Virus record (IMG/VR): IMGVR_UViG_3300024493_000235 | Coordinates: 160,001 to 224,000 of that record | From: a virus | Lineage: Duplodnaviria > Caudoviricetes | DNA: 64,000 nt | Strand: one strand, 5' to 3' | Part shown: piece by piece, positions 1-64,000 of the stretch | Layout: each line of letters begins with the position of its first letter | How positions within the stretch are numbered: position 1 is the stretch's first letter | The notes under the pieces: model-generated | What the model was told of the DNA's origin: nothing | Database searches by the model: none | What the model saw: only the letters and a program-made list of their open reading frames with translations | Translations under genes and position numbers: made by a program

Positions 1-1575
1 ATCGTCGTTGGAGAAAAAGTTACACTCGAACATAAATGCTGCGGAACAGTTTTCGAAGCAATTCCAAAAATGATTTTTGAAAATCGAGACTATGTCGATA
101 TATTCGCTCCGTCAAACGGAATGATGCAAATGCCGTATTGCCCAAGATGCAATAACGTCATGGTCAATGAAAACGCAAATTTTGGCGGAATGAAAATGAT
201 AGAGCATTTGCATTTCTTTTTCGACAAAATCGGTAAAGAATTTCCGTATGAATTTCCTGAAGACGATTTATTTAGATTTAGAGCGTACGAAGTTCCACTC
301 GTTATCGCTTGCAAACATTGCAAACACAGATTCCCAATAGCGCCGGAAGAATTATTTAAAATGAGTTTTACAGAATTATCAAAATGCCCGCGATGTCACG
401 GAGTTAAGAAAACCGGTGACATCGCAAAGGATGCAGTTATGCAAGAACAATTCAATCAAGCAAATGTGCATGTGGATAATGGTGTTCCGATACCTCCTCC
501 AATTCCCGACAATCAAGACCAGACAAAACATTTGCCACAAGAGGTCACAGTCGAATCAACACCAGAACCGGTTGGAGTTGGAGTGCCTATTCCTGCACAA
601 AATAACGACGTTCAACCAACTGACGATGTGTCAACAATTCAATCTGAAGAAAACGCCCAAAACGATGAAATAGTTGCAAGGGCTGTACAAGAAGCAAATG
701 AAGCTGTAAAAGAAATTGAAGGTGTTAACGAGTATGCAGAGTTTCAAGCTGATAGTGCGCCGCTTCCTGTAATTGTTGACCAAAACGGAATATACGATTC
801 GATACTTAACGAATCAGGATTATCAGTTGAATACGCAGACGACGGCAATGGTATGCTGAATGATGAAGTCGCAGTCACAGCAGAAGAGATGGAACAGGGA
901 TTCGTATCAACGCTTCCAACAGAAGATGAAGAACCTCAAGAAGACTTGATGCAAAATTCGGAAGATTTTGACAGTAACTATTCGGCAGACTATGTCCCAA
1001 CTGAAGTTGAGACGACAGAAAACGATTTTGCTAATCCTGAAGTGGACCAAAATCAAGAAGATGAATTACTTCAAAATCGAGGTGAGCTTACTCAAGACGA
1101 AGAGATTCCGTTCCAAGAAGATATCACTCAAGAGGATTTAGAATCAACTCGTGAAATTGCAAGCGACCTTTTGGGTGTACCTGAAGGTAACGAAGTTGTT
1201 CCCACTGAAGTTGAATACGCCGAAGAAGAATTTGACGAAAACGAAGGGATACCTGTCGAAATGGACTTAGAAGACGATAACGAATTGACAGATGTTCCGA
1301 CAGAACCGTATAACGGTGAAGAAAACGATTATCAAAATCAGCCAGTTGTATTTGAACAGCCAAACCCCGCCTCATATGCTCAATTTAACGGTGCAAATGC
1401 GAATAGTCAAAACCAAAACAAAGTAGATATTATATCTACAGGTAACTCTAGCAGCGAACAGAGAATTCCCGGTCAAAACGATTTAATGCAAGAAAACAAT
1501 CCTAATGTGAAACCGTATGAACGAACACTCGCCGATGACATACTAGATGCCGCAACCGACGATGTGTATTGGTAA
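1..1575 (+). CDS. Zn-ribbon repeat protein with long acidic low-complexity C-terminus (5' end lies outside the window)
   Basis: Frame is open from base 1 (IVVGEKVTLEHKCCGTVFEAIPK...). Cys clusters HKCC...CPRC and CKHC...CPRC, followed by ~350 aa rich in E/D/N/Q/P. Confidence 0.6.
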   Translation: MVVGEKVTLEHKCCGTVFEAIPKMIFENRDYVDIFAPSNGMMQMPYCPRCNNVMVNENANFGGMKMIEHLHFFFDKIGKEFPYEFPEDDLFRFRAYEVPLVIACKHCKHRFPIAPEELFKMSFTELSKCPRCHGVKKTGDIAKDAVMQEQFNQANVHVDNGVPIPPPIPDNQDQTKHLPQEVTVESTPEPVGVGVPIPAQNNDVQPTDDVSTIQSEENAQNDEIVARAVQEANEAVKEIEGVNEYAEFQADSAPLPVIVDQNGIYDSILNESGLSVEYADDGNGMLNDEVAVTAEEMEQGFVSTLPTEDEEPQEDLMQNSEDFDSNYSADYVPTEVETTENDFANPEVDQNQEDELLQNRGELTQDEEIPFQEDITQEDLESTREIASDLLGVPEGNEVVPTEVEYAEEEFDENEGIPVEMDLEDDNELTDVPTEPYNGEENDYQNQPVVFEQPNPASYAQFNGANANSQNQNKVDIISTGNSSSEQRIPGQNDLMQENNPNVKPYERTLADDILDAATDDVYW

Positions 1576-1790
1576 TACGTAAAACTCTTCTGGAAAACAG
1601 GTTATCTGTGGTATCTCCAAAAACGCTGACTTGACCGGCAGCGTTACACTCAATTAAGCGCGTCATTCATATAACGAGGCTCATGATGTATGAATGCGCC
1701 CACAGACTCGATTGTGGTTGAATGAATAACCACCCCGAAAATAACCAAACGCAGTATAAGCCTGCAATCATTTTTATTAGGAGAAAATTC

Positions 1791-4019
1791 ATGAGTGCAA
1801 ATACGCAAGATCAGAATGTGCCAATTCCGAATGCAGAGCCGACAATGCCAGCAGCTACTGGACCGGCTAATAGCGCAGGAAAAGCACAAGCTGTACATGT
1901 CGGCTCACATGTAGTAGCGCCGAATCCGTCAGCAGGACCTTCGATACCTGGTGGCGGACAAGCAAAAGGCCAACAAGCGGGAGGTGGACAGGCAAGACAA
2001 CAAGCTAGGCCGCAAACACCTTTCACAACAGGTTTCTCCGGTGCACAACCGAGAAATCAACAGTACCAGCAACAACAGATAAATCCAAAGCTGGTACTCG
2101 ACTTCACAAAGTTGCTTCAGTCGAATTCCGGCGATTCGGGCATGTTCAAAATGACCGAAATCGGAATGCTTCTGAACTCCATTGGGAATCAATACGGACA
2201 AGAAGTGACGGAAGTGGAATGGAGTCAAAGTCTCATGACGTGGAAAGCACGTTTGGGACAGTGTGTTGTTTACTTTGTCACAGGGCTTAAGAATAGGGAC
2301 ACACCTGTATTCAAAATTGTTGAACGTGATATGCCGCTTAATCCGTGGACATATTACGCGTATGGAAATCCCCTTACCCAACTTGTCCTTCCGACAGTGT
2401 GGAACGATCAAGGTGATGTGTGCATTTTGATTTACGAAGATGATTTTGAAATGTGCAGACGTGCCTTGGCCTATCATATCGGCAAATGCGCATTCCCGAG
2501 TTTGATAGGGGAAGGCTATATCTCTGAGGATAAATACTTAGGGCCAACAAGCGGGTTCCGCATTATCGACACGAGAATCGAAACGCACTTCAAAGAAGAG
2601 CTGTTAAGGTTCGTTCAAGAAAACCGATTAACGGCCATGGCAATTCCGGCAACGGAAGTTGTGGCTATGACTGTAAGCCAGCAACAAGGCTATGCAGGTT
2701 CATTCCAGTACGGCGGTCAGAATCCGTTCGGTGCTCCTCCATTTGGTGCGCCTCCAACAGGTTTTGGAAATGCCAATCCGTATGGCGTAGGACAAAACGG
2801 CGGGTTTAATATAAATCAGTCGTTTACAGCTTTACCGTCAACGATCGTTTTAGCCGCTGTGAAGTACCATGTGCGTGATGAGGAAGTTCCGGGATATACG
2901 GGACAGAAATTCCACATTGTGCACATCACAGAAATTATCGAGAATCGCCACTTCGTAGTGGAAGGGTTCTTGAAACATTTCATCATGCACTTTGCTCAAC
3001 AAGGGTATCAGATTTCCCTCGATTTAGATTTGAGTAAACTCAGCCAGCACCTCGTAGAACAGATAAAAATGTTCTTCTACGCAAATCCGCAAGATCCGAA
3101 AAGGTTCCACAATCAAATGGCATATATCCATCCGGATATGAAAACCTTTAACAGGATACACAACGATTATTTAACTCCAAAAACATTTTCTGCATTATTC
3201 CCAGATCTCGCCAAGGTTGACAAATTCCCCAAAGCCCTCCAATCCCAAGAAGACAAAGAGCGTTTTGAGGAATTCAAAAGAAGGGCGGGATACATACCGG
3301 TCTTGAGTGTAGGAGATCAGCATCTCCAGCTCAATCCTGCATGCGTACAATCTCTGTATACGGAGTTGCAACAGCGCAGATGGGCCGTGTATCATGGTAA
3401 AACGCTCGAAGAAGCGATCCAAGAATATGAGGAATCGCTTCAAAATCCTCAAAACAATCCGAACGCAGGACAGGCACAAGGCCAACAAAGGCAACAAGGT
3501 TATCAGAATCCAGGATTTAACAATCCGATGTTTGCCCAACAACCACAGTCTATGGGTTTTGGAATGGGGCCTAACTACGGCTATCAGCAAGGGTATGGAC
3601 AACCTCCTTTCCCAGGTCAGCCTCCGATGGGCGGTTTTGCCGCCCCTCCAGGGTATGGCGGATATCCGCAGCAACAACCATTCGGTCAGCCGCCATTTGG
3701 ACAGCAGCCGATGTATGGACAGATGGGATATGGCGTTCCGCCATACGGACAACCTTACCAAGCGCAACCTGATCCGAATATGAAAGGAAAAGGAAAAGGC
3801 GCCCCTCAACAACAGCAATTCCAGCAGCCATACTACTACCAGCAAGGATATGGACAGCCTTATCCCCAACAACCGCCAGGATATTATGGACCGCCGCAAG
3901 GAATGCAACCTCCGGGATATAATTATTACGGAGGACCTCAACCGCAAGGCCTTGCAGGTGGGGCATTCCCATATCAGCCATCGCCTCAACAACCCGGTGG
4001 TAAAGTGTTCGTGAACTAA
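1791..4019 (+). CDS. large protein with prion-like Q/G/P/Y/F-rich N-terminal, internal and C-terminal regions; candidate chimallin-position shell or condensate protein
   Basis: AGGAGA RBS before ATG 1791. Globular core ~aa 100-550; PFG/GQPP/QQGYG repeats; two genes upstream of RNAP beta'. Function is inferred. Confidence 0.55.
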   Translation: MSANTQDQNVPIPNAEPTMPAATGPANSAGKAQAVHVGSHVVAPNPSAGPSIPGGGQAKGQQAGGGQARQQARPQTPFTTGFSGAQPRNQQYQQQQINPKLVLDFTKLLQSNSGDSGMFKMTEIGMLLNSIGNQYGQEVTEVEWSQSLMTWKARLGQCVVYFVTGLKNRDTPVFKIVERDMPLNPWTYYAYGNPLTQLVLPTVWNDQGDVCILIYEDDFEMCRRALAYHIGKCAFPSLIGEGYISEDKYLGPTSGFRIIDTRIETHFKEELLRFVQENRLTAMAIPATEVVAMTVSQQQGYAGSFQYGGQNPFGAPPFGAPPTGFGNANPYGVGQNGGFNINQSFTALPSTIVLAAVKYHVRDEEVPGYTGQKFHIVHITEIIENRHFVVEGFLKHFIMHFAQQGYQISLDLDLSKLSQHLVEQIKMFFYANPQDPKRFHNQMAYIHPDMKTFNRIHNDYLTPKTFSALFPDLAKVDKFPKALQSQEDKERFEEFKRRAGYIPVLSVGDQHLQLNPACVQSLYTELQQRRWAVYHGKTLEEAIQEYEESLQNPQNNPNAGQAQGQQRQQGYQNPGFNNPMFAQQPQSMGFGMGPNYGYQQGYGQPPFPGQPPMGGFAAPPGYGGYPQQQPFGQPPFGQQPMYGQMGYGVPPYGQPYQAQPDPNMKGKGKGAPQQQQFQQPYYYQQGYGQPYPQQPPGYYGPPQGMQPPGYNYYGGPQPQGLAGGAFPYQPSPQQPGGKVFVN

Positions 4020-4058
4020 AAGAGAAAGCAAAGGAAAACTTTATTAATACGAATGGAA

Positions 4059-4090
4059 TGCTGGGAGATTTATTGCTCCCAGCATTTTTT
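4059..4090 (+). terminator. rho-independent terminator
   Basis: TGCTGGGAG...CTCCCAGCA stem followed by a T tract. Confidence 0.75.
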
Positions 4091-4188
4091 ATTTTCTCTA
4101 AAAATTATCAGTTACTCACCTTATGAATTTTTAAAAATAAGAAAATTAAAAACAATGTCTTTAACAAAAATATAAGGAGAGTAAGCTC

Positions 4189-4887
4189 ATGGAACAAAAT
4201 CAAGACACCGAAGTTACAGGAAGTACGAAGAAACGTCTTACTGTGAAATCAACACAAAAAACATCTCATATCGCGAAAAAGGTATATGCGCCTTTTGAGA
4301 TTATGAGACAGATGAAGAATCCAAGTAACTATGATGTAGTTATAATTACTTTGGAAAGATACGAAGATGATGACGCTGTGTATGCGAGAGCCGCAAGGTC
4401 ATTAGTACACGACCTTCCTGGAGAAAATTTAAGAAAAGCAAAAACCTTCACCCTCAACAGGTCGTATGAAGGCGATTACAATGACGACATACTTTCTGTC
4501 GATACATCCGATTTTAAAGTAACCGAATGGTATCCGCCTATGATGAGTACGGCGTTTGATATGATAAGAAAATCGTTGGAAAATATAACAAAGAAATCAA
4601 ACGATTTTCTAGCGATACGAAATATCGAAGGCTTTCCGATAAATGACGCGTTTTGTGTTACAGTAAGTAACAATGAAGAACCTGTGTTTTTCGCCCTTCG
4701 TACGAGAACCCAACTTGTCTTTTTATACGACACGTTCCATACCTGCAAGAAGAAAAATATTTCTGCAGACTCAACTGTCGTTCTTGAATGTCAAAAACTA
4801 TTCCTTGCTTTCTTAAGCGAGGTGACAAAGATAGAAACTGCATACTCGACCTTCGCGCTACGAAATGCGTTAGGGTTACTAAACTGA
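4189..4887 (+). CDS. hypothetical protein
   Basis: 232-aa ORF with AAGGAG RBS. Confidence 0.7.
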   Translation: MEQNQDTEVTGSTKKRLTVKSTQKTSHIAKKVYAPFEIMRQMKNPSNYDVVIITLERYEDDDAVYARAARSLVHDLPGENLRKAKTFTLNRSYEGDYNDDILSVDTSDFKVTEWYPPMMSTAFDMIRKSLENITKKSNDFLAIRNIEGFPINDAFCVTVSNNEEPVFFALRTRTQLVFLYDTFHTCKKKNISADSTVVLECQKLFLAFLSEVTKIETAYSTFALRNALGLLN

Positions 4888-4895
4888 GATTTGAG

Positions 4896-4905
4896 TATAC
4901 ATAAT
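4896..4905 (+). promoter_or_regulatory. putative early/middle phage promoter motif TATA(C/T)AT(C/A)AT
   Basis: TATACATAAT upstream of RNAP beta'; the motif recurs upstream of about 12 genes. Confidence 0.55.
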
Positions 4906-4935
4906 TTTCCCGACTGATAAGGAGAAGAAACAAGA

Positions 4936-6444
4936 ATGGAACTTGCCATTTTTAACATGGAATCTCAGTATCAACAGGATATGAAAACGGGTGTGGGCAT
5001 CGAAATTGACACACCCGTTCCTGTTACTAAGAAGGAAATCATCAGGAATCCTCGTGGCATTTACTCTTCGTTATTTGGCGGAGATATCTCGGATACCGAT
5101 GAATTGCAAAAAAGATATCAGTGTTCTTGTGGAGAAAAAACTGGAAAGTTCCACGAGAGATCAGTCTGTGAGAAATGCCACACCCCGGTCACGTTTCAAG
5201 ACAACGAACTTGAAAAAACAGGTTGGATGAGCCTGTGCGACCCGTACGTATTAATCACTCCGAGGCTTTTTCGGTTCATAGAAAAAGTTTTAAAACCCAA
5301 ACGTCTTGATGAAATGCTAAAGTTCGATCATCGTTTTGATGCTAACGGCGTTATCATTTATGATACCACAGTCGATGCAAAGAATCCGTATGCAAATATC
5401 GGTATAAATGAATTTGCAAGACGCTTCGATGAAATACTTGAAGTGATGGCGGATAAAACAAAGGAACTCGAAATAGCTTTTATTAAGAAGCACAGAGGAG
5501 AAATATTTACTCGTAGAATTCCTGTTTTGAATTTGCTTTTACGTCCGGTTGTATTAATCAGTAATACTACTTTTAATTACGACCCTATCAATATGTATTA
5601 TGCGGAGATGATGAGTCATGTGCATTATATTAATAACAATATTAACAATGAGCACACGCAATCATCGCTTCAGATACTGTACGAACTGCAACGTAAATGG
5701 GTTTCCCTTGATGCTGAAATCATAAAGCAAAAAATAAACGGGAAAAAACATACGATAAGACAATTTGTTCTTGGAAGTAGGGTTAACTTTTCTGCTCGCC
5801 ATGTCGTCGTTCCAAATTTGGACACGGTCAAAATAGATTCTCTTAAAATTCCCTATTATACATTCTGTGAATTTTATAAATTTCACATTATGAATATCTA
5901 CAAAAAGATATATAGGGTTACGGTAAACGAACTTAATGATAGGTGGTACACACTTGTCATGACTCGGGATCCGTCTATTTTGCATATTATCAATATTCTT
6001 ATTAAGAGAACCAAAGGCGGTCTTAGGATGTATGTTAATCGTCCTCCGACTATCGCACTGGGTTCAATTCAAGTCTTTAAAGTGACCGCAATAAACGAAG
6101 ACTTCGACGATTTAACGGCATCTCTTCCGCTTTGTATTTTACCTTTGATGAACTGTGACTTTGATGGCGATTGTCTTTCGTTTATACCTCTTATTGATTC
6201 TATTTTTGCAGATAAAATGCAAAAATATTTTTCATCACAGAGGTTGGTTGTAAATCCATCGACAGGGTTATACAATAGACGAGTGGGACTCATTAAGGAC
6301 CAGTTAGTCGGGTTGTATTCGTTCTGCAACGATTCGTACAGTCCGCAGGACTTCGCAAGCGAAGATGACAAGTTCACGATTATAACTCCGGAAATTTTAC
6401 ATGCCAGGGATATGTGGTACAAACGTAACCGGAGAGCTGCCTAA
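4936..6444 (+). CDS. multisubunit phage RNA polymerase beta' subunit, N-terminal part (probably non-virion RNAP)
   Basis: Zn finger CSCG...CEKC, LRPV, G-S-R-V-N-F-S-A-R, NRPPT, and catalytic NCDFDGD. Confidence 0.93.
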   Translation: MELAIFNMESQYQQDMKTGVGIEIDTPVPVTKKEIIRNPRGIYSSLFGGDISDTDELQKRYQCSCGEKTGKFHERSVCEKCHTPVTFQDNELEKTGWMSLCDPYVLITPRLFRFIEKVLKPKRLDEMLKFDHRFDANGVIIYDTTVDAKNPYANIGINEFARRFDEILEVMADKTKELEIAFIKKHRGEIFTRRIPVLNLLLRPVVLISNTTFNYDPINMYYAEMMSHVHYINNNINNEHTQSSLQILYELQRKWVSLDAEIIKQKINGKKHTIRQFVLGSRVNFSARHVVVPNLDTVKIDSLKIPYYTFCEFYKFHIMNIYKKIYRVTVNELNDRWYTLVMTRDPSILHIINILIKRTKGGLRMYVNRPPTIALGSIQVFKVTAINEDFDDLTASLPLCILPLMNCDFDGDCLSFIPLIDSIFADKMQKYFSSQRLVVNPSTGLYNRRVGLIKDQLVGLYSFCNDSYSPQDFASEDDKFTIITPEILHARDMWYKRNRRAA

Positions 6445-6461
6445 AGGAGATAAAAAGAGGT

Positions 6462-7028
6462 ATGCATAAAAAATACACAATTTCTTTCGATGCCGATAAA
6501 ATACAATCTAAAGCGAACGCTGGCAAAACAATCGGATATTATGCAAAATGCTTAAACAACGTTTTGCAGGATTTACATTTCCCAAAGAAAACTTCACATG
6601 CGGAAAAGAGTGAACAAAAAATTTCTCGTACCGCTTTAAACGACGTAAAGAAAAACGTAGATGCGTTACTTGAGATTAAATATCCAAAACGTATAACAAT
6701 CGAAATATTTCAAGAGATGCAGGATAACATTGTATCTTCAATAGTGCAGCTTATGAAAGTATATGCAAATCTTGAAAACGATTACACGCTTGACAGTTAT
6801 TCGAAAAATGAGTACAACGATCCATTATCTAAAGTCTATAACGTTCATGCTGACGGTCAGACAAAAATGATCGAAGAAGCTTCAATGCATTCTCCTGAAC
6901 CGTATCATAATCCTGAAGATGAAGACTTCGACGATTATGATGACGATGACGAAGACTTTGATGAAGATCTTGATGATCCTGTTGATGAAGACAGAGACAT
7001 CGACGATGACGACTTTGACGATGATTAA
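6462..7028 (+). CDS. hypothetical protein with poly-Asp C-terminal tail
   Basis: 188 aa; last ~35 residues are mostly D/E. Confidence 0.7.
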   Translation: MHKKYTISFDADKIQSKANAGKTIGYYAKCLNNVLQDLHFPKKTSHAEKSEQKISRTALNDVKKNVDALLEIKYPKRITIEIFQEMQDNIVSSIVQLMKVYANLENDYTLDSYSKNEYNDPLSKVYNVHADGQTKMIEEASMHSPEPYHNPEDEDFDDYDDDDEDFDEDLDDPVDEDRDIDDDDFDDD

Positions 7029-7115
7029 TTTAAATCTGTAGAGGGAGAAATCCCTCTACATAATTTTTATTTGAGAATAACAGAAAAACATTTGAATAGA
7101 CAAAAGGAGGAATTT

Positions 7116-7598
7116 ATGAATCCGTTATTCCAATCGTGCATATCAAATATACGATACAAAGCAGATTTTGAAGGAATAAATGATCCTGTAAAGTTTCATT
7201 CAAAACACGCATGCAGTTTTGATATTCAATCTGCTAAAGATTACGACATTTGGTTTGGAAAAGTAGTCATTGTTGAGACAGGACTTCATCTTGAGATACC
7301 GTTGGGATTTGAAGCGTTAGTTCGTGGAAGATCCGGTCTTGCATCAAAGGGAATTCAACCATATGGAGGTATAGTTGACAGCGATTATACAGGGGAGATA
7401 AAAGTACTTTTATCTTGCTGCAACTTGGAGTTTACACCAGAGAAACCTTTTCACATTGTAAAAGGCGATAGAGTCGCTCAATGTGCATTTAAGAAAGTAT
7501 GTTTTTTAAGTGATACAAGTGAAATGACTTTTGAAAAAGTTGATGTATTAAAAGAAACCGAAAGAGGCGAAAACGGTTTAGGTTCCACAGGGAACTAA
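7116..7598 (+). CDS. dut: trimeric dUTPase
   Basis: Motifs GRSGLA, GIVDSDYTGEI, GDRVAQ, RGENGLGSTG; AAGGAGG RBS before ATG 7116. Confidence 0.95.
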   Translation: MNPLFQSCISNIRYKADFEGINDPVKFHSKHACSFDIQSAKDYDIWFGKVVIVETGLHLEIPLGFEALVRGRSGLASKGIQPYGGIVDSDYTGEIKVLLSCCNLEFTPEKPFHIVKGDRVAQCAFKKVCFLSDTSEMTFEKVDVLKETERGENGLGSTGN

Positions 7599-7614
7599 AA
7601 GGAGATACAACTGT

Positions 7615-10113
7615 ATGAAAAATGATACACATCTTTTGATGATACAAAAATCAAACGATAAAATCTTTACTCTCGATAAGGAATTCATTGAGAGTTATGA
7701 AAATAAAAACCCCAAAAACGGAATGGACATATTAGGTCTTGTTACCTTTTATCGCACATACTCTCGTATGCTTGAAAAAGAAGAACGAAACGAGCATTGG
7801 TTTGAATGTGTTCGCCGTGTCGTAGAAGGAGTCATGAATATTCAAAAAGAATATTGTATGAATCATCGTCGCAAATGGTCTGATATAAAGGCACAGAGAA
7901 TAGCCCAGATTATGTACGACAAAATGTTTAACTTTAAAATGATTCCCCCAGGAAGAGGATTGTGGATTATGGGTTCTTCTTTTATTAAAGAAAGAGGAGC
8001 TGCGGCATTAAATAACTGCGCATATATTTCTACAGAAAATATAGGAGATCCGAAAGAATCTTCAATGTGTTTTGCATGGACTATGGATATGCTCATGTTA
8101 GGATCAGGCGTTTCCTCTGATACAAGGGGTGCCGGGAAAGTCGTCATAAAGCAACCAAAACCAACGGTGAAAGTATATACAATTCCTGACTCAAGAGAAG
8201 GTTGGGTTAACTCATTATGGATGCTCATGGAAAGTTATTTTCAAGGAACTGAGTCTGTTGATTTTAATTATAGTCTAATACGTGAAAGAGGACTTCCGAT
8301 AAAAGGATTTGGAGGAACTGCTTCTGGCCCTGATCCTTTGAAGATATTGCACAACTTCATCCGAGAGTTATTTAATAAAAGAATTGGTTTAACACTATCA
8401 TCAGTTGATATTGTTGATATCATGAATAACATCGGACGCTGCGTTGTAAGTGGGAACGTGCGCAGATCAAGTTGTCTCATGTTAGGCGATCCTGACGATA
8501 CCGAATTTGTTACGATGAAGGATCCCGTTCTTCATAAGGAAGAACTTATAAGTCACAGATGGGCAAGTAACAATTCAGTGAATGCTGTTCCAGGAAAAAT
8601 AAGATACGAAGATTACATCGATTCTATTTGTGCGAATGGAGAACCAGGTTTTGTGTGGCTTTCTAATATTCGTAAACACGGTAGAATGATGGATCCAGTG
8701 GATGACGTTGATATTAACGTCGGAAACTTAAATCCGTGCTTTACAGGTGATATGAAACTTCTTACTAAAGATGGATACGTGACATTTGATCAACTTGATG
8801 ATATAGGTTGCGAAGTTGATATCGTTCGTAAAGACGGTTCTATAGGCCCCGCGCAAATAATATACACAGGAAAGAAAATCATCGCTGAAATATATGTCGC
8901 CGGAGTTGAAGAGCCGCTTAAATGTACGCACGATCATGTATGGATGCTTTCTAATGGAACTGAATGCAAAGCAATAAACTTGCAGGGAAAGACTTTAAAG
9001 AATTATTCATATATGAAAACACGGCCGATTGTTACCAAAGTCGTTCTTAAGAACGATGAAGAGGATGTATTTGATTTTAAAGAACCTAAATTCCATTGGG
9101 GTATTGTTAATAACTTTTTTGCACATAACTGCGGAGAGATTTGTCTTGAATCTGGCGGCATGTGCAATTTAGTTTCTGTAATTCCGGCATATCATGATAC
9201 ATATGATGAGTTTGAAGAATCTCTTAAATATGCATATATGTATGCAAAAACGGTAACACTTCTTGATACCGGATGGCCAAATACTGACGAGATTATACGT
9301 AATACTCGTCGTATTGGTATTTCTCTGTCTGGAGTTATTGACGCTTTTGAAAAACACGGAAGAGATAAAATGTTAAAGTGGTGTCGAGACGGATACAATT
9401 ATGTGCGTAAACTCGACAAAGAATATTCGGAACACTGGCTTCATATTCCAGAATCATCCAGAATTTCTGCACTGAAGCCCGACGGCACAACATCGCTATT
9501 GACAGGAAGTTCTCCTGGAATACATTACCCGTTCGATAAGTATTATATTAGGAGAGTTAGAATAGATTCGAGCTCCCCCATTTGCAAGATACTTACAGAA
9601 CACGGCTATCATTATGAAGTCGAAAGAGAAAACTTTGTTTTCGAATTTCCTGTAATGAAAGAGCATTTTGGAAAATCGGTACAAACGTGTACAGTCGAAG
9701 ATCAATTTCGTAACGCTTCTGACATGCAAGAGATGTGGGCTGATAATTCTGTTTCTATTACGATAACTTTCAGACATCAGATTAAAAGAAACGAAAAAGG
9801 AGAACCTATCGATGAAAACAATAATGTCATTACGTCTGGAAATCCTAAAGATTACATCGTCCTTGAGAGCGATAAAGACGAAGTCGTTCGGTGCTTGTAC
9901 AAATATGAAAATAGATTAAAGGCTGTATCTTTACTTCCTGACGATCCGTTTGCATACGCTCTTATGCCGTTTGAGTCTATCACAAAAGAAAAGTTTGATA
10001 GAATGTGGGAGAAAATAACTCCTATTAATTTCAAAGAAATTAACATCTATCAGAAACCGGAAGTAATCGAACGATTCTGCACAAAAGATTCGTGCGATAT
10101 TATAAAACCATAA
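7615..10113 (+). CDS. nrdJ: class II (adenosylcobalamin-dependent) ribonucleotide reductase, intein-containing
   Basis: RTYSR, PPGRGLW, LNNC, PDSREGW, GFGGTASGP, VVSGNVRRS, NP/CGEI split by the intein, KPDGTTSLL, C-terminal CxxxxC. Confidence 0.92.
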   Translation: MKNDTHLLMIQKSNDKIFTLDKEFIESYENKNPKNGMDILGLVTFYRTYSRMLEKEERNEHWFECVRRVVEGVMNIQKEYCMNHRRKWSDIKAQRIAQIMYDKMFNFKMIPPGRGLWIMGSSFIKERGAAALNNCAYISTENIGDPKESSMCFAWTMDMLMLGSGVSSDTRGAGKVVIKQPKPTVKVYTIPDSREGWVNSLWMLMESYFQGTESVDFNYSLIRERGLPIKGFGGTASGPDPLKILHNFIRELFNKRIGLTLSSVDIVDIMNNIGRCVVSGNVRRSSCLMLGDPDDTEFVTMKDPVLHKEELISHRWASNNSVNAVPGKIRYEDYIDSICANGEPGFVWLSNIRKHGRMMDPVDDVDINVGNLNPCFTGDMKLLTKDGYVTFDQLDDIGCEVDIVRKDGSIGPAQIIYTGKKIIAEIYVAGVEEPLKCTHDHVWMLSNGTECKAINLQGKTLKNYSYMKTRPIVTKVVLKNDEEDVFDFKEPKFHWGIVNNFFAHNCGEICLESGGMCNLVSVIPAYHDTYDEFEESLKYAYMYAKTVTLLDTGWPNTDEIIRNTRRIGISLSGVIDAFEKHGRDKMLKWCRDGYNYVRKLDKEYSEHWLHIPESSRISALKPDGTTSLLTGSSPGIHYPFDKYYIRRVRIDSSSPICKILTEHGYHYEVERENFVFEFPVMKEHFGKSVQTCTVEDQFRNASDMQEMWADNSVSITITFRHQIKRNEKGEPIDENNNVITSGNPKDYIVLESDKDEVVRCLYKYENRLKAVSLLPDDPFAYALMPFESITKEKFDRMWEKITPINFKEINIYQKPEVIERFCTKDSCDIIKP
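8737..9129 (+). mobile_element. 131-aa mini-intein (no homing endonuclease) in nrdJ
   Basis: Starts CFTGD (block A), contains CTHDH (block B TxxH), ends FAHN followed by extein Cys; removal restores NPCGEI. Confidence 0.92.
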
Positions 10114-10128
10114 CGAAAGGAGAAAATT

Positions 10129-10899
10129 ATGGGACCAGAAGATTTGGGGGAGATGCTTTACGAAGGAAAAGCAAAAAAATTGTATGCCGTTCAAAATTGG
10201 CCAGAACTTGTTGTCATAGAATATAAGGATGATGCAACAGCCAATAACGGAGAGAAGAAAGGACAGATTGCGAACAAAGGAAAAATAAATAATGCGATTG
10301 CATCAAAATTATTTGAAGTCCTTAAAGCCGAAGGCATTCCAACACATTTTGTCCGTAAACGTACTGATACCGAAATGGTGTGTAAAAAAGTCGAGATCAT
10401 AAAACTTGAAGTCATCATCCGAAATCTTATCGCCGGTTCCATGGCAAAACGTCTTGGAATTAAAGAGGGGACGGCTCCCGAAACGACAATCTTTGAGCTT
10501 TCGTACAAAGACGATTCGCTTGGCGATCCTCTTATTAATGATTATCACGCCGTCGGAATTGGAGCTGCGACCTTCGAAGAAATTGAGACCATTAAGACTT
10601 ATGCGTTCAAAATCAATAGGATACTCAAGAGATTCTTTTCTAAACGAAGAGTGAACGTAGTCGATTTCAAACTTGAATTTGGACGTGTTATTGATGAGAA
10701 TGGGGAAGTAACACGTGAGATTGTTCTCGCCGACGAGATATCTCCTGATACTTGTCGGTTCTGGGATCAAAAGACAAATGAAAAACTCGACAAAGATCGG
10801 TTCCGTCGGGATCTTGGCGGCATTGAAGAAGCATATAACGAAATTGAGGCAAGGATCCTTATGAATGACGACGAGGTATCGCGTATATGGAAGACATAA
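10129..10899 (+). CDS. purC: SAICAR synthetase
   Basis: [40 protein letters not shown]. Confidence 0.95.
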
Positions 10900-11369
10900 T
10901 ATATACTCTTGATACTCAAAGTCTTTTACGTTCGATGTATCCTAAGGATTTTGGTCCAGGACGAGCAGATCTTTTAGTACTTCTGGATGACGAATCGCCA
11001 TATGCGTATTCTATTTCGTGTGGCGGTATTGTAAATCCTGAAAAGAGAATAGCTCGCGGGATTGCCATTCCTATTACGACAAAGAAAATTACACGCCTTA
11101 GAGAACTCGATGATCATAGAGCCGGATGCAGTAAACTTCGTTATGATAAGTACCCGACTCTTGTGAAAGATTTTGTCAAAAATCTCGATAGCGCTTACAA
11201 AAGACAAATTGCCTACATCGAAGATGCTCTTGATATCGCTGTGGATATGTCACGAATAGAAGAGTTACGAGAAGGATATATTCCTGTTTTAATATCAGGA
11301 AGAACCTCGACAGGACTCTTCTTAAGTGAGCCTACGAAAGCTGTAATTGTGTCAGGAAATTGCATCTAA
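10887..11369 (+). CDS. hypothetical protein
   Basis: 160-aa ORF coupled to purC. Confidence 0.6.
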
Positions 11370-11380
11370 ATGACAGGAAA

Positions 11381-11412
11381 TCCGCAGACCTTTTGGTCTG
11401 CGGATCCTTTTT
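11381..11412 (+). terminator. rho-independent terminator
   Basis: TCCGCAGACC-TTTT-GGTCTGCGGA then CCTTTTT. Confidence 0.75.
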
Positions 11413-11422
11413 AGGCCTCTCG

Positions 11423-11434
11423 AACATCTTGTTA
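11423..11434 (+). promoter_or_regulatory. putative late promoter AACA-N6-TA (AR9-type)
   Basis: AACATCTTGTTA at the head of a structural-gene operon; the motif recurs at other operon starts. Confidence 0.6.
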
Positions 11435-11463
11435 ATTACAACCCTTTTAATAGGAGGAATATT

Positions 11464-12432
11464 GTGAAATTATATTCTGAAACCTTCACATATAAACAAT
11501 ATGATGAAAATTTTCACATAAGCTCAATGCTTAAAGACCTGAAAAATCATATTACAATTGTCGATAAAGAAGTTTTTTCATCTAAAGTGTTAGAAATTGA
11601 CAAAATGGTAAATATCTCTATAAAGAAATCCGTAATGAAAGATTTCGATGAGAAAGCCATTGTATTTTTTGTTACAAACGACGATTTTCCATTACCTTCT
11701 ACAGTGCCCGTATTTATAGTTCCTGATAAAACCTCAAATTTAAGATACAGAGCAATTGTCAATATCACAGGCCACAGTAAAATCTCAAAAGACGAATTTG
11801 GAAAAATTGAAAGTGTGGAAATCGAGAATAAGAAAATGTTTACACTTCTTGCTACAGGATGGATTTACAGAAAACTGTTTCTCGATGATTCAGCGTTCTT
11901 TATTAATTCGGGCATTGTAAAGGTAGCTGCAAATATGTACGCAAGATTGTGCTACAAAATTCTTGATAAGAAATGGTCCATTGGTGTCGACTTCAAAAGA
12001 GTCGATGTTGCAATGGTTATATTTGCTTATTTTTTTGCATATTATGTCGCAGGGGAACCTAAAAGGGCGTTGGATATAGCATCTGCTATTGATGCCGTTA
12101 CAAATTTAAATGAAGGTGTTAAGGTTGCTCGTGACATAATAAAGCATGTAAAGGATCCAAAGCATCCGTTTAAGGATTTCAGGGATTGTATCGAACTTTT
12201 GAATAAATCCATTAGTGAGATTGTCCCTATCGATGCTCTTACATTCATAGGGGTCTTTGCACAACATTGGCAAGGTTCAACTGTGCCAGGAATTGATTAT
12301 CTTCCCTACTTTGTGATGACAATCGTTTCTTCATTTATAGGAGCCGGACTTGCGAGGGATACGGCCGTACTTCAAGTTGTACGAAAAGATGCCGATACTT
12401 TCATTAAAATGCTAAGTGAAGTATACAAATAG
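11464..12432 (+). CDS. putative virion structural protein
   Basis: 322 aa, AGGAGG RBS, first gene after a late promoter. Confidence 0.55.
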   Translation: MKLYSETFTYKQYDENFHISSMLKDLKNHITIVDKEVFSSKVLEIDKMVNISIKKSVMKDFDEKAIVFFVTNDDFPLPSTVPVFIVPDKTSNLRYRAIVNITGHSKISKDEFGKIESVEIENKKMFTLLATGWIYRKLFLDDSAFFINSGIVKVAANMYARLCYKILDKKWSIGVDFKRVDVAMVIFAYFFAYYVAGEPKRALDIASAIDAVTNLNEGVKVARDIIKHVKDPKHPFKDFRDCIELLNKSISEIVPIDALTFIGVFAQHWQGSTVPGIDYLPYFVMTIVSSFIGAGLARDTAVLQVVRKDADTFIKMLSEVYK

Positions 12433-12442
12433 GAGGCAAGGT

Positions 12443-15400
12443 GTGAAAGACATCGCCACAGACAGCGCAGTTCAATACATGGAAGGTAGTACTATAGATA
12501 CATTAGAGTCATGGAGGCTTAAAGAAAGTTCAACTCTTCAAGAGCTATACCTTTCGGATCTTGACTATAATGAAAACCTTATGAAGGAGTTTATAGTCCC
12601 TTCTAGCAATCGAGTAAAAATGTCAACAGGGGAAACGGTCGATGTTCCTTCAACAGTGAATCTTTTTATGTTTCCTACTCGCAAAAGATTATATGACGAA
12701 AACGAGTATGCTGCAAGGTTAAAACCAAAAGTACAAACATTAAAAGAACGTGGAGAATTAAAGAGGCGTTCTTTTGTCGTATTCGTAAACGGAAAGAAAG
12801 TTCCGGATGACAGAGTACTTGTATACGCAAGTCAAAATGGAACGGATGTATTTATTCCATGTTCGTACTTCGATAAGAAAAACCTTAACTCTCTTGTATG
12901 TACGGTTCATGAATACGGAGAATGTTATCTTCAGTATTACATCGATAACACCCTATCAAGAATGATTGGGGATACTTCCAAAGGCAGCATTTCAATTCCT
13001 CCAAGATTAAGAGCGAAGATTATAAAAAGATACATCTTAGTATATGTAGACGGTCTTCTTTTGGAACCTGCAGAATTTGAAATTACCATAGACGGATTGT
13101 GCTTCTCTGTAGAACTTGTAGGAGAGCCTAGTTCGTTTTTGAATAAACCTGTAGAAGTCGTTGTTGATAGCTCTATCTTGGGTTCTTTTTCGAATCGTTA
13201 CATCAACTCTTCTAACGACTTGTTTTTCTTCATACCAAAAGATAATACCATGACACTTGATTTTGCGATATTCCAATATATGTGCGATATTTATCTTAAT
13301 GGAGAGAGAATACCGTCTTATGATATTGCGCAGAAATCGTATCGTCATTTCTTGTATAAAAGACCGCTTACAGAAAACGTTGTCACATCCCGTATTGTGT
13401 TGTCGGATAAGAGAAAACTGTCAAGTTCATTTTATCCGTATATCGATTCTTTCATGCAATATGAAATGTGGGCAGATGAAAAACAAACAATACAACAGCT
13501 TGCAGGAGAAATTGTCGAGGATACAGAAATACAACCACCGTTTATAAACTATAAACAACTTGCATTTCCTCCTGAAAACAAATATATCGTTGATGAAAAA
13601 GTCACCAGCCTTATGAGTAACCTCCAGAGAATAAAAGCCATGATAGCCGAAAATACAAATTACTTCAGAGCTCTTTTAAGCTACTACGGTATCAAAGAAG
13701 AAGAGTACACAGTTACACGTGGAGAGGGCATTGACGATGACAATAAGAAAGTAGGAATTGTTCTTGAAAACAATGACGGCGTTTATCCGAATAGGGATGA
13801 TAGTCTTCTTGAAGTGTACATAAACGGAAAGAAAATTCAGGACACATCTCTTACATATGTCAACAAAGCTGGAGCTGATTACATTCAAATTCCGATGAAG
13901 TTCTTCCGTAAAGGAAAGGATCCGCAAAAGGTTAGTAATGCAAGTTTAACCGAAGACAAAAAATATTACACGGATGTGATTCATCTGTATCGATACAAAA
14001 CAACTTCATGTCAACAAGGGTCTATTTCATTTGAATGTGCTCCTCAAGACTGGATGCACAGCAACACGTGGATTGACATATGTGATATCCCTGGAGTCTC
14101 TGGAAATCTTTTTGATTACGACATATCGGAACTTGTTGTATACCAAAGAACAAACCGTGATACTGATAAAAATCATTTCTACATTGATATGGAAGGTGCC
14201 GTAAGTTATTTCGGTATCGTTCATGAAAAGAATAAAGACGGTTCTATTAATTACTCTTTACGCCATGAATTGCATGATGACGGAAAAGAATACCTACAAA
14301 TAATAATACCGGAAGGTTCGTGTATACAAAAAGATTCAAAAGTATACATTTCTAACCCAAGGTTTCATTCACAAAGAACGTTTACAGTACAAGTTACAGC
14401 CAACTCTCTTAACAATGAAAGTAGACTTGTACTTAATTCCGTTGATCGAGGGGAAGTTATTCCTAAAGCCGTTGGCGATTATCTTATAAAGTTATTTATA
14501 AACGGCTCATGTTGCATTAAAGACGTTGACTATTTTATATCATCTCCTGAAACACGTGATACTGTCGTAAATACGATTATTATTTTTAGGAGAAAAGTAG
14601 AAATAGATGACGTTATTGAAATTGTATATACTGGTACAAAAAACAGATGGCTATGCGGATATTCGAATATCCCAGCTTCCAATAAATTCGGTCTTTTATA
14701 TCTGTCTGCACTTCGAATTCCTTTTTCAACCGATTACATCGATGTATACTTGAATGAGAAAAAACTTGATAAAGATGATATCGTTGTTTATACAGACAGA
14801 CTCGTTCGCATTAAAAATAATCTTCTCCCGTTTAGAAACGTGTCATTTTATACTCGTCTTTCTGTGGGATATCCGGATCTCAATCCTTACATCGAAGAGC
14901 ATATGAAAAATAGGGATCCGTTCGATGTATACATCGAAGAATTCTGTAAGTCAGTCGATTATGAAACGGACTCTGAAGGGGATAAATCGATTAACGATAT
15001 TTTTGAAACAACCACTATTGGAACTGACGATGATGGAAACCCGATATATCCTGATGTAATACCGGAAGACCCTGATGTACCGCCAATACAGCAAATAGAT
15101 CCGTTCTTGGATCGTTTTGGAAGGGATTTCAATACCGATAGAAATCAGGTTACAAAATATTTTGACGCCAACGAATTTAAACTTATCGACTTCGATGAGT
15201 ATCTGATTCTTTTGAATGAGAAAACGCTTGCTACGCATCATATTGTCTTGAATGCGAATTCTCCTGAAAAGATACATGATGACTTTATATTTGATCCCAA
15301 CAGATACTATCGGAATGTGCCGGAGATTATGAAAGTAATAGCCGACACATTCAATTTAGGGTTTATCACGAAGGATATGGATTCAAATGCTCCTATATCT

Positions 15401-15529
15401 AAGTATACAGACCCGTTATTGTCAACGTACCTCTATCCTCGGGATGTGATTCCTCTTGATTCAAACAGAGTCTTTACAGAGAAAGAATTGCAAGAGACTG
15501 TGGTACTCGATTCAAATATCGTTCCATAA
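12443..15529 (+). CDS. large virion structural (baseplate/tail) protein
   Basis: ~1030 aa with repeated V/L-(F/Y)-(V/I/L)-NG beta modules; AGGAGG before GTG 12443. Confidence 0.6.
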   Translation: MKDIATDSAVQYMEGSTIDTLESWRLKESSTLQELYLSDLDYNENLMKEFIVPSSNRVKMSTGETVDVPSTVNLFMFPTRKRLYDENEYAARLKPKVQTLKERGELKRRSFVVFVNGKKVPDDRVLVYASQNGTDVFIPCSYFDKKNLNSLVCTVHEYGECYLQYYIDNTLSRMIGDTSKGSISIPPRLRAKIIKRYILVYVDGLLLEPAEFEITIDGLCFSVELVGEPSSFLNKPVEVVVDSSILGSFSNRYINSSNDLFFFIPKDNTMTLDFAIFQYMCDIYLNGERIPSYDIAQKSYRHFLYKRPLTENVVTSRIVLSDKRKLSSSFYPYIDSFMQYEMWADEKQTIQQLAGEIVEDTEIQPPFINYKQLAFPPENKYIVDEKVTSLMSNLQRIKAMIAENTNYFRALLSYYGIKEEEYTVTRGEGIDDDNKKVGIVLENNDGVYPNRDDSLLEVYINGKKIQDTSLTYVNKAGADYIQIPMKFFRKGKDPQKVSNASLTEDKKYYTDVIHLYRYKTTSCQQGSISFECAPQDWMHSNTWIDICDIPGVSGNLFDYDISELVVYQRTNRDTDKNHFYIDMEGAVSYFGIVHEKNKDGSINYSLRHELHDDGKEYLQIIIPEGSCIQKDSKVYISNPRFHSQRTFTVQVTANSLNNESRLVLNSVDRGEVIPKAVGDYLIKLFINGSCCIKDVDYFISSPETRDTVVNTIIIFRRKVEIDDVIEIVYTGTKNRWLCGYSNIPASNKFGLLYLSALRIPFSTDYIDVYLNEKKLDKDDIVVYTDRLVRIKNNLLPFRNVSFYTRLSVGYPDLNPYIEEHMKNRDPFDVYIEEFCKSVDYETDSEGDKSINDIFETTTIGTDDDGNPIYPDVIPEDPDVPPIQQIDPFLDRFGRDFNTDRNQVTKYFDANEFKLIDFDEYLILLNEKTLATHHIVLNANSPEKIHDDFIFDPNRYYRNVPEIMKVIADTFNLGFITKDMDSNAPISKYTDPLLSTYLYPRDVIPLDSNRVFTEKELQETVVLDSNIVP

Positions 15530-15561
15530 GGAATGAGTAAACTAACATAGGAGGAATTTCT

Positions 15562-17265
15562 ATGCCGGACGGATATGAAGCTCTTGAAGGTGACAAACAT
15601 CGTTTTGTATTTAAAGCTCTTTTAATCGAAAATAAAGAGCTAGCACACCCGGGAGAACTCGTCATCGACAAAAAGACAGGTATCATTTGGACTGTTGACG
15701 ATGACGGGAATTTGCATTCAAAAGCGTTTGAACTTGCAGAACAACTTAAAACGCTTAATGATTCGGGTGTAATTCAAAGCGCACTTGCATTTGCAAATAA
15801 CGCAAAGATATACACATTGTACGTAAGCGGAAACACATGTCGTATCGACAGCATGATAAAGCTTGATAAAAACATAAGGTATTGGGCTGTTCGCGGTATC
15901 GATGAGAAAACCAAACAGCTTATATACCTTACGGGTCTTATGAAAGAGGATCAGATTGAAAACTCCCTTATCGATGTCCTTCCCTTTACATCAGATCCTG
16001 AAATTGCTTTCCCTGGAGAAGCGCAATCCGGAACTTTTCATACACCATCGATTGTCAAAGACAGGCATCCATACTTCATCGATTTCTTTGATGCCGACAG
16101 AGTTGCGAGAGCTTCTGTACCGTGTCAAACAGTATTTGTTTCGAGGCTCGATTTTGCGTTAGCCCCGGATCAGAATATCGTGGATCTTGAAATCGTAACA
16201 AGTCAAGATATGGTAAATCCGGATAATCCTCACGAACAAATCGGCTTTATTTATCAGGGACAATCTTTCGGCTCTATCAACGTATATGTATATGCAAAAT
16301 ACGCATCAGGGGACAAAAGATATATCAATCATGAAATTTCAACATCGCGCCTTGTCCTCACAATCCCCAAAGACGAAGAAACAATAGCTGACAGACTTGA
16401 AATTGGAAAAACCTTCGAAATCCAAGCCAGGTATTATGCAGGAGAAATAAATACAGATACTGGGGAGGCAATTCATGACGGAAACTATTTTTCCATCGAT
16501 AAGACAAAAACTGTACGCGTTGTCGAAGATGTCTATACCGGAGTTGAATATCTTCTTCCGGTCCCAGTCGTCCATACCCTCGGAAGCGCATCCCTTCCCG
16601 GAGGCGCTACGGAAGTTATCAAACTTCATATGTTTGCCAAATACACAACAGAACAATTCCTCGATGTATCGGCTAACGCAAAATTTGCCCATAGCGAATT
16701 CAGCGAAACTTCTTTTGGTGTTACCCAGACCTTCACAGTATCTCTTGGTATAGGTCACGGAGGTCTTAGGTTTGAACAGCACAATACGCAGGTGACAATG
16801 TCAGGAATAGATAAAGGAAGATGGGACAAGATTGTTGTTCCATATGCGCCAAAGACACAAATTCCGTGCTGTGTCGCTCAATTTGATCCGTTCACAAATG
16901 TTGACGGTATAAAAATGCGTTTCAGAAAAGAAAACCTCGATGGTTTTGCTACTCCTGATGCATTCGCAATCTTTGGTTCTATTCCGGGAAAGAAGCCGAC
17001 ACACTTCAGGGTAAGATCGGTTATCGAATCTTCTTTTGTTCATACGATAATTCCTATCCGTATAGAAGATTTTGAGAAATTCACGATATCTGATACAACG
17101 AACGCATCGAATATGCTTTCTAACTTCCAAGCGAACAACAACGGTATTCCGTATCCGATCATCGTTGAATTTTTGTATCAAGATCCTTCAAACGCAAGCG
17201 CACCGTTTACGTTTGTAACAGCCATACCGTTCATAACGCAGCGAACAGAGATCTACGATTTTTAA
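15562..17265 (+). CDS. virion structural protein (Ig-like beta-rich)
   Basis: 567 aa, YAKYASGD / FAKYTTE-type repeats, in the late operon. Confidence 0.55.
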   Translation: MPDGYEALEGDKHRFVFKALLIENKELAHPGELVIDKKTGIIWTVDDDGNLHSKAFELAEQLKTLNDSGVIQSALAFANNAKIYTLYVSGNTCRIDSMIKLDKNIRYWAVRGIDEKTKQLIYLTGLMKEDQIENSLIDVLPFTSDPEIAFPGEAQSGTFHTPSIVKDRHPYFIDFFDADRVARASVPCQTVFVSRLDFALAPDQNIVDLEIVTSQDMVNPDNPHEQIGFIYQGQSFGSINVYVYAKYASGDKRYINHEISTSRLVLTIPKDEETIADRLEIGKTFEIQARYYAGEINTDTGEAIHDGNYFSIDKTKTVRVVEDVYTGVEYLLPVPVVHTLGSASLPGGATEVIKLHMFAKYTTEQFLDVSANAKFAHSEFSETSFGVTQTFTVSLGIGHGGLRFEQHNTQVTMSGIDKGRWDKIVVPYAPKTQIPCCVAQFDPFTNVDGIKMRFRKENLDGFATPDAFAIFGSIPGKKPTHFRVRSVIESSFVHTIIPIRIEDFEKFTISDTTNASNMLSNFQANNNGIPYPIIVEFLYQDPSNASAPFTFVTAIPFITQRTEIYDF

Positions 17266-17275
17266 GGAGTGATAT

Positions 17276-20089
17276 ATGGGATACAGGCAAGACCTAATTT
17301 CAATGGATGCTCATACAATTCTCTTTGTACGAAAAAATAGGGATGCGTTAGCATACCATTGGGATTTTTATGTAAGTAACATAAGCCTGATTTCCAAACT
17401 GTTTTTACACGAACCTGCGGTAGACTGTTTTTTCAAAGCCACTGACGATCCGTTGTCGTGGGTTGACTATAAGTTGGCTCGCGATGACGGACGTTATGAA
17501 AATCCCTTGAAACACGGGGTGAATGAAACTGACGACATACCACAGTTGTGTGAAGCGGCCTTTGCGAAAGGAAATAGGCTAATTTCCAACACGGGAAAGA
17601 TAATTCCAAACGCGATTTACATAGACCAAGAAGGATTTGAATACAGGATTCCTATAAACGATGGAAGAGAAAAGGCTGTGTTATGCCAAGAATTTACCGT
17701 CGGAGGACCTGGAGAAGACAATATTGACGTAGAACTTGAACAATGTTCGGTTTCGAATTTAAAGCTAAGCTTTAAAAACCGGCATCTCATGGACGACTTA
17801 AAACTACGTTTCAGGAATCATGAAAATCGCGGAAATAACATTATATCTTTTAACGCCATCACAGTCCCTCTTGTAATAGACGAATCTGATGTTACATTGG
17901 GATATATAAGAAATGCTCTTCGTATGTCGTCGTTTAATTCCCTTCAAACAAAAGAAGGAGAATTTTCCCTTCCGTTATCACCTATTGCAATAGGGTCTTC
18001 AAAGAAACAATTTTCAAGAAATGAAGATGTTGACGGTCTTGATTGTAATCGATACATAATGACAAGTTGGGGAACTTTATTCAAAATAGATGCCAACAAT
18101 GCATTATGGAAAACACGAAATTTGAATGATCTTGAAAACTGGGTAAGAGTGCATATTCCGCCTTTCATAGACGAATATCTTGATGTGAAAGATGTCCGTA
18201 ATAAATACATTAAAGATTTAAACACAAACGGAAATTTCTTAACAATAGTCCCAGGACCAAATAATACAATCATTGCTTTTGAGCAATTTGATAAAGAGGA
18301 CGTTATAACGATTAATGCCGATGAACTTGATATCGAAAAGATTGCGTACTACGTATCGAATAACGACGGTGTATCGTGGAAGAAGTGTCGGTTTACAAAC
18401 ATCAATGGGGTAGGGAGTACAACACGTAAATTTATCGTTTACAACGTCCCAAATCCCGAAAAGGATACATCTGTTGAAGTGTTTATCCTATCTAATTCCG
18501 ATGGAACTCAAAACGTAGCAAATGTAATGAGTACTAACGGAGTTGTATGGGAAGTAAATCCGATAACAGCGCAATATCCGCAAGGATATGGTGTCATAGA
18601 ATACGATGGACCTCTCTCTGATATCGATTACAGAGCATATCACATTTTCCTTATGGCATCCTGTCTCTATACAAACGACCTTATCAAAGTTCCGTATATC
18701 AATTCAAAAGGGAATGTATTTGTAAAACATGCAAACGGAAAGTTTTTAAAACTTACATCAGAAAATACAACTCCATCTCTTTCGATGCCAGAAATCAGGA
18801 ATTACATTAAAAATAAAATCATAGAAAGAAATCCTGATTTGAACTTATTTGGCCCCTACATAAATGAAAAAGGCGGAATTGATGTCAATGAACTTAATCT
18901 AACTCTTCAATGGGAAGCCAACCTTAAAATGCTTCGAGTCGGATACTGCTTTATGTTTATGAGGATGGATAATCCCGATATACAAGAAGACAGGACAGAG
19001 TATTATGAATCCGGGATTTTTGTTGTGAATTCAACGATTGACGGGTTTGTATATGAAACTCCTAAGTTTACTATAAACACGCTTGACAACGTAATGAAGG
19101 AGACCGGGCAGAAAGACAAGAACTCTGCTTTTGGAAGATTTACAATCCAATTTCAGCAGGGTTTGTGTTGGTACATTGATGGCAAATGGGTTATCCGTGA
19201 TACTCTTGTTGGAGAAGATTATCTTGGCAATGTCTTTGACAACCGGGATATCCAGAAAGGGTATGTATACAGAGTGTCTTCAGATTTTCTTCACTGGTAT
19301 CCTGTACGCAATATCAATGGTGAGCATATCGGAAATACACCTCTTCGTCCTGTTATTACAAACGATAAAGATACAATACTTTTTGTTTCGCAGGATAATG
19401 CTATACATGTGTATGCAATGCCATTTAAAACAAAGCTTCATTATAACTTCAGGGTAAATATCCATAAGTGGACTGGAGTAAACTTAACACAACAGGTACG
19501 CGGCTCTTATGTAAAGACAGGGCCCGTATCTATGCATTACGATACAGATACTCCTCCATATATCGTAGGATTCCCGTGTGAGTTAAATCCAAATGCCACG
19601 ATTCTTCTGTATAACGGAGTTCCAATTATTGATGGAAGCGCGTATGTGAATCCCGAGAATCCCAAAGAGATGATCGTGAACGAAATGATTGCAAAACACG
19701 CATTCATCCGTAACATATGGCCAATCCAGTACAAATACGGAGACCGTAAATATCGCTCTGAAGATTTCTCTGTCATTGTTGCAAGCAGTAAGGACCCGAC
19801 AAAAGATGTTTATGCTTTCATGTGTCCTGGCCGTATTACTTTGAGCACAAAAGAAATCTATGTCGATTTTAATTCCGATGTAGCAGGAGACTTTATTCTA
19901 TTTAACGGAATTAACCACGAATACGTCATTACACACAGGAAAGGAATCAAGTACATATTCTCAAGGTACAGTTTACAAGAAGCCATGGTTGCAGGTTTGA
20001 AATTCAATACTGTAGGATATTCAAACCATAAAGTCATGACTAAGGGGATATACAGACTTCAGTTCTTATCGGTTGACAAAAAAAGTTAA
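17276..20089 (+). CDS. virion structural protein with Asp-box (BNR)-like motifs; possible receptor-binding protein
   Basis: SNNDGVSW, STNGVVW, SSDFLHW motifs; LYNG / LFNG modules. Confidence 0.5.
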   Translation: MGYRQDLISMDAHTILFVRKNRDALAYHWDFYVSNISLISKLFLHEPAVDCFFKATDDPLSWVDYKLARDDGRYENPLKHGVNETDDIPQLCEAAFAKGNRLISNTGKIIPNAIYIDQEGFEYRIPINDGREKAVLCQEFTVGGPGEDNIDVELEQCSVSNLKLSFKNRHLMDDLKLRFRNHENRGNNIISFNAITVPLVIDESDVTLGYIRNALRMSSFNSLQTKEGEFSLPLSPIAIGSSKKQFSRNEDVDGLDCNRYIMTSWGTLFKIDANNALWKTRNLNDLENWVRVHIPPFIDEYLDVKDVRNKYIKDLNTNGNFLTIVPGPNNTIIAFEQFDKEDVITINADELDIEKIAYYVSNNDGVSWKKCRFTNINGVGSTTRKFIVYNVPNPEKDTSVEVFILSNSDGTQNVANVMSTNGVVWEVNPITAQYPQGYGVIEYDGPLSDIDYRAYHIFLMASCLYTNDLIKVPYINSKGNVFVKHANGKFLKLTSENTTPSLSMPEIRNYIKNKIIERNPDLNLFGPYINEKGGIDVNELNLTLQWEANLKMLRVGYCFMFMRMDNPDIQEDRTEYYESGIFVVNSTIDGFVYETPKFTINTLDNVMKETGQKDKNSAFGRFTIQFQQGLCWYIDGKWVIRDTLVGEDYLGNVFDNRDIQKGYVYRVSSDFLHWYPVRNINGEHIGNTPLRPVITNDKDTILFVSQDNAIHVYAMPFKTKLHYNFRVNIHKWTGVNLTQQVRGSYVKTGPVSMHYDTDTPPYIVGFPCELNPNATILLYNGVPIIDGSAYVNPENPKEMIVNEMIAKHAFIRNIWPIQYKYGDRKYRSEDFSVIVASSKDPTKDVYAFMCPGRITLSTKEIYVDFNSDVAGDFILFNGINHEYVITHRKGIKYIFSRYSLQEAMVAGLKFNTVGYSNHKVMTKGIYRLQFLSVDKKS

Positions 20090-20299
20090 TCAAAAAAAAA
20101 CAAAATTCGGAGGGTATTTCGCCCTCCGAATCATTTTCTATCCATGTAATGTTAAATGTACATTTATTGAGATAATAAATCCCTGTAACTCTGATTCTTG
20201 ATACAGCTTTTCTAATGTACAATTCTCCATCAAGGAACCTTCCGAAAATGTCCCAATCATGTTCAAGTTGCTAAATGATGTTTTCTTCAGTGTGGTCTG

Positions 20300-20685
20300 T
20301 CATATGTCCTCCGGTTTAATAATATGCATAATACGACGGTTTGCGGCTTCAATGCTTCCTTCGGGAATTTCATCATATAGGCCATCCATATTTACATTTT
20401 CTGTAGTAGCTGTGATTCGTAATTTCATATTATGCACCACATGCCGCATATTACGATAGTATCTTGCAATAATTTTATCGGAAAGTTTTTTCTTATGTGC
20501 AGAAATAATTCGTATTTTTCCGTCTTTTTCTTGTTCTAATTGTATGACAGTTAATATCGAAATATCGATATCGTCATTAAAATCTATTATTGACGGTCGC
20601 GTTGGGTCTATAATTTCTCCAATAAAATATGAACTATATTTTCTCGTAATAGTTCATCTAACGTAACTTCTTTTATTTCTCCCAT
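20300..20685 (-). pseudogene. frameshifted BrnT-like (DUF497) toxin gene, missing from the ORF track
   Basis: AGGAG + ATG 20685 gives MGEIKEVTLDELLRE...; the -1 frame continues KYSSYFIGEII...ILTVIQLEQEKDGKIRIISAHKK...YYRN to TGA 20300. Confidence 0.45.
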
Positions 20686-20752
20686 TCTGTTCTCCTATAC
20701 ATTTATTATGTATATCCTAAATAATTTTTAATTCATAATCGCATTAAAAATT

Positions 20753-20764
20753 AACATTGAAATA
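20753..20764 (+). promoter_or_regulatory. putative late promoter AACA-N6-TA
   Basis: AACATTGAAATA upstream of the SbcC-like gene. Confidence 0.55.
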
Positions 20765-20778
20765 GAAGAAGGGATTTA

Positions 20779-23541
20779 ATGAAATACACAAGAGCTATTT
20801 TTAAAAATTTCATCGGCTTTAAAATAGGCTTAGGCCTAGATACATTCGAAATAGATTTTTCCAAATGTAAGAATAGGATGGTATTAATTTTAGCCCCTAA
20901 TCGTTCTGGAAAAACAACTCTACTTGAAGGACTAACCCTATTCTCAACAATATATTCAGCGGTCAGAGACGAAAATGATTTTATTCTTCCTGAAAAAGAA
21001 GGATACAGAGAATTACATTTCGAACACGAAGGATCCGCATATATATCAAAAGTTCATTGGAGAACAAAAGTAGGAACGAGATGTTTTCTTTCACATTTTC
21101 AAAATGGGCAAGAAATAGAATTGAATCCTTCTGGAAACGTTGGAAGTTACGACGAGGTATTACTTGCAAGATTCGGTTTATCCAAGGAACATAACAAACT
21201 TTTATTTTTGGGTCCGGGTCTTAGAGATGTAGTATCTATGACACCATCAGAGCGAAAATCTAACATCTCAAAGTTTACCCCAGATATTCAAGTTTATCTT
21301 GATATGTATCAGGATACTTCGAAATACTTTGCAAAATTAAAAGGTGATATCGCATCTGTTATAAGCGAATTGCATAGACTTGGAGACAGTAAAGAAAATA
21401 TACTGTTACGATTACAAAATGCAAAAGCTAGATATGATTCTATTCTTGAAAAAGTGACATACCTTAAAACTGTTGAATCAAAAGCACAATCCATTATTGA
21501 CATGCTTAATATTGGTGGAAAACCTATTGTACAATCATATACTGAAATGAAAAAAGAATATGAGAAAATAGGATCCAATCTTATTACTCTAAATGATACA
21601 TTTAAAGATATCTGTACAAAATATGATATATCATCCGATAAGCATCAAGATGAATATACAAAGATGCAACAAGAAGTGAGGGATTATTATGTAACACTTC
21701 AAGTAAAGTACGACAGCGGATTAACACGAGAAAGAGAACTTATAACAACAAGAAGTACGTTACAAAATATCATACAGCAAAAAACAAAAGACTTGGAGGA
21801 TTATGAAGATAAAAATAATCCCGATAAGTTTTTAATAGAACAAAAATCCTTATCTGATGAACTTATATCTTCTACAAGAATCATCGATTCTCTTTTAGAA
21901 GAGATACCGCAACTTAAGGATTATATAAACCTCTTTACAAAAGACGACGCTACAAAATATATGCTTTTTGTTGACAATGTGATTGACAAAACAAATGCTC
22001 TTCGATCTAGGTATGATGAAAGTAGCATATTCGAAGATTATATCGCAAAAAAGATAGACTTTAAATCTTTTGAGAATACCAAAATCGAACTTGAAAAAGA
22101 ATATAACGACACAATGGAAGAGCTTCAGAGGTACCAAGAAAAAATAAAAGGCTACGATCATCTTAAAGTATTATCAGACTTACTTGTAAATATACCTTCT
22201 ACTTGTAAGGAAAAATCGTGTCCTTTTATAATTAAAGCAAACGAGTTTACAACTATAGGAAAAGAGCATCCCATAATTCTTCAAAAGATAATAGATCTTA
22301 CAGCCACATCAAATGCCTTATACGAAAAGATATCAAAATTTGATGAATATGAAAATAAGGCTAGACAACTTTTAAAAGACATGCTCCAGTTTCAAATGTA
22401 CTTAAATAGCAATTCGGAAATAATAACAAAATTTCCGGATTTTAATCTTTTCTCAGATCCTTGTGTATTTATTCAAAATGTAATGATAATACTTCCTAGA
22501 GCTAGAAAGTTCTCTGAGTTTTCTTATGCACAGGAAAGACATGCATTTTTATTGCAAAGACTTACAGAATTAGAGAAATTTATATCCGATGCTGCAAGTT
22601 TTTATACCCATGTAGAGCAAACTCGTAAGGATATCGATGAAATAAACGCTAAAATAATTGAATATAATGACGAGATACAACATTTGTATAATGACAAAAG
22701 CAGGATTCTAGAAGAACTTCGCGTTTACGAAGCAAAATCTGGGGACCTTTTGTCGTTGCTTTCCATCCGTTCGAATATTTTAGTTGGGCTAAAAAGGTAT
22801 TCGGACCTCAAAGAAATCATTAACCGCTTGCACAAACATTATGTCGCCGGCCTTGCCTTTGAGGATAATATCGAAAGGCTTCGGTCAAAAATCACATTCG
22901 CAAAAGATGAGCTTGGCCAATTGGAAAAAGAGCTCACTGACGCAGACTATACCATGCGCACTTTTGATGAATACGAAAAGAAACGGGATATCCTTACTGA
23001 AGAGTATGGCCTTCTTGAGACTTTGCGTAAAGCGTGGTCACCAACAACCGGGATTCCGCTTATCTTTATTGAAGGATTCATGAATAGGCTGTTAAGAGAT
23101 GCTAACAAGTACTTGGCAGAGATTTGGCCGGAACAAGACCTTATTATCGATGGATTTATAATCGACGAAAAAAACTTTTATATTAACGTCATTCAATCTG
23201 ATTCGCTTGAGAGCCATGATGCTTCTGTTTGTTCAGGAGCAGAACGAGCTACTCTTACCACCGTTTTATCTTTGGCATTATTAAATCAATTCCCAAACGT
23301 CTCTTCGATGTATAACATCGTAAAATTTGACGAAATCGATAATCCTTTGGATTATAACACTGCGAAGACTTTTGTAGGTATTTTAAACGACTTATTGGAT
23401 AATATTAATTGCCAACAGTCGTTTTTGATTTCTCATAATGATACCTTCTTAAGCGACAGTGATGTTATTTTACTTAAGGACAGCGAGCAATGGGAATCAA
23501 GGGTACTATCTGGTAACTTTAATATCATTTATCGAAACTAA
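20779..23541 (+). CDS. sbcC: SbcC/Rad50-like SMC ATPase
   Basis: Walker A APNRSGKTT, coiled coils, Zn-hook-like CKEKSCP, signature SGAE, Walker B FDEID, ISH. Confidence 0.9.
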   Translation: MKYTRAIFKNFIGFKIGLGLDTFEIDFSKCKNRMVLILAPNRSGKTTLLEGLTLFSTIYSAVRDENDFILPEKEGYRELHFEHEGSAYISKVHWRTKVGTRCFLSHFQNGQEIELNPSGNVGSYDEVLLARFGLSKEHNKLLFLGPGLRDVVSMTPSERKSNISKFTPDIQVYLDMYQDTSKYFAKLKGDIASVISELHRLGDSKENILLRLQNAKARYDSILEKVTYLKTVESKAQSIIDMLNIGGKPIVQSYTEMKKEYEKIGSNLITLNDTFKDICTKYDISSDKHQDEYTKMQQEVRDYYVTLQVKYDSGLTRERELITTRSTLQNIIQQKTKDLEDYEDKNNPDKFLIEQKSLSDELISSTRIIDSLLEEIPQLKDYINLFTKDDATKYMLFVDNVIDKTNALRSRYDESSIFEDYIAKKIDFKSFENTKIELEKEYNDTMEELQRYQEKIKGYDHLKVLSDLLVNIPSTCKEKSCPFIIKANEFTTIGKEHPIILQKIIDLTATSNALYEKISKFDEYENKARQLLKDMLQFQMYLNSNSEIITKFPDFNLFSDPCVFIQNVMIILPRARKFSEFSYAQERHAFLLQRLTELEKFISDAASFYTHVEQTRKDIDEINAKIIEYNDEIQHLYNDKSRILEELRVYEAKSGDLLSLLSIRSNILVGLKRYSDLKEIINRLHKHYVAGLAFEDNIERLRSKITFAKDELGQLEKELTDADYTMRTFDEYEKKRDILTEEYGLLETLRKAWSPTTGIPLIFIEGFMNRLLRDANKYLAEIWPEQDLIIDGFIIDEKNFYINVIQSDSLESHDASVCSGAERATLTTVLSLALLNQFPNVSSMYNIVKFDEIDNPLDYNTAKTFVGILNDLLDNINCQQSFLISHNDTFLSDSDVILLKDSEQWESRVLSGNFNIIYRN

Positions 23542-23584
23542 GTGATATTTTTGTATAACAAATTCATTATTTAAGGAGACTATT

Positions 23585-24046
23585 ATGGCTATTTTTAATG
23601 GTTCGGAAGATGACGCCGTGGCTTTTGAAGACGAAGATCAGAAAGCTGCCGATGACAGTGAAACTTCCGATTCCGGTAACGGAGATGCCGCCGATGACAG
23701 TGATGATTCCGATGGCGGAGAAGGCAAAGGTGAGGGAAGCGACGATTCCAATGAAGGTGACGACAAAACCACCGATGAGGATGACGACCTTGCTGACAGC
23801 ACAGGAGACCAGGATTTGGATGAGACCATGAATCCGGCCGAAGATAACGTCGAGACCTCTGAAACCGATAATGGTGGTGGCCCGACGGAACCCGTGGCAA
23901 CAGAAATGGATGCCGCAGGAGGCCCGGACGAGGTTGAAGCCGAGGATGACAACCTCGAACCGACTGCCGTTGATTCAGAGCCGCCAGCCCAATTTGACCC
24001 GGAACAGCTTCCGCCGCCTGAAGGTTCAGGAAGCACAGAAGGCTAA
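23585..24046 (+). CDS. highly acidic intrinsically disordered protein
   Basis: 153 aa dominated by D/E/G/S/P; AAGGAG RBS; terminator follows at ~24073-24108. Confidence 0.7.
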   Translation: MAIFNGSEDDAVAFEDEDQKAADDSETSDSGNGDAADDSDDSDGGEGKGEGSDDSNEGDDKTTDEDDDLADSTGDQDLDETMNPAEDNVETSETDNGGGPTEPVATEMDAAGGPDEVEAEDDNLEPTAVDSEPPAQFDPEQLPPPEGSGSTEG

Positions 24047-24138
24047 GGAATTACATTCCAATCCTCCACAAATAAGCTACCACCCATCTGGGTGGTAGCT
24101 TATTTTTTGTCCACATGCTTTAGATAAAATAAAGTTAA

Positions 24139-24150
24139 AACACTATATTA
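24139..24150 (+). promoter_or_regulatory. putative late promoter AACA-N6-TA
   Basis: AACACTATATTA. Confidence 0.55.
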
Positions 24151-24176
24151 ATACAGAAATTTAAGCGAGGAATTGC

Positions 24177-24635
24177 ATGGAGAATGGTGTTACACTTATA
24201 AGACTTCCATCAGCACCTGAAGAGATTCAAGAGACAGAATTGCTACATCGATTAGCAGGAAAAATTGCATCTAATTATATTCAACGCGTTACTGTTATAA
24301 GAGAATCTTTAAAAATATTGCACAAAAATAATATTTTTATTGTAAATGCCACAGACGAAAATTATACTAAAAACGGCATTCCTATGTTCAAACTTGAAAT
24401 ACAAATGTTTGTTACAGGTGTCTGTTATGGTCGTATATGTATAACTCAAGATGACTATATAGACATTGCAATGATCTTATCTGAAAAGATAACACATGAT
24501 TGCAAAGACGTTTATTTCTTGGAAGAAAATGACTTCAGGTTGATTTATACAAATATGCTTCTGTCAATACTTGAAGCACTTTCAATAGAACCATTTTTTA
24601 GTTGTTACAGTATAACAGGTGTTGGCATAGAGTAA
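24177..24635 (+). CDS. hypothetical protein
   Basis: 152 aa with GAGG RBS. Confidence 0.6.
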   Translation: MENGVTLIRLPSAPEEIQETELLHRLAGKIASNYIQRVTVIRESLKILHKNNIFIVNATDENYTKNGIPMFKLEIQMFVTGVCYGRICITQDDYIDIAMILSEKITHDCKDVYFLEENDFRLIYTNMLLSILEALSIEPFFSCYSITGVGIE

Positions 24636-24648
24636 AGGAGAAATAAAA

Positions 24649-25443
24649 GTGGCAGCTCTTACCAAAATACAAAAGTTTCGCAAAGAAGTCACGAAAACAA
24701 TACACGATTTTATGATCATATTTGATCCTTCAGGAAATAGCGCAAAGAAATGGGATGATTATCTTAATCATTTCTCTGATGCAGCTTTTGTAAAAGAGAT
24801 AAAAAGAATTTTAGATAATCCCAAAATATATTTTTCACCTGAAATACAATCGTTTAATAAGAACGCACAACCTAAATTCGATAACTATCAGAAACTTGCT
24901 AAGATGGTAGGAGTTGAACTAGAAGAATATGTGGCACTTCCGTATATGACAGAAGGTACAAGTATTACATCTCCTGTGGTTACAGCTACGAAGGTGCCTG
25001 TTGGAAAATTGCACTTAAAAAGACTTCAGCAAATAATTCGGAAGAAAAATAAAGTTACAACTTCGGCGGAAAAACGGGATGCCAGAACCGGGCAAGTTAT
25101 AAAAGAAGATAAGGGTGCTAAAATTACAGGTCCTGATCTTTTTTCTCTTACTGTTGTTGGAGCTGGGCCTGTTATGAAAGAACTTTATGGACCAAGAGCC
25201 GATTCTATGGACGCAAAGGAAGAATTATACAAGCAACTTAGAGAAGGAGTTAAACTTCCGCGCCTTTCAAGTCTTCCTAACAATATCGAAGACAAAATAG
25301 CTTTAAATACCATGAATAATTATATTCTTGGTAGCTCTCTTATTTCAGATCTGACAAGTAATAGTTATGTATTGTCGATTACCACAAACGACATACTACA
25401 AGGGAGACTCGGCAAACGTGTTGAACAAGGGAGGAAACCGTAG
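24649..25443 (+). CDS. RNA polymerase beta subunit C-terminal fragment (probably virion RNAP)
   Basis: VPVGKLHLKRLQQ...RDARTGQV...GAKITGPDLFSL..GA...KELYGPRAD parallels the RpoB C-terminus (VG.Y.LKL.H...TQQP...GQR.GEME..AL.AYGA...LQE....SD); lies in a late operon. Confidence 0.75.
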   Translation: MAALTKIQKFRKEVTKTIHDFMIIFDPSGNSAKKWDDYLNHFSDAAFVKEIKRILDNPKIYFSPEIQSFNKNAQPKFDNYQKLAKMVGVELEEYVALPYMTEGTSITSPVVTATKVPVGKLHLKRLQQIIRKKNKVTTSAEKRDARTGQVIKEDKGAKITGPDLFSLTVVGAGPVMKELYGPRADSMDAKEELYKQLREGVKLPRLSSLPNNIEDKIALNTMNNYILGSSLISDLTSNSYVLSITTNDILQGRLGKRVEQGRKP

Positions 25444-25878
25444 ATGGCCACACAGAATCAGAATGAAAATCTTGTTCTAAAGTTGTTAGAACAGATTCAA
25501 AGAAAAATGGATTTAATGGGAGAAGCGATTCAGGAAATAAAAAGCGACATGGTTCGACAACATGGAAAAATCGAATCAATGAATGAAAAGCTTACAGACA
25601 TTGCCAACAAGCAAGCTGATTTCGAAAATCGTGTAAGAGCACTTGAGACCAGTACCGTAAAGACCAAAGATGTTGATGAACTATACGTACGTATTCGAAA
25701 ACTTGAGGAAGTGCCTGATAAGAAAATTCTTGACAGATGGAGCTTCTTTAAAAAATGCGCCATTGCTGCAGTCGGACTTGTTGTTACGGCTATCATAGCT
25801 TCAGGAATATGGTTCTTTCTTAACATGGCACGGGATTTAAATCTTCTCACGGAGTTAATTAACGGCGCACACCCTTAA
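25444..25878 (+). CDS. coiled-coil protein with a single C-terminal TM helix (holin/hemolysin-XhlA-like)
   Basis: Heptad N-terminal region, hydrophobic AIAAVGLVVTAIIASGIWFFL. Confidence 0.45.
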   Translation: MATQNQNENLVLKLLEQIQRKMDLMGEAIQEIKSDMVRQHGKIESMNEKLTDIANKQADFENRVRALETSTVKTKDVDELYVRIRKLEEVPDKKILDRWSFFKKCAIAAVGLVVTAIIASGIWFFLNMARDLNLLTELINGAHP

Positions 25879-25892
25879 AAAAAGGAAAAAAT

Positions 25893-26618
25893 ATGATAAT
25901 TAAAGAAGTAAACGCGTCTGTTGATAATCGGGAAGAATTTGATGAAATTTTTACACAATTTATAAGTCCAGAATGGAATAACAAAGTTGATAGGGAAGCT
26001 GCTAGAGAACATACGTTCAATTTCTTGTTCATAAAACACGATACAATTGTTCGTAAAATGCTAGCAGCTTCTACTTCGACAGGAGAACTTATGGGGTGCA
26101 TGATATTTCATTACTACACAAAAATTGATTGTACCCTTATCGCTTTCGTAAATGTAGGACATTCCTTCCGATATCAAAACATAGCGTCAAGTCTTTTAAC
26201 AAAAAGTATCGAATTATGCGAAGAACTTGCAGAAACGTATTCGAATAAAAGAATACATTCGATATTTTCAATATGCCGCCGTCCTTCCATTGTAGAAAAA
26301 GGTCTTACGGACCTGCTTTCATTTTTTTCAAAAAGGCATTTCACACTTATCCGTTTAGAAACGTCAATTCCAAGATTGTATGCAAACACGAAAGAAGAGA
26401 CTGTGTTAGTCGTAAGACAATACACTCATCTTAATCTTTTGAATATACCAAAAGAATCGGTAAGTTCGTTTGTTGAATTATATCTTGTATACGAAGTTCC
26501 TGAACCTATGGAAATTGTAGAAGATATATACACAAACTTTGAAAATGAGATAGCGAAGAAAGATACAATTCCTGTCGGCGCTATTAAACTTGAAACTTGT
26601 TTAGGAGATATAAAATAA
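25893..26618 (+). CDS. GNAT-fold acetyltransferase-like protein
   Basis: IAFVNVGHSFRYQNIASSLL resembles acetyl-CoA motif A; FFSKRHF resembles the FY.K.GF motif. Confidence 0.55.
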   Translation: MIIKEVNASVDNREEFDEIFTQFISPEWNNKVDREAAREHTFNFLFIKHDTIVRKMLAASTSTGELMGCMIFHYYTKIDCTLIAFVNVGHSFRYQNIASSLLTKSIELCEELAETYSNKRIHSIFSICRRPSIVEKGLTDLLSFFSKRHFTLIRLETSIPRLYANTKEETVLVVRQYTHLNLLNIPKESVSSFVELYLVYEVPEPMEIVEDIYTNFENEIAKKDTIPVGAIKLETCLGDIK

Positions 26619-26762
26619 TGGAACACTGTTCTGAAGCTTATGAAGGGTTTGACGGAAGTCACCTTACAATGGAAGAAGGCACATTATCTGCCTTAGGGTT
26701 AAACCCCGATTCTGTGAATTCTCTTACGGAGAATATAACTCCTCATGTACGGAGGGAAAACA

Positions 26763-27128
26763 ATGGCGGAGAACTCAAACAACAGTCCGCAAACAGATGA
26801 TAAAAAATTTACTCAAGACAAATTTCTTTCTATTTTAAAAAAGATAGGTCTTGTCGTCCTCGGAATTCTCGGTGCAATTATCAGCGTTCTTTTAATGCAG
26901 AGCGTTAGCGATAAAAATAAAACAAAAGAGCAAGAAGCAAAAAAGAATCTTGACGATTCTGTTGCAAAGGCAAAAGACACAGCTAATACATTACAACAAA
27001 AAACTGGTAAAGCTAAAGAAGATGCTTCTTTAGCTATGAATACAGTTCAAACAAATACAGTAAATGATAGGCTGGATAGTCTTGAAGATGCTGGGATTAT
27101 TACAAGAAAGCAAAAGGATAAACCATGA
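26763..27128 (+). CDS. membrane protein with N-terminal TM and coiled coil (i-spanin-like)
   Basis: KKIGLVVLGILGAIISVLLM followed by an A/K/Q-rich helix; GGAGG RBS. Confidence 0.5.
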   Translation: MAENSNNSPQTDDKKFTQDKFLSILKKIGLVVLGILGAIISVLLMQSVSDKNKTKEQEAKKNLDDSVAKAKDTANTLQQKTGKAKEDASLAMNTVQTNTVNDRLDSLEDAGIITRKQKDKP

Positions 27129-27637
27129 AAAATCTATGTTTAGTTTTTCTTATCTTTATTTCATCTTCTCTTTTTGCGCTTCCTCCTGTTGAAAAAGAAA
27201 TAGGAGATGAGATTGTCGTCTTTAAAGTTCCTGATGATTATGAAACGCTTGTAACGTATTACAAAGCGATAATAGAAGTATATGCCGCAAGTGAAAATCG
27301 CAATCTCTTATTGGAGGAGCACATCAAGATTCTATCTAAAGATATAGACGAAGTTGTCGATATCTCAGATCAAATGAAAGAAGATGTGTCTTCCATAGAA
27401 GACGCGGTAAAAATATACGAAAAGACGCGAAATATGTTTTTTACTTATTGGGGAGCTGTAGCAAGTTATGGTTTTGCATCTAACGGAGAGGGTTTCTATC
27501 AAAATATACAAGCAGGACCAGCATTTGCATTCGGAAGAAGCGGTTGGTTTGTACAATTAGCCCTTCCATTACAGGTGAGTTTTCCGGTGTTAAGCATAGG
27601 CGGCGCAATTCAAATTTCGGTGGTATTTCGCAAATAG
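27125..27637 (+). CDS. secreted coiled-coil protein with C-terminal amphipathic beta strands (outer-membrane anchored, o-spanin-like)
   Basis: Signal peptide MKNLCLVFLIFISSSLFA, coiled coil, ~4 alternating beta strands ending VVFRK; ATGA overlap with the upstream gene. Confidence 0.45.
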   Translation: MKNLCLVFLIFISSSLFALPPVEKEIGDEIVVFKVPDDYETLVTYYKAIIEVYAASENRNLLLEEHIKILSKDIDEVVDISDQMKEDVSSIEDAVKIYEKTRNMFFTYWGAVASYGFASNGEGFYQNIQAGPAFAFGRSGWFVQLALPLQVSFPVLSIGGAIQISVVFRK

Positions 27638-27654
27638 TCAATCTTTTTTTTAAG

Positions 27655-27664
27655 TATACATAAT
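27655..27664 (+). promoter_or_regulatory. putative early/middle promoter motif
   Basis: TATACATAAT upstream of the tubulin gene. Confidence 0.55.
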
Positions 27665-27721
27665 ATACATACAATGAAATGGAGAAGTCAAAGACTATTG
27701 TGAAAAGACATAGGAGGGAAA

Positions 27722-28909
27722 ATGAACACAATTACAATCGGAATCGGAGCCGCAGGATCTGCCATTGCTGAAGTCGCAGTCCGTTTAGGATTTGGGCAAG
27801 CAATGGCTATGAATTCAAGTTCCGAAGATTTAGACGCCGTAAAATTAATCGATCCGGCAAGACGAATTAAACTGCGCACACTAGATGGCGCAGCGAAAAA
27901 CAGAAACTCAGCATTAGCTGCGTTCAAAACCGAATACCAAAACTTTTTGACCAATGTAAACAACGCCTTTAACGCTACAGGTACCATAGTAGTTCCTGAT
28001 CTTATTTTCGTTGTCGCCTCTGGTGGAGGCGGGACAGGCTCAGGTATTCTTCCTGTGGCCAGCAGAATATTGCGAAAAACATATCCTGACAGCTTTGTAA
28101 TTCCTGTCATTGTTCTTCCGTCCCTTTATGAGAGGGGAATTGCGCAGCAAAATGCGATTGACTGTCTGCGCGAACTCGGCCCGACACAGGATGAAAAGAA
28201 AGATCCTTCATGGAAGGATTTTACAATCATTCTGGCCGATAACACACGAGAACAAACCGACTTGTTGGAAAAGAAGTATGAACTTATAAATTCCAACATA
28301 GTTGGCAACATACAAAGACTCGTCTCAACCACAAAAACTTCCCGTATTTCAAATATGGATATTGCCGACAGAAAAGCTATGTTCTCAGACCCTGGAATCA
28401 TGGTAATAGGAAGCGCGACTGTAAAGAACGATGAGGAATCTCCGATACGCGCCGCGATAAAAAGAGCGATAGAAGCTACGGCAATGTCCGCAGATATAAC
28501 CGCCAGTGTAAAGCGCGTTGCAATTCAAGTTGAAGCCTCAACAAGCCTCTATACCGAGAAAAACATCGTCGACGCTCAAAGCATGTTTAAAAATGCCGCA
28601 GGTGTCTTCGAAGGCTATTACGGTTTGGATGAACCGGCAGTCGCTACAGAAGGAAAGACAGGCGACGGTAAAGTGCTTGTAGCATTCTCCGGCGCAAGAC
28701 TTCCTGAAAAGGTGATAAGGGAACGTGAAGCAATCATTGAAGATACATTCAAAGTTCCTACAGAAAGTGCCGTCGAAATTGCCAAAGGAAACAAAGATCT
28801 TAAATCGGCTTGGAGTTCTTCGACAAAATCGACTCCGGCAGCGGCGACAGAACCTGCCGCACAAAACTTTGACGATATCTTTGCGGGTATTGAAGGAGAA
28901 AGGACTTAA
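27722..28909 (+). CDS. phuZ: tubulin/FtsZ-family GTPase (PhuZ/TubZ-like)
   Basis: IGIGAAGS, GAAKN, tubulin signature GGGGTGSG, PSLYE, DN, NMDIAD T7-like loop, flexible tail ending in an acidic motif. Confidence 0.9.
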   Translation: MNTITIGIGAAGSAIAEVAVRLGFGQAMAMNSSSEDLDAVKLIDPARRIKLRTLDGAAKNRNSALAAFKTEYQNFLTNVNNAFNATGTIVVPDLIFVVASGGGGTGSGILPVASRILRKTYPDSFVIPVIVLPSLYERGIAQQNAIDCLRELGPTQDEKKDPSWKDFTIILADNTREQTDLLEKKYELINSNIVGNIQRLVSTTKTSRISNMDIADRKAMFSDPGIMVIGSATVKNDEESPIRAAIKRAIEATAMSADITASVKRVAIQVEASTSLYTEKNIVDAQSMFKNAAGVFEGYYGLDEPAVATEGKTGDGKVLVAFSGARLPEKVIREREAIIEDTFKVPTESAVEIAKGNKDLKSAWSSSTKSTPAAATEPAAQNFDDIFAGIEGERT

Positions 28910-28918
28910 TAGAAATTC

Positions 28919-28960
28919 CTTAAGTGTGGGACGCAAAATCCCACACTTAAGTTTTTATTT
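28919..28960 (+). terminator. rho-independent terminator after tubulin
   Basis: CTTAAGTGTGGGA / TCCCACACTTAAG 13-bp stem plus TTTTT. Confidence 0.8.
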
Positions 28961-29390
28961 ATCATTACGTCAATGGATACATTAGGGTCTAGTTTTATCA
29001 CGCTAGTGGTAAAGCGCCTCCTTTCAGCGTCCGTTTGCACCGATATACCACTCGGTGTACATATTAGAAATGCGCTATTAGCCATGGATGTATTTCTAGT
29101 AATGACGCAAAAAGACATGCGGATTGTATGTCGCTTCTATACATACGGTTCTTACTCGATCGTATAACGAATTCGATTTTCTGTCAAGCCGCAAACCGGA
29201 AATTCGTCTTCGTACCCATGATCTTAATGTATCCATTGATCTAATGATAAACATACAAAAGTTAATGGATTGACCAAAATGGTCGCGCTATTTGGTTAAG
29301 AATAGCTGTAGTAATTTTTGTGTGTTATCTTGGGTCCGCGTAAATCTTCCTTTACGTAAGCGCTATTACGGCGCTTACGTTTATTTTTTT
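28958..29390 (+). ncRNA. candidate ~430-nt structured non-coding RNA (RNA-1)
   Basis: ~30-bp closing stem 28958-28989 / 29220-29251, internal hairpins with G-U pairs on +, 3' hairpin, terminator 29354-29390, no credible ORF. Confidence 0.6.
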
Positions 29391-29405
29391 AATCGGGGGG
29401 GGGTT

Positions 29406-30095
29406 ATGAAAAACGATAACCTACATGACTTGTCGACCTTCATGGACTGGTGGTCTGATAAGTGTGCGAAACCTTTCTCTATTCCGTTTCACATACAGCC
29501 TGATACTGTAAATCGTTTTATAGAGAAATATAAGTACGCAAATCTTGTATATGAAAGTTATACAGATGATGAGGATCACAGCACACCAAATTTTATGGCG
29601 CTTTTTTATTCTCCGTACTATCCTGTGTATACTTTACATCGAAAGTTTAAAATTCACACCATTCAGGATCATGAGGAATATGGCGGTAAATATACTGTGA
29701 CATTCAAGCATATCTTCTCAGAAGAGGAATTTCAGAAATGTAAATACTACAAAGAAGATACGCGTGAAAGAAAAAATCACATTGAAGTTGTGGAATATCC
29801 GCAAGAGAGACTTAAGGAAAAGGACAGCCTTTTGTCTATATCTCCGTATATTTTCGCATACGATTTCTTGAACTTAAAGGAACCTACAGATATAGCTTTA
29901 TCTTTACAGTTCTTGAAAAATCGGCATAACATATTGCAATCCTTACGTGTTTTATACATACAAAATGAAGAATCTTACACAGAAATTCTTAAAGCTTCTG
30001 GTTTTTCTATTGTCGATTGTGTACCGAATGTCGCATATCCTTTGTGTATGGACAACATTTGGGCTTATGATTTGGGTGCTTCAACATCTACATAA
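29406..30095 (+). CDS. hypothetical protein
   Basis: ATG 29406 after a poly-G RBS; ~229 aa. Confidence 0.6.
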   Translation: MKNDNLHDLSTFMDWWSDKCAKPFSIPFHIQPDTVNRFIEKYKYANLVYESYTDDEDHSTPNFMALFYSPYYPVYTLHRKFKIHTIQDHEEYGGKYTVTFKHIFSEEEFQKCKYYKEDTRERKNHIEVVEYPQERLKEKDSLLSISPYIFAYDFLNLKEPTDIALSLQFLKNRHNILQSLRVLYIQNEESYTEILKASGFSIVDCVPNVAYPLCMDNIWAYDLGASTST

Positions 30096-30121
30096 ACGTA
30101 TCCTACAAGGAGGGTATAATC

Positions 30122-31624
30122 GTGGCTATGACACTTGAAGATTTTGAGGGTTTTTATTATATCGAAAACGATCCGGATGAAGTTACCGGCTTTTTAAAGG
30201 GCGGATCCATATCCCTTGATAAGGATATAAGTAACGATCTTACTAATGATAAAAAGATCACTTTCCGGGATGTACTTGAAAAGTTTTCCGTTCCAGTTCA
30301 TCTTACATGTACAGTTGCGAATGTCATTCACAATCTTTACATGGATAACTACGGGCTTGAAGGAACGTCAAATGATCTTTCTCTTTTAAATCCTGACACC
30401 ATAAACTCGTGGAAGAAAGCTTTTCAAATCGCTTACAGCATATACAGAATGCGCCGGTATTTAGGATGGACTGACGGAGCTAATAATCCTGCAGATTTAG
30501 CCTTACATATGGCGATGTCGGGATCAAATAAAACAGAAGATCCGAATGATCCTTTGAAGATGATCCCGAATACCATTTTTGAAGAATTCAAAATCCTTCG
30601 TGATGCACAGCGTTTAGATCTTTGGTATGTCAAAAACCTTGGAAGAGAAATAAGAACATACATTGTTCCTGGGACACAGCGTATTGCTAGAATGGAATTC
30701 TCATGTTATGACGATTCCGGCATTGGCGGAAGTTTCAGGAACTTTGTATTGTGGACAAACCCAGAAGTCTTCGTTACGACACAAGTGAACTCTCGTCCGT
30801 ATATTTACGTTTATTATACGGACGATCCTGATATTGAACGCCACGAACAAGAAGAAGTCGTTGCGGCAATGTTTAGAAGAATAGGACCGAGGTATGTAAA
30901 AGATCACAATGTATACATGGCGCCTGTATATTCAAGTGGAGAAATGCAGCCTTTCCATATCTTTACAAAAGGTATAAACTGGGAAGGACTCACTAATCCC
31001 TTGGATAATGCTAATATATTGCATGCTATAAAGCAGACAATATTGGAAAATGACAAAGACGCCCACAGAGGAGAAGACTTTCTTTCAGAAAAATATCCGA
31101 CAATATTTATCTCTTCAAGAAGGGCTATTTGGCCTTTGTATACAAACAAAAGTTTAAACGATTACATGGAAACAAATCCCGCAACTTCTATTAAGGAGTT
31201 ATTTCTTTCAAATCCTGTGAGTCTTGAAACAATACAAAAGGAAATAAACGATTCGTCTGTATTGCAAAACAGTGAAGCTCAATATCCATGGAAATACGAA
31301 ATATTCACTCTCGAACATAAATGGTTCCCGTTCATAGTTGGAGGCCCCGATGGCGGTCTTTCCGATAAAATCCCGAAATATCGTCCTTCAATAGACGGAA
31401 ATTTTAGGCATGATAATACCGAAGATGATTTTGCATTTAAGTTTCACACGTATTTAAAGAATACGATAAACTACATTTGCGGTGATACAAAAGTTATCGA
31501 TTCTGCCATCATGTCTGCGATGGGGTATGCTGAAACTTCAACTTACGTGTCGTTTAAATTACGAGGGGTTGAATGGGCGGTATACAAACGCGGAAACAGA
31601 ACTGAATTCGATTTAAAGGTGTAG
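30122..31624 (+). CDS. hypothetical (probable virion) protein
   Basis: 500 aa, AAGGAGG RBS. Confidence 0.6.
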   Translation: MAMTLEDFEGFYYIENDPDEVTGFLKGGSISLDKDISNDLTNDKKITFRDVLEKFSVPVHLTCTVANVIHNLYMDNYGLEGTSNDLSLLNPDTINSWKKAFQIAYSIYRMRRYLGWTDGANNPADLALHMAMSGSNKTEDPNDPLKMIPNTIFEEFKILRDAQRLDLWYVKNLGREIRTYIVPGTQRIARMEFSCYDDSGIGGSFRNFVLWTNPEVFVTTQVNSRPYIYVYYTDDPDIERHEQEEVVAAMFRRIGPRYVKDHNVYMAPVYSSGEMQPFHIFTKGINWEGLTNPLDNANILHAIKQTILENDKDAHRGEDFLSEKYPTIFISSRRAIWPLYTNKSLNDYMETNPATSIKELFLSNPVSLETIQKEINDSSVLQNSEAQYPWKYEIFTLEHKWFPFIVGGPDGGLSDKIPKYRPSIDGNFRHDNTEDDFAFKFHTYLKNTINYICGDTKVIDSAIMSAMGYAETSTYVSFKLRGVEWAVYKRGNRTEFDLKV

Positions 31625-31627
31625 CCC

Positions 31628-32497
31628 ATGATAGATAGATTGCATGTTGGCAAATATTACGAAGCAATCGGGGCTGGAAAATGGGCAGATTTTAAACAAG
31701 ACATAAAAGTTGTCGCCGTCACCACATTTCAAGAAGCTGAAAAGCTAGAATGGGATGTATATAAACCGTGGTTTGAAGATTATCAAATCGATGAAAGCAT
31801 GTATCAAAGACTGCTTTTAGAGAACGGTTTTGTTTATCATTGCAAAGCTCTTGATTCAAGGGATCCACAGGTTATGATAGACGGAAAGGGAGGAGATATA
31901 TATCTTTTCCCTATGATGGTGAATTATAATGAGACTACAGAGCTTATTACTTGTATGACATATAAATTTGAAATCTTTTCACGCCCTTATACCCAAGATG
32001 ATAGATTTAATCCGATGACACGTCTTAATATAGACCTTACAAGTGTCATTAACAACGCTATCCTTCCTCATATATACGATGCTGTTACGGTTTTAAGTAA
32101 CTCGAGTGATATCGTCATAAGTAAAAGAGAATATGATCTCTTTACTAAAGAAAGGGAAGAAGCCGAGTTAAATATAAAAACCGCTTTATCTAATGCACAA
32201 GACGAAGTAAACAGACAATTGATAGAAGCATATGCTCTTGTCGGGAAAAATGAAGAAGATAAGGAGAAAATCCGACTTCTTTTAATCTCCGCAGAGCAAA
32301 AAGCTGCCGATGCCTTTAGGCTTTTCAATACGTATACATCAAGAGATAACCAGCTTACACGAAAACAAAATGTATTGGAGCAAAAACGGATCAATTTGGT
32401 CTCATTAAAGAACGAATTCAACGAAAGATGTAGGGCTGCTGACTTGGAAGACTTGCAACTTCCAGACGATTGGATTCCTGACTTCTTTGATTTGTAG
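31628..32497 (+). CDS. hypothetical protein with C-terminal coiled coil
   Basis: 289 aa. Confidence 0.6.
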   Translation: MIDRLHVGKYYEAIGAGKWADFKQDIKVVAVTTFQEAEKLEWDVYKPWFEDYQIDESMYQRLLLENGFVYHCKALDSRDPQVMIDGKGGDIYLFPMMVNYNETTELITCMTYKFEIFSRPYTQDDRFNPMTRLNIDLTSVINNAILPHIYDAVTVLSNSSDIVISKREYDLFTKEREEAELNIKTALSNAQDEVNRQLIEAYALVGKNEEDKEKIRLLLISAEQKAADAFRLFNTYTSRDNQLTRKQNVLEQKRINLVSLKNEFNERCRAADLEDLQLPDDWIPDFFDL

Positions 32498-32561
32498 AAA
32501 TTTGGTCTAATTGATTCAAATATTATTTAGACTATATATCATCTACATGAAGGAGAAGAAT

Positions 32562-32768
32562 ATGACAACGACATTCACAAAATTTGGTCTACCTGTTATC
32601 TGGTCTTTAGTGAAAAACACCGTGTATGGGTTAAAATATAATCGAAAAGACGTACAGGTACGATGTTCATCCGTAGCAACCATCAAATCTGGCTACGGAA
32701 TGTTTTATGAACACATTCCACCCATAGCATTGGATCTGAAAATTGATCCTTCTGGGGCTGTGACATAG
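32562..32768 (+). CDS. small hypothetical protein
   Basis: AAGGAG RBS, TATATATCAT promoter motif at 32533. Confidence 0.5.
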   Translation: MTTTFTKFGLPVIWSLVKNTVYGLKYNRKDVQVRCSSVATIKSGYGMFYEHIPPIALDLKIDPSGAVT

Positions 32769-32911
32769 ACATTTTAAAAGCATTCTCATACAAATGAAAA
32801 TTTGTATTACACATATGGAGGTAAAGATTCAATAAAAATGCGCACGCTTTATAGTATATTTACGGGGTGGTTTCTCACCCCGTTATTTTAACAACAAGGA
32901 GGATACGTATC

Positions 32912-33217
32912 ATGGATTATGCCATATATGCGCGTATCGATATGCATAGAGGACCAACTCCTTATGCAGAAATTTGGGCCGACAAAGACAGCGATGATGT
33001 TTTTTCATCTGAAGGTAGGACGATGATTCCTCATTCGAGGTTTATTGTCACTCAAACATATCCTGAGTCAGAAGATGACATCAAAGAATACAAGCCTGAT
33101 GAAAACGATTTCCACCTTACAGATAAAATGAAAGCCTACATTTTCAAGTGGGCTAAAGAGAAAAGCTGTATGCCTCCGCATGCCAGCAATTGGGGATCTG
33201 TTTTTTCTTTATGGTGA
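32912..33217 (+). CDS. DUF4160-like small protein (paralog family)
   Basis: DMHRGPTPYA...IFKWA...NW....LW; AGGAGG RBS. Confidence 0.5.
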   Translation: MDYAIYARIDMHRGPTPYAEIWADKDSDDVFSSEGRTMIPHSRFIVTQTYPESEDDIKEYKPDENDFHLTDKMKAYIFKWAKEKSCMPPHASNWGSVFSLW

Positions 33218-33271
33218 GTATAGGGAGAGACGCATGTCTCTCCTTTATTTTTATAATAAAGGAGGTATTAT

Positions 33272-33487
33272 ATGTGTACAACTACAACTTCTACTTGCGG
33301 TCAAAAACCTCGAGTTTTTCAAAAAAGAAGATTTGGTGAACCGGTTATATTGCGAAATCCTGATGTACCAGGATATCCAGATTATCTTTTAAGCAACGAA
33401 GAAGAAATCGAATACTTAAAAAAGCGCATTGCAGTTACCCGAAAGAAAATAGAAGAACAAAATTCTCGCAAAGCTATCGGGGGATAA
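33272..33487 (+). CDS. small hypothetical protein
   Basis: AAGGAGGT RBS; terminator follows. Confidence 0.55.
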   Translation: MCTTTTSTCGQKPRVFQKRRFGEPVILRNPDVPGYPDYLLSNEEEIEYLKKRIAVTRKKIEEQNSRKAIGG

Positions 33488-33594
33488 TTTTAAGGAGAGG
33501 CATCATGCCTCTCCTATATTTTTTTTGATCTGTACATTTTGACAAACATTGTAATAGCGATAACGAGTATACATAATATATGTAGGAGAAAATA

Positions 33595-35376
33595 ATGGAT
33601 GGTGAAAAATATACATTTATCAATCAGTTCTACTTAAAAGAGCAATGGAAAAATAAAAAAGGCACTTTTAAGAAAGTAGCTGATGATGCAATGATTGTTG
33701 TATATAAGAAAGGGGATAAACAGATTATCAGAATTATCGAAAATCCCGATTTTTCTTTTTATATAGCTAAACAAAACGTCGATGTTCCAAAGTATATAGA
33801 CTTTATATCAAGAGACAGTGTCGACCTTGTTACCATCAAGTATCATGATCTTGAAAAAATTTTAGCTGATTATTGCGGAAGAACTGAAGAGTATAACTAC
33901 ATCAAATCTGCTGGAAAGTATGCAAGTTATGAAGAGAAAATGGAGACACGTAAAAGGTTCATTAAGAGTCTTCATATGAATCCTCGTATCTTTGGATCAG
34001 ATCGCAATATAGAAGAATGGTATAAACAGCAGTTTGTAAAACAGCATGGTGTTCACATAGGCGGTTACAAGCTTATGTTTTTTGATATAGAAACTGATAC
34101 TTTTTCAGATCCATCGGTCGCAAAAAGTCCCATAAACGTAATGTCTTTTTATTTTCAACCTTCAAATACGATGTATACTCTCATTCGGGACGATGAAAAG
34201 ACATATCCTACAATTGCACAATTCAAAAATGATTTGGCATCTGGGGCTTTTTTAGCTCGTCTTAAAGCAGATCCTGACATGAATGGACAAACTGAAGGTG
34301 AAGGAAAAGCTACATTTACAAACAAGGATACAACTTATATCTTCGAATTCTTTGATAATGATTTCGAGATAATAAAAAGACGATATAAAATTATTCACGA
34401 ATTAAAGCCGGATTTTTGCTATGCATGGAACTTCTCATTTGATGAAATGACATGTATTAACAGGGCAAAAAATTATATCGAACGTCATCCTGAAGAAGGG
34501 CGTCTTGAAGATTTATTGTGTCATCCTGATGTGCCTCCTAAATTTCGTTTCTGGAATTTTAGAGAAGATAAAAATCCGAGGCACGAATATTATGACAAAT
34601 GGCATATTCTTTCTATTCCTGGATATACACAATACATCTGTGCAATGTCGACATTTGCAAATATTAGAAAAGGACGTGGTTCTTTCTCATCATATTCTCT
34701 TAATGATATTTGCATGACAATACTGAAAAAAGGAAAACTCGATTATTCCAATATTGCCATAGATCCAATCGAGCTTCCTAAAGTTGATTTTGCAACTCAT
34801 GTGCATTACAATATTAAAGACACTTGGATGATGGCATGTCTCGAAGCTAAAACTAGGGATATAAATGCTCTTATGTATTTAGCAGAATTATCAAGTCTTT
34901 CTAACGTGTGTAAAAAGACTTCGATTGTAACAAACAGAATGATTCAATTCTATGAGAATAATGGTCTTGTTATGGCAAATAACAAGAATGCTCTTATACA
35001 AAATCCTGAAACAGGATATGAAGGCGCTATTGTTGCATCTCCTCATTTGAATGAAGCTCTCATGACTCCTTTATTTCCATATCCGTCTAAAATGATTCGT
35101 CCATTTATAAGCGATGCCGACCTTGCAAGTTTGTATCCGAGTATTGTTATTTTGTTTAACACTTACAAAACGGGATTAGAGTTTCAGATAGATAAGATAG
35201 GACAAGTATCTCAAGTTAGAGATAACATATCAGCCATCAGTATTCCTGAATGCTTTGATAATCTTTTAACAGGAGATATAATGTCATGGACACACGATTA
35301 TCTACAAATGCCATCGATAGGAAATATGGTGGTAGAACTTGACAAAGAGTTAAAGAGATTGGGAGGAGCAGAATGA
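33595..35376 (+). CDS. family B DNA polymerase, N-terminal subunit (3'-5' exonuclease plus motif A) of a split enzyme
   Basis: ExoI FDIETD, ExoII WNFSFD, ExoIII YNIKD, YEGAIV, motif A DLASLYPS; ends before motifs B and C. Confidence 0.88.
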   Translation: MDGEKYTFINQFYLKEQWKNKKGTFKKVADDAMIVVYKKGDKQIIRIIENPDFSFYIAKQNVDVPKYIDFISRDSVDLVTIKYHDLEKILADYCGRTEEYNYIKSAGKYASYEEKMETRKRFIKSLHMNPRIFGSDRNIEEWYKQQFVKQHGVHIGGYKLMFFDIETDTFSDPSVAKSPINVMSFYFQPSNTMYTLIRDDEKTYPTIAQFKNDLASGAFLARLKADPDMNGQTEGEGKATFTNKDTTYIFEFFDNDFEIIKRRYKIIHELKPDFCYAWNFSFDEMTCINRAKNYIERHPEEGRLEDLLCHPDVPPKFRFWNFREDKNPRHEYYDKWHILSIPGYTQYICAMSTFANIRKGRGSFSSYSLNDICMTILKKGKLDYSNIAIDPIELPKVDFATHVHYNIKDTWMMACLEAKTRDINALMYLAELSSLSNVCKKTSIVTNRMIQFYENNGLVMANNKNALIQNPETGYEGAIVASPHLNEALMTPLFPYPSKMIRPFISDADLASLYPSIVILFNTYKTGLEFQIDKIGQVSQVRDNISAISIPECFDNLLTGDIMSWTHDYLQMPSIGNMVVELDKELKRLGGAE

Positions 35377-36275
35377 CATCTCAAGAATACCATCATTATG
35401 CGCCATTTGAAGAATCTGTAAATGAAGTATGGTCTAAACGTTTTGCTGATGCTATAATGTATTTTTGCAAAATGTTAAAGCAAACGCACTATCCATATTT
35501 CTGTTTATATTGCGGACATATTTATACAGCCTTTACCCCTACTGAACCGCAAGATACCACTAAAACGAACGTTTTCTTGGGCAATATCGATATAAAATAC
35601 ACCGATTTTTGCACTCCTTTAACAGAATCGCTTACCGCAATATTCGATAATAAAGTTGGACCTAATATAGGGGGGTGTATTCTTATTATCGATATCGAAA
35701 AGTTTTATGCGTTTTATAACGAATACTCGAAAGAGAAAAAGGAAAACAAATCTCCAATACATCTTAAAATGCTTTTTCAAAACGATAAAGTTCTCAATCG
35801 CTGTAAGTTCTCATATACGCAACTTTCTTCAAATACCGAAGTTTCATATGAAAGCGTATTTGGTGTATATCTACTTACAGGCGTTCCCCGTATTAATGAT
35901 CCCGCAAGTCCTACATATCTTGAAACACATAGTGTATACGATATTCCAATTGGAATTATTCAAAATATGTTTGAAAGGGATGAGCCTGTTGATATAAATC
36001 TTCAAGAAGGTTTTATATCTATTTTTGGGACTAAAATTAACGCCAGTGTACATATGAATTCAAATGACATAAATGGCGTAATATCGATATCGAAAAATAT
36101 GTTTCTTAAAGAGTTTACAAAGAGTGCCGTTACAAGTGTAAACTTGACTCTTTATACTATAAAGAACATAAGTTCTTCTTTTATGCTATTCCGTTTTAAA
36201 TCCGTAATCGACGGTCTTACTGTTGTATCCGACGGATGGACAGTTATTATTCAGAAAAAACAACCGCTTATATGA
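35373..36275 (+). CDS. hypothetical protein
   Basis: 300 aa, coupled to the polymerase gene. Confidence 0.6.
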   Translation: MTSQEYHHYAPFEESVNEVWSKRFADAIMYFCKMLKQTHYPYFCLYCGHIYTAFTPTEPQDTTKTNVFLGNIDIKYTDFCTPLTESLTAIFDNKVGPNIGGCILIIDIEKFYAFYNEYSKEKKENKSPIHLKMLFQNDKVLNRCKFSYTQLSSNTEVSYESVFGVYLLTGVPRINDPASPTYLETHSVYDIPIGIIQNMFERDEPVDINLQEGFISIFGTKINASVHMNSNDINGVISISKNMFLKEFTKSAVTSVNLTLYTIKNISSSFMLFRFKSVIDGLTVVSDGWTVIIQKKQPLI

Positions 36276-36364
36276 GTATATATCATATAACTGTGTAGAA
36301 ATATTAACGGTTAAATACGCCCAGTTATGGGCGTATTTTTTATTTTATTGAAAAGGAGTAAATT

Positions 36365-36772
36365 ATGTCTTTAGAAAACCCTCTTATATTTGTACTTGCA
36401 ACAATGGAGCAAGACGACTTTACGTTACTTATGAGCCCTGATTGGATTCTCGAAAGAGTAAACGTGCCGATGGCAAAATACATATGTGGAAAGATATGTA
36501 CTTGGATTGTGCTGGATGGGATAGAAACGCCCATTAAAACCGACCAGGTTCACGAAATGGTCGTGAATTCGCATATGAAAGAACAGTTGTGTGAATTCGC
36601 AAAAGAGAAATTCATTAAATGGGCGAGTAAACCACATTATATCGCTGTCAAAGGCGAAAATTTTCAAAATGAAACTCTCTATGGAAATAACTGGATGCAT
36701 GCCATATCTTTATGGAGAGACCTTAAACGCGCAACGGGGGAGAAATATGAAAAATACCAAACCGGAGATTAA
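36365..36772 (+). CDS. DUF4160-like paralog
   Basis: FIKWA...NNWMHAISLW; promoter motif at 36277. Confidence 0.5.
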   Translation: MSLENPLIFVLATMEQDDFTLLMSPDWILERVNVPMAKYICGKICTWIVLDGIETPIKTDQVHEMVVNSHMKEQLCEFAKEKFIKWASKPHYIAVKGENFQNETLYGNNWMHAISLWRDLKRATGEKYEKYQTGD

Positions 36773-37166
36773 TGGACAGAAAATTGTTCTCGCATCTGTA
36801 AAAGATTACGGTATCGAAGTATTCATGAAAACGGATGATTCTGTCACACATCCTAATGATAGGCCTTTTATTTGGGTAAAAGATGAAAGAATTCTCGATT
36901 GCTTTTACTTGCACACAATTGAAGAATCGAGTTTTTTAATTTCCTCTCCGCCTAAAACAATCGAAGACCTTGTACAAATGCCGAATATCAAAGGAAAGAA
37001 TCCTGAATTGTTTTTTGTTCCCTCCACAGACGAGGTAAAACAAAAGCTCATTGTATGGGCTAATGATATATACCACATCATCGGGAATGTATCGAACGGT
37101 ACGAATTGGTTTCATGCAGTGAATCTTTGGCACACATTCAATAGGAGTATGGAGGCACAAAAATAA
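36747..37166 (+). CDS. DUF4160-like paralog
   Basis: THPNDRPFIWV...PPKTIEDL...LIVWAN...GTNWFHAVNLW. Confidence 0.55.
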   Translation: MKNTKPEINGQKIVLASVKDYGIEVFMKTDDSVTHPNDRPFIWVKDERILDCFYLHTIEESSFLISSPPKTIEDLVQMPNIKGKNPELFFVPSTDEVKQKLIVWANDIYHIIGNVSNGTNWFHAVNLWHTFNRSMEAQK

Positions 37167-37600
37167 TGGTATTAACAGATAAATTTTTCTCACTTATTGT
37201 CGGATCCATAAACGGTGATATATCGTTGGGTTTTCATATAAGACTTGAAATTGACAAAGTCAAGGATGTGGAGCATCCATTTGAAACGTATAAGCAATGT
37301 ACAATCTCCGAATTTACAGAAGACAGCTTTAATTGTCTGCTTGTTACAAACGAAAATTGGGATTACAGTGTTTGCATAAGTATTGCAAACAGACTTACCC
37401 CGTGTGCAATATCTGATATCATCGAAATACCTGGACCTGATGGAATAACAAGACTTGATAATGACACAAAAGTTAAAATTGTAGAATGGGCTAACGATGT
37501 CAAGTTTTTCAACAGAGTACCTATTGGCACAAATTGGACATATGCACGAATGCTCTTAGATGAGTTCAGAACAGAGTCGCTATTTAAAGCGTCAAGATAA
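37166..37600 (+). CDS. DUF4160-like paralog
   Basis: IVEWAN...GTNWTYARML. Confidence 0.5.
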   Translation: MVLTDKFFSLIVGSINGDISLGFHIRLEIDKVKDVEHPFETYKQCTISEFTEDSFNCLLVTNENWDYSVCISIANRLTPCAISDIIEIPGPDGITRLDNDTKVKIVEWANDVKFFNRVPIGTNWTYARMLLDEFRTESLFKASR

Positions 37601-37637
37601 CCTATTTCTAAGCACGATATAAAAGGAGTTTCTTATT

Positions 37638-38405
37638 ATGGTCAAATTAAAAGAATTCGAAATGCATACCAGAAAATCGATGCAAAACATTGTGCTATCT
37701 TATAGTGGTTTGTACAAATTCGTATGCAAATTGCAAAGTATTTGCGACGGGTTTTCTCTTTCTCCGTATACATATGGAGATGGTGCTGATAAAGACCCGA
37801 AGGTCTTTAGCGATTGCAATGAATTTTCCCTTCTGTGTGGCAATGGAGTTTCTGTGTATTTTAACACCAATCGTGCAACAGATAATGACACTATGCATGT
37901 GGAGTTTAAGACAATAAAAGGCATGTTTGATATTAAAATATGCTCATTAAACTCTCATCGTATTCCGGATGCCGATGCGGAAGATATCTATAGAAGAAAC
38001 TGCGTACGTAACTGCTTTCGTTCATATTTGGAATCGGAGGATTTTACAAAGCATGGCAGCGTATATTCCGACACAGATATTTTCCAAGTGATAGCAACGA
38101 AAGACGAAAGTGACGAATGGACACTCTCAGACAGGGTTCTTCAAAATTTCAATTATTGCTTTCCTGAGGATGAAGTGAATCACGTTCAGTTTGTGAAGTT
38201 CTTCTTAAAGGGTTCTATATTTGGCCACAGAGTTGTCTTTAATGCTGTTCCTGATAATCCTGAGACACTGTTTCTAATGTCACCTATCGTCGAGAAATGT
38301 TCTCAGGAAATATCTATAACAAGAGACAACAGAACTACAAAATCGTTAACACCAAAGGCGTATGACAATTTTGAACGCTTTGTTAGTTATTACAAAATAT
38401 TTTAA
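37638..38405 (+). CDS. hypothetical protein
   Basis: 255 aa, AAGGAG RBS. Confidence 0.6.
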   Translation: MVKLKEFEMHTRKSMQNIVLSYSGLYKFVCKLQSICDGFSLSPYTYGDGADKDPKVFSDCNEFSLLCGNGVSVYFNTNRATDNDTMHVEFKTIKGMFDIKICSLNSHRIPDADAEDIYRRNCVRNCFRSYLESEDFTKHGSVYSDTDIFQVIATKDESDEWTLSDRVLQNFNYCFPEDEVNHVQFVKFFLKGSIFGHRVVFNAVPDNPETLFLMSPIVEKCSQEISITRDNRTTKSLTPKAYDNFERFVSYYKIF

Positions 38406-38509
38406 ATACAATAAATACCTGGGCATTTCTGTCCAGGTATTTATTTTTTTTGCATTTTTAGCTGGTAAAACATCCTAGTAAAATAGCTTCAAAATAAAGG
38501 GGAAAACAT

Positions 38510-40753
38510 ATGGAACCTATGTCTATAGAGAAAATTCAGGACGAATTTTGCGACATGTATGACACTTTGTGTCCAAGAGCAAGACAAGTAATGACAGAAA
38601 AATTTAAAGATTTCAGTGTTGATATAGAATCTTTTTTAATTCCATACAGTAGCGACAGGATAGAAAAACATTTCGAAGATCCTGATACGGAATCTACAGG
38701 AACAGTTTCAGCATTGAAATTTTTGTGTATACCTTTATCGATTTTTCATTCTATACAGCATCTAAATATCAATGAAGATCAGTTCAGAATATCTTTGAAT
38801 ACGCGGTTTTTAAATCCTGTATCAGAAGCATTATCAGCCGCAATGGAAGAGAAAAAGAAACCGTGGTTTAAACTTTTTATCCAGTTTGAAAAAGCTGACA
38901 ATACAACAATCGAAAGCTATAACGCATACATTTTGTTTTCAGGCGTTGTTCAAGGAGAATCAGGATATCCGTATGATCTTAACATCAATTCTGTTTATCT
39001 TGAAGACAAAGATGTAGAAAAGGAAGACGCTGTTGTAAAGGATATCGAAAATCAAACAGGAAAAGACGATAATACCGTTATACAAGATGATACGAAAAAA
39101 GATGCCAAAAAGAAGGATATTTCTGAAGAAGGTGCATTTCTTAGAGTATCAATTCCTGATGGTCTTAAAACTGCAAACGATATGATTTCATATCTTAAAA
39201 GAGCAGGTATTGAGAAAACTATAAAACTGCGTCTTAATGAGCTTAACGCTAATGGATATGAACCACTTTCATTTTCCAAATATCACGAAATGAGACGGAA
39301 TGGAACCTCTTTTGATAAAGACTTCAAAAATGATATGTACATCACATATTCAAATGGAAAAGCGGATCTTAAGTCTACAAAAGAATATCAAATCATGGAA
39401 CTTGCAGGAACGTGTGTTGTATTCGGATTATATAATTCGATATCGGCAGTTCCTGATAAAAAATATCCATTTTCTTTAAATAAAAATGTCCGTTATGCCA
39501 ATAAAGGATATAAGTTAAAGAGAGTATGGATAGCCGTCTATAATCCGCGTACTAAAAACGTAATTCATAAACCTATTGCAAAATCATCAAAGATTTTTGG
39601 TGTAAAAGTTGAGGGCTTTTCGGTTGCACTTGAGGGGCTTTTCTCCGATAATAGCGATTGGGGACTATCTTGTGATCCACATAGTATCCAAAAAAATAAA
39701 TATACATACCTTATAAACGACAAAACTGGAAAGGTTGATATCGGTATGGCATATCCTCCTGGAGATGAATGGTATCAATTTTTAACACCGTTTCAATCTC
39801 GCAATATTGGAAATAATATACGTGACATATATTACAAATTTCAATCGATGGACAATGGCGGAGATTGGGATTTGTATACATACAACGATTACAAAAGTGC
39901 GGATGGATCTAAGGCATTACTGGAAGTTCTTAAAAACTTTAAGTGTTATAAATTTTCCGAGAGGTTTACAGATAATGCAAATCGTTCATATGACGGTTTT
40001 AATATCTTTAAACTTGGAGGATGGATTTACGGATGCACAATCGTCGCTAATATCCTCACAATTAGGCCCACAGGATGCACCGAAAGTGAGTATCATTATG
40101 CACATCTTTCTGATATATACTTATTCATGTATAACAGCGCCACACATAAAATAGCAACTCCACTTTTGGCATCGGAAGGATTATTGTGGCTAACCCAACT
40201 TGGTAAACCTTCAGCATCGTTTAGAACTCAAGTTTTTGGTGATAAAAAGCCTGTAAAAGGTATTATCACAAAAGCGAATATGCAGGAGATACCAAATGAT
40301 TCTACAATACTGGATAAGACCTTTATTGCGGGAAAACCTGTCGTACCTCTTGTCGGAAAGCTCGCACTTTCTTTAAAGGAAGTTATAGCGAATCCAACTT
40401 CGAGAATATTAAAACCTTCAACTACAATTCCAGATACAACTTCTGAAGGAACGCAAATAGATTTGACAGTTGCAAAAGAAAAACTTATCAAACTTTTCGC
40501 ACAAGAGCATATGTCAATGTCTGTAACAACAAGTTTTAATCATGTGAACAAATCATTCATGTTTGCCGACGGGTTTATTGGTAAACCGAAGGGATCCGTT
40601 TCTTTTGAAGGCGCAAAAAATGAAAACATAGGAGTGAAAATTCACAGACTTCAAGATACGTGTGATACTATCGTAGAGGAGTCAGGATCATTAAAAGCTC
40701 TTACTGTCAGAATGTCGGGTGATAAAGTATTCATAACAGGAACTCTTGCGTAA
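38510..40753 (+). CDS. probable internal head/ejection protein
   Basis: Late promoter AACATCCTAGTA at 38469; several S/A-X-E motifs (SIE, SEE, ALE, SFE). Confidence 0.45.
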   Translation: MEPMSIEKIQDEFCDMYDTLCPRARQVMTEKFKDFSVDIESFLIPYSSDRIEKHFEDPDTESTGTVSALKFLCIPLSIFHSIQHLNINEDQFRISLNTRFLNPVSEALSAAMEEKKKPWFKLFIQFEKADNTTIESYNAYILFSGVVQGESGYPYDLNINSVYLEDKDVEKEDAVVKDIENQTGKDDNTVIQDDTKKDAKKKDISEEGAFLRVSIPDGLKTANDMISYLKRAGIEKTIKLRLNELNANGYEPLSFSKYHEMRRNGTSFDKDFKNDMYITYSNGKADLKSTKEYQIMELAGTCVVFGLYNSISAVPDKKYPFSLNKNVRYANKGYKLKRVWIAVYNPRTKNVIHKPIAKSSKIFGVKVEGFSVALEGLFSDNSDWGLSCDPHSIQKNKYTYLINDKTGKVDIGMAYPPGDEWYQFLTPFQSRNIGNNIRDIYYKFQSMDNGGDWDLYTYNDYKSADGSKALLEVLKNFKCYKFSERFTDNANRSYDGFNIFKLGGWIYGCTIVANILTIRPTGCTESEYHYAHLSDIYLFMYNSATHKIATPLLASEGLLWLTQLGKPSASFRTQVFGDKKPVKGIITKANMQEIPNDSTILDKTFIAGKPVVPLVGKLALSLKEVIANPTSRILKPSTTIPDTTSEGTQIDLTVAKEKLIKLFAQEHMSMSVTTSFNHVNKSFMFADGFIGKPKGSVSFEGAKNENIGVKIHRLQDTCDTIVEESGSLKALTVRMSGDKVFITGTLA

Positions 40754-40845
40754 TCATATATTTGGGAGGCATGTGCCTCCCAAATTCTTTGAATAAAAAC
40801 GGCTAAAACACTATTATAAAGAAAACATAAGGAGATTAAACGGTT

Positions 40846-43800
40846 ATGGCCAATAATTTACAAATTGTACCGCCTAAAAAAATAGCAAAACCTGACGGGG
40901 CTTCTACTTATCGAGAATTATCAGAAGTACAGGATGCATTTTTACACGGTGTGTCAAGAGATTATATCGAAAGAAATACCGAATTTATCAATAACGTTGT
41001 AGATAAAGTACAGCAAATAACCACCCAATTTAACAGAAACGTTGCAGCCAGTTCTCCTAAAATGCTCGTTGATGCAATAAAATCTAACGTCCTTGATAAT
41101 AATGCAAAAGCATCGAAGAATGATAATTCGAAACAAGGGTTTGTAACTGGTGTTAAAGGGTTAACCGATCTTTCAAAAGATATGGATCTTTTTAGGGAAT
41201 TATACCCGATTGCGACCCCGATGTTTGAATTGTTTTATGAATATCAAATGGTAGCTGGGATGATACCCGAGGCTTCAAAGTGTTTTGATATTCTTAAGAA
41301 TTCGGTTCTTTCCGCAGATAGTTTTTCAAAGCAATACCTTATCGCTCGCTATGATACTTTCAACGCAAGTCAGAAATCTACGACAGATGATATTACAGAA
41401 AATGATCAAAGACATGTACGTCTTATAAAGGATATCATTGAAGAATATGACCTTAATATTCTTTTTGACGGATATGTGACCGATGCCATGATGTATGGTG
41501 CTAAACCTGTAATGATAATTCCGATTGACGACACCTTCAGAAAATCCGCAGAACAAGTTTTACGAGCTGAAAGCGCTAACGAAGTTCGAGACATTATTCG
41601 CTCATCATATGATGCTGGTGTTAATGTGTCTATGGAAAATTATATCGAGTATGAATCAACAACTATAGACGGAAAAAAAGTGTATGAAGACACTCCGTTT
41701 GCTGATGAATTTTCCGATGCAATTGATAATCTCACTGCTGTATATGAAGATGCTCTCGATTTTGAAGAAGCGATGCTCAGAGATAATTCGAGTTTATCAA
41801 AGGAAGATACCGTAGCATGTGAAAATGCCATCAAAGCTCGAAAGGTACAATTAAAGCGTGTACGAGATAAAACAAAGCGAAAAGACATTTTGAAAGAGTT
41901 TGCAAGAGAGTGTAGCAAAATAGTCGATTCAAAAGTCAAATTTTCTCTTGCAACAGAATCTGTCACTCTTCGTACAGTAAGTAAAATTGCAGGACAATTG
42001 AAGACATACAGAAGAGCGCAACTGTACAATACTCGTGGAAGTAAGCCGCATAATGTTGTTACTACTGAGGGTGTGTCTTTTAAAGATATTTACTCCGATG
42101 AAGTTACACTCGAAAATGATATTGGACTTTTGTGTGATTTGATAAGCCAATCGAAATACGAAAAAGTTGAAACAACGGTACAGAAAAGAGATAATAACGG
42201 TGTAGTAACAGAGGTCGTTAAAGAATCCTGGAAAATGGTTACACCGGATATTTTTACCCTTGAATCAAAAAGATCTGGAACCTTTGGTACACCGCAGAGA
42301 AAAAGCAAACAAGAGGATTTGGAGGATCTCGATCCTGAATCTAAAACAACAGTTTCAAAGAAAACTACAGGGTCTGTCATAATACCTCTTCCTCCAGATA
42401 CGGTTGTTCCTATATCTGTACACGGAAAGCATATAGGATACTATGTAATAGAACGCCTTGGAAGTGATGATTTAGGATCCGGTGTTGCAACTTTATTAGG
42501 ATACAGACCTGCGAATTCATTATATTCAATCGGTATGGCAGGCCATATGTTTACAGGAAGCGGAGCTATGACAGGAACAGATGGCGCTGGTATCATTCTT
42601 CGTGACATGTCAGATCTTCCTATGGCAGTCCGTGATGATGGGCAAAGATTTGATTTACTTCGTTCAATGCTTGTACGCGCCATATCGGAACGTGTTGGAA
42701 ATCCTGATATCGTTGATGATTCCGCATTCAATTCCATCATATTCTCGCTTATCAAAAATAATTACATTACAAAACGTGAAGTGAGAATTACGTATGTTCC
42801 GGCACACATGATGGTTTATTTCTCTCATGAAATAGATTCTGATACAGGTATCGGAATTTCCGTATTCAAAAACGGTTTATTTTTTGCTCATATTTATATT
42901 GCGTCTCTTATAACGAATCTTATGATAGCAATATCAAAGTCGGCAGACAGAGAGCAAGTAAATGTCGAAATAGGATCCCATGGAAGAATTGAAGCTACAG
43001 TGCAAAAAGTGATGAGATCCCTTCAAACAAAACGAGCTTCTATAGATAGTATCGGAAATATCGATACTATTATGAAAAGCTTAGGTACTTTCCAAAGGTA
43101 TATATCTTTACGTCATAACGGAAATCCTTTAGTGGAATTGGAAACAATACCAGGACAGGATATAAGCCTTGAAAACACCCTTATGGAAAAAGCGTTACAA
43201 TCCTTTATAAACTCGTTTTATGTGCCAGCATCTTCGATTAATCAGCTTAATGAACAAGAGTATGCTCGTAGTATTACGTTACAAAACGCGCTCTTTTTGG
43301 ATAAGATTGTAGTATTACAACAGATGTATCAGGAATGTATGACAAAATTTACTCGCATTCTTATTCGTAACAAACATCCAGAGAAGATTTACAACGAAGC
43401 CAACATTAAGAACTTTGATGTCGATAAGGATCCGAACACACGAAATGCTGATGATGACATGACCGAACTTATTGATATCAACAAAATATTTACAGATCTT
43501 CCGTCTCCTGAAGGTCTTAACATTTCGGCATTTAACGATCAAATCGGAAATGTTTCTTCATTCGTAGATTCTCTTATTGATATTCTTCTTCCTCTTGGTA
43601 TCAAAGAAGAACTTGTCGATCCTGTTAAGATGCTCATCAAGAAAAAGATGTTTAAACGCTATATGCCTAATCTTCCAATGGACGAATTTGATGATTTTGC
43701 TTTGGAATCTGTTACTGAAGCAAAGAAATCAAAAATGGCACATCCCGAAACTCCGGAGGAGCAACAATTTGCAAGTAGCTCTGGCAGTGGTATCGGTGGA

Positions 43801-43920
43801 GGAGGTTCAATGGGTGGATTTGGCGGAGACATGGGTGGAATGGGTGATCTTGGTGGCGATATGGGAATGGGAGATCTTGAAGAACCCGGAGCAGAACAAA
43901 ATCCCACTGACCTTATGTAA
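40846..43920 (+). CDS. probable portal protein (phiKZ/T4 gp20-like, with a large insert)
   Basis: EYQMVAGMIPEASKCFDILKNSVLS resembles the portal N-terminal motif; DAMMYG, PISVHG.HIGYY, VP...I; G/M/D-rich tail; late promoter at 40807. Confidence 0.65.
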   Translation: MANNLQIVPPKKIAKPDGASTYRELSEVQDAFLHGVSRDYIERNTEFINNVVDKVQQITTQFNRNVAASSPKMLVDAIKSNVLDNNAKASKNDNSKQGFVTGVKGLTDLSKDMDLFRELYPIATPMFELFYEYQMVAGMIPEASKCFDILKNSVLSADSFSKQYLIARYDTFNASQKSTTDDITENDQRHVRLIKDIIEEYDLNILFDGYVTDAMMYGAKPVMIIPIDDTFRKSAEQVLRAESANEVRDIIRSSYDAGVNVSMENYIEYESTTIDGKKVYEDTPFADEFSDAIDNLTAVYEDALDFEEAMLRDNSSLSKEDTVACENAIKARKVQLKRVRDKTKRKDILKEFARECSKIVDSKVKFSLATESVTLRTVSKIAGQLKTYRRAQLYNTRGSKPHNVVTTEGVSFKDIYSDEVTLENDIGLLCDLISQSKYEKVETTVQKRDNNGVVTEVVKESWKMVTPDIFTLESKRSGTFGTPQRKSKQEDLEDLDPESKTTVSKKTTGSVIIPLPPDTVVPISVHGKHIGYYVIERLGSDDLGSGVATLLGYRPANSLYSIGMAGHMFTGSGAMTGTDGAGIILRDMSDLPMAVRDDGQRFDLLRSMLVRAISERVGNPDIVDDSAFNSIIFSLIKNNYITKREVRITYVPAHMMVYFSHEIDSDTGIGISVFKNGLFFAHIYIASLITNLMIAISKSADREQVNVEIGSHGRIEATVQKVMRSLQTKRASIDSIGNIDTIMKSLGTFQRYISLRHNGNPLVELETIPGQDISLENTLMEKALQSFINSFYVPASSINQLNEQEYARSITLQNALFLDKIVVLQQMYQECMTKFTRILIRNKHPEKIYNEANIKNFDVDKDPNTRNADDDMTELIDINKIFTDLPSPEGLNISAFNDQIGNVSSFVDSLIDILLPLGIKEELVDPVKMLIKKKMFKRYMPNLPMDEFDDFALESVTEAKKSKMAHPETPEEQQFASSSGSGIGGGGSMGGFGGDMGGMGDLGGDMGMGDLEEPGAEQNPTDLM

Positions 43921-43944
43921 CTTTTTATTTGTACAAAAAATAAC

Positions 43945-43975
43945 TTCCGGGCCTTTATGGCCCGGAACGTTTTTA
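43945..43975. terminator. bidirectional terminator hairpin
   Basis: TTCCGGGCC-TTTAT-GGCCCGGAA between convergent genes. Confidence 0.75.
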
Positions 43976-44422
43976 CTTTATACTGCGATCTATTGAGTGA
44001 TCGACTTTCCACAGATAACGAACCAAAGTCCAATTGTATATAAAATTTCCTTCGTCATCTTCTACACGAGAATTTGCCCAATTGACAATATCCTCTCTGT
44101 ATTCATCGAGCTTTGATGTTTTGGGTTTTCTGTATTCCCAAACATCTTGGATTGTTTTTGGTCTTGGACCGGTGATGTTTACAAATCCGATAAGATAATT
44201 ATCGGCTGTAAGCACATGTGCGTGTGCAGGACTGTCGTGATCTGGTATATATCGTTTACCATCTCCTATTTTCCCATGATCGAGCGGATTTTCTTTGATG
44301 TAAATCCGGCATTTTAATTTTTGTCCTAAACTTCCTGGACTACAAACTGTAGCCATTTCTGTTGAGAATGCGTCGAATTTGTCGTTTAGTAGGTCATCTA
44401 ATTTAACTTCTGGAATATGCAT
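43973..44422 (-). CDS. DUF4160-like protein with an N-terminal extension
   Basis: DHDSPAHAHV...PRPKTIQDV...IVNWAN...NWTLVRYLW; GGAG RBS before ATG 44422; TATATATCAT at 44449-44440. Confidence 0.6.
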   Translation of the reverse strand: MHIPEVKLDDLLNDKFDAFSTEMATVCSPGSLGQKLKCRIYIKENPLDHGKIGDGKRYIPDHDSPAHAHVLTADNYLIGFVNITGPRPKTIQDVWEYRKPKTSKLDEYREDIVNWANSRVEDDEGNFIYNWTLVRYLWKVDHSIDRSIK

Positions 44423-44494
44423 ATCTTCTCCATACTCATATGATATATAAATAAAAAAATTGTTATTCCGGGCCATAAAGGCCCGGATTTATAT

Positions 44495-44908
44495 TTAAGC
44501 AACATGCTTCTTTTCTTCAACAGAGTTATATTTAAACGCAATATTTATACAGATCTTCTTATTTAAGAGATCTATTCCTGCATACGACACGTATACGTCA
44601 CAATAGTGAAAAACGTTTTTCACAGCATCGCAGCGAGTATCAGGTAAATTGATAATAGCTTGAGCTATACTTTCAAACGGATAATCTGACCTCATAATTC
44701 GATCGTTTCCGAATAAAGTAATTAATGCTCCATCCCCATTGAGTTGTTTTGAAAGTTCAGGACATTTCCAATCGTCCAACACTTTACTGAAATCAATGGT
44801 GCAATAACAGGTATTTTTTCTGTCTACGATAGCACAATTTATGCTATCTATAACACCCTCAGAGAACAAGAAGTCTTGTATCTTTTCTTTTGTTAGCATG
44901 ATAGCCAC
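44495..44908 (-). CDS. hypothetical protein
   Basis: 137 aa. Confidence 0.55.
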   Translation of the reverse strand: MAIMLTKEKIQDFLFSEGVIDSINCAIVDRKNTCYCTIDFSKVLDDWKCPELSKQLNGDGALITLFGNDRIMRSDYPFESIAQAIINLPDTRCDAVKNVFHYCDVYVSYAGIDLLNKKICINIAFKYNSVEEKKHVA

Positions 44909-45143
44909 CGTATTCCTTGTGTCATAAACCCTCCTTAAAATGTCATTTCATACATTAATTATATATAATTATTTAGGCTTTTAAGTGTATTTGTTTTCAT
45001 CATAAATCCTGCAATAACAAAGTCATAAATATGCAACACTTATGGGATATATGACCATTCGTTTGCAGAAATCCTGCAATATTACGAATGAATATATATC
45101 ATATGTGTAGAGTTTACCAATCTATTTTCTGAAGGAGAAAAGT

Positions 45144-45554
45144 ATGAGTGAAAAAGCGAGGGTCCTTCTCAATAAGGACCAGTTGGTCACCCAGATCAGC
45201 GAAGTTAGCGGGGAAACCAAGGCCGCTGTTGTGCGGGTAATGGATGCAATTCCTCAGGTAACGATCAATGCCGTCCTCAAGGATCCGCCAAAATTGGGTG
45301 AAGTTGTTTCCGTACCGCTTCCCGGAATTGGTACATTTGGTGCCAAGTTTGTCGCAAAGTCGGAAAGAATCAACAACATGTCGAAACAGAAGTACACGGT
45401 TCCCGCGCACATTGTTCCGACATTCAAGGTCACAAGGTCGATAAAGGTCGAACTGAACCCCACAATGGTCAAAACCGCCGCCAAAGCAGCCACAAAACCG
45501 GATGCCAAGGCAGGAACTCCGCCCGACGCGAAATCCGCCAAGAAAACAGCTTAA
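45144..45554 (+). CDS. hup: HU/IHF-family DNA-binding protein with A/K/P-rich tail
   Basis: LNKDQLVTQISE..G.TK, V.LPGIGTF, R.N......VPA..VPTFK. Confidence 0.85.
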   Translation: MSEKARVLLNKDQLVTQISEVSGETKAAVVRVMDAIPQVTINAVLKDPPKLGEVVSVPLPGIGTFGAKFVAKSERINNMSKQKYTVPAHIVPTFKVTRSIKVELNPTMVKTAAKAATKPDAKAGTPPDAKSAKKTA

Positions 45555-45639
45555 CAGTGTTTAACTGAAAGCTCATGGTAAACTTTAGGATTGTTTAAGG
45601 GGCCGAAAGCTCGGCCCCTTTTTATAAAGGAAGTGTGAT

Positions 45640-46713
45640 ATGTTAAGTCATTCCGAAGCCATAAGAGCCATGAGAGCTGAACTTGATAAATTCAAGGTAT
45701 TAAAGCGATACCACGAAAAATCAGAAGATCATTGCAGGTGTCCTATATGCGGAGATTCGACAAAATCTCACAGAGTAGAACACTTATACATGAAACTCAA
45801 GAAAGACACTCATGACGATGCTGTTTACTTTTCATACCATTGTAAGTTGTGTGGTGCAAAAGCAAAGGTGTTTTCTGGAAAAGACATCAAAGCGTTTAAA
45901 ATTAGAAATAAAGACCTTATAGAGTACATAGATAATACGGTTAAAAATCGTGGAAACTATGTACTAAAAAGTTCATATAATTACATCGGTAGGTCGCTAC
46001 ACAAGATTCCTATCGATTGCGATGTAACAGAAAAAATCGCATATATGCAACGAAGACTTGGAGACTGCAGAGTTGTACGAAATCCTGAAAAATTCAAAAT
46101 TATCTACGATTTCGCATCATTCTTTAAAGAAAACTCGCTCCAAGTAAATACAGATTATGGAGAGATTTCTTATGTGAAGAAATTCCTTAGAGCTCTCCAT
46201 GATAACTGTATCGGCTTTTTATCTTTCGATAACACATCAATTAATTTTCGTGATATCTCAAAAAATAATGTCATGGGAAAAAGATATATCCAATACAGGC
46301 TATATCCTGAAGCTACTTTAACAGTTGATGGTGCGAGCGTTTCATCGTTTTATACGATCCCAGGAGAGTTAAACTCTATGGCTCCAACTCTTAGTGCTGT
46401 TTTAGCCGAAGGAACATTTGATATCTTAAGGATATACTCCGACTTCTATCCACAAGTGAAAAGAGACGATATTGTATTTGCATCAGTTGCAAATGCTCAT
46501 GGATATTCAACTTTTTTAAAGAAATTCCTCGAATACGGGATTATGTTTGATGATGTAACTATTTATTCAGACGATGATGTCCCTATAAAGAAATATAAAG
46601 AGTCTATAAGGCCCTTAATACCAGACGCAAAAATAACTATACATTATAATGCAGCTTCAAAGGATTATGGTGATAAACTTAAGCCTTTTGAAGACTCAAC
46701 TTTCGCTATATAG
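45640..46713 (+). CDS. DNA primase (T4 gp61/DnaG-type TOPRIM)
   Basis: CRCPICGDS...H...YHCKLCG Zn domain; AEGTFD; YSDDD; KDYGD. Confidence 0.85.
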   Translation: MLSHSEAIRAMRAELDKFKVLKRYHEKSEDHCRCPICGDSTKSHRVEHLYMKLKKDTHDDAVYFSYHCKLCGAKAKVFSGKDIKAFKIRNKDLIEYIDNTVKNRGNYVLKSSYNYIGRSLHKIPIDCDVTEKIAYMQRRLGDCRVVRNPEKFKIIYDFASFFKENSLQVNTDYGEISYVKKFLRALHDNCIGFLSFDNTSINFRDISKNNVMGKRYIQYRLYPEATLTVDGASVSSFYTIPGELNSMAPTLSAVLAEGTFDILRIYSDFYPQVKRDDIVFASVANAHGYSTFLKKFLEYGIMFDDVTIYSDDDVPIKKYKESIRPLIPDAKITIHYNAASKDYGDKLKPFEDSTFAI

Positions 46714-46727
46714 GAGTATAATCCGCT

Positions 46728-48146
46728 ATGGAAGAAAAACTGCGCATAAAAAAGTTCGACCGTTTTCTTGACAATAATGAAATTGTCAAGTACGGGGATC
46801 AGTTAACTGTCTGTACATGTTATGACAGAACCAAAGGAGAGAAGCTGACTTCGGATATTATAACAGAATTCCTTGAAGAATTCGCGTATTCGAAGTATCA
46901 TGCCTCCCTTCAAATTGCATACGTAATCCCCAATCATTTTGATATCTCAGTCCCGATTACAATGAAAGAAAGGCTCGGCTGGTATTGTGAGCAAGACTCG
47001 TTAGGAAATCACTTCATCAAAGTACGATTCACCATGACAGATGAACAGCACCGCCAGCAAATTGAAACATTTAGAAATTTCGGTGTCGATCTTAACATCC
47101 TACAACTCGGAGATAATGACGTTCTTGATATCGGAGAAATAAATCCTGAATGTATCTTTAAGTTTACAATATCAAAGAACGCCATTTGGTGTATCAGGAG
47201 TGAACCGATAAAGATTTACAACGACGATGATAAAATTCCGCCTGAAGATGGGAACCTTATATCCCTTACTATGGAAAAATATCCGGATATTCAAAACCGT
47301 ACATTTTCTCCAAATCAGGCTGGAATGATTTGTCTTTCTATCGTCACAGGAATGACCATATTTTCCGAAGAACATCTTGCGAGAGCACAAATAAAAGAAG
47401 AAGTGATTGACGAAGGTCATGTCACAATTCTTACCGATGACGATTGCAAACTTCCCGATTTCTCTGTCGAGGAATTATACACCGATAATATCCCCGAAGA
47501 TCAAAAAGAAGAAAGGGAGCAGCGTCTAAAAGAAATACAAAAAGAGGTATCACTAGCACAGAGACGAAAAAGTACATGGGAGAAGATTTTCTCATGTCCA
47601 AATCCGTTTATTCAAGAAATGCTTAACACTTGGATTACAACTCTTGAAAAGCCTCAGAATGACAATCAGATGCAAGTGTACTTAAGGGACTTTGAGAAAT
47701 GGCTTATCGAGAAGAACTCACATGAAAAATTCATGAGCATTTTGAAAGCTGAAACAACCGATCAAAATCCCAACCTTGTTCAAAATATTGACTTTTCAAA
47801 TCTTGTCATAACAGATGAACACCGGGAAGTGTATAATAAAAAGATAATCCCCTTAACAAAAATCTTTTCGCAGAAGATGGCTGATATAGGAAAAGAAATG
47901 GGTATCGAAGCAAATTGTGCTCAAGTTCCTGTAGAATATAGCGAAAGAATACAGCAAATACCAGAGCTTATTGAATATGAAAGATTAGCTTGGTTTTTAG
48001 CTCTTAACATAGCTTTCGCTAACGGACTTTTGAAAAAGGCTGATGGCACATTATATGCGAAGGAAGAACTGGAAGGTAAATCTTTTGAGGAATTCCCGAT
48101 TTTGAAGCATATCATTATGAAACTAAGTGACATGATGGAGTGCTAA
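46728..48146 (+). CDS. hypothetical protein
   Basis: 472 aa, AGGAG RBS. Confidence 0.6.
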   Translation: MEEKLRIKKFDRFLDNNEIVKYGDQLTVCTCYDRTKGEKLTSDIITEFLEEFAYSKYHASLQIAYVIPNHFDISVPITMKERLGWYCEQDSLGNHFIKVRFTMTDEQHRQQIETFRNFGVDLNILQLGDNDVLDIGEINPECIFKFTISKNAIWCIRSEPIKIYNDDDKIPPEDGNLISLTMEKYPDIQNRTFSPNQAGMICLSIVTGMTIFSEEHLARAQIKEEVIDEGHVTILTDDDCKLPDFSVEELYTDNIPEDQKEEREQRLKEIQKEVSLAQRRKSTWEKIFSCPNPFIQEMLNTWITTLEKPQNDNQMQVYLRDFEKWLIEKNSHEKFMSILKAETTDQNPNLVQNIDFSNLVITDEHREVYNKKIIPLTKIFSQKMADIGKEMGIEANCAQVPVEYSERIQQIPELIEYERLAWFLALNIAFANGLLKKADGTLYAKEELEGKSFEEFPILKHIIMKLSDMMEC

Positions 48147-48208
48147 CAAAACTATAGATTTTATAACCCTGCGTATGCAGGGTTTATTTTATGTAAAGGT
48201 GGTTTATT

Positions 48209-49423
48209 ATGTTTTTTAGACCAGAAAGTGACGGCATCGCTATTCAGAAGAAAATGGTGCTAGGTTTACAGCACACATTCACAATGTTCGGGGCTACGGT
48301 ATTGGTTCCAATACTTACCGGATTAAATGTATCTGTTGCGCTTTTTATGGCTGGGGTATGTACAATTCTGTTTCACCTTATTAATCAGGGTAAAGTACCG
48401 ATATTCCTCGGTTCCTCATTTGCGTATATTACTCCCATCATAACTGTCGGATCTTTATTCGGGTTGCAATACGCACAAGGTGGCGTAGTGATTTCAGGCC
48501 TTGTATACGCGTTATTGGCATTAATCATTAAAGCATTCGGTGTTGAGAAGGTATTAAAATTCTTTCCACCAATAGTTACAGGTCCCATAATTGTGATCAT
48601 AGGACTAACCCTTGCACCTGTTGCGGTATCCTCAGCATCGAATGATTGGTTACTCGCTGCAATTAGTTTTATAATCGTACTTGTAATTGCAATTCTTACA
48701 AGAGGATTTATTAAAATGATTCCTGTACTTTGTGGCCTTGTTGGAGGATACATTGTTGCAGTATTGATGGGTAAAGTCGATTTTACTGCAGTAGGAGAAG
48801 CTGCATGGATTGGAATACCAGCTTTTACAATTGCAAAATTTAATGCAAGTGCTGTACTACTTATAGTACCTGTAGCAATTGTAACCTTTGTTGAACACAT
48901 TGGCGATATAATTGCTATCGGGACAGTTTGCAATAAAAACTTTGCGGAGGATCCAGGACTTCATCGGACTTTATTAGGCGACGGATTAATGACTTCGTTA
49001 AGCTCGATGTTTGGTGGCCCGGCGAATACAACTTACTCGGAAAACACTGGAGTAATAGCTTTGACAAAGGTTTTTGATCCATTTGTTATGCAAATTGCGG
49101 CGTGTTTTGCTATATTAATCAGTATGTGTCCAAAATTTGCCGCCGTAATAGCTTCAATTCCTGGTGGTGTCATTGGAGGAATTTCGATTGTGCTATTTGG
49201 CATGATTTCTGCTACTGGTATTCGTAGTATCGTTGATAATAAGGTTGATTTTTCGGCTCCTCGAAATTTATTCATCGCCGCCACGATCCTTGTAATTGGT
49301 CTCGGTGGTACCGGTATTCAAATCAATAATTCTCTCTCGATATCTACAATGGCTCTTGCCGCTGTACTGGGGATTGTGTTAAATAAAGTACTTCCCCAAG
49401 TTAAGATTGACGAAAAAGGTTAA
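48209..49423 (+). CDS. uraA: NCS2-family uracil/xanthine permease (UraA/PyrP)
   Basis: LGLQH..MFGATVLVP, LGSSFAYI, PPIVTG, EHIGD, PGLHRTLLGDG, NTTYSENTG signature; many TM helices. Confidence 0.93.
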   Translation: MFFRPESDGIAIQKKMVLGLQHTFTMFGATVLVPILTGLNVSVALFMAGVCTILFHLINQGKVPIFLGSSFAYITPIITVGSLFGLQYAQGGVVISGLVYALLALIIKAFGVEKVLKFFPPIVTGPIIVIIGLTLAPVAVSSASNDWLLAAISFIIVLVIAILTRGFIKMIPVLCGLVGGYIVAVLMGKVDFTAVGEAAWIGIPAFTIAKFNASAVLLIVPVAIVTFVEHIGDIIAIGTVCNKNFAEDPGLHRTLLGDGLMTSLSSMFGGPANTTYSENTGVIALTKVFDPFVMQIAACFAILISMCPKFAAVIASIPGGVIGGISIVLFGMISATGIRSIVDNKVDFSAPRNLFIAATILVIGLGGTGIQINNSLSISTMALAAVLGIVLNKVLPQVKIDEKG

Positions 49424-49607
49424 TTAGTACCTCTGGCCCGATCGGGCCAGAGGTTATTTTTTTATTATTTATATATCTATGATCCGAATCTAAAGGATAT
49501 ATAAATATACATAATCTATATAAGAAATAAGGAATTAAGATTATTAAGTTTGGAGTTGTTAACTCGTGCTTATAACAAATATTCCTTAAAGTATTAAAGG
49601 AAATGGT

Positions 49608-50204
49608 ATGATTGAGAAAAAAGCTTTTTCTATCTTCAATATAATTGAGGGTACAGATCTTACACAAGGGTTTAACCAGCCGTATCTCTTGACATGCATC
49701 GCACAAGCTATCATCGGGCAATTTCACTTGAACCCGAATCTTGAAGGGTTTACAGTCGAATCTGTTACACACCCGTTTACAAAATACGAAAGCGGGTTTG
49801 TCCACAGAATTCACTATTACCAACTTGCAATAGTTCAAACACCTTTGGATTCTCTTGGCCATATGCCGGAAACATGGAAGCCTATTATTTACGATGTCGT
49901 GTTTTACAATATAGGACTTAAAGGAAAAGTCCTTGTGAAATTTACGGCAAATATTCCGGAATGCCATGAACGGTATTACAATATTCTCGCCGGTGATAGT
50001 TTTATGGCTATGGTCAGCGATATTCAGAGAGTTATAGGCGGTAAGGTGGTTCCGTTCTACAACAACTTTGCTATCCTCACAAAAGAAGAATTTGACAAAG
50101 CTTTCCGTGATATGACGATGGAAAGTTGCGGCAAAGAAGATGAATACATAAAATACCAGCAGCGATACCTGAATCAAGGGGTATATACTCACAGGATTCT
50201 GTAA
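49608..50204 (+). CDS. hypothetical protein
   Basis: 198 aa, AAGGA RBS, promoter motif at 49506. Confidence 0.6.
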   Translation: MIEKKAFSIFNIIEGTDLTQGFNQPYLLTCIAQAIIGQFHLNPNLEGFTVESVTHPFTKYESGFVHRIHYYQLAIVQTPLDSLGHMPETWKPIIYDVVFYNIGLKGKVLVKFTANIPECHERYYNILAGDSFMAMVSDIQRVIGGKVVPFYNNFAILTKEEFDKAFRDMTMESCGKEDEYIKYQQRYLNQGVYTHRIL

Positions 50205-50243
50205 ACAATCTCGGGGCCATATGGCCCCGAGTATTTTTCTTTG

Positions 50244-52136
50244 TTACAGGTTTTTTCGCATCTCTTCCATTTTGGGAGTTCGTAAGAATTGATTACTTGT
50301 CATAACAAGATCCAAAATGGAAATAGCGGCTGTAAGAATTTGTGTGTCAACTTCAGAGCTGTTTATAATAGCGTTGTTCTTCGTTGCATCGTTAGCTCTG
50401 TGTATTTCACGTTTATCGTTTATTAACGTATACGAATCTTCGTAGTTATCATTGATGATATCATACGTCCTATCGCTTTCGATGCATTCTTTAGCGATTT
50501 TATACGACTTCCTCCAAGACCTGAATTTGTTATCGATAATGATTGCATAGGTTCTTGTATATGCTATGCAAATATTGTAAAGTATTTCGTACACATATTT
50601 ATCGATACTCTTTCTGATATTCGACGGCATGGTTTTATTAAGGGATGTAGTAATTGAATCGACAAATTCTCGAAGCACAAGAGCGTTAAGATTGTTCTTA
50701 TCGCGATTCTTATATTCTTCAAGAATTTTGTGGCATATTTTTGGAATGATTGTATTGCCACCGCATACGATTCCGCTTTTTATAGCGGACTTACATCCAC
50801 GTACAGCATCATCGAAAAGATGCTGTTTGTTTTCTTTCTCCTCGATTGTATCCCCACCAACAAAGAGAGTTACCATGTCTCCGTATAAAGCGGCTTTTCT
50901 TCTTTGTAGTAAGAAGATATTGTACTGATTGTCAATGTGTGTTTCACTTTTCATCCGATCTATTTCTTTGTCGATATCATCGATTCTGAACTTGATTCTG
51001 TCGGTGTTGTTTTTTCCGCCTATGAAACGTGTATAATTTGTAGTTGAAGCTATAATCTTATTGCACGTTCCAAGATACGCATCATACTTTTGTGGATCAG
51101 CTTCGATTGGAAATTGTTTTGCGGAATCAACTGTGATAATTGAAGCGCTTATGTTATCGGCTAAGTCTTGAAGATTTTCTTTACCGATAGAAGATTCTGT
51201 GTCCATTTCTATGCACAAGAGCTTTAATATAGTGCCGTGTTTTTCTACGAACCTTATAATCGACTGCCTGAACGATTCTCTTGATGCTTCACAGAATCCT
51301 CCTGCTATAATAACAAGGGGACGAGAACATTTGCCAATGACGTATTCGATTACGTATCGTAGCGCTTCTATATCATGAGTCATGATATGGCCTTTAATAA
51401 GAAGAATCTTCGGATTCACATATACAGCGCGTCTGCCATCAGGTTCTGTAACCATTTCAGGAAGTAGCATTCCCCGGGTGATTTCAAAACCGCGATCAAG
51501 GTCATAATGTGTTACATTCGTTCTCGATAATTCTGCGTTCACAAACCCGTGACCCGGATTTTTAAGAGAGCAAAACATATCAGATACGAGTTTTCCATTC
51601 TCCCAATCGTTATTAAGAGAGATGGATGCAACAGCTTGAATTCTCTGTTCGAAGGTGTCAGTTTTGTTATATCCGCCATCTTTGTACTCAATAAGCGGAA
51701 TTGCGTTTTTCTTGACGATTTCGTTCAGTTTTTGCCCGATTATCTTCAGAGATTCTGCTAAAAATTTAGGGGGTATGTGCCATTTCCTTGCCAGCTTTCG
51801 GATACGATACAATTCGTTCGCAATTACAACAGAACTTGTGGTTCCATCCCCTACTACATCATTTAGGCTTCCTGATATCTTTTGGAATAACCTTGCAGCA
51901 ACTCTTGCCAATCTTGGGTAGAAAACTAAGGACCTGTAGACAGTCCATCCGTCTTTTGTAGTCGTATGATGAAGCATTTGATCTTCTATGATCGTATTTG
52001 CGCCATATGGACCTAATGTGCGTTTAAAGACAGCAGATTCAAAACGAAGTGTTCTTACAATCTCCTTGTCTAGCTCATCAGGCCCCGTGACATTTGAATA
52101 CGTTTCATCTTTTCTCTTTAAAGGATTTAAAAACAT
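50244..52136 (-). CDS. phage-encoded GroEL-like chaperonin
   Basis: TLGPYG, TKDG, GDGTTS, VGGDT..E...DDAV, GGN; AGGAG RBS before ATG 52136. Confidence 0.9.
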   Translation of the reverse strand: MFLNPLKRKDETYSNVTGPDELDKEIVRTLRFESAVFKRTLGPYGANTIIEDQMLHHTTTKDGWTVYRSLVFYPRLARVAARLFQKISGSLNDVVGDGTTSSVVIANELYRIRKLARKWHIPPKFLAESLKIIGQKLNEIVKKNAIPLIEYKDGGYNKTDTFEQRIQAVASISLNNDWENGKLVSDMFCSLKNPGHGFVNAELSRTNVTHYDLDRGFEITRGMLLPEMVTEPDGRRAVYVNPKILLIKGHIMTHDIEALRYVIEYVIGKCSRPLVIIAGGFCEASRESFRQSIIRFVEKHGTILKLLCIEMDTESSIGKENLQDLADNISASIITVDSAKQFPIEADPQKYDAYLGTCNKIIASTTNYTRFIGGKNNTDRIKFRIDDIDKEIDRMKSETHIDNQYNIFLLQRRKAALYGDMVTLFVGGDTIEEKENKQHLFDDAVRGCKSAIKSGIVCGGNTIIPKICHKILEEYKNRDKNNLNALVLREFVDSITTSLNKTMPSNIRKSIDKYVYEILYNICIAYTRTYAIIIDNKFRSWRKSYKIAKECIESDRTYDIINDNYEDSYTLINDKREIHRANDATKNNAIINSSEVDTQILTAAISILDLVMTSNQFLRTPKMEEMRKNL

Positions 52137-52138
52137 TT

Positions 52139-52489
52139 TTATTGCAAACTCCTTTTTGAATGAGCGATTTTCAAGATATAAAGCGTTCCTTTTCCTTCGG
52201 ATATTTGATAGTAAAAACCATTTTCCGTAGGAAGCGGAATGTCGCAATTTTCAATGACATTGCGACAGCGAGATGTGAATCTAAAAGGAATTGAAAGAGT
52301 ATTTTTTTGCATACTTTTGAAATCAACTCTTTCGACATTAATATCCCCTTTAGATTTGTGTGTTTCACTTATGCGCTTTAGAATGTCCCATGCTGTATTA
52401 ACAAGCGCATCGTAACCCATTGCGATATCAAAACCATTCTCAGGTTTCTCACTACCGCAGAGTTGATTCACAAACGTAATTTTATTCAA
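52139..52489 (-). CDS. hypothetical protein
   Basis: 116 aa; no GroES motifs seen. Confidence 0.55.
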   Translation of the reverse strand: MNKITFVNQLCGSEKPENGFDIAMGYDALVNTAWDILKRISETHKSKGDINVERVDFKSMQKNTLSIPFRFTSRCRNVIENCDIPLPTENGFYYQISEGKGTLYILKIAHSKRSLQ

Positions 52490-52517
52490 TTCCTTCCCCT
52501 TTTTTGATTTTCATGAG

Positions 52518-52754
52518 CTAATGCTTTGCGTTTTTAATGGCGTCAGCTTGCTCCTTAATAATCTGGATACGAGCTTCAGTTAAGCTCGCTAATGTGGGAA
52601 GATCCATTTCATCTAGTTCTGTGTGCGTGAATTTTCCATCAAATAGCTGTAAGAGTTGGAGAGTATATTTTGAACTTTCGATAGCAATATCTGTTTTTAT
52701 ATACTCCCCATCCCTTGCAACTAGAACCCCTTTCGGCTTTTGGTTTCGAAAAAA
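52518..52754 (-). CDS. -1 frameshift extension of the upstream gene (T4 gp51 / tail-chaperone GT-like segment)
   Basis: -1 frame FRNQKPKGVLVARDGEYIKTDIAIESSKYTLQLLQLFDGKFTHTELDEMDLPTLASLTEARIQIIKEQADAIKNAKH*; no start codon of its own; entered at T TTT TTC. Confidence 0.6.
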   Translation of the reverse strand, partial: FFRNQKPKGVLVARDGEYIKTDIAIESSKYTLQLLQLFDGKFTHTELDEMDLPTLASLTEARIQIIKEQADAIKNAKH

Positions 52755-54643
52755 AGCGTCCGTGTATTAATGTCCCTCTGGTTAATAATACGGCCGCAAT
52801 GCTTACATTTAACGCGCGGTATTTGATATGCAACAGAGAACCGCGTTATGTAGTTTATAATCTCCTTCTCAAACTGTTTCTTTTCATCAGGAGAGATATC
52901 GGCGATGGCTTTATCGATAGCCTCTACGCGCGTATCGAGGAAGTAGTTTGCCTCACCGGTTTGATTATAGTGTTTGATATCGATAATACCGACACCACGA
53001 ATATATCCGGCATAAATCATGTCATGATAGAAGTCGTTTACAACTTCTTCTTTTTTGCCCTTAAACGAATTCTCAAGGAACTCAAAGATACTCGGAGTGC
53101 GAGCCCTGAAGAAGCGACGGCCTTTCTCAATAAAGATGTCCAAGGCCGACCATCTTTGTGTCAACGCTTGAATCCTCTTTGGATCCCATGCCATCGGATT
53201 GTTGAGTATATCAGAAATTTGTTGTTGTGCGATACTGCCAGGAGGAATACATGCCAAAGTGTTTGTATCTATTTGTACGGATATATTCTTTCCGCAGAAG
53301 TTACAATCAAATGTAAAAGGTGTTTTTGAAGGATATGTGGCGTGATACAGGCCAAACATGAATGTCTGAAGGTCCGAATATGCTGTTGCATTCATCCATT
53401 GCTGGAATGTAAGGGCACCGCAAGAGAACTCGGAAAGTTTTGAATATATGGCGTTACATATGGCCATTTCGTACGCATATGTATTATCGTTTCCTTCTCT
53501 TCGTCCAAATGTACGAAGTTCACGAGAATTGAACGGTTTTACCATACACGAATATCCTGATTGAACAGCGACAATCTGTACTTTCCTCAATCCGTCAAGA
53601 ATGTTTTGTTCAAGTTCAACTTGTCTCATCATATAATCAGGAATTGTTGAAGCTTCGACAACTGTCCGCTTTGAGATATCGATTTCTTTGCCTTGCAGTT
53701 TCTTAATTTCTGCAGTGCTCGCTTCAAATATCTTATAGTGTGTTGTCGTATAATCATTCAATTCGATTACTTGGACATCATTAAGCTGTTTTGAAGTTGT
53801 GAGATATCCGTTGTTGTCTTTTTCCAACTCTTCAAGTTGTCTCTTGTTTGCTTCTTCTTCCGTGATACTTTCAACGTATGTGCCTGGTTCAGCTTTATCA
53901 TTCACATTTTCAAGCGGAATATCTTTATTGGCATCGGCTTTTTTGACTTCTGTATCTTCTACAGTTTGAGTCATTATATTATCAGAGATATTTGTTTCTC
54001 GCCATGAAAGTTCAACATTTTGTGCCGCTTCTTGTGTATTTGCTTGTGGAGCTTCGGCTGTTGGCGGATTTTCAGAAACTGGCGGTGCTGGGGGTGGAGG
54101 CGTGTCAGTAACTGGTTGCGATTCTATCGGAGGTGTATTGGGTTTCGTTGTTGCATCGTCTACATTTTGTGGAGGTACAGAAGTATCACTTTCTTCACCC
54201 GGTATAAATGATTGCACAACACCTTTTTCATTTTCAGGAATAACCTCCGCATCCTCCGTAGTTGTAAACTGATCCGGTTTCTCTATTACAGTTGGCTGTT
54301 TTGCCGTCTGTAAAGCATCGTTGATTGTATCAAGTGAATGTGATAAACCGTTAGGCGCTTCGACCTTCGGAATTGGAACGGCATCATGTGCCACTTCAGG
54401 AGGTGCTGAACGCACTTCTTCCTTTGGCTTTCCGTCAGATACAGGCGGCGGATCCCTTTGAGCTTCGGGATCTTCAAGTCTGTGTCCGACTTCATTTTGT
54501 ACGATTTGTTGTGGGCGATCCTGATTTTTTTCATTCAGTTTTTGAAGTTCTTGCTGCTTTCTTTCTTCCGCTGAAATGGATCCAGGTATATTTACACCAG
54601 AATCAAAATTAACCATCGGCGGGATTCCATTATTCTCAGTCAT
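52721..54643 (-). CDS. baseplate hub / tail assembly chaperone (T4 gp26-like C-terminal domain) with a long P/E-rich disordered N-terminus
   Basis: VKPF..RE, DLQTFMFGLY, CNFCGK, RTPSI, CKHCG, LFF end. Confidence 0.6.
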   Translation of the reverse strand: MTENNGIPPMVNFDSGVNIPGSISAEERKQQELQKLNEKNQDRPQQIVQNEVGHRLEDPEAQRDPPPVSDGKPKEEVRSAPPEVAHDAVPIPKVEAPNGLSHSLDTINDALQTAKQPTVIEKPDQFTTTEDAEVIPENEKGVVQSFIPGEESDTSVPPQNVDDATTKPNTPPIESQPVTDTPPPPAPPVSENPPTAEAPQANTQEAAQNVELSWRETNISDNIMTQTVEDTEVKKADANKDIPLENVNDKAEPGTYVESITEEEANKRQLEELEKDNNGYLTTSKQLNDVQVIELNDYTTTHYKIFEASTAEIKKLQGKEIDISKRTVVEASTIPDYMMRQVELEQNILDGLRKVQIVAVQSGYSCMVKPFNSRELRTFGRREGNDNTYAYEMAICNAIYSKLSEFSCGALTFQQWMNATAYSDLQTFMFGLYHATYPSKTPFTFDCNFCGKNISVQIDTNTLACIPPGSIAQQQISDILNNPMAWDPKRIQALTQRWSALDIFIEKGRRFFRARTPSIFEFLENSFKGKKEEVVNDFYHDMIYAGYIRGVGIIDIKHYNQTGEANYFLDTRVEAIDKAIADISPDEKKQFEKEIINYITRFSVAYQIPRVKCKHCGRIINQRDINTRTLFFETKSRKGF

Positions 54644-54673
54644 ATTTCCTCCTTACAGAAATACATATTAGTT

Positions 54674-55267
54674 TTATAATACCACTGCTGCGACTTCTGA
54701 ATCTTCAGGCGGAGCAAATGGATCTTGATTATTTTTCGGTTTTGGCGGTTCTTTTGTCATAGTTGTAAAAATCGGAGCATCTTCTGGTGGAACAGCGATT
54801 CCTTGTAAGAAAGGATTTCCAGGTTGTGTTGGAACTTTTTGATGTCCGCTGGTGTAATCGATCCCGCTTTGAGGAATTGCAATTCCTTCTCTTCTAGCCA
54901 AATTCAATATCCCTCTTTCTTGCGCATTTAAAGGTCTTTGTTGTCCTTGTCCTTTCTGTTTCATACCGTTATTAACGTGTGCTTGATTATTTTTCATCAT
55001 TGCAACGTACATCCTTTGCCGATTTAAAGCATCCTGTTTCACACTATCAGGAATATTTGGATCATTTTTCATTCTGCTTAAGTTTGGAGCTTCCTTTGCG
55101 GCTTGTATAAGAGCAGATTGCATGTCTGCAAATTCTTCTTTCGAATAAGGAACACCATCCATTTTTACTTTTCCAGAATGAATTTGATTTAAAGGATTGT
55201 CAGGGTCTCCCATTACTTGTGCTTGAGTTTGGGAAAGCATTTTTTTGTAATCATCTATCGTAGGCAT
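54674..55267 (-). CDS. hypothetical protein (Q/P-rich)
   Basis: 197 aa, AAGGAG RBS. Confidence 0.6.
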   Translation of the reverse strand: MPTIDDYKKMLSQTQAQVMGDPDNPLNQIHSGKVKMDGVPYSKEEFADMQSALIQAAKEAPNLSRMKNDPNIPDSVKQDALNRQRMYVAMMKNNQAHVNNGMKQKGQGQQRPLNAQERGILNLARREGIAIPQSGIDYTSGHQKVPTQPGNPFLQGIAVPPEDAPIFTTMTKEPPKPKNNQDPFAPPEDSEVAAVVL

Positions 55268-55282
55268 GTATTTCTCCTTAAA

Positions 55283-55762
55283 TTATGCGACATGGCTTAT
55301 GAAAGGTGTTTTATCGATAGACACGTCTTTAACGTGTAATCGACCATTACTTGCAGATCCGTCCCATTTTATCACAGTTCCGGTTTTCAGTTCTATCGAT
55401 ATTTTACAATCCTGAGATCCGTCCGATGTCGGAGCACGTGTAGAGGGAGCTATTTCAAAATGTACACCGGTGATAAATCCTTTTTCAATGAATCTATCTC
55501 CTAGCCACATAATATCATTTTGGATTCTTTCTGTTACCCTGTCTATTTCACTTATTATCCCACCATCGGAAGCTTTTTCAGCAAATTGTATCGATGACGT
55601 GTCTAATCCGCAATCAGGGCAATCCTGCATAGTCCCAGGTCTCATATTAAGCATATTTGAAAGAGCTAATATTTTATATCCTTCTCCGTATGGGTCATTT
55701 GTTTCAAGCATGCCATTAAATTTTCCAAACTTATAACGAAAGTCTATCACTCCTTGGGCCAT
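55283..55762 (-). CDS. baseplate wedge gp25-like protein
   Basis: LNMRPGTMQDCPDCGLD resembles the gp25 T.PGER...P.FG motif; AAGGAG RBS before ATG 55762. Confidence 0.55.
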   Translation of the reverse strand: MAQGVIDFRYKFGKFNGMLETNDPYGEGYKILALSNMLNMRPGTMQDCPDCGLDTSSIQFAEKASDGGIISEIDRVTERIQNDIMWLGDRFIEKGFITGVHFEIAPSTRAPTSDGSQDCKISIELKTGTVIKWDGSASNGRLHVKDVSIDKTPFISHVA

Positions 55763-55793
55763 ACTCAATCTCCTTGATACGAAATATGTGAAA

Positions 55794-55815
55794 AACATTT
55801 CATTAATAGATTGTT
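55794..55815. promoter_or_regulatory. overlapping divergent late promoters
   Basis: AACATTTCATTA on + (55794-55805) and AACAATCTATTA on - (55815-55804). Confidence 0.55.
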
Positions 55816-55862
55816 GTTGTTCTAAAAAATAGTGAAAAATTTCTATAAAAAAGAAGGAAAAT

Positions 55863-56669
55863 ATGAAAATTCCTAATGTAAAGGTATTTAAATGTCCTAT
55901 TTGCAAGAGATCGTTCTCATCAAAGCAAGCTGTGTACACCCATATGTATAAAGAACACTCCGATGAAATACCCGACGGCATGAGTGCCGCACAGTACGCT
56001 TTTAATCTTCGTAATAATAAAGAATACGGTCTTTGTGTCCAATGCAAAGTTGGAAAAACACCTTGGAACGAAGAAGCCGAAAGATATGATAGATTCTGCT
56101 GTGAAGAATGCAAAAACGCATATGTCGCAGAAGCTAAAAGACGAATGGTTGCTAAGTATGGGAAAGAGCATCTTTTAGATGATCCAGATCATCAACAGAA
56201 GATGATGAATAACAGATCAATCTCAGGTGTTTATGTTTTTGATACAGATAAAATCGCCGTAAAGTACAACAGCCAGTATGAATATGATTTTTTGCGTCAT
56301 CTTAATTTAGGACATGGATGGCTTGGAAAAGATATCGTCCAATGTCCGTTTGCATTTGAGTATGTACACGACTGTAAGAAAAAGTTATATATTCCAGATT
56401 ATTGGATTATATCTTTGAACGCCGTTATCGAAATTAAGTCGTATCAGAATAAGCACCATAAGATTCTTGAAGTTGATGTCGAGATGGAAAAATTAAAAGA
56501 CGCCGTGATGGAAGAACAAACACAATATAACTACATTAAAATTGTAGATGAAAAATACGTGTCTTTTTCTTTTTTTGTAAAACTCATTCAAGATTTATAC
56601 TGGGATTGTAAAGATCCCGACATTCAACCTGAAGTTGCTGGAATTAAAATAATTCCGCCAAGGAGTTAG
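55863..56669 (+). CDS. C2H2 Zn-finger plus TnsA-like PD-(D/E)xK nuclease
   Basis: CPICKRSF....VYTHMYKEH; CVQC; SQYE; YIPDY...IEIK. Confidence 0.7.
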   Translation: MKIPNVKVFKCPICKRSFSSKQAVYTHMYKEHSDEIPDGMSAAQYAFNLRNNKEYGLCVQCKVGKTPWNEEAERYDRFCCEECKNAYVAEAKRRMVAKYGKEHLLDDPDHQQKMMNNRSISGVYVFDTDKIAVKYNSQYEYDFLRHLNLGHGWLGKDIVQCPFAFEYVHDCKKKLYIPDYWIISLNAVIEIKSYQNKHHKILEVDVEMEKLKDAVMEEQTQYNYIKIVDEKYVSFSFFVKLIQDLYWDCKDPDIQPEVAGIKIIPPRS

Positions 56670-56670
56670 C

Positions 56671-57348
56671 ATGCTGACAGTAATAACAAAAAATCTCTTT
56701 AAAAAGCCAAAAAAAATAACACTTGCAAGAGCCATTCAAATAATTGAAATGGAAGACCCGTATATCACAACAGATTGGCATCTTGGAAAGTTTATTAACA
56801 AACAACAGACAGAAGCTTCTTATCAGGAATATATCGAAAAGACAAAGAAAATGATTGACAGACTTCAAAAAGCTGTAAAACCTGGAAAACCGATGTTGTG
56901 TCTCGGAGATATTACAGAAGAAGAGATGTATGACGAAGATTTGATTAAATGGCTTTACAACACCGTTGTTACGATACATGGAAGTCCAAAAATTTTAATA
57001 AAAGGAAACAACGATATTTTCGATGATGAATTTTATTATAAGCTCGGATTTGAATATGTGACAAAAAGAAATATCGTATCCGATAAACTTCGAATAGTTT
57101 TTTCTCATGAGCCTGTGTCTATAATAGACATGAAACTCTCCGAAAAGGATTGGCTTAATTTGCACGGACACAGTCACGGATCCGGTAAATTATACAACAT
57201 GCAACCAGGGGATGCTAATTGTCATTTGGATGCTTTTCCGGATTACAATTGGCAAGGCGTTCAAAAACTCTCGTACTATCTTAGCATGTTTCGCGCACAT
57301 CCTGAAAAGTATAAGTGCGACGTTATTTATAAATACGGGTGGAATTAA
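56671..57348 (+). CDS. calcineurin-like metallophosphoesterase
   Basis: TDWH, LGD, KGNND, FSHEP, HGHSH. Confidence 0.85.
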   Translation: MLTVITKNLFKKPKKITLARAIQIIEMEDPYITTDWHLGKFINKQQTEASYQEYIEKTKKMIDRLQKAVKPGKPMLCLGDITEEEMYDEDLIKWLYNTVVTIHGSPKILIKGNNDIFDDEFYYKLGFEYVTKRNIVSDKLRIVFSHEPVSIIDMKLSEKDWLNLHGHSHGSGKLYNMQPGDANCHLDAFPDYNWQGVQKLSYYLSMFRAHPEKYKCDVIYKYGWN

Positions 57349-57359
57349 AGGAGACACAC

Positions 57360-58523
57360 ATGAAAAGCTTGGATGATTATATTCCAAAAATCCCTATGGG
57401 TCTTGATGACAACGTTATTGATGTAGAAGACAATATTTCATACGAGATTGTCAACGCCCTTTCTGAATTACATTGTACAACATCGGATTTGTTACAAACA
57501 GAATCCGAACTGGTTTTAAGATATATTTCAGACGAATATGGTATATCGTTTGAAAATGTCGATGCGGATATCGGCATACAAATAGGGATAAAGCCTTCAA
57601 GAGATCCGCATACAGGAACACCGAATGTCCTTGATGTCAAAATCAATTCAAGGGTCGGATTCTTTGAGTCTTTGGCAAAAAAGATGCGGGATTTGGCGCT
57701 ACGAGTTGCAACCGCTATTCGTAACTTTTTTGTATCAATCCATCATTTTTTTCAATCCAAAATTAGCAAAGTGGACAATATGCTTTTACATGCTAATTTT
57801 TCTATCGTTGATAAATATTACAGCGATACATCAAAATCTTGTAAGATAAAACTTACAAAGTATATGATAAATGATCCTATTGCTGAATACAAAAAAGATC
57901 AAGACGTATTGCGTCTTGCAGTTCCAAGATTAAAAGATGCAATTATTACCCTTGTTGATCATATCGAAAATCCTATTACACTGCAAGAAAAAACTGGAAG
58001 TAAAAGTGATATGTACGTCACATACCAAAGAGACAGGGATGAAATCCAAACTCTATTTGATGAAATCTTTGGAAAGCTTGCAGGGCCTCACGTTAATCTC
58101 GAAATGATTCATGAAATGAATATCGCACGTGTTATTCGGCTTAAATACTTTGGAGATAAGAAAACCTCTGATATATTTGAAGTTCGAGATGTTATTCCAA
58201 ATAAAGAAGTATTTGATACCATAACTTCTGATAATGCGTATCATTCATTTAAGAATTTATTCAAACAATCCGATGAATGTCTTGAAATCGCATTGAAAGT
58301 CGCTAACAGGTTTAACAAAAGCCTCAGGATGATGTATAATTCTCCTTCGACTGTATATACAGAAATACAAGGAGTTATACTTAAATTTCGAGGTCTTCTT
58401 ACAGCTTTATTGTACACGAATATCGCATATTGGGAATTATATTTTTCAATACGACAGAATGCTTTGGCAGCCCTTCGTGCAATCATAAGAGACGATGTTG
58501 AAAAACAAGTTTCAAACAAATAA
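57360..58523 (+). CDS. probable internal head protein
   Basis: ISFE motif after an acidic N-terminal region, then an amphipathic helix typical of phiKZ-like head proteins. Confidence 0.45.
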   Translation: MKSLDDYIPKIPMGLDDNVIDVEDNISYEIVNALSELHCTTSDLLQTESELVLRYISDEYGISFENVDADIGIQIGIKPSRDPHTGTPNVLDVKINSRVGFFESLAKKMRDLALRVATAIRNFFVSIHHFFQSKISKVDNMLLHANFSIVDKYYSDTSKSCKIKLTKYMINDPIAEYKKDQDVLRLAVPRLKDAIITLVDHIENPITLQEKTGSKSDMYVTYQRDRDEIQTLFDEIFGKLAGPHVNLEMIHEMNIARVIRLKYFGDKKTSDIFEVRDVIPNKEVFDTITSDNAYHSFKNLFKQSDECLEIALKVANRFNKSLRMMYNSPSTVYTEIQGVILKFRGLLTALLYTNIAYWELYFSIRQNALAALRAIIRDDVEKQVSNK

Positions 58524-58536
58524 AGACAAAGAAAAT

Positions 58537-58568
58537 AATGCAGGGTGGCTAACAGCCACCCTGCATTA
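58537..58568. terminator. terminator hairpin
   Basis: TAATGCAGGGTGGCT-AAC-AGCCACCCTGCATTA. Confidence 0.7.
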
Positions 58569-58645
58569 AAGAGGTGATAATCTCTCCATATTATATCTCC
58601 CCAGGCCCAACCAACACATATGATTTAGGAGAGTCTATATATGGC

Positions 58646-59085
58646 AAAAATAAAAGCGGCAGGGGCAATCTGGCCCCTGCCGCCCGGCGGATCTGCAGCC
58701 CGATTCGGAATATAAATCCCGGACCGGTTTTCTTTAGTCTGCTAGATTGCGCCACTCTGAACCGCCGCGATTAAGCGGCAGTTAATAAAAATGACATGCA
58801 GGGCTTAGCATTGGCATGGCGTACCACATTATAATAGAGGCTTGCCGCCGCGGGAACAAGCCCGTGGCGGTGCATACTATAATGCGGGTTTTTAATCAGC
58901 GCCGGTTAGACGGGGTAACGGTTTTATCCATAATCCGCGGTAGTCGCCTTTGCATTTATCGCCCTACTGGGATGCCTTTTCCCGGATATTCTTTGGGAAG
59001 CGCGGCAGCTTTCCGCGCGACCTTTATCCCGGATCGCCGTTGCTAGCAAACGACAAGGCATTTTACATGGAACATGTCATCTTCA
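58646..59085 (-). ncRNA. candidate ~435-nt structured non-coding RNA (RNA-2)
   Basis: GC-rich island with many hairpins. Minus-strand TATATATCAT promoter motif at 59103-59094; closing stem ATGACATG/CATGTCAT (59080/58791); minus-strand terminator GCGGCAGGGGC...GCCCCTGCCGC plus T tract. Confidence 0.65.
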
Positions 59086-59130
59086 CTACATAGATGATAT
59101 ATACGTAAAAACATTTTTGTTTCACGTATA

Positions 59131-59565
59131 TTATCCTGAAGCGTAACCGTTATTGAAAAACCAATTTGATATTGTACAAGCTATGATTGGACTTGTTTCA
59201 TGGTTTATAAAGTTTACAATAATCGGTGTACACCTTGGAACAATCGGATGCTCGATTTTCTTCGATTCATAAATGTGGATACGCATAGATTCATGCACGA
59301 TTTTACTCGGCGTTGTAAGCTGTATCAAGACTGTACAACCTATAAGTCTTGATTTGTCAAGATCACTTATTTCAGGTTTCATGATCTTTTTTGTCACGAC
59401 TCTTGTTTCATTCGAGTATCTTGTCATTGCGTATATAGTTGTTTCTCCCATTTGAAAAGCTTCGTTTGGGATATTAGTAATACGATCCGCCAAGTGTTTG
59501 ACTGGATCCGGCTTATAAAAGTCGTGACTTGTAAGAATTTTGCATTGTGTCATTATTGGGTTCAT
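59131..59565 (-). CDS. hypothetical protein
   Basis: 144 aa. Confidence 0.55.
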   Translation of the reverse strand: MNPIMTQCKILTSHDFYKPDPVKHLADRITNIPNEAFQMGETTIYAMTRYSNETRVVTKKIMKPEISDLDKSRLIGCTVLIQLTTPSKIVHESMRIHIYESKKIEHPIVPRCTPIIVNFINHETSPIIACTISNWFFNNGYASG

Positions 59566-60335
59566 TGTCTTATATACCCTCGTATATCCTTGATATCGTG
59601 AAAGATATTTTCACGAGTTAGGAAATCTTTAGGAAGAATATCCTGCCAGCATGATTGTTCTGCTGTTAAACATCTTATATCATTAGGAGATATTTTCCAT
59701 CCTCCGTAAGTTCCATCTACATACAGTGGATTTATCATCATTTCCATGTCGCTTATAAGCACGTTCTCCGCAATTTCTCTTTTTGTTAGATCTGTTTCGG
59801 GATCGCCGTCAGCATCGTATAACGCATAATACATCACCATAGGGCATGATGCTATCATAAACGATTCATGTACAGCATTAAAGATTGCCTTACGTGCATA
59901 CATAGAGAATACCAAAGCTTTATTTTGGTTATCTTGAAGTTTTGTTCCGCTTGAGTATCCTGTCAATTTAAGAAGTGCGAATGCGCTACAAAAGACTGCA
60001 TAATATGCCTCTTGGATGAACGAGCATTTGAACGGTGTATGTATAACTTTATTGTATCTCTCTTCAAATGTTGAGCTCACTACATTTCGACGTAACTGTA
60101 TGGGGTTTATGTATATAGCTCCATGTTTACTGTCTTCAAGGTTGTTATTTGCATATGGAGATATTATAACAGGTTCAAGGTGTTGGTATTCCGATACGTC
60201 TCTTGTAATTTTTCTGTCCATGAGCATGTATATGGCGTTTGAGGCTGCCGTCACATACTGCTCCCAAAGTTTTGCTTGCTGAGAGTGCAATATTTCCATA
60301 CGTTTTCTCACATATTCATTTATGCTATAACGCAT
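59562..60335 (-). CDS. hypothetical protein (distant member of the tandem family)
   Basis: ISPY...AYYAVFCSAF. Confidence 0.6.
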   Translation of the reverse strand: MRYSINEYVRKRMEILHSQQAKLWEQYVTAASNAIYMLMDRKITRDVSEYQHLEPVIISPYANNNLEDSKHGAIYINPIQLRRNVVSSTFEERYNKVIHTPFKCSFIQEAYYAVFCSAFALLKLTGYSSGTKLQDNQNKALVFSMYARKAIFNAVHESFMIASCPMVMYYALYDADGDPETDLTKREIAENVLISDMEMMINPLYVDGTYGGWKISPNDIRCLTAEQSCWQDILPKDFLTRENIFHDIKDIRGYIRQ

Positions 60336-61038
60336 AATTAGAATCTATGGCGTCAGTTGACCTAGGTCTTGCCATCATTTTTAACTCCTCGATATATCCA
60401 GACATTTTATCGTCTAATACATCAAACTGTGTGGGATTATCTCTACATGCATATTTTAATTTTGTGAAATGCTCAATCCAAAAATCGTATATGATAAACA
60501 ATGAAGGCTGGTACCCTTCTGCTAAGAAGTTATTAAATGATCCTCCTGAGAACATCGGTCGCAAGATATCGTTTTCTATAAGAGAGAAGATGGCCTGCGA
60601 TTTATCTCCAACTTGAGGGTTAAGATATATCTGGGGCACTACAGAGTTTAAGAATTGATAGATGTATGCTTTCACTTCATGTATGAAGAACGTGATGCGA
60701 TTATAACTTAAATCGTTAACTTCTGACATCTCAGAACACCAAGCAGCACATAACATCGCAAAATATGCCTTCTGTAAGTTTGTCGCATTTTTATTTTTAT
60801 CTCTTATCGAAAGATACGTGCTTTTATAGTTCCTTCCTGTCGATATTCTGTACAAATACGTTTTAGGAATATGCGATAACCCACCAAAACTCGATCCGTC
60901 ATACTGAAGAAACGGAGATTCTATTATTCCTGTTACAACGATACTTCCGCCTAAATCAAGCATCACTTTACTATCAATGCACATGTACAATACTTTTGTA
61001 AGTTTTTCCATTATAGAATGGATCATCATTTGGTCCAT
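60325..61038 (-). CDS. hypothetical protein (distant member of the tandem family)
   Basis: ESPF...AYFAMLCAAW; AAGGAGG RBS. Confidence 0.6.
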   Translation of the reverse strand: MDQMMIHSIMEKLTKVLYMCIDSKVMLDLGGSIVVTGIIESPFLQYDGSSFGGLSHIPKTYLYRISTGRNYKSTYLSIRDKNKNATNLQKAYFAMLCAAWCSEMSEVNDLSYNRITFFIHEVKAYIYQFLNSVVPQIYLNPQVGDKSQAIFSLIENDILRPMFSGGSFNNFLAEGYQPSLFIIYDFWIEHFTKLKYACRDNPTQFDVLDDKMSGYIEELKMMARPRSTDAIDSNYAL

Positions 61039-61121
61039 ACAAGTGCCTCCTTTATAGTGATATTATATATAGTTATAACAAAAAATAAACATCACGGGAT
61101 TTATAGAAATTTCCCGTGATG

Positions 61122-61790
61122 TTAGTATGGAATATCGGTAGTTGGATTCTCATCTAGCACTTCTTTCATTCCTATACCAAAGGATCCGTAAATTCTTGAA
61201 AAACAGAGAATTTGATCGAACAATTCTTCTATAAACGAAGCTTGATCACAATGCTGCCCATACATTGAAAGAAGGGATTCGACTAAGAGATCCGCATTCG
61301 CGTTTAGACTATGCATACACCATGCAAGTTTGTTTCCATACTCCTTAATATTAGGGTGTATTTCAAACCATGCTTGTAGTATTGCAATATAGTATATCAT
61401 TGCAGCGTACGCATAAGCTTGCGCATCAAGATCTGTTCCATGTACTTGCTCATACGAGTGCATAAAGTTGTCGAATATGTTTTTCATCCTTGTTTCAAAA
61501 TCATCCGTGAAGGAAAGTCTTTGTATCGCTACGAACGTTGTGTTTAAAACAGGATTTTCTTTTAACAATTTTTCATGGAGTATTATATTCGGATCATTAA
61601 TAACTACGTCATTCGAACTCGGCACAACAAAACTTTCATAAGGGTTTTCAACCATTTGAAGATTGAACACCTTCGAATGATTTCTCTCTTTAGAGAATTT
61701 TGTTTTAATGTTATACCGTGTATCATTTAGGATAAAGTTTGTGATGTGTTCTACGACATATTGTTTATTGATCGTGGAATACGTCTCCAT
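61122..61790 (-). CDS. hypothetical protein (distant member of the tandem family)
   Basis: ENPY...AAMIYYIAILQAW. Confidence 0.6.
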   Translation of the reverse strand: METYSTINKQYVVEHITNFILNDTRYNIKTKFSKERNHSKVFNLQMVENPYESFVVPSSNDVVINDPNIILHEKLLKENPVLNTTFVAIQRLSFTDDFETRMKNIFDNFMHSYEQVHGTDLDAQAYAYAAMIYYIAILQAWFEIHPNIKEYGNKLAWCMHSLNANADLLVESLLSMYGQHCDQASFIEELFDQILCFSRIYGSFGIGMKEVLDENPTTDIPY

Positions 61791-62541
61791 ATCTATACCT
61801 TCCTTCACAGTAATAATCGACTAATTCTCTCATGTCGATAGGATTTGGATATACATGAACCATGTGTCCGGATTTTTGTACCGGATCCCAAATGCATCGA
61901 AAGATGATATCTTCGATATTTTCGTTTACAAAATCCGATGTTGCATAAGGTAAATTTCGCCACAAAAGCTCTTCATATAAGCCTTTTATTATTGCGAAAT
62001 GTGTAGCATGCTCATACATGTCTTTGTGATCTGAAAGTAGTTTATCAATCGGCGGAGATCCCGGTTGTGTATGTAGCTGTGTCCATGCGAGAACTACACA
62101 TGTGTAAAAACAGAATGCGTAGTATATCGAATCATCATATTTTGTCTTTTCCAAATTCTCAATTAAGAGATTATGAAAATTGATGAGGCCCAATTTTGCC
62201 TTATTCAGATGCGGTACGGGAATGTTAAACAATACGTTATCTTCAATGATGCTATTCCACCAGTCACGTACTTCTATACTACGATGCCTATTAACTCCAG
62301 GTGGATAGAATTCGTTGAAGTTTATAAAAGGAGATCGTATTACTGCACTTGAATACATTCCACATGTATCTTGAGTCCTATCTCCTCTTGAAAGAAAACC
62401 GGTACATACGACATCATGTAATGCATTACACACTATACCAGTATATTCACATATAATATCGTTAGAATAGCCGTCAAATAAAAGATAATCTGAAAATTCT
62501 TCAATGTAAAGTGCATTGTGCACCAAACTGATGTCTATCAT
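61765..62541 (-). CDS. hypothetical protein, close paralog of 62555-63349
   Basis: HLNKAKLG.I.F.N, IYYAF..Y...LAWT, IWDP...GHM.H.YP. Confidence 0.7.
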   Translation of the reverse strand: MIDISLVHNALYIEEFSDYLLFDGYSNDIICEYTGIVCNALHDVVCTGFLSRGDRTQDTCGMYSSAVIRSPFINFNEFYPPGVNRHRSIEVRDWWNSIIEDNVLFNIPVPHLNKAKLGLINFHNLLIENLEKTKYDDSIYYAFCFYTCVVLAWTQLHTQPGSPPIDKLLSDHKDMYEHATHFAIIKGLYEELLWRNLPYATSDFVNENIEDIIFRCIWDPVQKSGHMVHVYPNPIDMRELVDYYCEGRYRYGDVFHDQ

Positions 62542-62554
62542 GATTTTTCCCTTT

Positions 62555-63349
62555 TTAGTCATAGAACAAGTCTCCATATACATCACAACCTTCCATGTAG
62601 TAGTTTATGATTTCACGTATATTGGCAGGTTCTGGATAAATGTGCTTCATATGGCCCTCTTCTCTTATAGGGTTCCATATTTTCCGAATAATTACTTCTT
62701 CGATGTGTTTGTCAACAAAGTCTTCCGATGCCCATGTCATTGAATGCGCTTTTAACTCTTCAAGTAAAGCTTTTACAATAGAGAAGTACATAGCGTCCAT
62801 AAAGATAATTTTATAATCATGGGCGTACACAGCTTCTTGCTTTGTGTCTTTAACCCCATGCATACATGTCCAAGAAAATACAAGACCCATGTAGTACGTA
62901 AATGCATGATATATACTTTCATCACCGAATGACTCAGACAACGGTTCAAACAGAGAATTTTCGAAAGTTATATTCCCAAATTTAGCTCTGTTTAGATGCG
63001 TTATCGGCGTTTGAAATATAACACTGTTTTCAAGATATGTCCATGCATTTGATGCGTCCAACTGTGTGATAAAATCGTTACATTCTTTCATTCGAGTCGA
63101 TTCAAAATACCAAGAGTAATACGGCGATTTTATAATTTGTCCTTGAAACGGATTTTGTATAGATGCTTTATTTGCACTGCGAGTTCTCAATCCTGAATAT
63201 ATGATATCGTAAATTGTATTACACATTATACGAGAATAATCGAAGATTGTATCGGATATCGATTCTTCGCAAAGTCTTGAGTCATGAAATTCCTCACAGT
63301 CTAAACTATCGTGAATTTTATCATGTACATCACTTGTTATGAAGGCCAT
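62555..63349 (-). CDS. hypothetical protein, close paralog of 61765-62541
   Basis: HLNRAKFG.I.F.N, IYHAF..Y...FSWT, IWNP...GHM.H.YP. Confidence 0.7.
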   Translation of the reverse strand: MAFITSDVHDKIHDSLDCEEFHDSRLCEESISDTIFDYSRIMCNTIYDIIYSGLRTRSANKASIQNPFQGQIIKSPYYSWYFESTRMKECNDFITQLDASNAWTYLENSVIFQTPITHLNRAKFGNITFENSLFEPLSESFGDESIYHAFTYYMGLVFSWTCMHGVKDTKQEAVYAHDYKIIFMDAMYFSIVKALLEELKAHSMTWASEDFVDKHIEEVIIRKIWNPIREEGHMKHIYPEPANIREIINYYMEGCDVYGDLFYD

Positions 63350-63686
63350 GACGTTGATTCCTTTTTGATGTGCGAAAATGTTTACAAGATTGAATCCATT
63401 GTCCAATATCACGATGGTTATGCAATTTCAAAAGAATTGCGTTATCATTTGAAAGTATCTTTAATGTACAATCAATTTGCTCATTTATATTTCTTTTGAA
63501 ATACTCAAGTGTTGTTACGGACAAAGATGGAATATTAAAAAGATGAGTCTTTGTATATGAAAAGAACAAGAATTTTGTTTTAATAATAACTATATACGCA
63601 TCTTTATTTTCTTGCTCTGAAGTTGCATGTTTAAATGAAAGTAATATTCCTTTAAGATGTAAGTATTTTACTTTTTCTTTTTTCAT
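63330..63686 (-). CDS. hypothetical protein
   Basis: 118 aa, GAGG RBS. Confidence 0.5.
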   Translation of the reverse strand: MKKEKVKYLHLKGILLSFKHATSEQENKDAYIVIIKTKFLFFSYTKTHLFNIPSLSVTTLEYFKRNINEQIDCTLKILSNDNAILLKLHNHRDIGQWIQSCKHFRTSKRNQRHGLHNK

Positions 63687-63743
63687 AATATACCTCTGTA
63701 TTGCAAAAAATACCTGCCACAGAATGTGGCAGGATATTGTGTA

Positions 63744-64000
63744 TCAGTCTTTTAGAAGAGCTCCGCCTACCTTAAACAGGCAATTAAGCATTTTCCTATT
63801 GATACTTTTTCTTTCAACTGGGGTGTATACAATGTTAAAAGGATCATAGGCTTGTATAATTTGTGACACAAAAGCTTCTCTATTTTTAGCCGATGTAGAA
63901 TAAGCGGATAAAAATAGTGCTACGCTTTCGGGATCACACATCATACACAACACCATATTTTCTTGCTCTCCTGTTCGTATTGGTGTGTTGCTATACGGAA
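63744..64000 (-). CDS. hypothetical protein (possibly partial)
   Basis: ORF ends at 63744 before a terminator hairpin at ~63712-63733. Confidence 0.4.
   Translation of the reverse strand, partial: PYSNTPIRTGEQENMVLCMMCDPESVALFLSAYSTSAKNREAFVSQIIQAYDPFNIVYTPVERKSINRKMLNCLFKVGGALLKD

Follow-up and report, generated by a model that had tools for sequence, protein, structure and literature searches.

The 742-aa protein encoded at 1791-4019 of the window (the whole 64,000-nucleotide stretch of phage DNA analysed here) appears, on balance, to be a strongly diverged shell protein of the chimallin type, with sticky tails that are greatly extended, and it may descend from a family of Zn-finger, REase-like and Mom-like proteins. 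It is probably the functional counterpart of ChmA, and its evolutionary one too, in a lineage of uncultured jumbo phages with multisubunit RNA polymerases (RNAPs). The phage analysed is a giant one from termite gut, and a compartment akin to a nucleus may be built or gated in its lineage by novel means. We lean towards this reading because chimallins are the only PDB chains to reach Z ≥ 8 against the predicted core, because the gene precedes that for the N-terminal half of nvRNAP beta' (beta'N) in 6/6 loci, as gp54 precedes gp55 in phiKZ, and because PF25677 and phiKZ gp54 turn up no other chimallin candidate in the 91%-complete genome. It is also favoured by the end-anchored motifs on disordered linkers, with phiKZ chimallin tails alike in composition, by the scarcity of conserved polar residues and the missing acyl-CoA motif, by a genome that contains the two sets of multisubunit RNAP along with a tubulin, by a core that evolves fast beside a slower beta'N, as chimallins do, and by the cover of the gene by RNA-library contigs, which is consistent with transcription.

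Locus, genome and family

The features referred to below are listed by window position.

1..1575, + strand: 3' part of the upstream partner gene (genome 159,599-161,575; 658 aa from its ATG; translation P0070)
1791..4019, + strand: gene of the chimallin-like protein (P0002), stop included (742 aa; ORF list, translation and 13 homologues)
1791..2081, + strand: N-terminal low-complexity region, Q/A/G/P (residues 1-97; composition and alignment)
2082..2684, + strand: core N-domain (residues 98-298; AF2 secondary structure, alignment, and viral structural matches with REase-like domains)
2685..2834, + strand: internal disordered G/F/N/P loop (residues 299-348; pLDDT <50 at model residues 202-251, composition and family alignment)
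2835..3446, + strand: core C-domain with predicted GNAT/Mom-like fold (residues 349-552 together with 257-298; GNAT matches)
3447..4016, + strand: C-terminal low-complexity tail (residues 553-742; composition and alignments)
3771-3806, + strand: basic K/G patch in the tail (residues 661-672; family alignments)
3945-4016, + strand: end motif AGGAFP, then a final aromatic-V/I-P/V-N (residues 719-742; family alignments)
4055..4088, + strand: strong terminator-like hairpin with a 13-bp stem, 6 G-C pairs and a T run (terminator scan, L014 14055-14088)
4189..4887, + strand: 232-aa gene between the target and beta', unrelated to the target
4936..6444, + strand: nvRNAP beta' N-terminal half (phrog_2987 at E 1e-65, Pfam RNA_pol_Rpb1_2; matches phiKZ gp55 and PhiPA3 gp54)
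27722-28909: tubulin gene (Pfam Tubulin at 47 bits against a cut-off of 33; PhuZ PHROG match weak)

The gene lies within an ORF spanning 1722-4019 (+), and the ATG at 1791, which has AGGAG ahead of it, is its likely start. An earlier sequence-only reading had described a protein of ~740 aa with a low-complexity N-terminus, internal loop and tail; this layout was confirmed at residues 1-97, 299-348 and 553-742, respectively, and the G/F-rich string quoted in that reading corresponds to residues 307-338. In the AF2 model and the alignment, the GNAT-like domain carries the loop at 299-348 as an insertion that separates strand beta2 from beta3. The C-terminus-anchored motif recurs in 11/12 homologues, which indicates that the reading frame is translated through to its end, and the low complexity does not stem from DNA tandem repeats, since only three weak, short arrays (scores 31-43) were found in the gene.

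The upstream partner encodes three treble-clef-like CxxC...CxxC Zn ribbons (Zn-ribbon Pfam matches are weak) followed by ~350 aa of acidic disorder. It is homologous to the N-terminus of the fused homologue P0015 (E 4e-44), and homologues of it precede the target gene in loci L004, L005 and L010. A promoter-like site, TATATATAAT, was found just ahead of the partner's ATG, outside the window (locus position 9567), and the hairpin at 4055-4088 ends a two-gene unit of the Zn-ribbon partner and the target. The 232-aa gene at 4189-4887 shows no sequence conservation across the homologous loci, and the gene in the same slot of L005 is an RNase H. Ahead of the beta'N gene lies a second promoter-like site, TATACATAAT, at 4896-4905.

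The target family is found just upstream of nvRNAP beta'N (the gp55 homologue) in all six of the homologous loci with DNA, and the chmA-like position upstream of nvRNAP beta' that had been claimed earlier thus withstood the synteny check. In phiKZ, gp54 (the nuclear shell protein) comes immediately ahead of gp55 (beta'N), which is also adjoined by the HNH endonuclease gp56. Between the target and beta' lies the one 232-aa gene. The target is grouped with early or replication-type genes (the Zn-ribbon protein, RNAP, dUTPase and RNR); matches to virion structural PHROGs occur nearby at 11464-12432 (phrog_21032) and 40846-43920 (phrog_3004).

The phage genome (268 kb, 91% complete) carries the two sets of multisubunit RNAP; their occurrence in a jumbo phage, together with a tubulin, is a chimallin-like setting. 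The PhuZ neighbour proposed from the sequence was borne out as far as a tubulin is concerned, although its PhuZ PHROG match is only weak. Canonical chimallin (PF25677 and phiKZ gp54) matches nothing in the six frames of the 91%-complete genome, and the phiKZ gp74-gp75 pair is also kept elsewhere in it. Searches by tblastn with phiKZ gp65-86 and gp50-63 returned only RNAP, helicase and DNA polymerase homologues and did not find phiKZ PicA (gp69), gp67, gp68 or gp70, at a divergence where BLAST would miss chimallin as well. Judged by unrooted beta'N similarity scores, the lineage's RNAP looks nearer to those of AR9-like and phiR1-37 phages (195 bits for the AR9-like BpSp and 178 bits for phiR1-37) than to that of phiKZ (69 bits); no virion-RNAP paralogues for rooting the beta' tree were detected at E ≤ 0.001. 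To our knowledge, BpSp and phiR1-37 lack chimallin, and the RNAP likeness to such phages counts against the chimallin-type reading, as does the failure of tblastn to find PicA, gp67, gp68 and gp70.

Thirteen metagenomic homologues share the layout of the 742-aa protein. A motif in the N-tail, R/K-x-Q/S-x-x-K/H-V-x-x-H-I/V-x-P (residues 29-46; nt 1875-1928), is present in 8/9 full-length homologues, while the core opens with the family's most conserved block, N-P-K-L-x-L-D-F-x-L-L (residues 98-112, identity 0.53), a candidate equivalent of the chimallin NTS. All homologues have C-terminal tails, of 79-223 aa, and AGGAFP followed by Y-I/V-P-N/S closes 11 of 12; the loop is variable in length, reaching ~250 aa in P0015. 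Compared block by block, the terminal motifs show a naive identity of 0.35-0.42, which does not exceed that of the compositionally biased linkers, a point against the chimallin-type reading; this measure fails to separate the two because restricted alphabets inflate identity. The N- and C-terminal motifs hold fixed end positions across the homologues, with disordered linkers between them and the core. Invariant polar residues are few (only E and two Y in the family alignment). Core identity among homologues is 29-38%, against 50-66% for the adjoining beta'N; chimallins are also fast-evolving, with 19% identity between those of Goslar and 201phi2-1 (PMC9365700).

Relatives beyond these homologues were not recovered by the wider searches. 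An IMG/VR profile scan with a subset family alignment gave no confirmed relatives, tblastn of the whole protein and of the core against 50,697 phage records gave nothing relevant, and megablast of 12 kb gave no match. A word-indexed protein search, with the single sequence and with a profile, returned the query itself only, as low-complexity words saturate its candidate list. The protein atlas offered no usable feature match, and the structure matches there rest on the Atlas's own poor model. No earlier description of the family was found in the literature on chimallin with low complexity, structural homologues or Mom. Several stretches of the gene are represented among contigs from RNA libraries of two termite-gut samples; such contigs cannot rank expression, and they are consistent with, rather than proof of, its transcription.

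Composition of the tails and loop

Approximately 45% of the 742-aa protein is uncharged Q/G/P/Y/F low complexity. The share of Q/G/P/Y/F/N/M is 55% in residues 1-97 (7% charged), 76% in the loop at 299-348 (0% charged; G24 F12 N12 P12) and 89% in the tail at 553-742 (3% charged, 16% aromatic; Q23 P21 G20 Y11), compared with 34% in both core halves, where 21-24% of residues are charged. The 190-aa tail holds 9 YG, 9 GY and 3 FG motifs and 31 aromatic residues. Of the 295 ORFs with 100 aa or more that the 268-kb genome contains, this one has the most extreme composition, with a best 60-aa window of 0.97 against 0.63 for the runner-up. The earlier suggestion that such a composition is very rare in phages has to be toned down, since the short tails of phiKZ chimallin share this flavour (G/Q/Y/M/A). 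Across 14 proteins the low complexity is conserved in kind while its sequence drifts (G/Q/P/N, with 5-17% F/Y/W and 0-25% Met).

The proposed likeness to prion-like and FG-type domains was upheld in that the tail has an uncharged sticker-spacer composition, kept in kind across these 14 proteins. As in FET-type prion-like domains and FG nucleoporins, uncharged G/Q/P/N spacers are combined with Y/F or Met stickers and with YG, GY and FG motifs. Unlike in FG nucleoporins, however, FG motifs are sparse, at 6 in 742 aa, and the prevailing residues in this member of the family are Y and Q. Bacterial SSB has a G/Q/P-rich linker that leads to a short conserved tip, an arrangement also present in the target family. 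With FET domains, FG nucleoporins and SSB alike, the resemblance is one of composition, without homology. The C-terminus of the homologue P0015 reads D-I-P-F, which is identical to the SSB tip sequence.

Predicted fold of the core

An AF2 model of the 455-residue core (98-552) built with the family alignment reached a pLDDT of 82.8 and a pTM of 0.79, while prediction from the single sequence without an alignment gave a pLDDT of 36. When the model was compared with the PDB by Foldseek, the top 8 of 350,542 chains were all chimallins (prob 0.98-1.00). VIA-align to chimallins (also called ChmA or PhuN; PDB entries 7SQQ-7SQV, 8IGG and 8FNE) gave Z 10.8-12.7 with 298-330 residues aligned, pairing model 1-435 with chimallin 52-578; the next structural match has Z 7.8, and single GNAT domains reach at most 7.8. 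When 48,161 chains were scanned independently, all against all, Z ≥ 8 was attained only by the Goslar, 201phi2-1 and phiPA3 chimallins. The comparison of the core with ChmA by AlphaFold and Foldseek, which had been suggested from the sequence, thus singled out chimallins among PDB chains. The global TM to chimallins of 0.35-0.39, with an rmsd of 5-8 A over ~300 residues, counts against the chimallin-type reading.

The model's N-domain has the order alpha-beta-beta-beta-alpha-beta, as in restriction-endonuclease-like folds, and its C-domain (model 146-435) matches GNAT proteins at Z ~7. Family alignments showed no conserved acidic/lysine triad or D...E-x-K-type residues in the N-domain strands as mapped from the model, and on inspection the GNAT acyl-CoA motif Q/R-x-x-G-x-G/A (motif A after beta4) is absent. 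Chimallin itself (phiKZ gp54, 201phi2-1 gp105, PhiPA3 gp53, Goslar gp189; PF25677) has a two-domain core with a GNAT-type C-terminal domain, as the target does, so that the GNAT likeness also fits chimallin. The GNAT toxins AtaT/TacT and phage Mu Mom (7AK7, 7BYY, 6GTR, 8BV8) share the C-domain fold (Z 6.9-7.3 over ~150 residues), and the same relatives were reported for the chimallin C-domain by Laughlin et al. (PMC9365700). These proteins match one target domain only and are enzymes with cofactor sites, whereas the target lacks the acyl-CoA motif.

The target and chimallin are of a similar size class (742 and ~630 aa), and both have disordered N- and C-terminal extensions that end in short conserved segments. 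They differ in that the target's linkers are 50-110 residues long and those of chimallin 8-10 (PMC9365700), and in that the target has a 50-residue G/F loop within its GNAT domain (~250 aa in P0015), an additional conserved motif in the outer part of the N-tail, and a conserved, sometimes fused, Zn-ribbon/acidic partner gene upstream. No sequence link to chimallin emerged, which counts against the chimallin-type reading: Pfam gave no PF25677 match for the 742-aa protein at E ≤ 1, hhalign of the target family against the chimallin alignment returned a probability of 0.5%, BLASTP against phiKZ gp54 aligned low-complexity stretches only, and single-sequence and profile searches of PDB sequences found no match. 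The core is, in fact, not recognised by any Pfam, PHROG, PDB-sequence or profile search. Of the checks proposed earlier, the structural one bore out a likeness of fold to chimallin, while the profile comparison showed no relation in sequence.

Among predicted structures, the closest resemblance is to a group of phage proteins that combine Zn fingers with REase-like and Mom-like domains (Pfam PF14311/PF05265 + PF18741 + PF25680), often annotated as 'homing endonuclease' or 'endonuclease-like'. In BFVD, Foldseek matched these at E 2.5e-9 to 1e-5 over ~400-425 columns, and chimallin-sized proteins more weakly, at E 5e-5 to 6e-3; Atlas comparisons gave TM 0.49-0.55 with 270-321 residues aligned and an rmsd of 4.0-4.8 A. 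The structures compared here are predicted models, not PDB chains. Since they fit better, the chimallin match of the modelled core may partly reflect a shared two-domain architecture. Examples are Campylobacter phage CP21 I7KLM9, PA5oct A0A4Y5JUX8 and a 561-aa protein of phiR1-37, which we presume is probably the BFVD match G4KKB0 and which carries treble-clef Zn fingers, REase_MTES_1575 and Mom. We know of no experimental test of the function of any such protein.

The target has in common with this group the two-domain fold, with a nuclease-order N-domain and a Mom/GNAT C-domain. The Zn fingers, which belong to the same polypeptide in the Zn-finger/REase/Mom-like family, are absent from P0002 and form a separate polypeptide in most target homologues; ribbons of the treble-clef style are encoded by the adjacent upstream gene, and in P0015 they are fused. 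The phiR1-37-type proteins, unlike the target, have no low-complexity tails or loop, and the catalytic-type motifs that would be expected of such enzymes and were checked are missing from the target. Pfam Mom (PF25680) and REase models matched neither the 742-aa protein, even at E up to 1, nor anything elsewhere in the genome, and hhalign of the target family against the phiR1-37 member gave a probability of 0.2%. By eye, short local likenesses to Mom motifs can be seen in register (G-F-x-K-x-x after beta4, and G-Y-x-x-V/I...G near the C-terminus). A route to the core fold through DUF7487 was rejected, as the two ~700-aa nuclease/methyltransferase genes to which it pointed, in other parts of the genome, are unrelated.

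These results bear in two directions on the highly diverged chimallin that was first proposed: the fold, the position, the lack of a canonical chimallin and the end motifs support it, while the slightly better fit of an enzyme-like family does not. An enzyme-like core, which the sequence-only reading had named as evidence against itself, was thus found in part, in that the Zn finger + REase-like + Mom-like GNAT family fits slightly better but both of the catalytic motifs checked are missing.

Enzyme, condensate, virion protein or shell

The protein might be a degenerate or specialised Zn-finger, REase-like and Mom-like protein that builds no compartment and works on DNA with the upstream Zn-ribbon protein, for instance in DNA binding or modification, or as a homing element that was domesticated next to the RNAP gene. 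Homing endonuclease genes often lie beside polymerase genes, and the HNH endonuclease gp56 is next to gp55 in phiKZ. The best predicted-structure matches are to this family, the upstream Zn-ribbon gene and the target core together rebuild the architecture of the phiR1-37 example (fused in P0015), and the by-eye Mom likenesses are in register. We nevertheless consider this unlikely: there is no Pfam Mom or REase match with E up to 1, hhalign gives 0.2%, conserved D...E-x-K-type residues and the acyl-CoA motif are lacking, and ~340 residues of conserved-in-kind low complexity with end-anchored motifs, missing in the phiR1-37 proteins, would go unexplained. The family also keeps to one fixed locus across phages whose beta'N differ by 34-50%, unlike a selfish element.

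What points to an FG-like mesh or a phase-separated compartment is the composition. The protein could act as the scaffold of a liquid or gel-like condensate, that is, a membraneless replication/transcription factory without an ordered chimallin-type lattice, in which aromatic, Gln and Met contacts of the three low-complexity regions cohere and the core is no more than a hub for oligomerisation or a module that binds clients. Bacterial SSB, with its linker of similar composition, has been reported to phase-separate. Uncharged sticker-spacer sequence makes up some 45% of the protein, with 31 aromatics and YG/GY/FG motifs in the 190-aa tail, its composition persists in the family although the sequence itself drifts, and linkers of 50-110 residues far exceed the need of a tight lattice (8-10 in chimallin; PMC9365700). 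A core predicted to be large, well folded and chimallin-like makes this quite improbable, however, as do motifs at the very ends, which suggest specific docking and not diffuse cohesion. Least probable by far is a virion or injected protein (inner-body, head-decoration or fibre-like), with tails for packaging or adhesion and a coincidental position beside beta'. Low-complexity G-rich tails are present in some phage fibres and genes with virion structural PHROGs (phrog_21032, phrog_3004) are nearby, but no structural-protein family or fold was matched, the target sits among early or replication-type genes, and capsid, tail and fibre folds are not among its fold matches, which are to chimallin, GNAT and Mom proteins.

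Under the preferred chimallin-type reading, the lattice protomer would be the 455-residue core (98-552), made up of a nuclease-like N-domain and a GNAT/Mom-like C-domain, both apparently non-catalytic. Short conserved segments, for which N-P-K-L-x-L-D-F at 98, the basic K/G patch near 665 and the terminal AGGAFP...Y-I/V-P-N are candidates, would dock on neighbouring protomers like the chimallin NTS, CTS1 and CTS2. They would be tethered by Q/G/P/Y/F linkers, uncharged and 50-110 residues long, which together with the 50-residue G/F loop could coat or cross-link the assembly as a cohesive, aromatic-rich disordered layer. The upstream Zn-ribbon/acidic protein, fused in one homologue, may work with the chimallin-like protein. 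A rather unlikely extension is a hybrid compartment, in which the ~340 disordered residues per protomer (two tails and the G/F loop), uncharged and rich in aromatics and Gln, form a continuous cohesive layer on the lattice that serves as selective permeability barrier or for client docking, a whole-surface analogue of the nuclear-pore FG phase. Its corollary would be that the family is an evolutionary intermediate, with chimallin derived from a DNA enzyme of the Zn-finger/nuclease/Mom-like type that had settled next to the RNAP gene.

Nucleus-forming phages are now defined by PSI-BLAST and HMMER sequence searches, to which the target family is invisible. The chimallin-like protein can be tested by heterologous expression, and phage culture is not needed. 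Should it prove a genuine shell protein, the fused homologue and the structural link to Zn-finger/nuclease/Mom-like proteins would provide chimallin with a concrete, testable origin, different from the toxin-antitoxin origin suggested earlier. As an experiment of nature, the family could then also be used to study how lattice flexibility and selectivity depend on the length and chemistry of the tails. Nucleus-like compartments would, moreover, reach uncultured termite-gut and other metagenomic lineages, and would occur with an RNAP that resembles that of phages thought to be nucleus-less.

The low-complexity protein and its homologues

The virus record spans 268,442 bp (91% complete according to CheckV), of which the window is bases 160,001-224,000. 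Bases 1-9000 of the window were found whole, letter for letter, in a termite-gut metagenome run, from which the record may derive. The window has genes that are typical for a jumbo phage.

Features of the window and of the genome around it (window coordinates unless stated)
Genome 155,770-159,093 (L014, the DNA around the target, 5770-9093), minus strand: 1107-aa protein with a weak M48 or zinc-metallopeptidase motif
1-1575, continuing upstream to genome position 159,599: Zn-ribbon partner gene (P0070), three CxxC...CxxC Zn ribbons followed by ~350 aa of D/E-rich disorder
7071-7598: dUTPase/dCTP-deaminase-like protein, nucleotide-metabolism block
7615-10113: class II (B12) ribonucleotide reductase, same block
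10129-10899: SAICAR synthetase, same block
4936-6444: N-terminal half of the non-virion RNAP beta' (beta'N; phrog_2987, E 1e-65)
27722-28909: tubulin (Pfam Tubulin, 47 bits against a cut-off of 33)
In the window: SbcC-like protein, phiKZ-type DNA polymerase, virion proteins
4896, 27655, 32533, 33568, 36277, 45093: examples of the promoter-like decamer TATAYATMAT
Genome 73.6-75.7 kb (L017) and 91.9-94 kb (L016), outside the window: pair of paralogues of ~700 aa; each has a Vsr/REase-like domain, DUF7487 repeats and, at its C-terminus, a domain resembling DNA methyltransferases (DPFMG and TCPPY motifs)

The sequence-only reading had noticed a protein with low-complexity tracts at 1791-4019, and its coordinates and the internal peptide it quoted were correct. 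The observation was confirmed by the ORF itself (1722-4019, plus strand; the ATG at 1791 is preceded by AGGAG and yields 742 aa), by segment composition and by a genome-wide ranking of ORFs. Q, G, P, Y, F, N and M make up 55% of residues 1-97, 76% of the loop at 299-348 (which has no charged residues) and 89% of the tail at 553-742 (3% charged), and 34% of both core halves (21-24% charged). Across the 295 ORFs of the genome that reach 100 aa, the top 60-residue window of the target stands at 0.97 and that of the runner-up at 0.63. Tandem Repeats Finder gave only three weak short arrays, so the bias is compositional rather than the product of recent DNA expansion.

The target had no match in Pfam, PHROGs, PDB sequences or the phage collection. 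HMMER, run exhaustively against 1.84 billion representatives, returned 13 homologues (26-43% identity, E 2e-105 to 3e-11), all with one common layout. An N-terminal motif and a Q/N/G linker are followed by a very conserved N-x-K-L-x-L-D-F-x-L-L block; then come the N-domain, a G/F-rich loop whose length varies (~250 aa in P0015, a homologue with a fused Zn-ribbon part) and the C-domain. The tails (79-223 residues) are rich in G/Q/P/N, with F/Y/W at 5-17% and Met at 0-25%, and include a basic K/G patch; in 11 of 12 sequences an end motif, AGGAFP and then Y-I/V-P-N/S, keeps a constant distance from the C-terminus. Low complexity has therefore been kept in kind though the sequence drifts. P0015 (L010 10001-13453) ends in G-T-D-I-P-F after a G/M/Q/P-rich linker, where other members end in Y-I/V-P-N/S. 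Its last residues, D-I-P-F, are those of the C-terminal tip of bacterial SSB, which this end may mimic.

Gene context and transcription

In phiKZ, the shell gene gp54 lies directly 5' of gp55, the beta' N-half. The proposed linkage to RNAP beta' held: in each of the six homologous loci for which there was DNA, a target relative lies upstream of a beta'N homologue (50-66% identity), with between zero and five small genes intervening (ENA and JGI gene calls put three in L010), and a seventh place, listed without DNA, has the identical gene order. The target genome shares with phiKZ the order around beta'N (shell-like gene, then beta'N; gp74-gp75 pair), and its beta'N is closer to those of the AR9-like Bacillus phage BpSp (195 bits) and Yersinia phage phiR1-37 (178 bits) than to that of phiKZ (69 bits). 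No comparable gene was seen upstream of beta'N in BpSp or phiR1-37. Canonical chimallin was not found in six frames of the genome with PF25677 or phiKZ gp54. The reviews and literature searched describe the detection of chimallin by sequence and treat PBS1, PALS_2 and phiR1-37 as phages without it; they mention neither the target family nor any chimallin whose low-complexity tails are long.

The gene upstream of the target relatives always encodes a protein that has three CxxC...CxxC Zn ribbons and whose long C-terminus is acidic and disordered. In P0015 this protein forms the N-terminal part of a fusion with the chimallin-like core, which two independent contigs (L010 and L011) carry, and P0070 matches the P0015 N-terminus at E 4e-44. 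A promoter-like site, TATATATAAT, precedes the Zn-ribbon gene. No such site was seen between this gene and the target, which is followed by a strong hairpin terminator, and the two genes probably form one unit. The 215-nt spacer (1576-1790) contains the inverted repeat CATTCATA...TATGAATG and lacks the decamer; the repeat possibly acts as a hairpin for processing or regulation inside the two-gene unit. The decamer occurs 16 times in the window against 1.9 expected, with several copies just 5' of genes (beta'N, tubulin, DNA polymerase). Divergent and further upstream, the gene of the 1107-aa protein keeps its position in L004, L005 and L010 (28-49% identity).

Several parts of the target gene have near-identical counterparts among RNA-library contigs, which come from two termite-gut samples in a single study, and one of these samples is that of the metagenome run carrying the window DNA. 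Pieces from both samples stop at 4026-4029, just past the stop codon. These contigs, which can neither prove transcription nor rank expression, are consistent with transcription of the target.

Predicted fold and the chimallin-type reading

A single-sequence model of the core (residues 98-552) was poor (pLDDT 36); with an alignment of 14 sequences the model was confident (pLDDT 82.8, pTM 0.79), with disorder in the loop only. Among 350,542 PDB chains, the best eight Foldseek matches were chimallins (201phi2-1 gp105, phiPA3 PhuN, Goslar; prob 0.98-1.00, E 3.5e-4 to 2.5e-3), followed by GNAT toxins and acetyltransferases. VIA-align placed model residues 1-435 on chimallin 52-578 with Z 10.9-12.7 over 298-330 aligned residues, the following entry having Z 7.8, and when 48,161 representative chains were scanned without Foldseek, only the three chimallins reached a Z of at least 8. 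The profile comparison with chimallin was insignificant. Chimallin consists of an N-domain and a GNAT-like C-domain, the latter related to AtaT (Laughlin et al., PMC9365700).

A real rival is that the target belongs to an enzyme-like Zn-finger/REase/Mom-like family. About 20 predicted viral structures of 400-590 aa, annotated as endonuclease-like or homing endonuclease, outrank chimallin-sized proteins (E 2.5e-9 to 1e-5 versus 5e-5 to 6e-3), and ESM Atlas clusters with Zn-finger, HTH or Mom domains align over 270-321 residues (TM 0.49-0.55, rmsd 4.0-4.8 Å). One such protein, from phiR1-37, combines treble-clef Zn fingers, a REase_MTES_1575 domain and a Mom domain. The target core is thus made of a nuclease-like N-domain and a Mom/GNAT-like C-domain, an architecture that appears common to chimallin and the endonuclease-annotated family; the latter is a plausible ancestor of both chimallin and the target family. 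The profile comparison with this family was also insignificant. By inspection, the target family has no conserved D...E-x-K-type motif in the N-domain strands and no Q/R-x-x-G-x-G/A acyl-CoA motif after beta4, and G, P, A and aromatics account for most of its invariant residues, all of which points to a non-catalytic role.

The most economical reading of the target, based on predicted fold and synteny, is a chimallin-type shell protein, the diverged chimallin offered as the first alternative of the sequence-only reading, and we consider this somewhat better than an even chance. It has the same fold class and the same genomic slot, with no other candidate in the genome; its tails have end-anchored motifs, and its core is fast-evolving and non-enzymatic.

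Relative to chimallin, the novelty lies in how large the disordered parts are and in their chemistry. In chimallin, the NTS (48-61), CTS1 (590-611) and CTS2 (622-631) are tethered by 8-10-residue linkers and dock on neighbouring protomers (PMC9365700), whereas the target linkers span 50-110 residues, a G/F loop is inserted and the lineage has a Zn-ribbon/acidic partner. Since the short tails of phiKZ chimallin share the G/Q/Y/M/A flavour of the target tails, the latter appear to enlarge a feature that was already there; they may make the FG-like mesh that the sequence-only reading suggested. The assembly may take the form of a condensate, of a gel with looser cross-links or of an ordered lattice that bears a sticky coat.

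What the first reader, a model, noticed from the sequence alone, without database searches (positions are those of the whole stretch)
28958..59085. Two dispersed ~430-nt structured RNAs with a parallel architecture: possible undescribed phage ncRNA family
Seen: RNA-1 (28958-29390, +) and RNA-2 (59085-58646, -) each have a ~290-nt multibranch domain closed by a long-range stem, then a hairpin (TTGACC...GGTTAAGAATAGC vs TTAACT...GGTTCAGAGTGGC), then a terminator. Both carry a central GCAAA...GCGGATT segment that can pair with a 3' GGTCCG segment (29117-29125 with 29333-29341; 58937-58932 with 58725-58720), and both have GTAC(G)CCATG just inside the closing stem. Inference: diverged paralogs of one large RNA with a conserved pseudoknot, in a size class similar to large phage RNAs of unknown function. 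The similarity is short and was judged by eye.
Basis: partly seen in the sequence, partly recalled or inferred. Interest (0 to 1): 0.8.

Follow-up and report, generated by a model that had tools for sequence, protein, structure and literature searches.

The report
Two orphan structured jumbo-phage RNAs
An uncultured giant phage from termite gut carries two gene-free, roughly 430-base stretches that fold into strong RNA structures, match no catalogued RNA family and are missing at the same spots in related phages; they are probably real non-coding RNA genes, but their proposed kinship and shared knot did no better than chance in my tests.

Summary
Both elements are at the stated coordinates of a 268-kb termite-gut jumbo phage. 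They are the most stably folding non-coding stretches tested in the genome (z -10.2 and -5.5), fold better on the stated strand, end in terminators, and hit nothing in Rfam or ARAGORN. RNA-2 has a perfect early promoter. RNA-1 starts at the tubulin terminator, where the closest relative has a tRNA-Cys gene. At both sites the related phages (7 and 3-4 loci) have only a terminator, so both look like accessory insertions. The shared motifs exist, but paralogy is not supported: pairwise alignment, word chains, structure-profile alignment and reciprocal covariance models scored at or near chance. A shared, mutually complementary pair of 6-mers appears in 6-17% of shuffled pairs, and the predicted folds place the motifs in different contexts. 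No homologue was found, so covariation could not be tested. tmRNA, RNase P, 23S-mimic and RaK2-family readings failed. The scan has not seen these sequences in other genomes, though it has noted RNAs of this kind in other jumbo phages. Verdict: two probable orphan ncRNA genes (about 0.75 each); one family about 0.3.

The parts
27722..28909 (+). Phage tubulin (PhuZ/FtsZ-like) gene, with early promoter motif at 27655-27664; probable source of read-through into RNA-1
   Evidence: Pfam PF00091, PHROG tubulin; promoter motif
28919..28959 (+). Tubulin intrinsic terminator (13-bp stem plus U-tract); a terminator-like hairpin sits here in relatives too
28956..28965 (+). 9/10 variant of the phage early promoter motif, overlapping the 5' arm of RNA-1; uncertain
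   Evidence: the mismatch is at a position kept in the clear early promoters listed there
28958..29390 (+). RNA-1, candidate non-coding RNA gene, 433 nt, 39% GC
   Evidence: z -10.2; sense z -8.3 against antisense -4.1, inner domain alone -4.4 against +0.4; no Rfam hit; RNA-library contig over 28985-29161
28960..29249 (+). RNA-1 main domain: 29-bp closing stem (28960-28989/29220-29249) around hairpins 28992-29015, 29027-29108 (two inner hairpins), 29114-29132, 29143-29165 and 29167-29213
   Evidence: helix table, mean pair probability 0.77-1.0; inverted repeat I2
29119..29127 (+). Hairpin loop that could kiss 29333-29339 (candidate pseudoknot in RNA-1)
   Evidence: sequence; partner nearly unpaired in the fold; covariation not testable
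29250..29326 (+). RNA-1 3' domain: 15-bp stem enclosing hairpins 29271-29285 and 29287-29306
29354..29390 (+). RNA-1 intrinsic terminator
59094..59103 (-). Perfect match to the phage early promoter motif TATATAT(A/C)AT, driving RNA-2
   Evidence: the same motif precedes dozens of genes in the genome
58646..59089 (-). RNA-2, candidate non-coding RNA gene, about 444 nt, 52% GC (top 0.2% of genome windows)
   Evidence: z -5.5; sense z -4.2 against antisense -2.2; no Rfam hit at gathering score or inside the RNA at meaningful E; GC
58783..59088 (-). RNA-2 main domain: 15-bp closing stem around arm A (59061-58972) and long arm B (58967-58798)
58686..58782 (-). RNA-2 3' domain: hairpin 58782-58761 and branched stem 58753-58686 containing GGUCCG (58725-58720)
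58646..58685 (-). RNA-2 intrinsic terminator
58536..58568 (.). Second terminator hairpin, probably the ancestral one; relatives carry only one such hairpin between the two convergent genes

Best explanation
RNA-1 and RNA-2 are two accessory non-coding RNA genes, most likely unrelated, that this phage lineage picked up at terminator junctions, much as phages pick up extra protein genes. Shown: folding, strand bias, terminators, absence at the orthologous sites. Inferred: RNA-2 is an early transcript from its own promoter to its own terminator. RNA-1 is made by read-through of the tubulin terminator, or from a weak overlapping promoter, and may be cut out at its 29-bp stem by an RNase III-type enzyme. 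Inferred and weakest: each acts in trans as a folded particle that binds a host or phage protein or self-assembles, in the manner proposed for ROOL and GOLLD, rather than as an mRNA, ribozyme or antisense regulator.
For: Lowest folding energy per base of 29 gene-free gaps and strongest z of 19 gaps tested in the 268-kb genome. z -10.2 and -5.5. RNA-level strand bias, clear for RNA-1 (-152.8 against -114.3 kcal/mol, 20 against 5 G-U pairs). No credible protein: short internal ORFs lack an RBS or a family hit and were not called as genes. Promoter and terminator signals. Flanking genes are orthologous and adjacent in relatives, with only 70-165 nt after tubulin (L008, L009, L011, L012, L013, L402, L405) and 34-40 nt at the RNA-2 site (L055, L059, L060; L057 similar but lacks one flank). 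A tRNA-Cys gene occupies RNA-1's position in the closest relative. ROOL and GOLLD are large phage or prophage RNAs, often near tRNA islands; ROOL was abundant but non-essential in one strain (PMC12286853). Tests of relatedness were at or near chance.
Against: No homologue of either RNA was found, so there is no covariation and each structure rests on one sequence. RNA-2's strand bias is small, and its inner domain folds no better on the sense strand. No partner or activity is known, so the trans-acting step is analogy only.
Confidence: 0.5

Rival explanations
1. One reading: ancient paralogs of one new RNA family with a conserved long-range pseudoknot between the GCGGAUU segment and GGUCCG.
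For: Similar length and gross layout, and the only two such elements in the genome. The motifs are colinear and recovered by unbiased chaining. The shared complementary 6-mer pair is moderately rare (6% of shuffles at offset <=30). With an alternative fold for RNA-1, the hairpin before GGUU and a short stem after it can be drawn in both RNAs with changed but compatible pairs (sequence). RaK2 carries at least three copies of one large RNA-like element.
Against: Alignment and chain scores at or near shuffle level. Structure-profile score no better than rRNA fragments. Reciprocal covariance models miss. MAFFT finds a different, mutually exclusive match of similar quality in the same region. Motifs lie in different predicted helices. 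Combined motif patterns found no third member in IMG/VR, JGI metagenomes or the GTDB matches returned.
Confidence: 0.3
2. One or both are inert or mobile DNA: non-autonomous insertion elements or captured foreign fragments. RNA-1's roughly 45-bp inverted arms would be element ends, and RNA-2 a GC-rich foreign piece.
For: Absent at the orthologous sites. RNA-1's inverted arms extend to about 28947-28989 and 29220-29265. RNA-2 is 52% GC in a 37% genome. Each is single-copy.
Against: RNA-1's inner 230 nt folds on the sense strand only (z -4.4 against +0.4), and its helices carry G-U rather than A-C oppositions. RNA-2 has a perfect phage promoter and its own terminator. No second copy or donor was found.
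Confidence: 0.12
3. RNA-2 is a tmRNA-derived decoy that kept the resume codon and a short non-degradation tag (AKATTADYG-stop from 58953) but lost the tRNA-like domain.
For: The resume-codon context scores 10.7 on a matrix from 11 fetched tmRNAs. With a 7-13-codon frame this occurs in 2.2% of shuffles (a test chosen after seeing the motif). The long stem closes about 290 nt, like tmRNA helix 2.
Against: No acceptor stem, T-arm or CCA end. ARAGORN and Rfam negative. A tmRNA profile finds nothing. The resume codon is paired in arm B. RNA-1 has no such context.
Confidence: 0.05
4. RNA-1 is a folded mRNA for a small protein (64 codons from 28973), silenced by 5'-3' pairing as in type I toxin mRNAs.
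For: The start codon lies in the closing stem, 7 nt after the promoter-like motif.
Against: No RBS, no family hit, not called as a gene. By inspection the peptide lacks a clear membrane helix, and an ORF of this length is common by chance.
Confidence: 0.03

Closest known systems
ROOL (RF03087) and GOLLD RNAs
   Same: Large, highly paired, protein-free RNA genes of phages and prophages, often near tRNA genes, function unknown (PMC12286853). RNA-1 occupies a site that holds a tRNA gene in a relative.
   Different: No covariance-model match. Shorter (430-445 nt against 659 nt for the ROOL studied and often over 800 nt for GOLLD). No homologues, no demonstrated pseudoknots, no evidence of cage formation.
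Unpublished multi-copy 430-550-nt RNA of RaK2-like jumbo phages
   Same: Size class, jumbo-phage host, dispersed copies.
   Different: Copies in RaK2 find each other easily (E 1e-137 and 3e-15). RNA-1 and RNA-2 match neither that family nor each other.
tmRNA (RF00023)
   Same: Size, a long stem closing about 290 nt, and a resume-codon-like context with a 9-codon frame in RNA-2.
   Different: No tRNA-like domain, no profile match, and the tag does not end in AA.
Jumbo-phage sRNAs of 201phi2-1 and phiKZ (PMC11512511); candidate structured RNAs from IMG/VR (PMC10690425)
   Same: Phage non-coding structured RNAs between promoter and terminator.
   Different: Those are under 250 nt or 29-151 nt and need at least three matching regions; these are about 430-nt singletons. 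I did not compare against the paper's supplementary models.

Membership tests
ROOL / GOLLD | Match to the family covariance model | tested here: not met
   cmscan at gathering score and at E<=10
ROOL / GOLLD | Phage-borne, near tRNA genes | tested here: inconclusive
   Phage-borne yes; no tRNA in the window, one tRNA-Cys about 26 kb from RNA-2; tRNA-Cys at RNA-1's site in relative L008
ROOL / GOLLD | Multiple covarying pseudoknots and RNA-only oligomers | not testable with these tools
   no homologues; needs cryo-EM or mass photometry
One family holding RNA-1 and RNA-2 | Sequence similarity above shuffled controls | tested here: not met
One family holding RNA-1 and RNA-2 | Shared secondary structure above unrelated structured RNA; reciprocal covariance-model detection | tested here: not met
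   (single-sequence models, limited power)
One family holding RNA-1 and RNA-2 | Covariation of the pseudoknot | not testable with these tools
   the six pairs are identical in both copies and no further homologue was found; such a shared pair arises in 6-17% of shuffles
tmRNA | tRNA-like domain (acceptor stem, T-arm, CCA) | tested here: not met
tmRNA | Resume codon and tag frame | tested here: inconclusive
   RNA-2 only, p about 0.02 post hoc
Bacterial RNase P RNA (RF00010) | Conserved regions CR-I to CR-V and P4 | tested here: not met
   profile from 24 fetched RNAs, best blocks at shuffle mean; Rfam negative
23S rRNA domain V fragment or mimic | Colinear conserved peptidyl-transferase segments above chance | tested here: not met
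Group I/II introns, self-cleaving ribozymes, HEARO, riboswitches in Rfam | Match to the family model | tested here: not met
RaK2-type multi-copy RNA | Match to a profile of three RaK2 copies | tested here: not met

The most novel reading that the evidence does not exclude
RNA-1 and RNA-2 are the first two members of an undescribed, fast-diverging family of pseudoknotted 430-nt phage RNAs that insert as mobile RNA cassettes at terminators of a jumbo phage and act as decoys for a host translation or defence factor.
Probability: 0.2. Interest if true: 0.72.

Novelty: new variant of a known kind. Interest (0 to 1): 0.4.

Why it matters
Large structured phage RNAs are few and their function is an open question. 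Two new ones that are present in one phage and absent at the same sites in its relatives suggest such RNAs are gained and lost like accessory protein genes, and that a terminator junction can hold a tRNA in one phage and a large RNA in another. They are ready targets for SHAPE and cryo-EM. The value is limited for now: each is a singleton from an uncultured phage with an unknown host, and neither the family nor the pseudoknot is established.

Tried and rejected
Homologue searches, all negative. blastn against GenBank phages, plasmids and E. coli. Own genome. Close relatives are not retrievable from the viral collection, and their long contigs could be read only within 10 kb of marker genes, so copies elsewhere in those genomes are not excluded. 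The 23S peptidyl-transferase mimic idea came from motifs I recalled and failed against fetched rRNAs. RNase P, including a permuted form, and tmRNA failed against fetched profiles. RaK2 family: no match. RNA contigs: coverage of 28985-29161 in one run and little elsewhere in RNA-1; contigs cannot show strand, ends or level, and gaps prove nothing. Host: the uracil permease is closest to Bacillota proteins at about 62%, too distant to name a host. Literature searches found no paper on this phage group or these RNAs.
Full report
Setting. The window is bases 160001-224000 of a 268,442-bp virus record whose DNA occurs in a termite-gut sample. It encodes a tubulin and multi-subunit RNA polymerase subunits; the nearest cultured phages by the beta-prime subunit tested are AR9/PBS1- and phiR1-37-like, at 27-34% identity.

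The observation. RNA-1 folds at -152.8 kcal/mol (z -10.2) and RNA-2 at -178.2 (z -5.5), with no shuffle as stable. Their gaps have the lowest energy per base of 29 gene-free gaps in the genome and the strongest z-scores of the 19 tested. RNA-1 is clearly strand-biased: z -8.3 against -4.1 without the terminator, -4.4 against +0.4 for the inner 230 nt, and 20 against 5 G-U pairs. RNA-2 is less so, -4.2 against -2.2. Both end in intrinsic terminators. The phage early promoter motif TATATAT(A/C)AT precedes dozens of genes; RNA-2 has a perfect copy at 59103-59094, and its 15-bp closing stem begins 6 nt later. RNA-1 has only a 9/10 variant overlapping its own 5' arm, directly behind the tubulin terminator. 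Rfam and ARAGORN give nothing. Internal ORFs of 64-76 codons have no family hit, and the two looked up were not called as genes.

Context in relatives. Tubulin orthologues at 39-62% identity lie in syntenic loci with only 70-165 nt and one terminator before the next gene. In the closest relative, L008, a tRNA-Cys gene starts right after that terminator's U-tract, exactly where RNA-1 starts. At the RNA-2 site the two convergent flanking genes are orthologous in L055, L059 and L060 and are separated by 34-37 nt holding one hairpin. Both elements are therefore accessory at these sites. I could not read the rest of those genomes.

Are they paralogs? The motifs are real and in the same order, but the tests that allow for the many possible matches gave chance or near-chance values. 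Pairwise alignment: 37, 444, 480 and 568 of 1000 shuffles scored as well. Alignment on pairing profiles was no better than either RNA against 16S and 23S fragments. A covariance model of RNA-2's 3' domain did not list RNA-1 at E<=10, and a model of RNA-1's core did not list RNA-2 among 35 hits. MAFFT found a different, incompatible match of similar quality in the same region. The best single argument, an identical and mutually complementary pair of 6-mers at similar offsets, turns up in 6-17% of shuffled pairs. In the predicted folds both strands are available in RNA-1 but partly sequestered in RNA-2, and the other motifs lie in different helices. As a positive control, the RaK2 multi-copy element finds two further copies at E 1e-137 and 3e-15 by nhmmer, which finds no match between RNA-1 and RNA-2 at E<=5. 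Single-sequence models have limited power, so I leave paralogy at about 0.3.

Homologues. None were found by blastn, pattern scans, nhmmer or covariance models in GenBank phages, plasmids, IMG/VR, JGI metagenomes, the GTDB matches returned, or the loci of relatives. The scan's index holds no look-alike in another genome. Covariation could not be measured.

Expression. Two termite metatranscriptome runs hold contigs from this phage, and one covers 28985-29161 inside RNA-1. This is compatible with transcription but does not show it, since contigs give no strand, ends or level.

Known classes considered. A resemblance of RNA-2 to the 23S peptidyl-transferase centre, which I noticed from memory, vanished against fetched rRNAs. 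RNase P and tmRNA profiles built from fetched genes found nothing. RNA-2 has a resume-codon-like context followed by a 9-codon frame (2.2% of shuffles, post hoc) but no tRNA-like domain. The RaK2-type RNA is unrelated. The closest kind is the large ornate phage RNAs ROOL and GOLLD, which have no known function and form RNA-only cages (PMC12286853). A 2026 review of jumbo phages mentions non-coding RNAs only once, for phiKZ (PMC13282480).

How it most likely works. Shown: two strongly folded, terminator-bounded stretches with no credible protein, present at junctions where relatives lack them. Inferred: RNA-2 is an early stand-alone transcript; RNA-1 comes from tubulin read-through or a weak promoter and may be released by cleavage of its 29-bp stem. 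Inferred by analogy only: they act in trans as folded scaffolds or decoys. I put each at about 0.75 for being a real RNA gene, the pair at 0.3 for being one family, and the best explanation as a whole at 0.5.

Verdict. Observation partly confirmed, interpretation partly supported. Two uncatalogued orphan RNAs of a known kind; interest 0.4, rising to about 0.7 if homologues unite them with a covarying pseudoknot.

Noticed in passing
L008:11217-11290: tRNA-Cys(GCA) gene directly behind the tubulin terminator in the closest relative, at the position of RNA-1; this phage's single tRNA, also Cys, lies elsewhere (G000 244881-244954).
   Followed up: partly
window 58570-58720, + strand: A ribosome-binding site and ATG near 58640 open a 24-codon frame antisense to RNA-2's terminator and 3' end; possibly the remnant of an interrupted gene, or chance.
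   Followed up: partly
window 28947-28989 and 29220-29265: RNA-1's closing inverted repeat extends to about 45 bp and reaches into the 3' half of the tubulin terminator, so the 3' arm has two competing partners.
   Followed up: partly
G000 141927 and 142767, - strand (outside the window): An identical stretch of about 40 nt occurs twice, 840 nt apart, apparently in coding sequence; it produced two false hits to the shared motif.
   Followed up: no
G000 159094-159511 (just before the window): A 24% GC, repeat-rich non-coding stretch with many TAACT-like words and little folding; could be a replication origin.
   Followed up: no
window 50244-52247, - strand: By synteny this gene corresponds to a Cpn60/TCP1 chaperonin gene in relatives; not checked directly.
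   Followed up: no
window 10129-10899 and 48209-49423: Host-type metabolic genes: one that looks like purC by eye, and a uracil-permease-like gene about 62% identical to Bacillota proteins.
   Followed up: partly
RaK2 JQ513383.1 near 6855-7437, 191272-191982 and 279606-280344 (within L334, L343, L347-L348): Three diverged copies of a large, mostly ORF-free element, in line with earlier notes of this scan; unrelated to RNA-1 and RNA-2.
   Followed up: partly

Follow-up and report, generated by a model that had tools for sequence, protein, structure and literature searches.

A probable structured non-coding RNA gene, inserted between two convergent genes of a jumbo phage and absent from the same junction in its relatives

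The GC-rich stretch that separates two convergent genes in the phage genome studied here is probably a real, independently transcribed gene for a structured non-coding RNA, encoded on the minus strand and here called RNA-2; judging from its sequence, we give this interpretation a probability of about 0.6. An earlier, sequence-only reading had described the stretch as a GC-rich, structured and non-coding minus-strand unit with its own promoter and terminator, and all the sequence-level tests available support that description. The most economical reading is that of an orphan "RNA moron" gained by this phage lineage. The signals bracketing the unit, its fold statistics, its missing coding potential and its insertion between the two genes are established directly by the analysis that follows.

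The phage record comprises 268,442 bp, is estimated to be 91% complete and has a GC content of 36.8% over its whole length. The window, namely the entire stretch of 64,000 nucleotides that was analysed, corresponds to bases 160001-224000 of this record, and coordinates refer to it unless otherwise indicated. RNA-2 occupies a gap of 607 nt (58524-59130, GC 0.481, or about 50%) between genes for proteins of 394 and 144 aa, neither of which has a Pfam match. The elements of the locus are arranged as follows.

57339-58523, plus strand: gene for the 394-aa protein
58536-58568, no strand assigned: bidirectional terminator hairpin common to the convergent genes, a 15-bp perfect inverted repeat
58569-58644, no strand assigned: spacer of the inserted block, missing from the junction of the relatives
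58685-58646, minus strand: intrinsic terminator, found by terminator scan, pair probability 0.95
58686-58753, minus strand: predicted domain 3, a bulged stem-loop with terminal hairpin CGGGAU/AUUCCG
58761-58782, minus strand: predicted domain 2, an 8-bp hairpin ACUGCCGC/GCGGCGGU, pair probability 0.99
58783-59088, minus strand: predicted domain 1, branched, about 300 nt, from minimum free energy (MFE) and partition function
59094-59111, minus strand: phage promoter, with core TATATATCAT at 59103-59094 and TTTTTACG before it
59099-59131, minus strand: AT-rich hairpin (inverted repeat I9, 12 nt, 92% complementary)
59131-59565, minus strand: gene for the 144-aa protein

The GC content, which had been said to rise markedly above that of the flanks, does so: 200-nt windows give 0.495-0.515 across 58600-59100 against 0.30-0.37 on both sides, and the unit itself has 52% GC. 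Genome-wide there are 25 gaps of more than 250 nt without an ORF, among which that of RNA-2 alone exceeds a GC of 0.42, while the other islands of high GC in the genome consist of coding sequence. The only other copy of the stretch lies in the Logan SRR10402454 assembly of the same phage, with 100% identity, and no repeats of it occur elsewhere in the phage genome. The sole tRNA gene of the 268-kb record, a tRNA-Cys with anticodon GCA (G000:C1:244881-244954), lies far from RNA-2.

The phage promoter that had been claimed immediately upstream on the minus strand is confirmed by an exact core with the usual G and T-run before it, oriented towards the GC-rich block, and by the frequency of its motif: TATATAT[C/A]AT has 66 exact copies in the genome versus 0-6 in first-order Markov-simulated genomes, and 42 of these 66 are followed within 70 nt by a ribosome-binding site (RBS) and a start codon. 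The motif also lies upstream of genes in two distant relatives, L002 and L003; in relatives whose proteins are only about 35% identical its core was seen at 10632 (minus) in L002, 8476 (minus) in L003 and 4463 (plus) in L005, the copies shown for L002 and L003 standing directly ahead of an RBS and ATG. It is therefore conserved across the phage group. Elsewhere in the window, at 36277-36366 on the plus strand, an exact core TATATATCAT is followed almost immediately by a GC hairpin and T-run (ACGCCCAGTTATGGGCGT TTTTT), and the RBS with its ATG (36366) comes only after the hairpin, giving the appearance of an attenuator-type leader. For RNA-2 the start region is likely UGUAG, at about 59090-59086, just past the promoter. 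At the opposite end, the strong minus-strand terminator claimed downstream is equally clear, with a stem (58685-58654) of 13 pairs, ten of them G-C, a loop of 6 nt and the U tract UUUUAUUUUU behind it.

A different account of the same signals starts from the AT-rich hairpin at 59099-59131, which lies directly past the stop of the 144-aa gene, overlaps the upstream part of the promoter and has no U tract, so that read-through from the upstream operon into RNA-2 is possible; RNA-2 may then also be carried as a 3' extension of the messages of that operon. In its strict form, this account takes the structure to belong to the minus-strand operon upstream (59131-61038 and beyond), as its long 3' UTR or as an RNA derived from its 3' end, serving as a cis-acting stabiliser or released as a processed product. 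It draws on the fact that this hairpin, which is no U-tract terminator, is all that separates the RNA from the stop of the 144-aa gene (59131), and therefore the strong terminator at 58685 would end the transcripts of the operon too. However, a perfect promoter stands directly before the structured part, and expression of the same operon in the relatives proceeds with nothing behind it but a 37-nt hairpin; we therefore regard the 3' UTR account as quite unlikely and retain an independently transcribed RNA as the preferred reading.

For the predicted minus-strand RNA (59092-58646) the MFE is -181 kcal/mol, and the z score is -5.1 over 100 shuffles and -6.4 in a separate run. The plus strand also folds better than expected by chance (z -4.1 to -4.25), and GC-matched coding islands of the same genome lie between -0.06 and -2.8. 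Ensemble diversity is 29.6 for the minus strand, against 107 +/- 27 for its shuffles (minimum 55) and 81.6 for the plus strand, and the minus-strand fold is more stable than that of the plus strand by about 9 kcal/mol. The G-U evidence for strand, previously judged to be mixed, is indeed so, each strand having 15 G-U pairs in its MFE structure without discriminating between them; the strand is assigned because of the promoter, the terminator, the advantage of about 9 kcal/mol and the well-defined ensemble.

Nearly all helices of the predicted fold have a probability above 0.8. Domain 1 is closed by a 15-bp helix of 59088-59074 with 58797-58783, which pairs the extreme 5' end, and contains an AUGCCUU/AAGGCAU arm, a GCGCGG/CCGCGC hairpin and a long hairpin (58887-58824); its helices have probabilities of 0.77-1.00, with a single 2-bp helix lower, at 0.38. 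In domain 3 the values are 0.96-0.99, and only one isolated pair falls below them, at 0.66. The four stems listed beforehand are all present in the minus-strand MFE structure, at 58845-58870, 59000-59018, 58972-58978/59055-59061 and 58824-58836/58875-58887, with pair probabilities of 0.83-1.00. Among the unpaired positions A is frequent and G scarce. One apical loop carries the 6-nt palindrome GCUAGC (59047-59042), which could, as a lead only, serve for loop-loop dimerisation of RNA-2. Two further complementarities, one of 9 bp between a loop and domain 3 (59051-59043 with 58745-58737) and a potential one between 58753-58741 and the terminator loop, are no more than chance would produce in an RNA of this size.

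Stable folding is common between the genes of this phage: many other intergenic gaps have z scores of -3 to -7, and one of -13, in estimates that are noisy at 15 shuffles each. Therefore, foldability alone neither singles out RNA-2 nor proves function; what sets its gap apart is the GC content, the lack of a downstream gene and the absence from relatives. Rough values of about -5 to -7, again from 15 shuffles, were obtained for the gaps 66568-66855, 69411-69834, 70600-71126, 78997-79434 and 139937-140264 (G000 coordinates), and this genome seems generally prone to RNA structure between its genes. The window contains a further large, structured stretch of non-coding sequence at 28950-29291 on the plus strand: a promoter-like TATTTATCAT stands at 28956, and five or six hairpins are enclosed by a helix of about 21 bp between 28969-28989 and 29220-29240. 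Its z score is -6.8 (326 nt, 100 shuffles), its GC content 39%, and at E<=1 it has no Rfam match apart from noise. Given its position upstream of an ORF that starts at 29292, this region could be either a long, structured leader or one more non-coding RNA.

Could the many inverted repeats at this convergent intergenic junction instead belong to an element that works as DNA, for instance an origin of replication or a site for packaging, partition or recombination? The stretch has neither iterons nor tandem repeats and is not AT-rich, and it lies between a promoter and a terminator of the same orientation; moreover, relatives that would need the same essential site do not have it. A role at the DNA level is thus scarcely probable, and the signals continue to favour an RNA product.

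With regard to coding, the verdict that the stretch holds no credible protein is borne out. Each of the six frames of the gap contains 7-12 stops, no gene was called inside it on the independent Logan contig, and the short ORFs match nothing in protein databases and nothing significantly in Pfam, where the best E of 0.094 falls far short of the cut-off. A recoded ORF was rejected as well, for a long frame opens only if TAA is reassigned, and TAA is the stop of the neighbouring genes. There are nevertheless ORFs of 34-76 codons, and a rival explanation would have the locus express very small proteins, either from a 24-codon ORF at 58642-58716 (plus) or from a 45-codon ORF at 59061-58924 (minus). 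The former, MAKIKAAGAIWPLPPGGSAARFGI, has AGGAGAG 7 nt before its ATG at 58642 and overlaps the 3' end of RNA-2, including the terminator, in antisense orientation; together the two might form a pair resembling a type I toxin-antitoxin system. Yet no phage promoter was seen upstream of it on the plus strand, its 24-aa peptide is rich in proline and glycine and not membrane-like, and the minus-strand ORFs have no RBS. The 24-codon ORF is probably a product of chance, and we find it very improbable that small proteins account for the locus; a non-coding transcript remains the preferred reading.

Comparison with known RNAs leads to no family. Rfam 15, which covers GOLLD, ROOL, OLE, raiA, HEARO, 6S, RNase P, SRP, group I/II introns and pRNA, gave no match at gathering threshold over the whole window, and at E<=10 only three short fragments within the body of RNA-2: a 32-nt generic terminator, a 21-nt plus-strand hairpin and 23 nt of the XIST A repeat (3' end). 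ARAGORN and Rfam, two of the checks that had been proposed, return neither a tmRNA nor any known family at RNA-2. The suggestion of a tmRNA deserves separate consideration. The string AKATTADYG, ending in a stop, is present as described (minus strand, 58953-58924, the tail of the 45-codon ORF), and had been likened to the resume-codon context of tmRNA; RNA-2 also resembles tmRNAs (RF00023 and the two-piece variants) in length, and at a threshold of 70% ARAGORN reports a 'permuted tmRNA' over 58651-59118. The likeness does not withstand closer analysis. At its default and 80% thresholds ARAGORN finds no tRNA or tmRNA at RNA-2, in agreement with the earlier failure to see a tRNA-like domain; its 70% calls overlap one another, are equally good on both strands, extend to flanking coding DNA and predict a different tag, and are therefore noise. 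The tmRNA models of Rfam are equally empty here, RF00023 matching the whole genome only once, elsewhere and with 8 bits. Whereas a tmRNA has a tRNA-like domain, an acceptor stem and CCA, RNA-2 has none of these and ends in a terminator, and SmpB (PF01668) is absent from the phage record. Consequently, as far as sequence tests go, the resemblance to tmRNA has to be abandoned, and the probability that RNA-2 is a divergent, possibly two-piece, form is practically nil.

Several other classes of RNA were considered and rejected on the evidence of sequence. Retron msr-msd, the template of a diversity-generating retroelement (DGR) and group II intron RNA are dismissed on the absence of a reverse transcriptase domain (PF00078) from the 268-kb record; omega or reRNAs of TnpB/IscB on the absence of a TnpB-type nuclease domain (PF07282), together with flanking proteins that lack Pfam matches and have orthologues in relatives without the RNA. 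A sponge of CsrB/RsmZ type is not supported by six GGA motifs, mostly paired, where 7.5 are expected, nor a type III antitoxin of ToxI kind by a sequence without tandem repeats.

In evolutionary terms, the locus can be compared with that of phages that share its gene order. An exhaustive HMMER search with the 394-aa protein recovered relatives of 35% identity or lower. In two of them, L002 and L003, the genes to either side are arranged as in the window, and the flanking proteins are 33-39% identical to those of the window; a Coptotermes gut metavirome is the source of one of the two (PMC5759034). In both, the convergent genes are 37 nt apart, with one hairpin between them. The phage of RNA-2 has an equivalent hairpin at 58536-58568 and then an extra block of about 560 nt. 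RNA-2 is therefore a lineage-specific cassette, as far as this junction is concerned, to which the statement of its absence from L002 and L003 refers; on these alignments of gene order, the absence amounts to a gain in the present lineage, two independent losses being less parsimonious. In the more distant L005, L006, L007 and a contig of ERR12035932, homologues of the 394-aa protein lie among several adjacent, co-oriented genes of about 300-420 aa, which suggests a tandemly amplified family, the likeness of the neighbours being one of gene size and orientation alone.

Homologues of RNA-2 itself were sought in several ways. Searches with blastn against phages and plasmids found none, nor did a degenerate pattern together with tblastn over viral, metagenome and genome contigs, in which the two longest open frames stood in for the DNA of RNA-2, or exact and IUPAC patterns taken from two of its sub-domains. 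As regards relatives of the phage, scans of viral contigs with single proteins (both flanking proteins and the DNA polymerase) produced no match, word-based protein searches returned only the phage itself and no close kin, and a GroEL scan for a hint of the host gave nothing.

From where, then, did the cassette come? The other folded region, at 28950-29291, has only 39% GC versus 52% for RNA-2, which suggests an outside origin and not a composition that folding demands, and RNA-2 probably derives from a source of higher GC. The spacer contains a promoter-like half repeat, TATATATGGCAAAA (58636-58649), which has its counterpart at the opposite end of the unit (59098-59111); this direct repeat, D4, of 14 nt with 11/14 identical and a spacing of 462 nt, thus marks both borders. 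Insertion possibly occurred by recombination at such promoter-like repeats, of which a 14-nt repeat is too short to give more than a hint.

The same observations are also compatible with a less interesting history, in which the unit is the decaying remnant of horizontally acquired, higher-GC DNA, a dead moron with a functionless transcript; a unit so specific to one lineage could be recent junk. This history would explain an orphan of foreign GC that is absent from syntenic relatives and has no homologue in the collections searched, and it also accommodates a promoter and a terminator that are still recognisable. But a decayed coding fragment would not be expected to fold 5-6 SD better than its shuffles, or to adopt a single well-defined structure on precisely the strand that has the intact promoter and terminator, and the GC-rich coding islands of the same genome show no such folding. 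On balance we find a dead remnant rather unlikely and favour a gained RNA gene.

Transcription, the exact ends and any function of RNA-2 are what we infer from these features, in the following form. From the standard phage promoter at 59103-59094, transcription would begin near 59090 and yield an RNA of about 440 nt, which would end at the terminator (58685-58646), remain untranslated and adopt a compact fold of three domains, its 5' end being held in the 15-bp helix and its 3' end formed by the terminator hairpin. A 5' end locked in a helix combined with a 3' terminator hairpin is a layout typical of stable non-coding RNAs, and it is in this respect that RNA-2 would resemble them. The cassette itself was, most parsimoniously, gained between the two convergent genes in this phage lineage.

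As to what such an RNA might do, no antisense target with complementarity of at least 14 nt was found in the phage genome beyond the promoter itself, and pairing with the repeated early-leader hairpins of the phage is no better than that of shuffles. Because long complementarity is lacking and leader pairing stays at chance level, a decoy or scaffold for protein is favoured over antisense action, and we tentatively propose that RNA-2 may act in trans by binding, sequestering or scaffolding a protein during infection. A bolder proposition is that it founds a new class of large ornate phage RNAs, made by a nucleus-type jumbo phage from a standard promoter and working with no base-pairing to targets; examples could be RNA-only assembly via the GCUAGC loop, or a decoy against a host RNA-sensing defence or an RNA-processing enzyme. 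We consider this proposition unlikely. Whatever its role, RNA-2 is plausibly a new orphan structured RNA. It is cleanly delimited to about 440 nt, has a confident predicted fold and is a demonstrable add-on with respect to related phages, and for these reasons it is tractable in vitro while the phage is uncultured.

Orphan non-coding RNAs, abundant and of unknown role, are known from jumbo phages. The closest precedent is provided by the jumbo phage PA5oct, in which RNA-seq revealed four such RNAs, ncRNA001-004, of 236-619 nt, free of ORFs, of unknown function and without database similarity, highly expressed, two of them abundant from early infection, and with no recognised promoters (PMC7318152). 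RNA-2 is likewise an ORF-free jumbo-phage sequence, a few hundred nucleotides long and without similarity in databases; it differs in that it is known from a predicted promoter, terminator and fold alone, whereas the PA5oct RNAs are known from RNA-seq, and there is no sequence similarity between them.

A looser analogy is offered by GOLLD, ROOL and OLE, large multi-domain non-coding RNAs that are often borne by phages and have unknown functions. RNA-2 resembles them in being large, multi-domain and A-rich in its unpaired segments, but with its 440 nt or so it is smaller, no tRNA genes lie next to it and no Rfam model matches it. Both ROOL and GOLLD have been seen by cryo-EM to form homo-oligomers of RNA only (PMC12286853).

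With regard to the mode of gain, finally, RNA-2 can be compared with morons and with the promoter-early stem-loop (PeSL) cassettes of T4-type phages, which recombine at promoter/stem-loop repeats (Arbiol et al. 2010; PMC2839356). Like these, it is an extra unit between conserved genes, absent from the junction of relatives, with its own promoter and terminator and a composition unlike that of its neighbours; it also has promoter-like repeats at both ends, which are short (11/14 identical) and could be due to chance. It differs from PeSL cassettes in that its promoter is the motif of its own clade and not sigma-70-like, and from both kinds of element in its payload, which is an ORF in theirs and a structured RNA in RNA-2. 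On this comparison of sequences, the moron route of gene gain would be able to deliver RNA as well.
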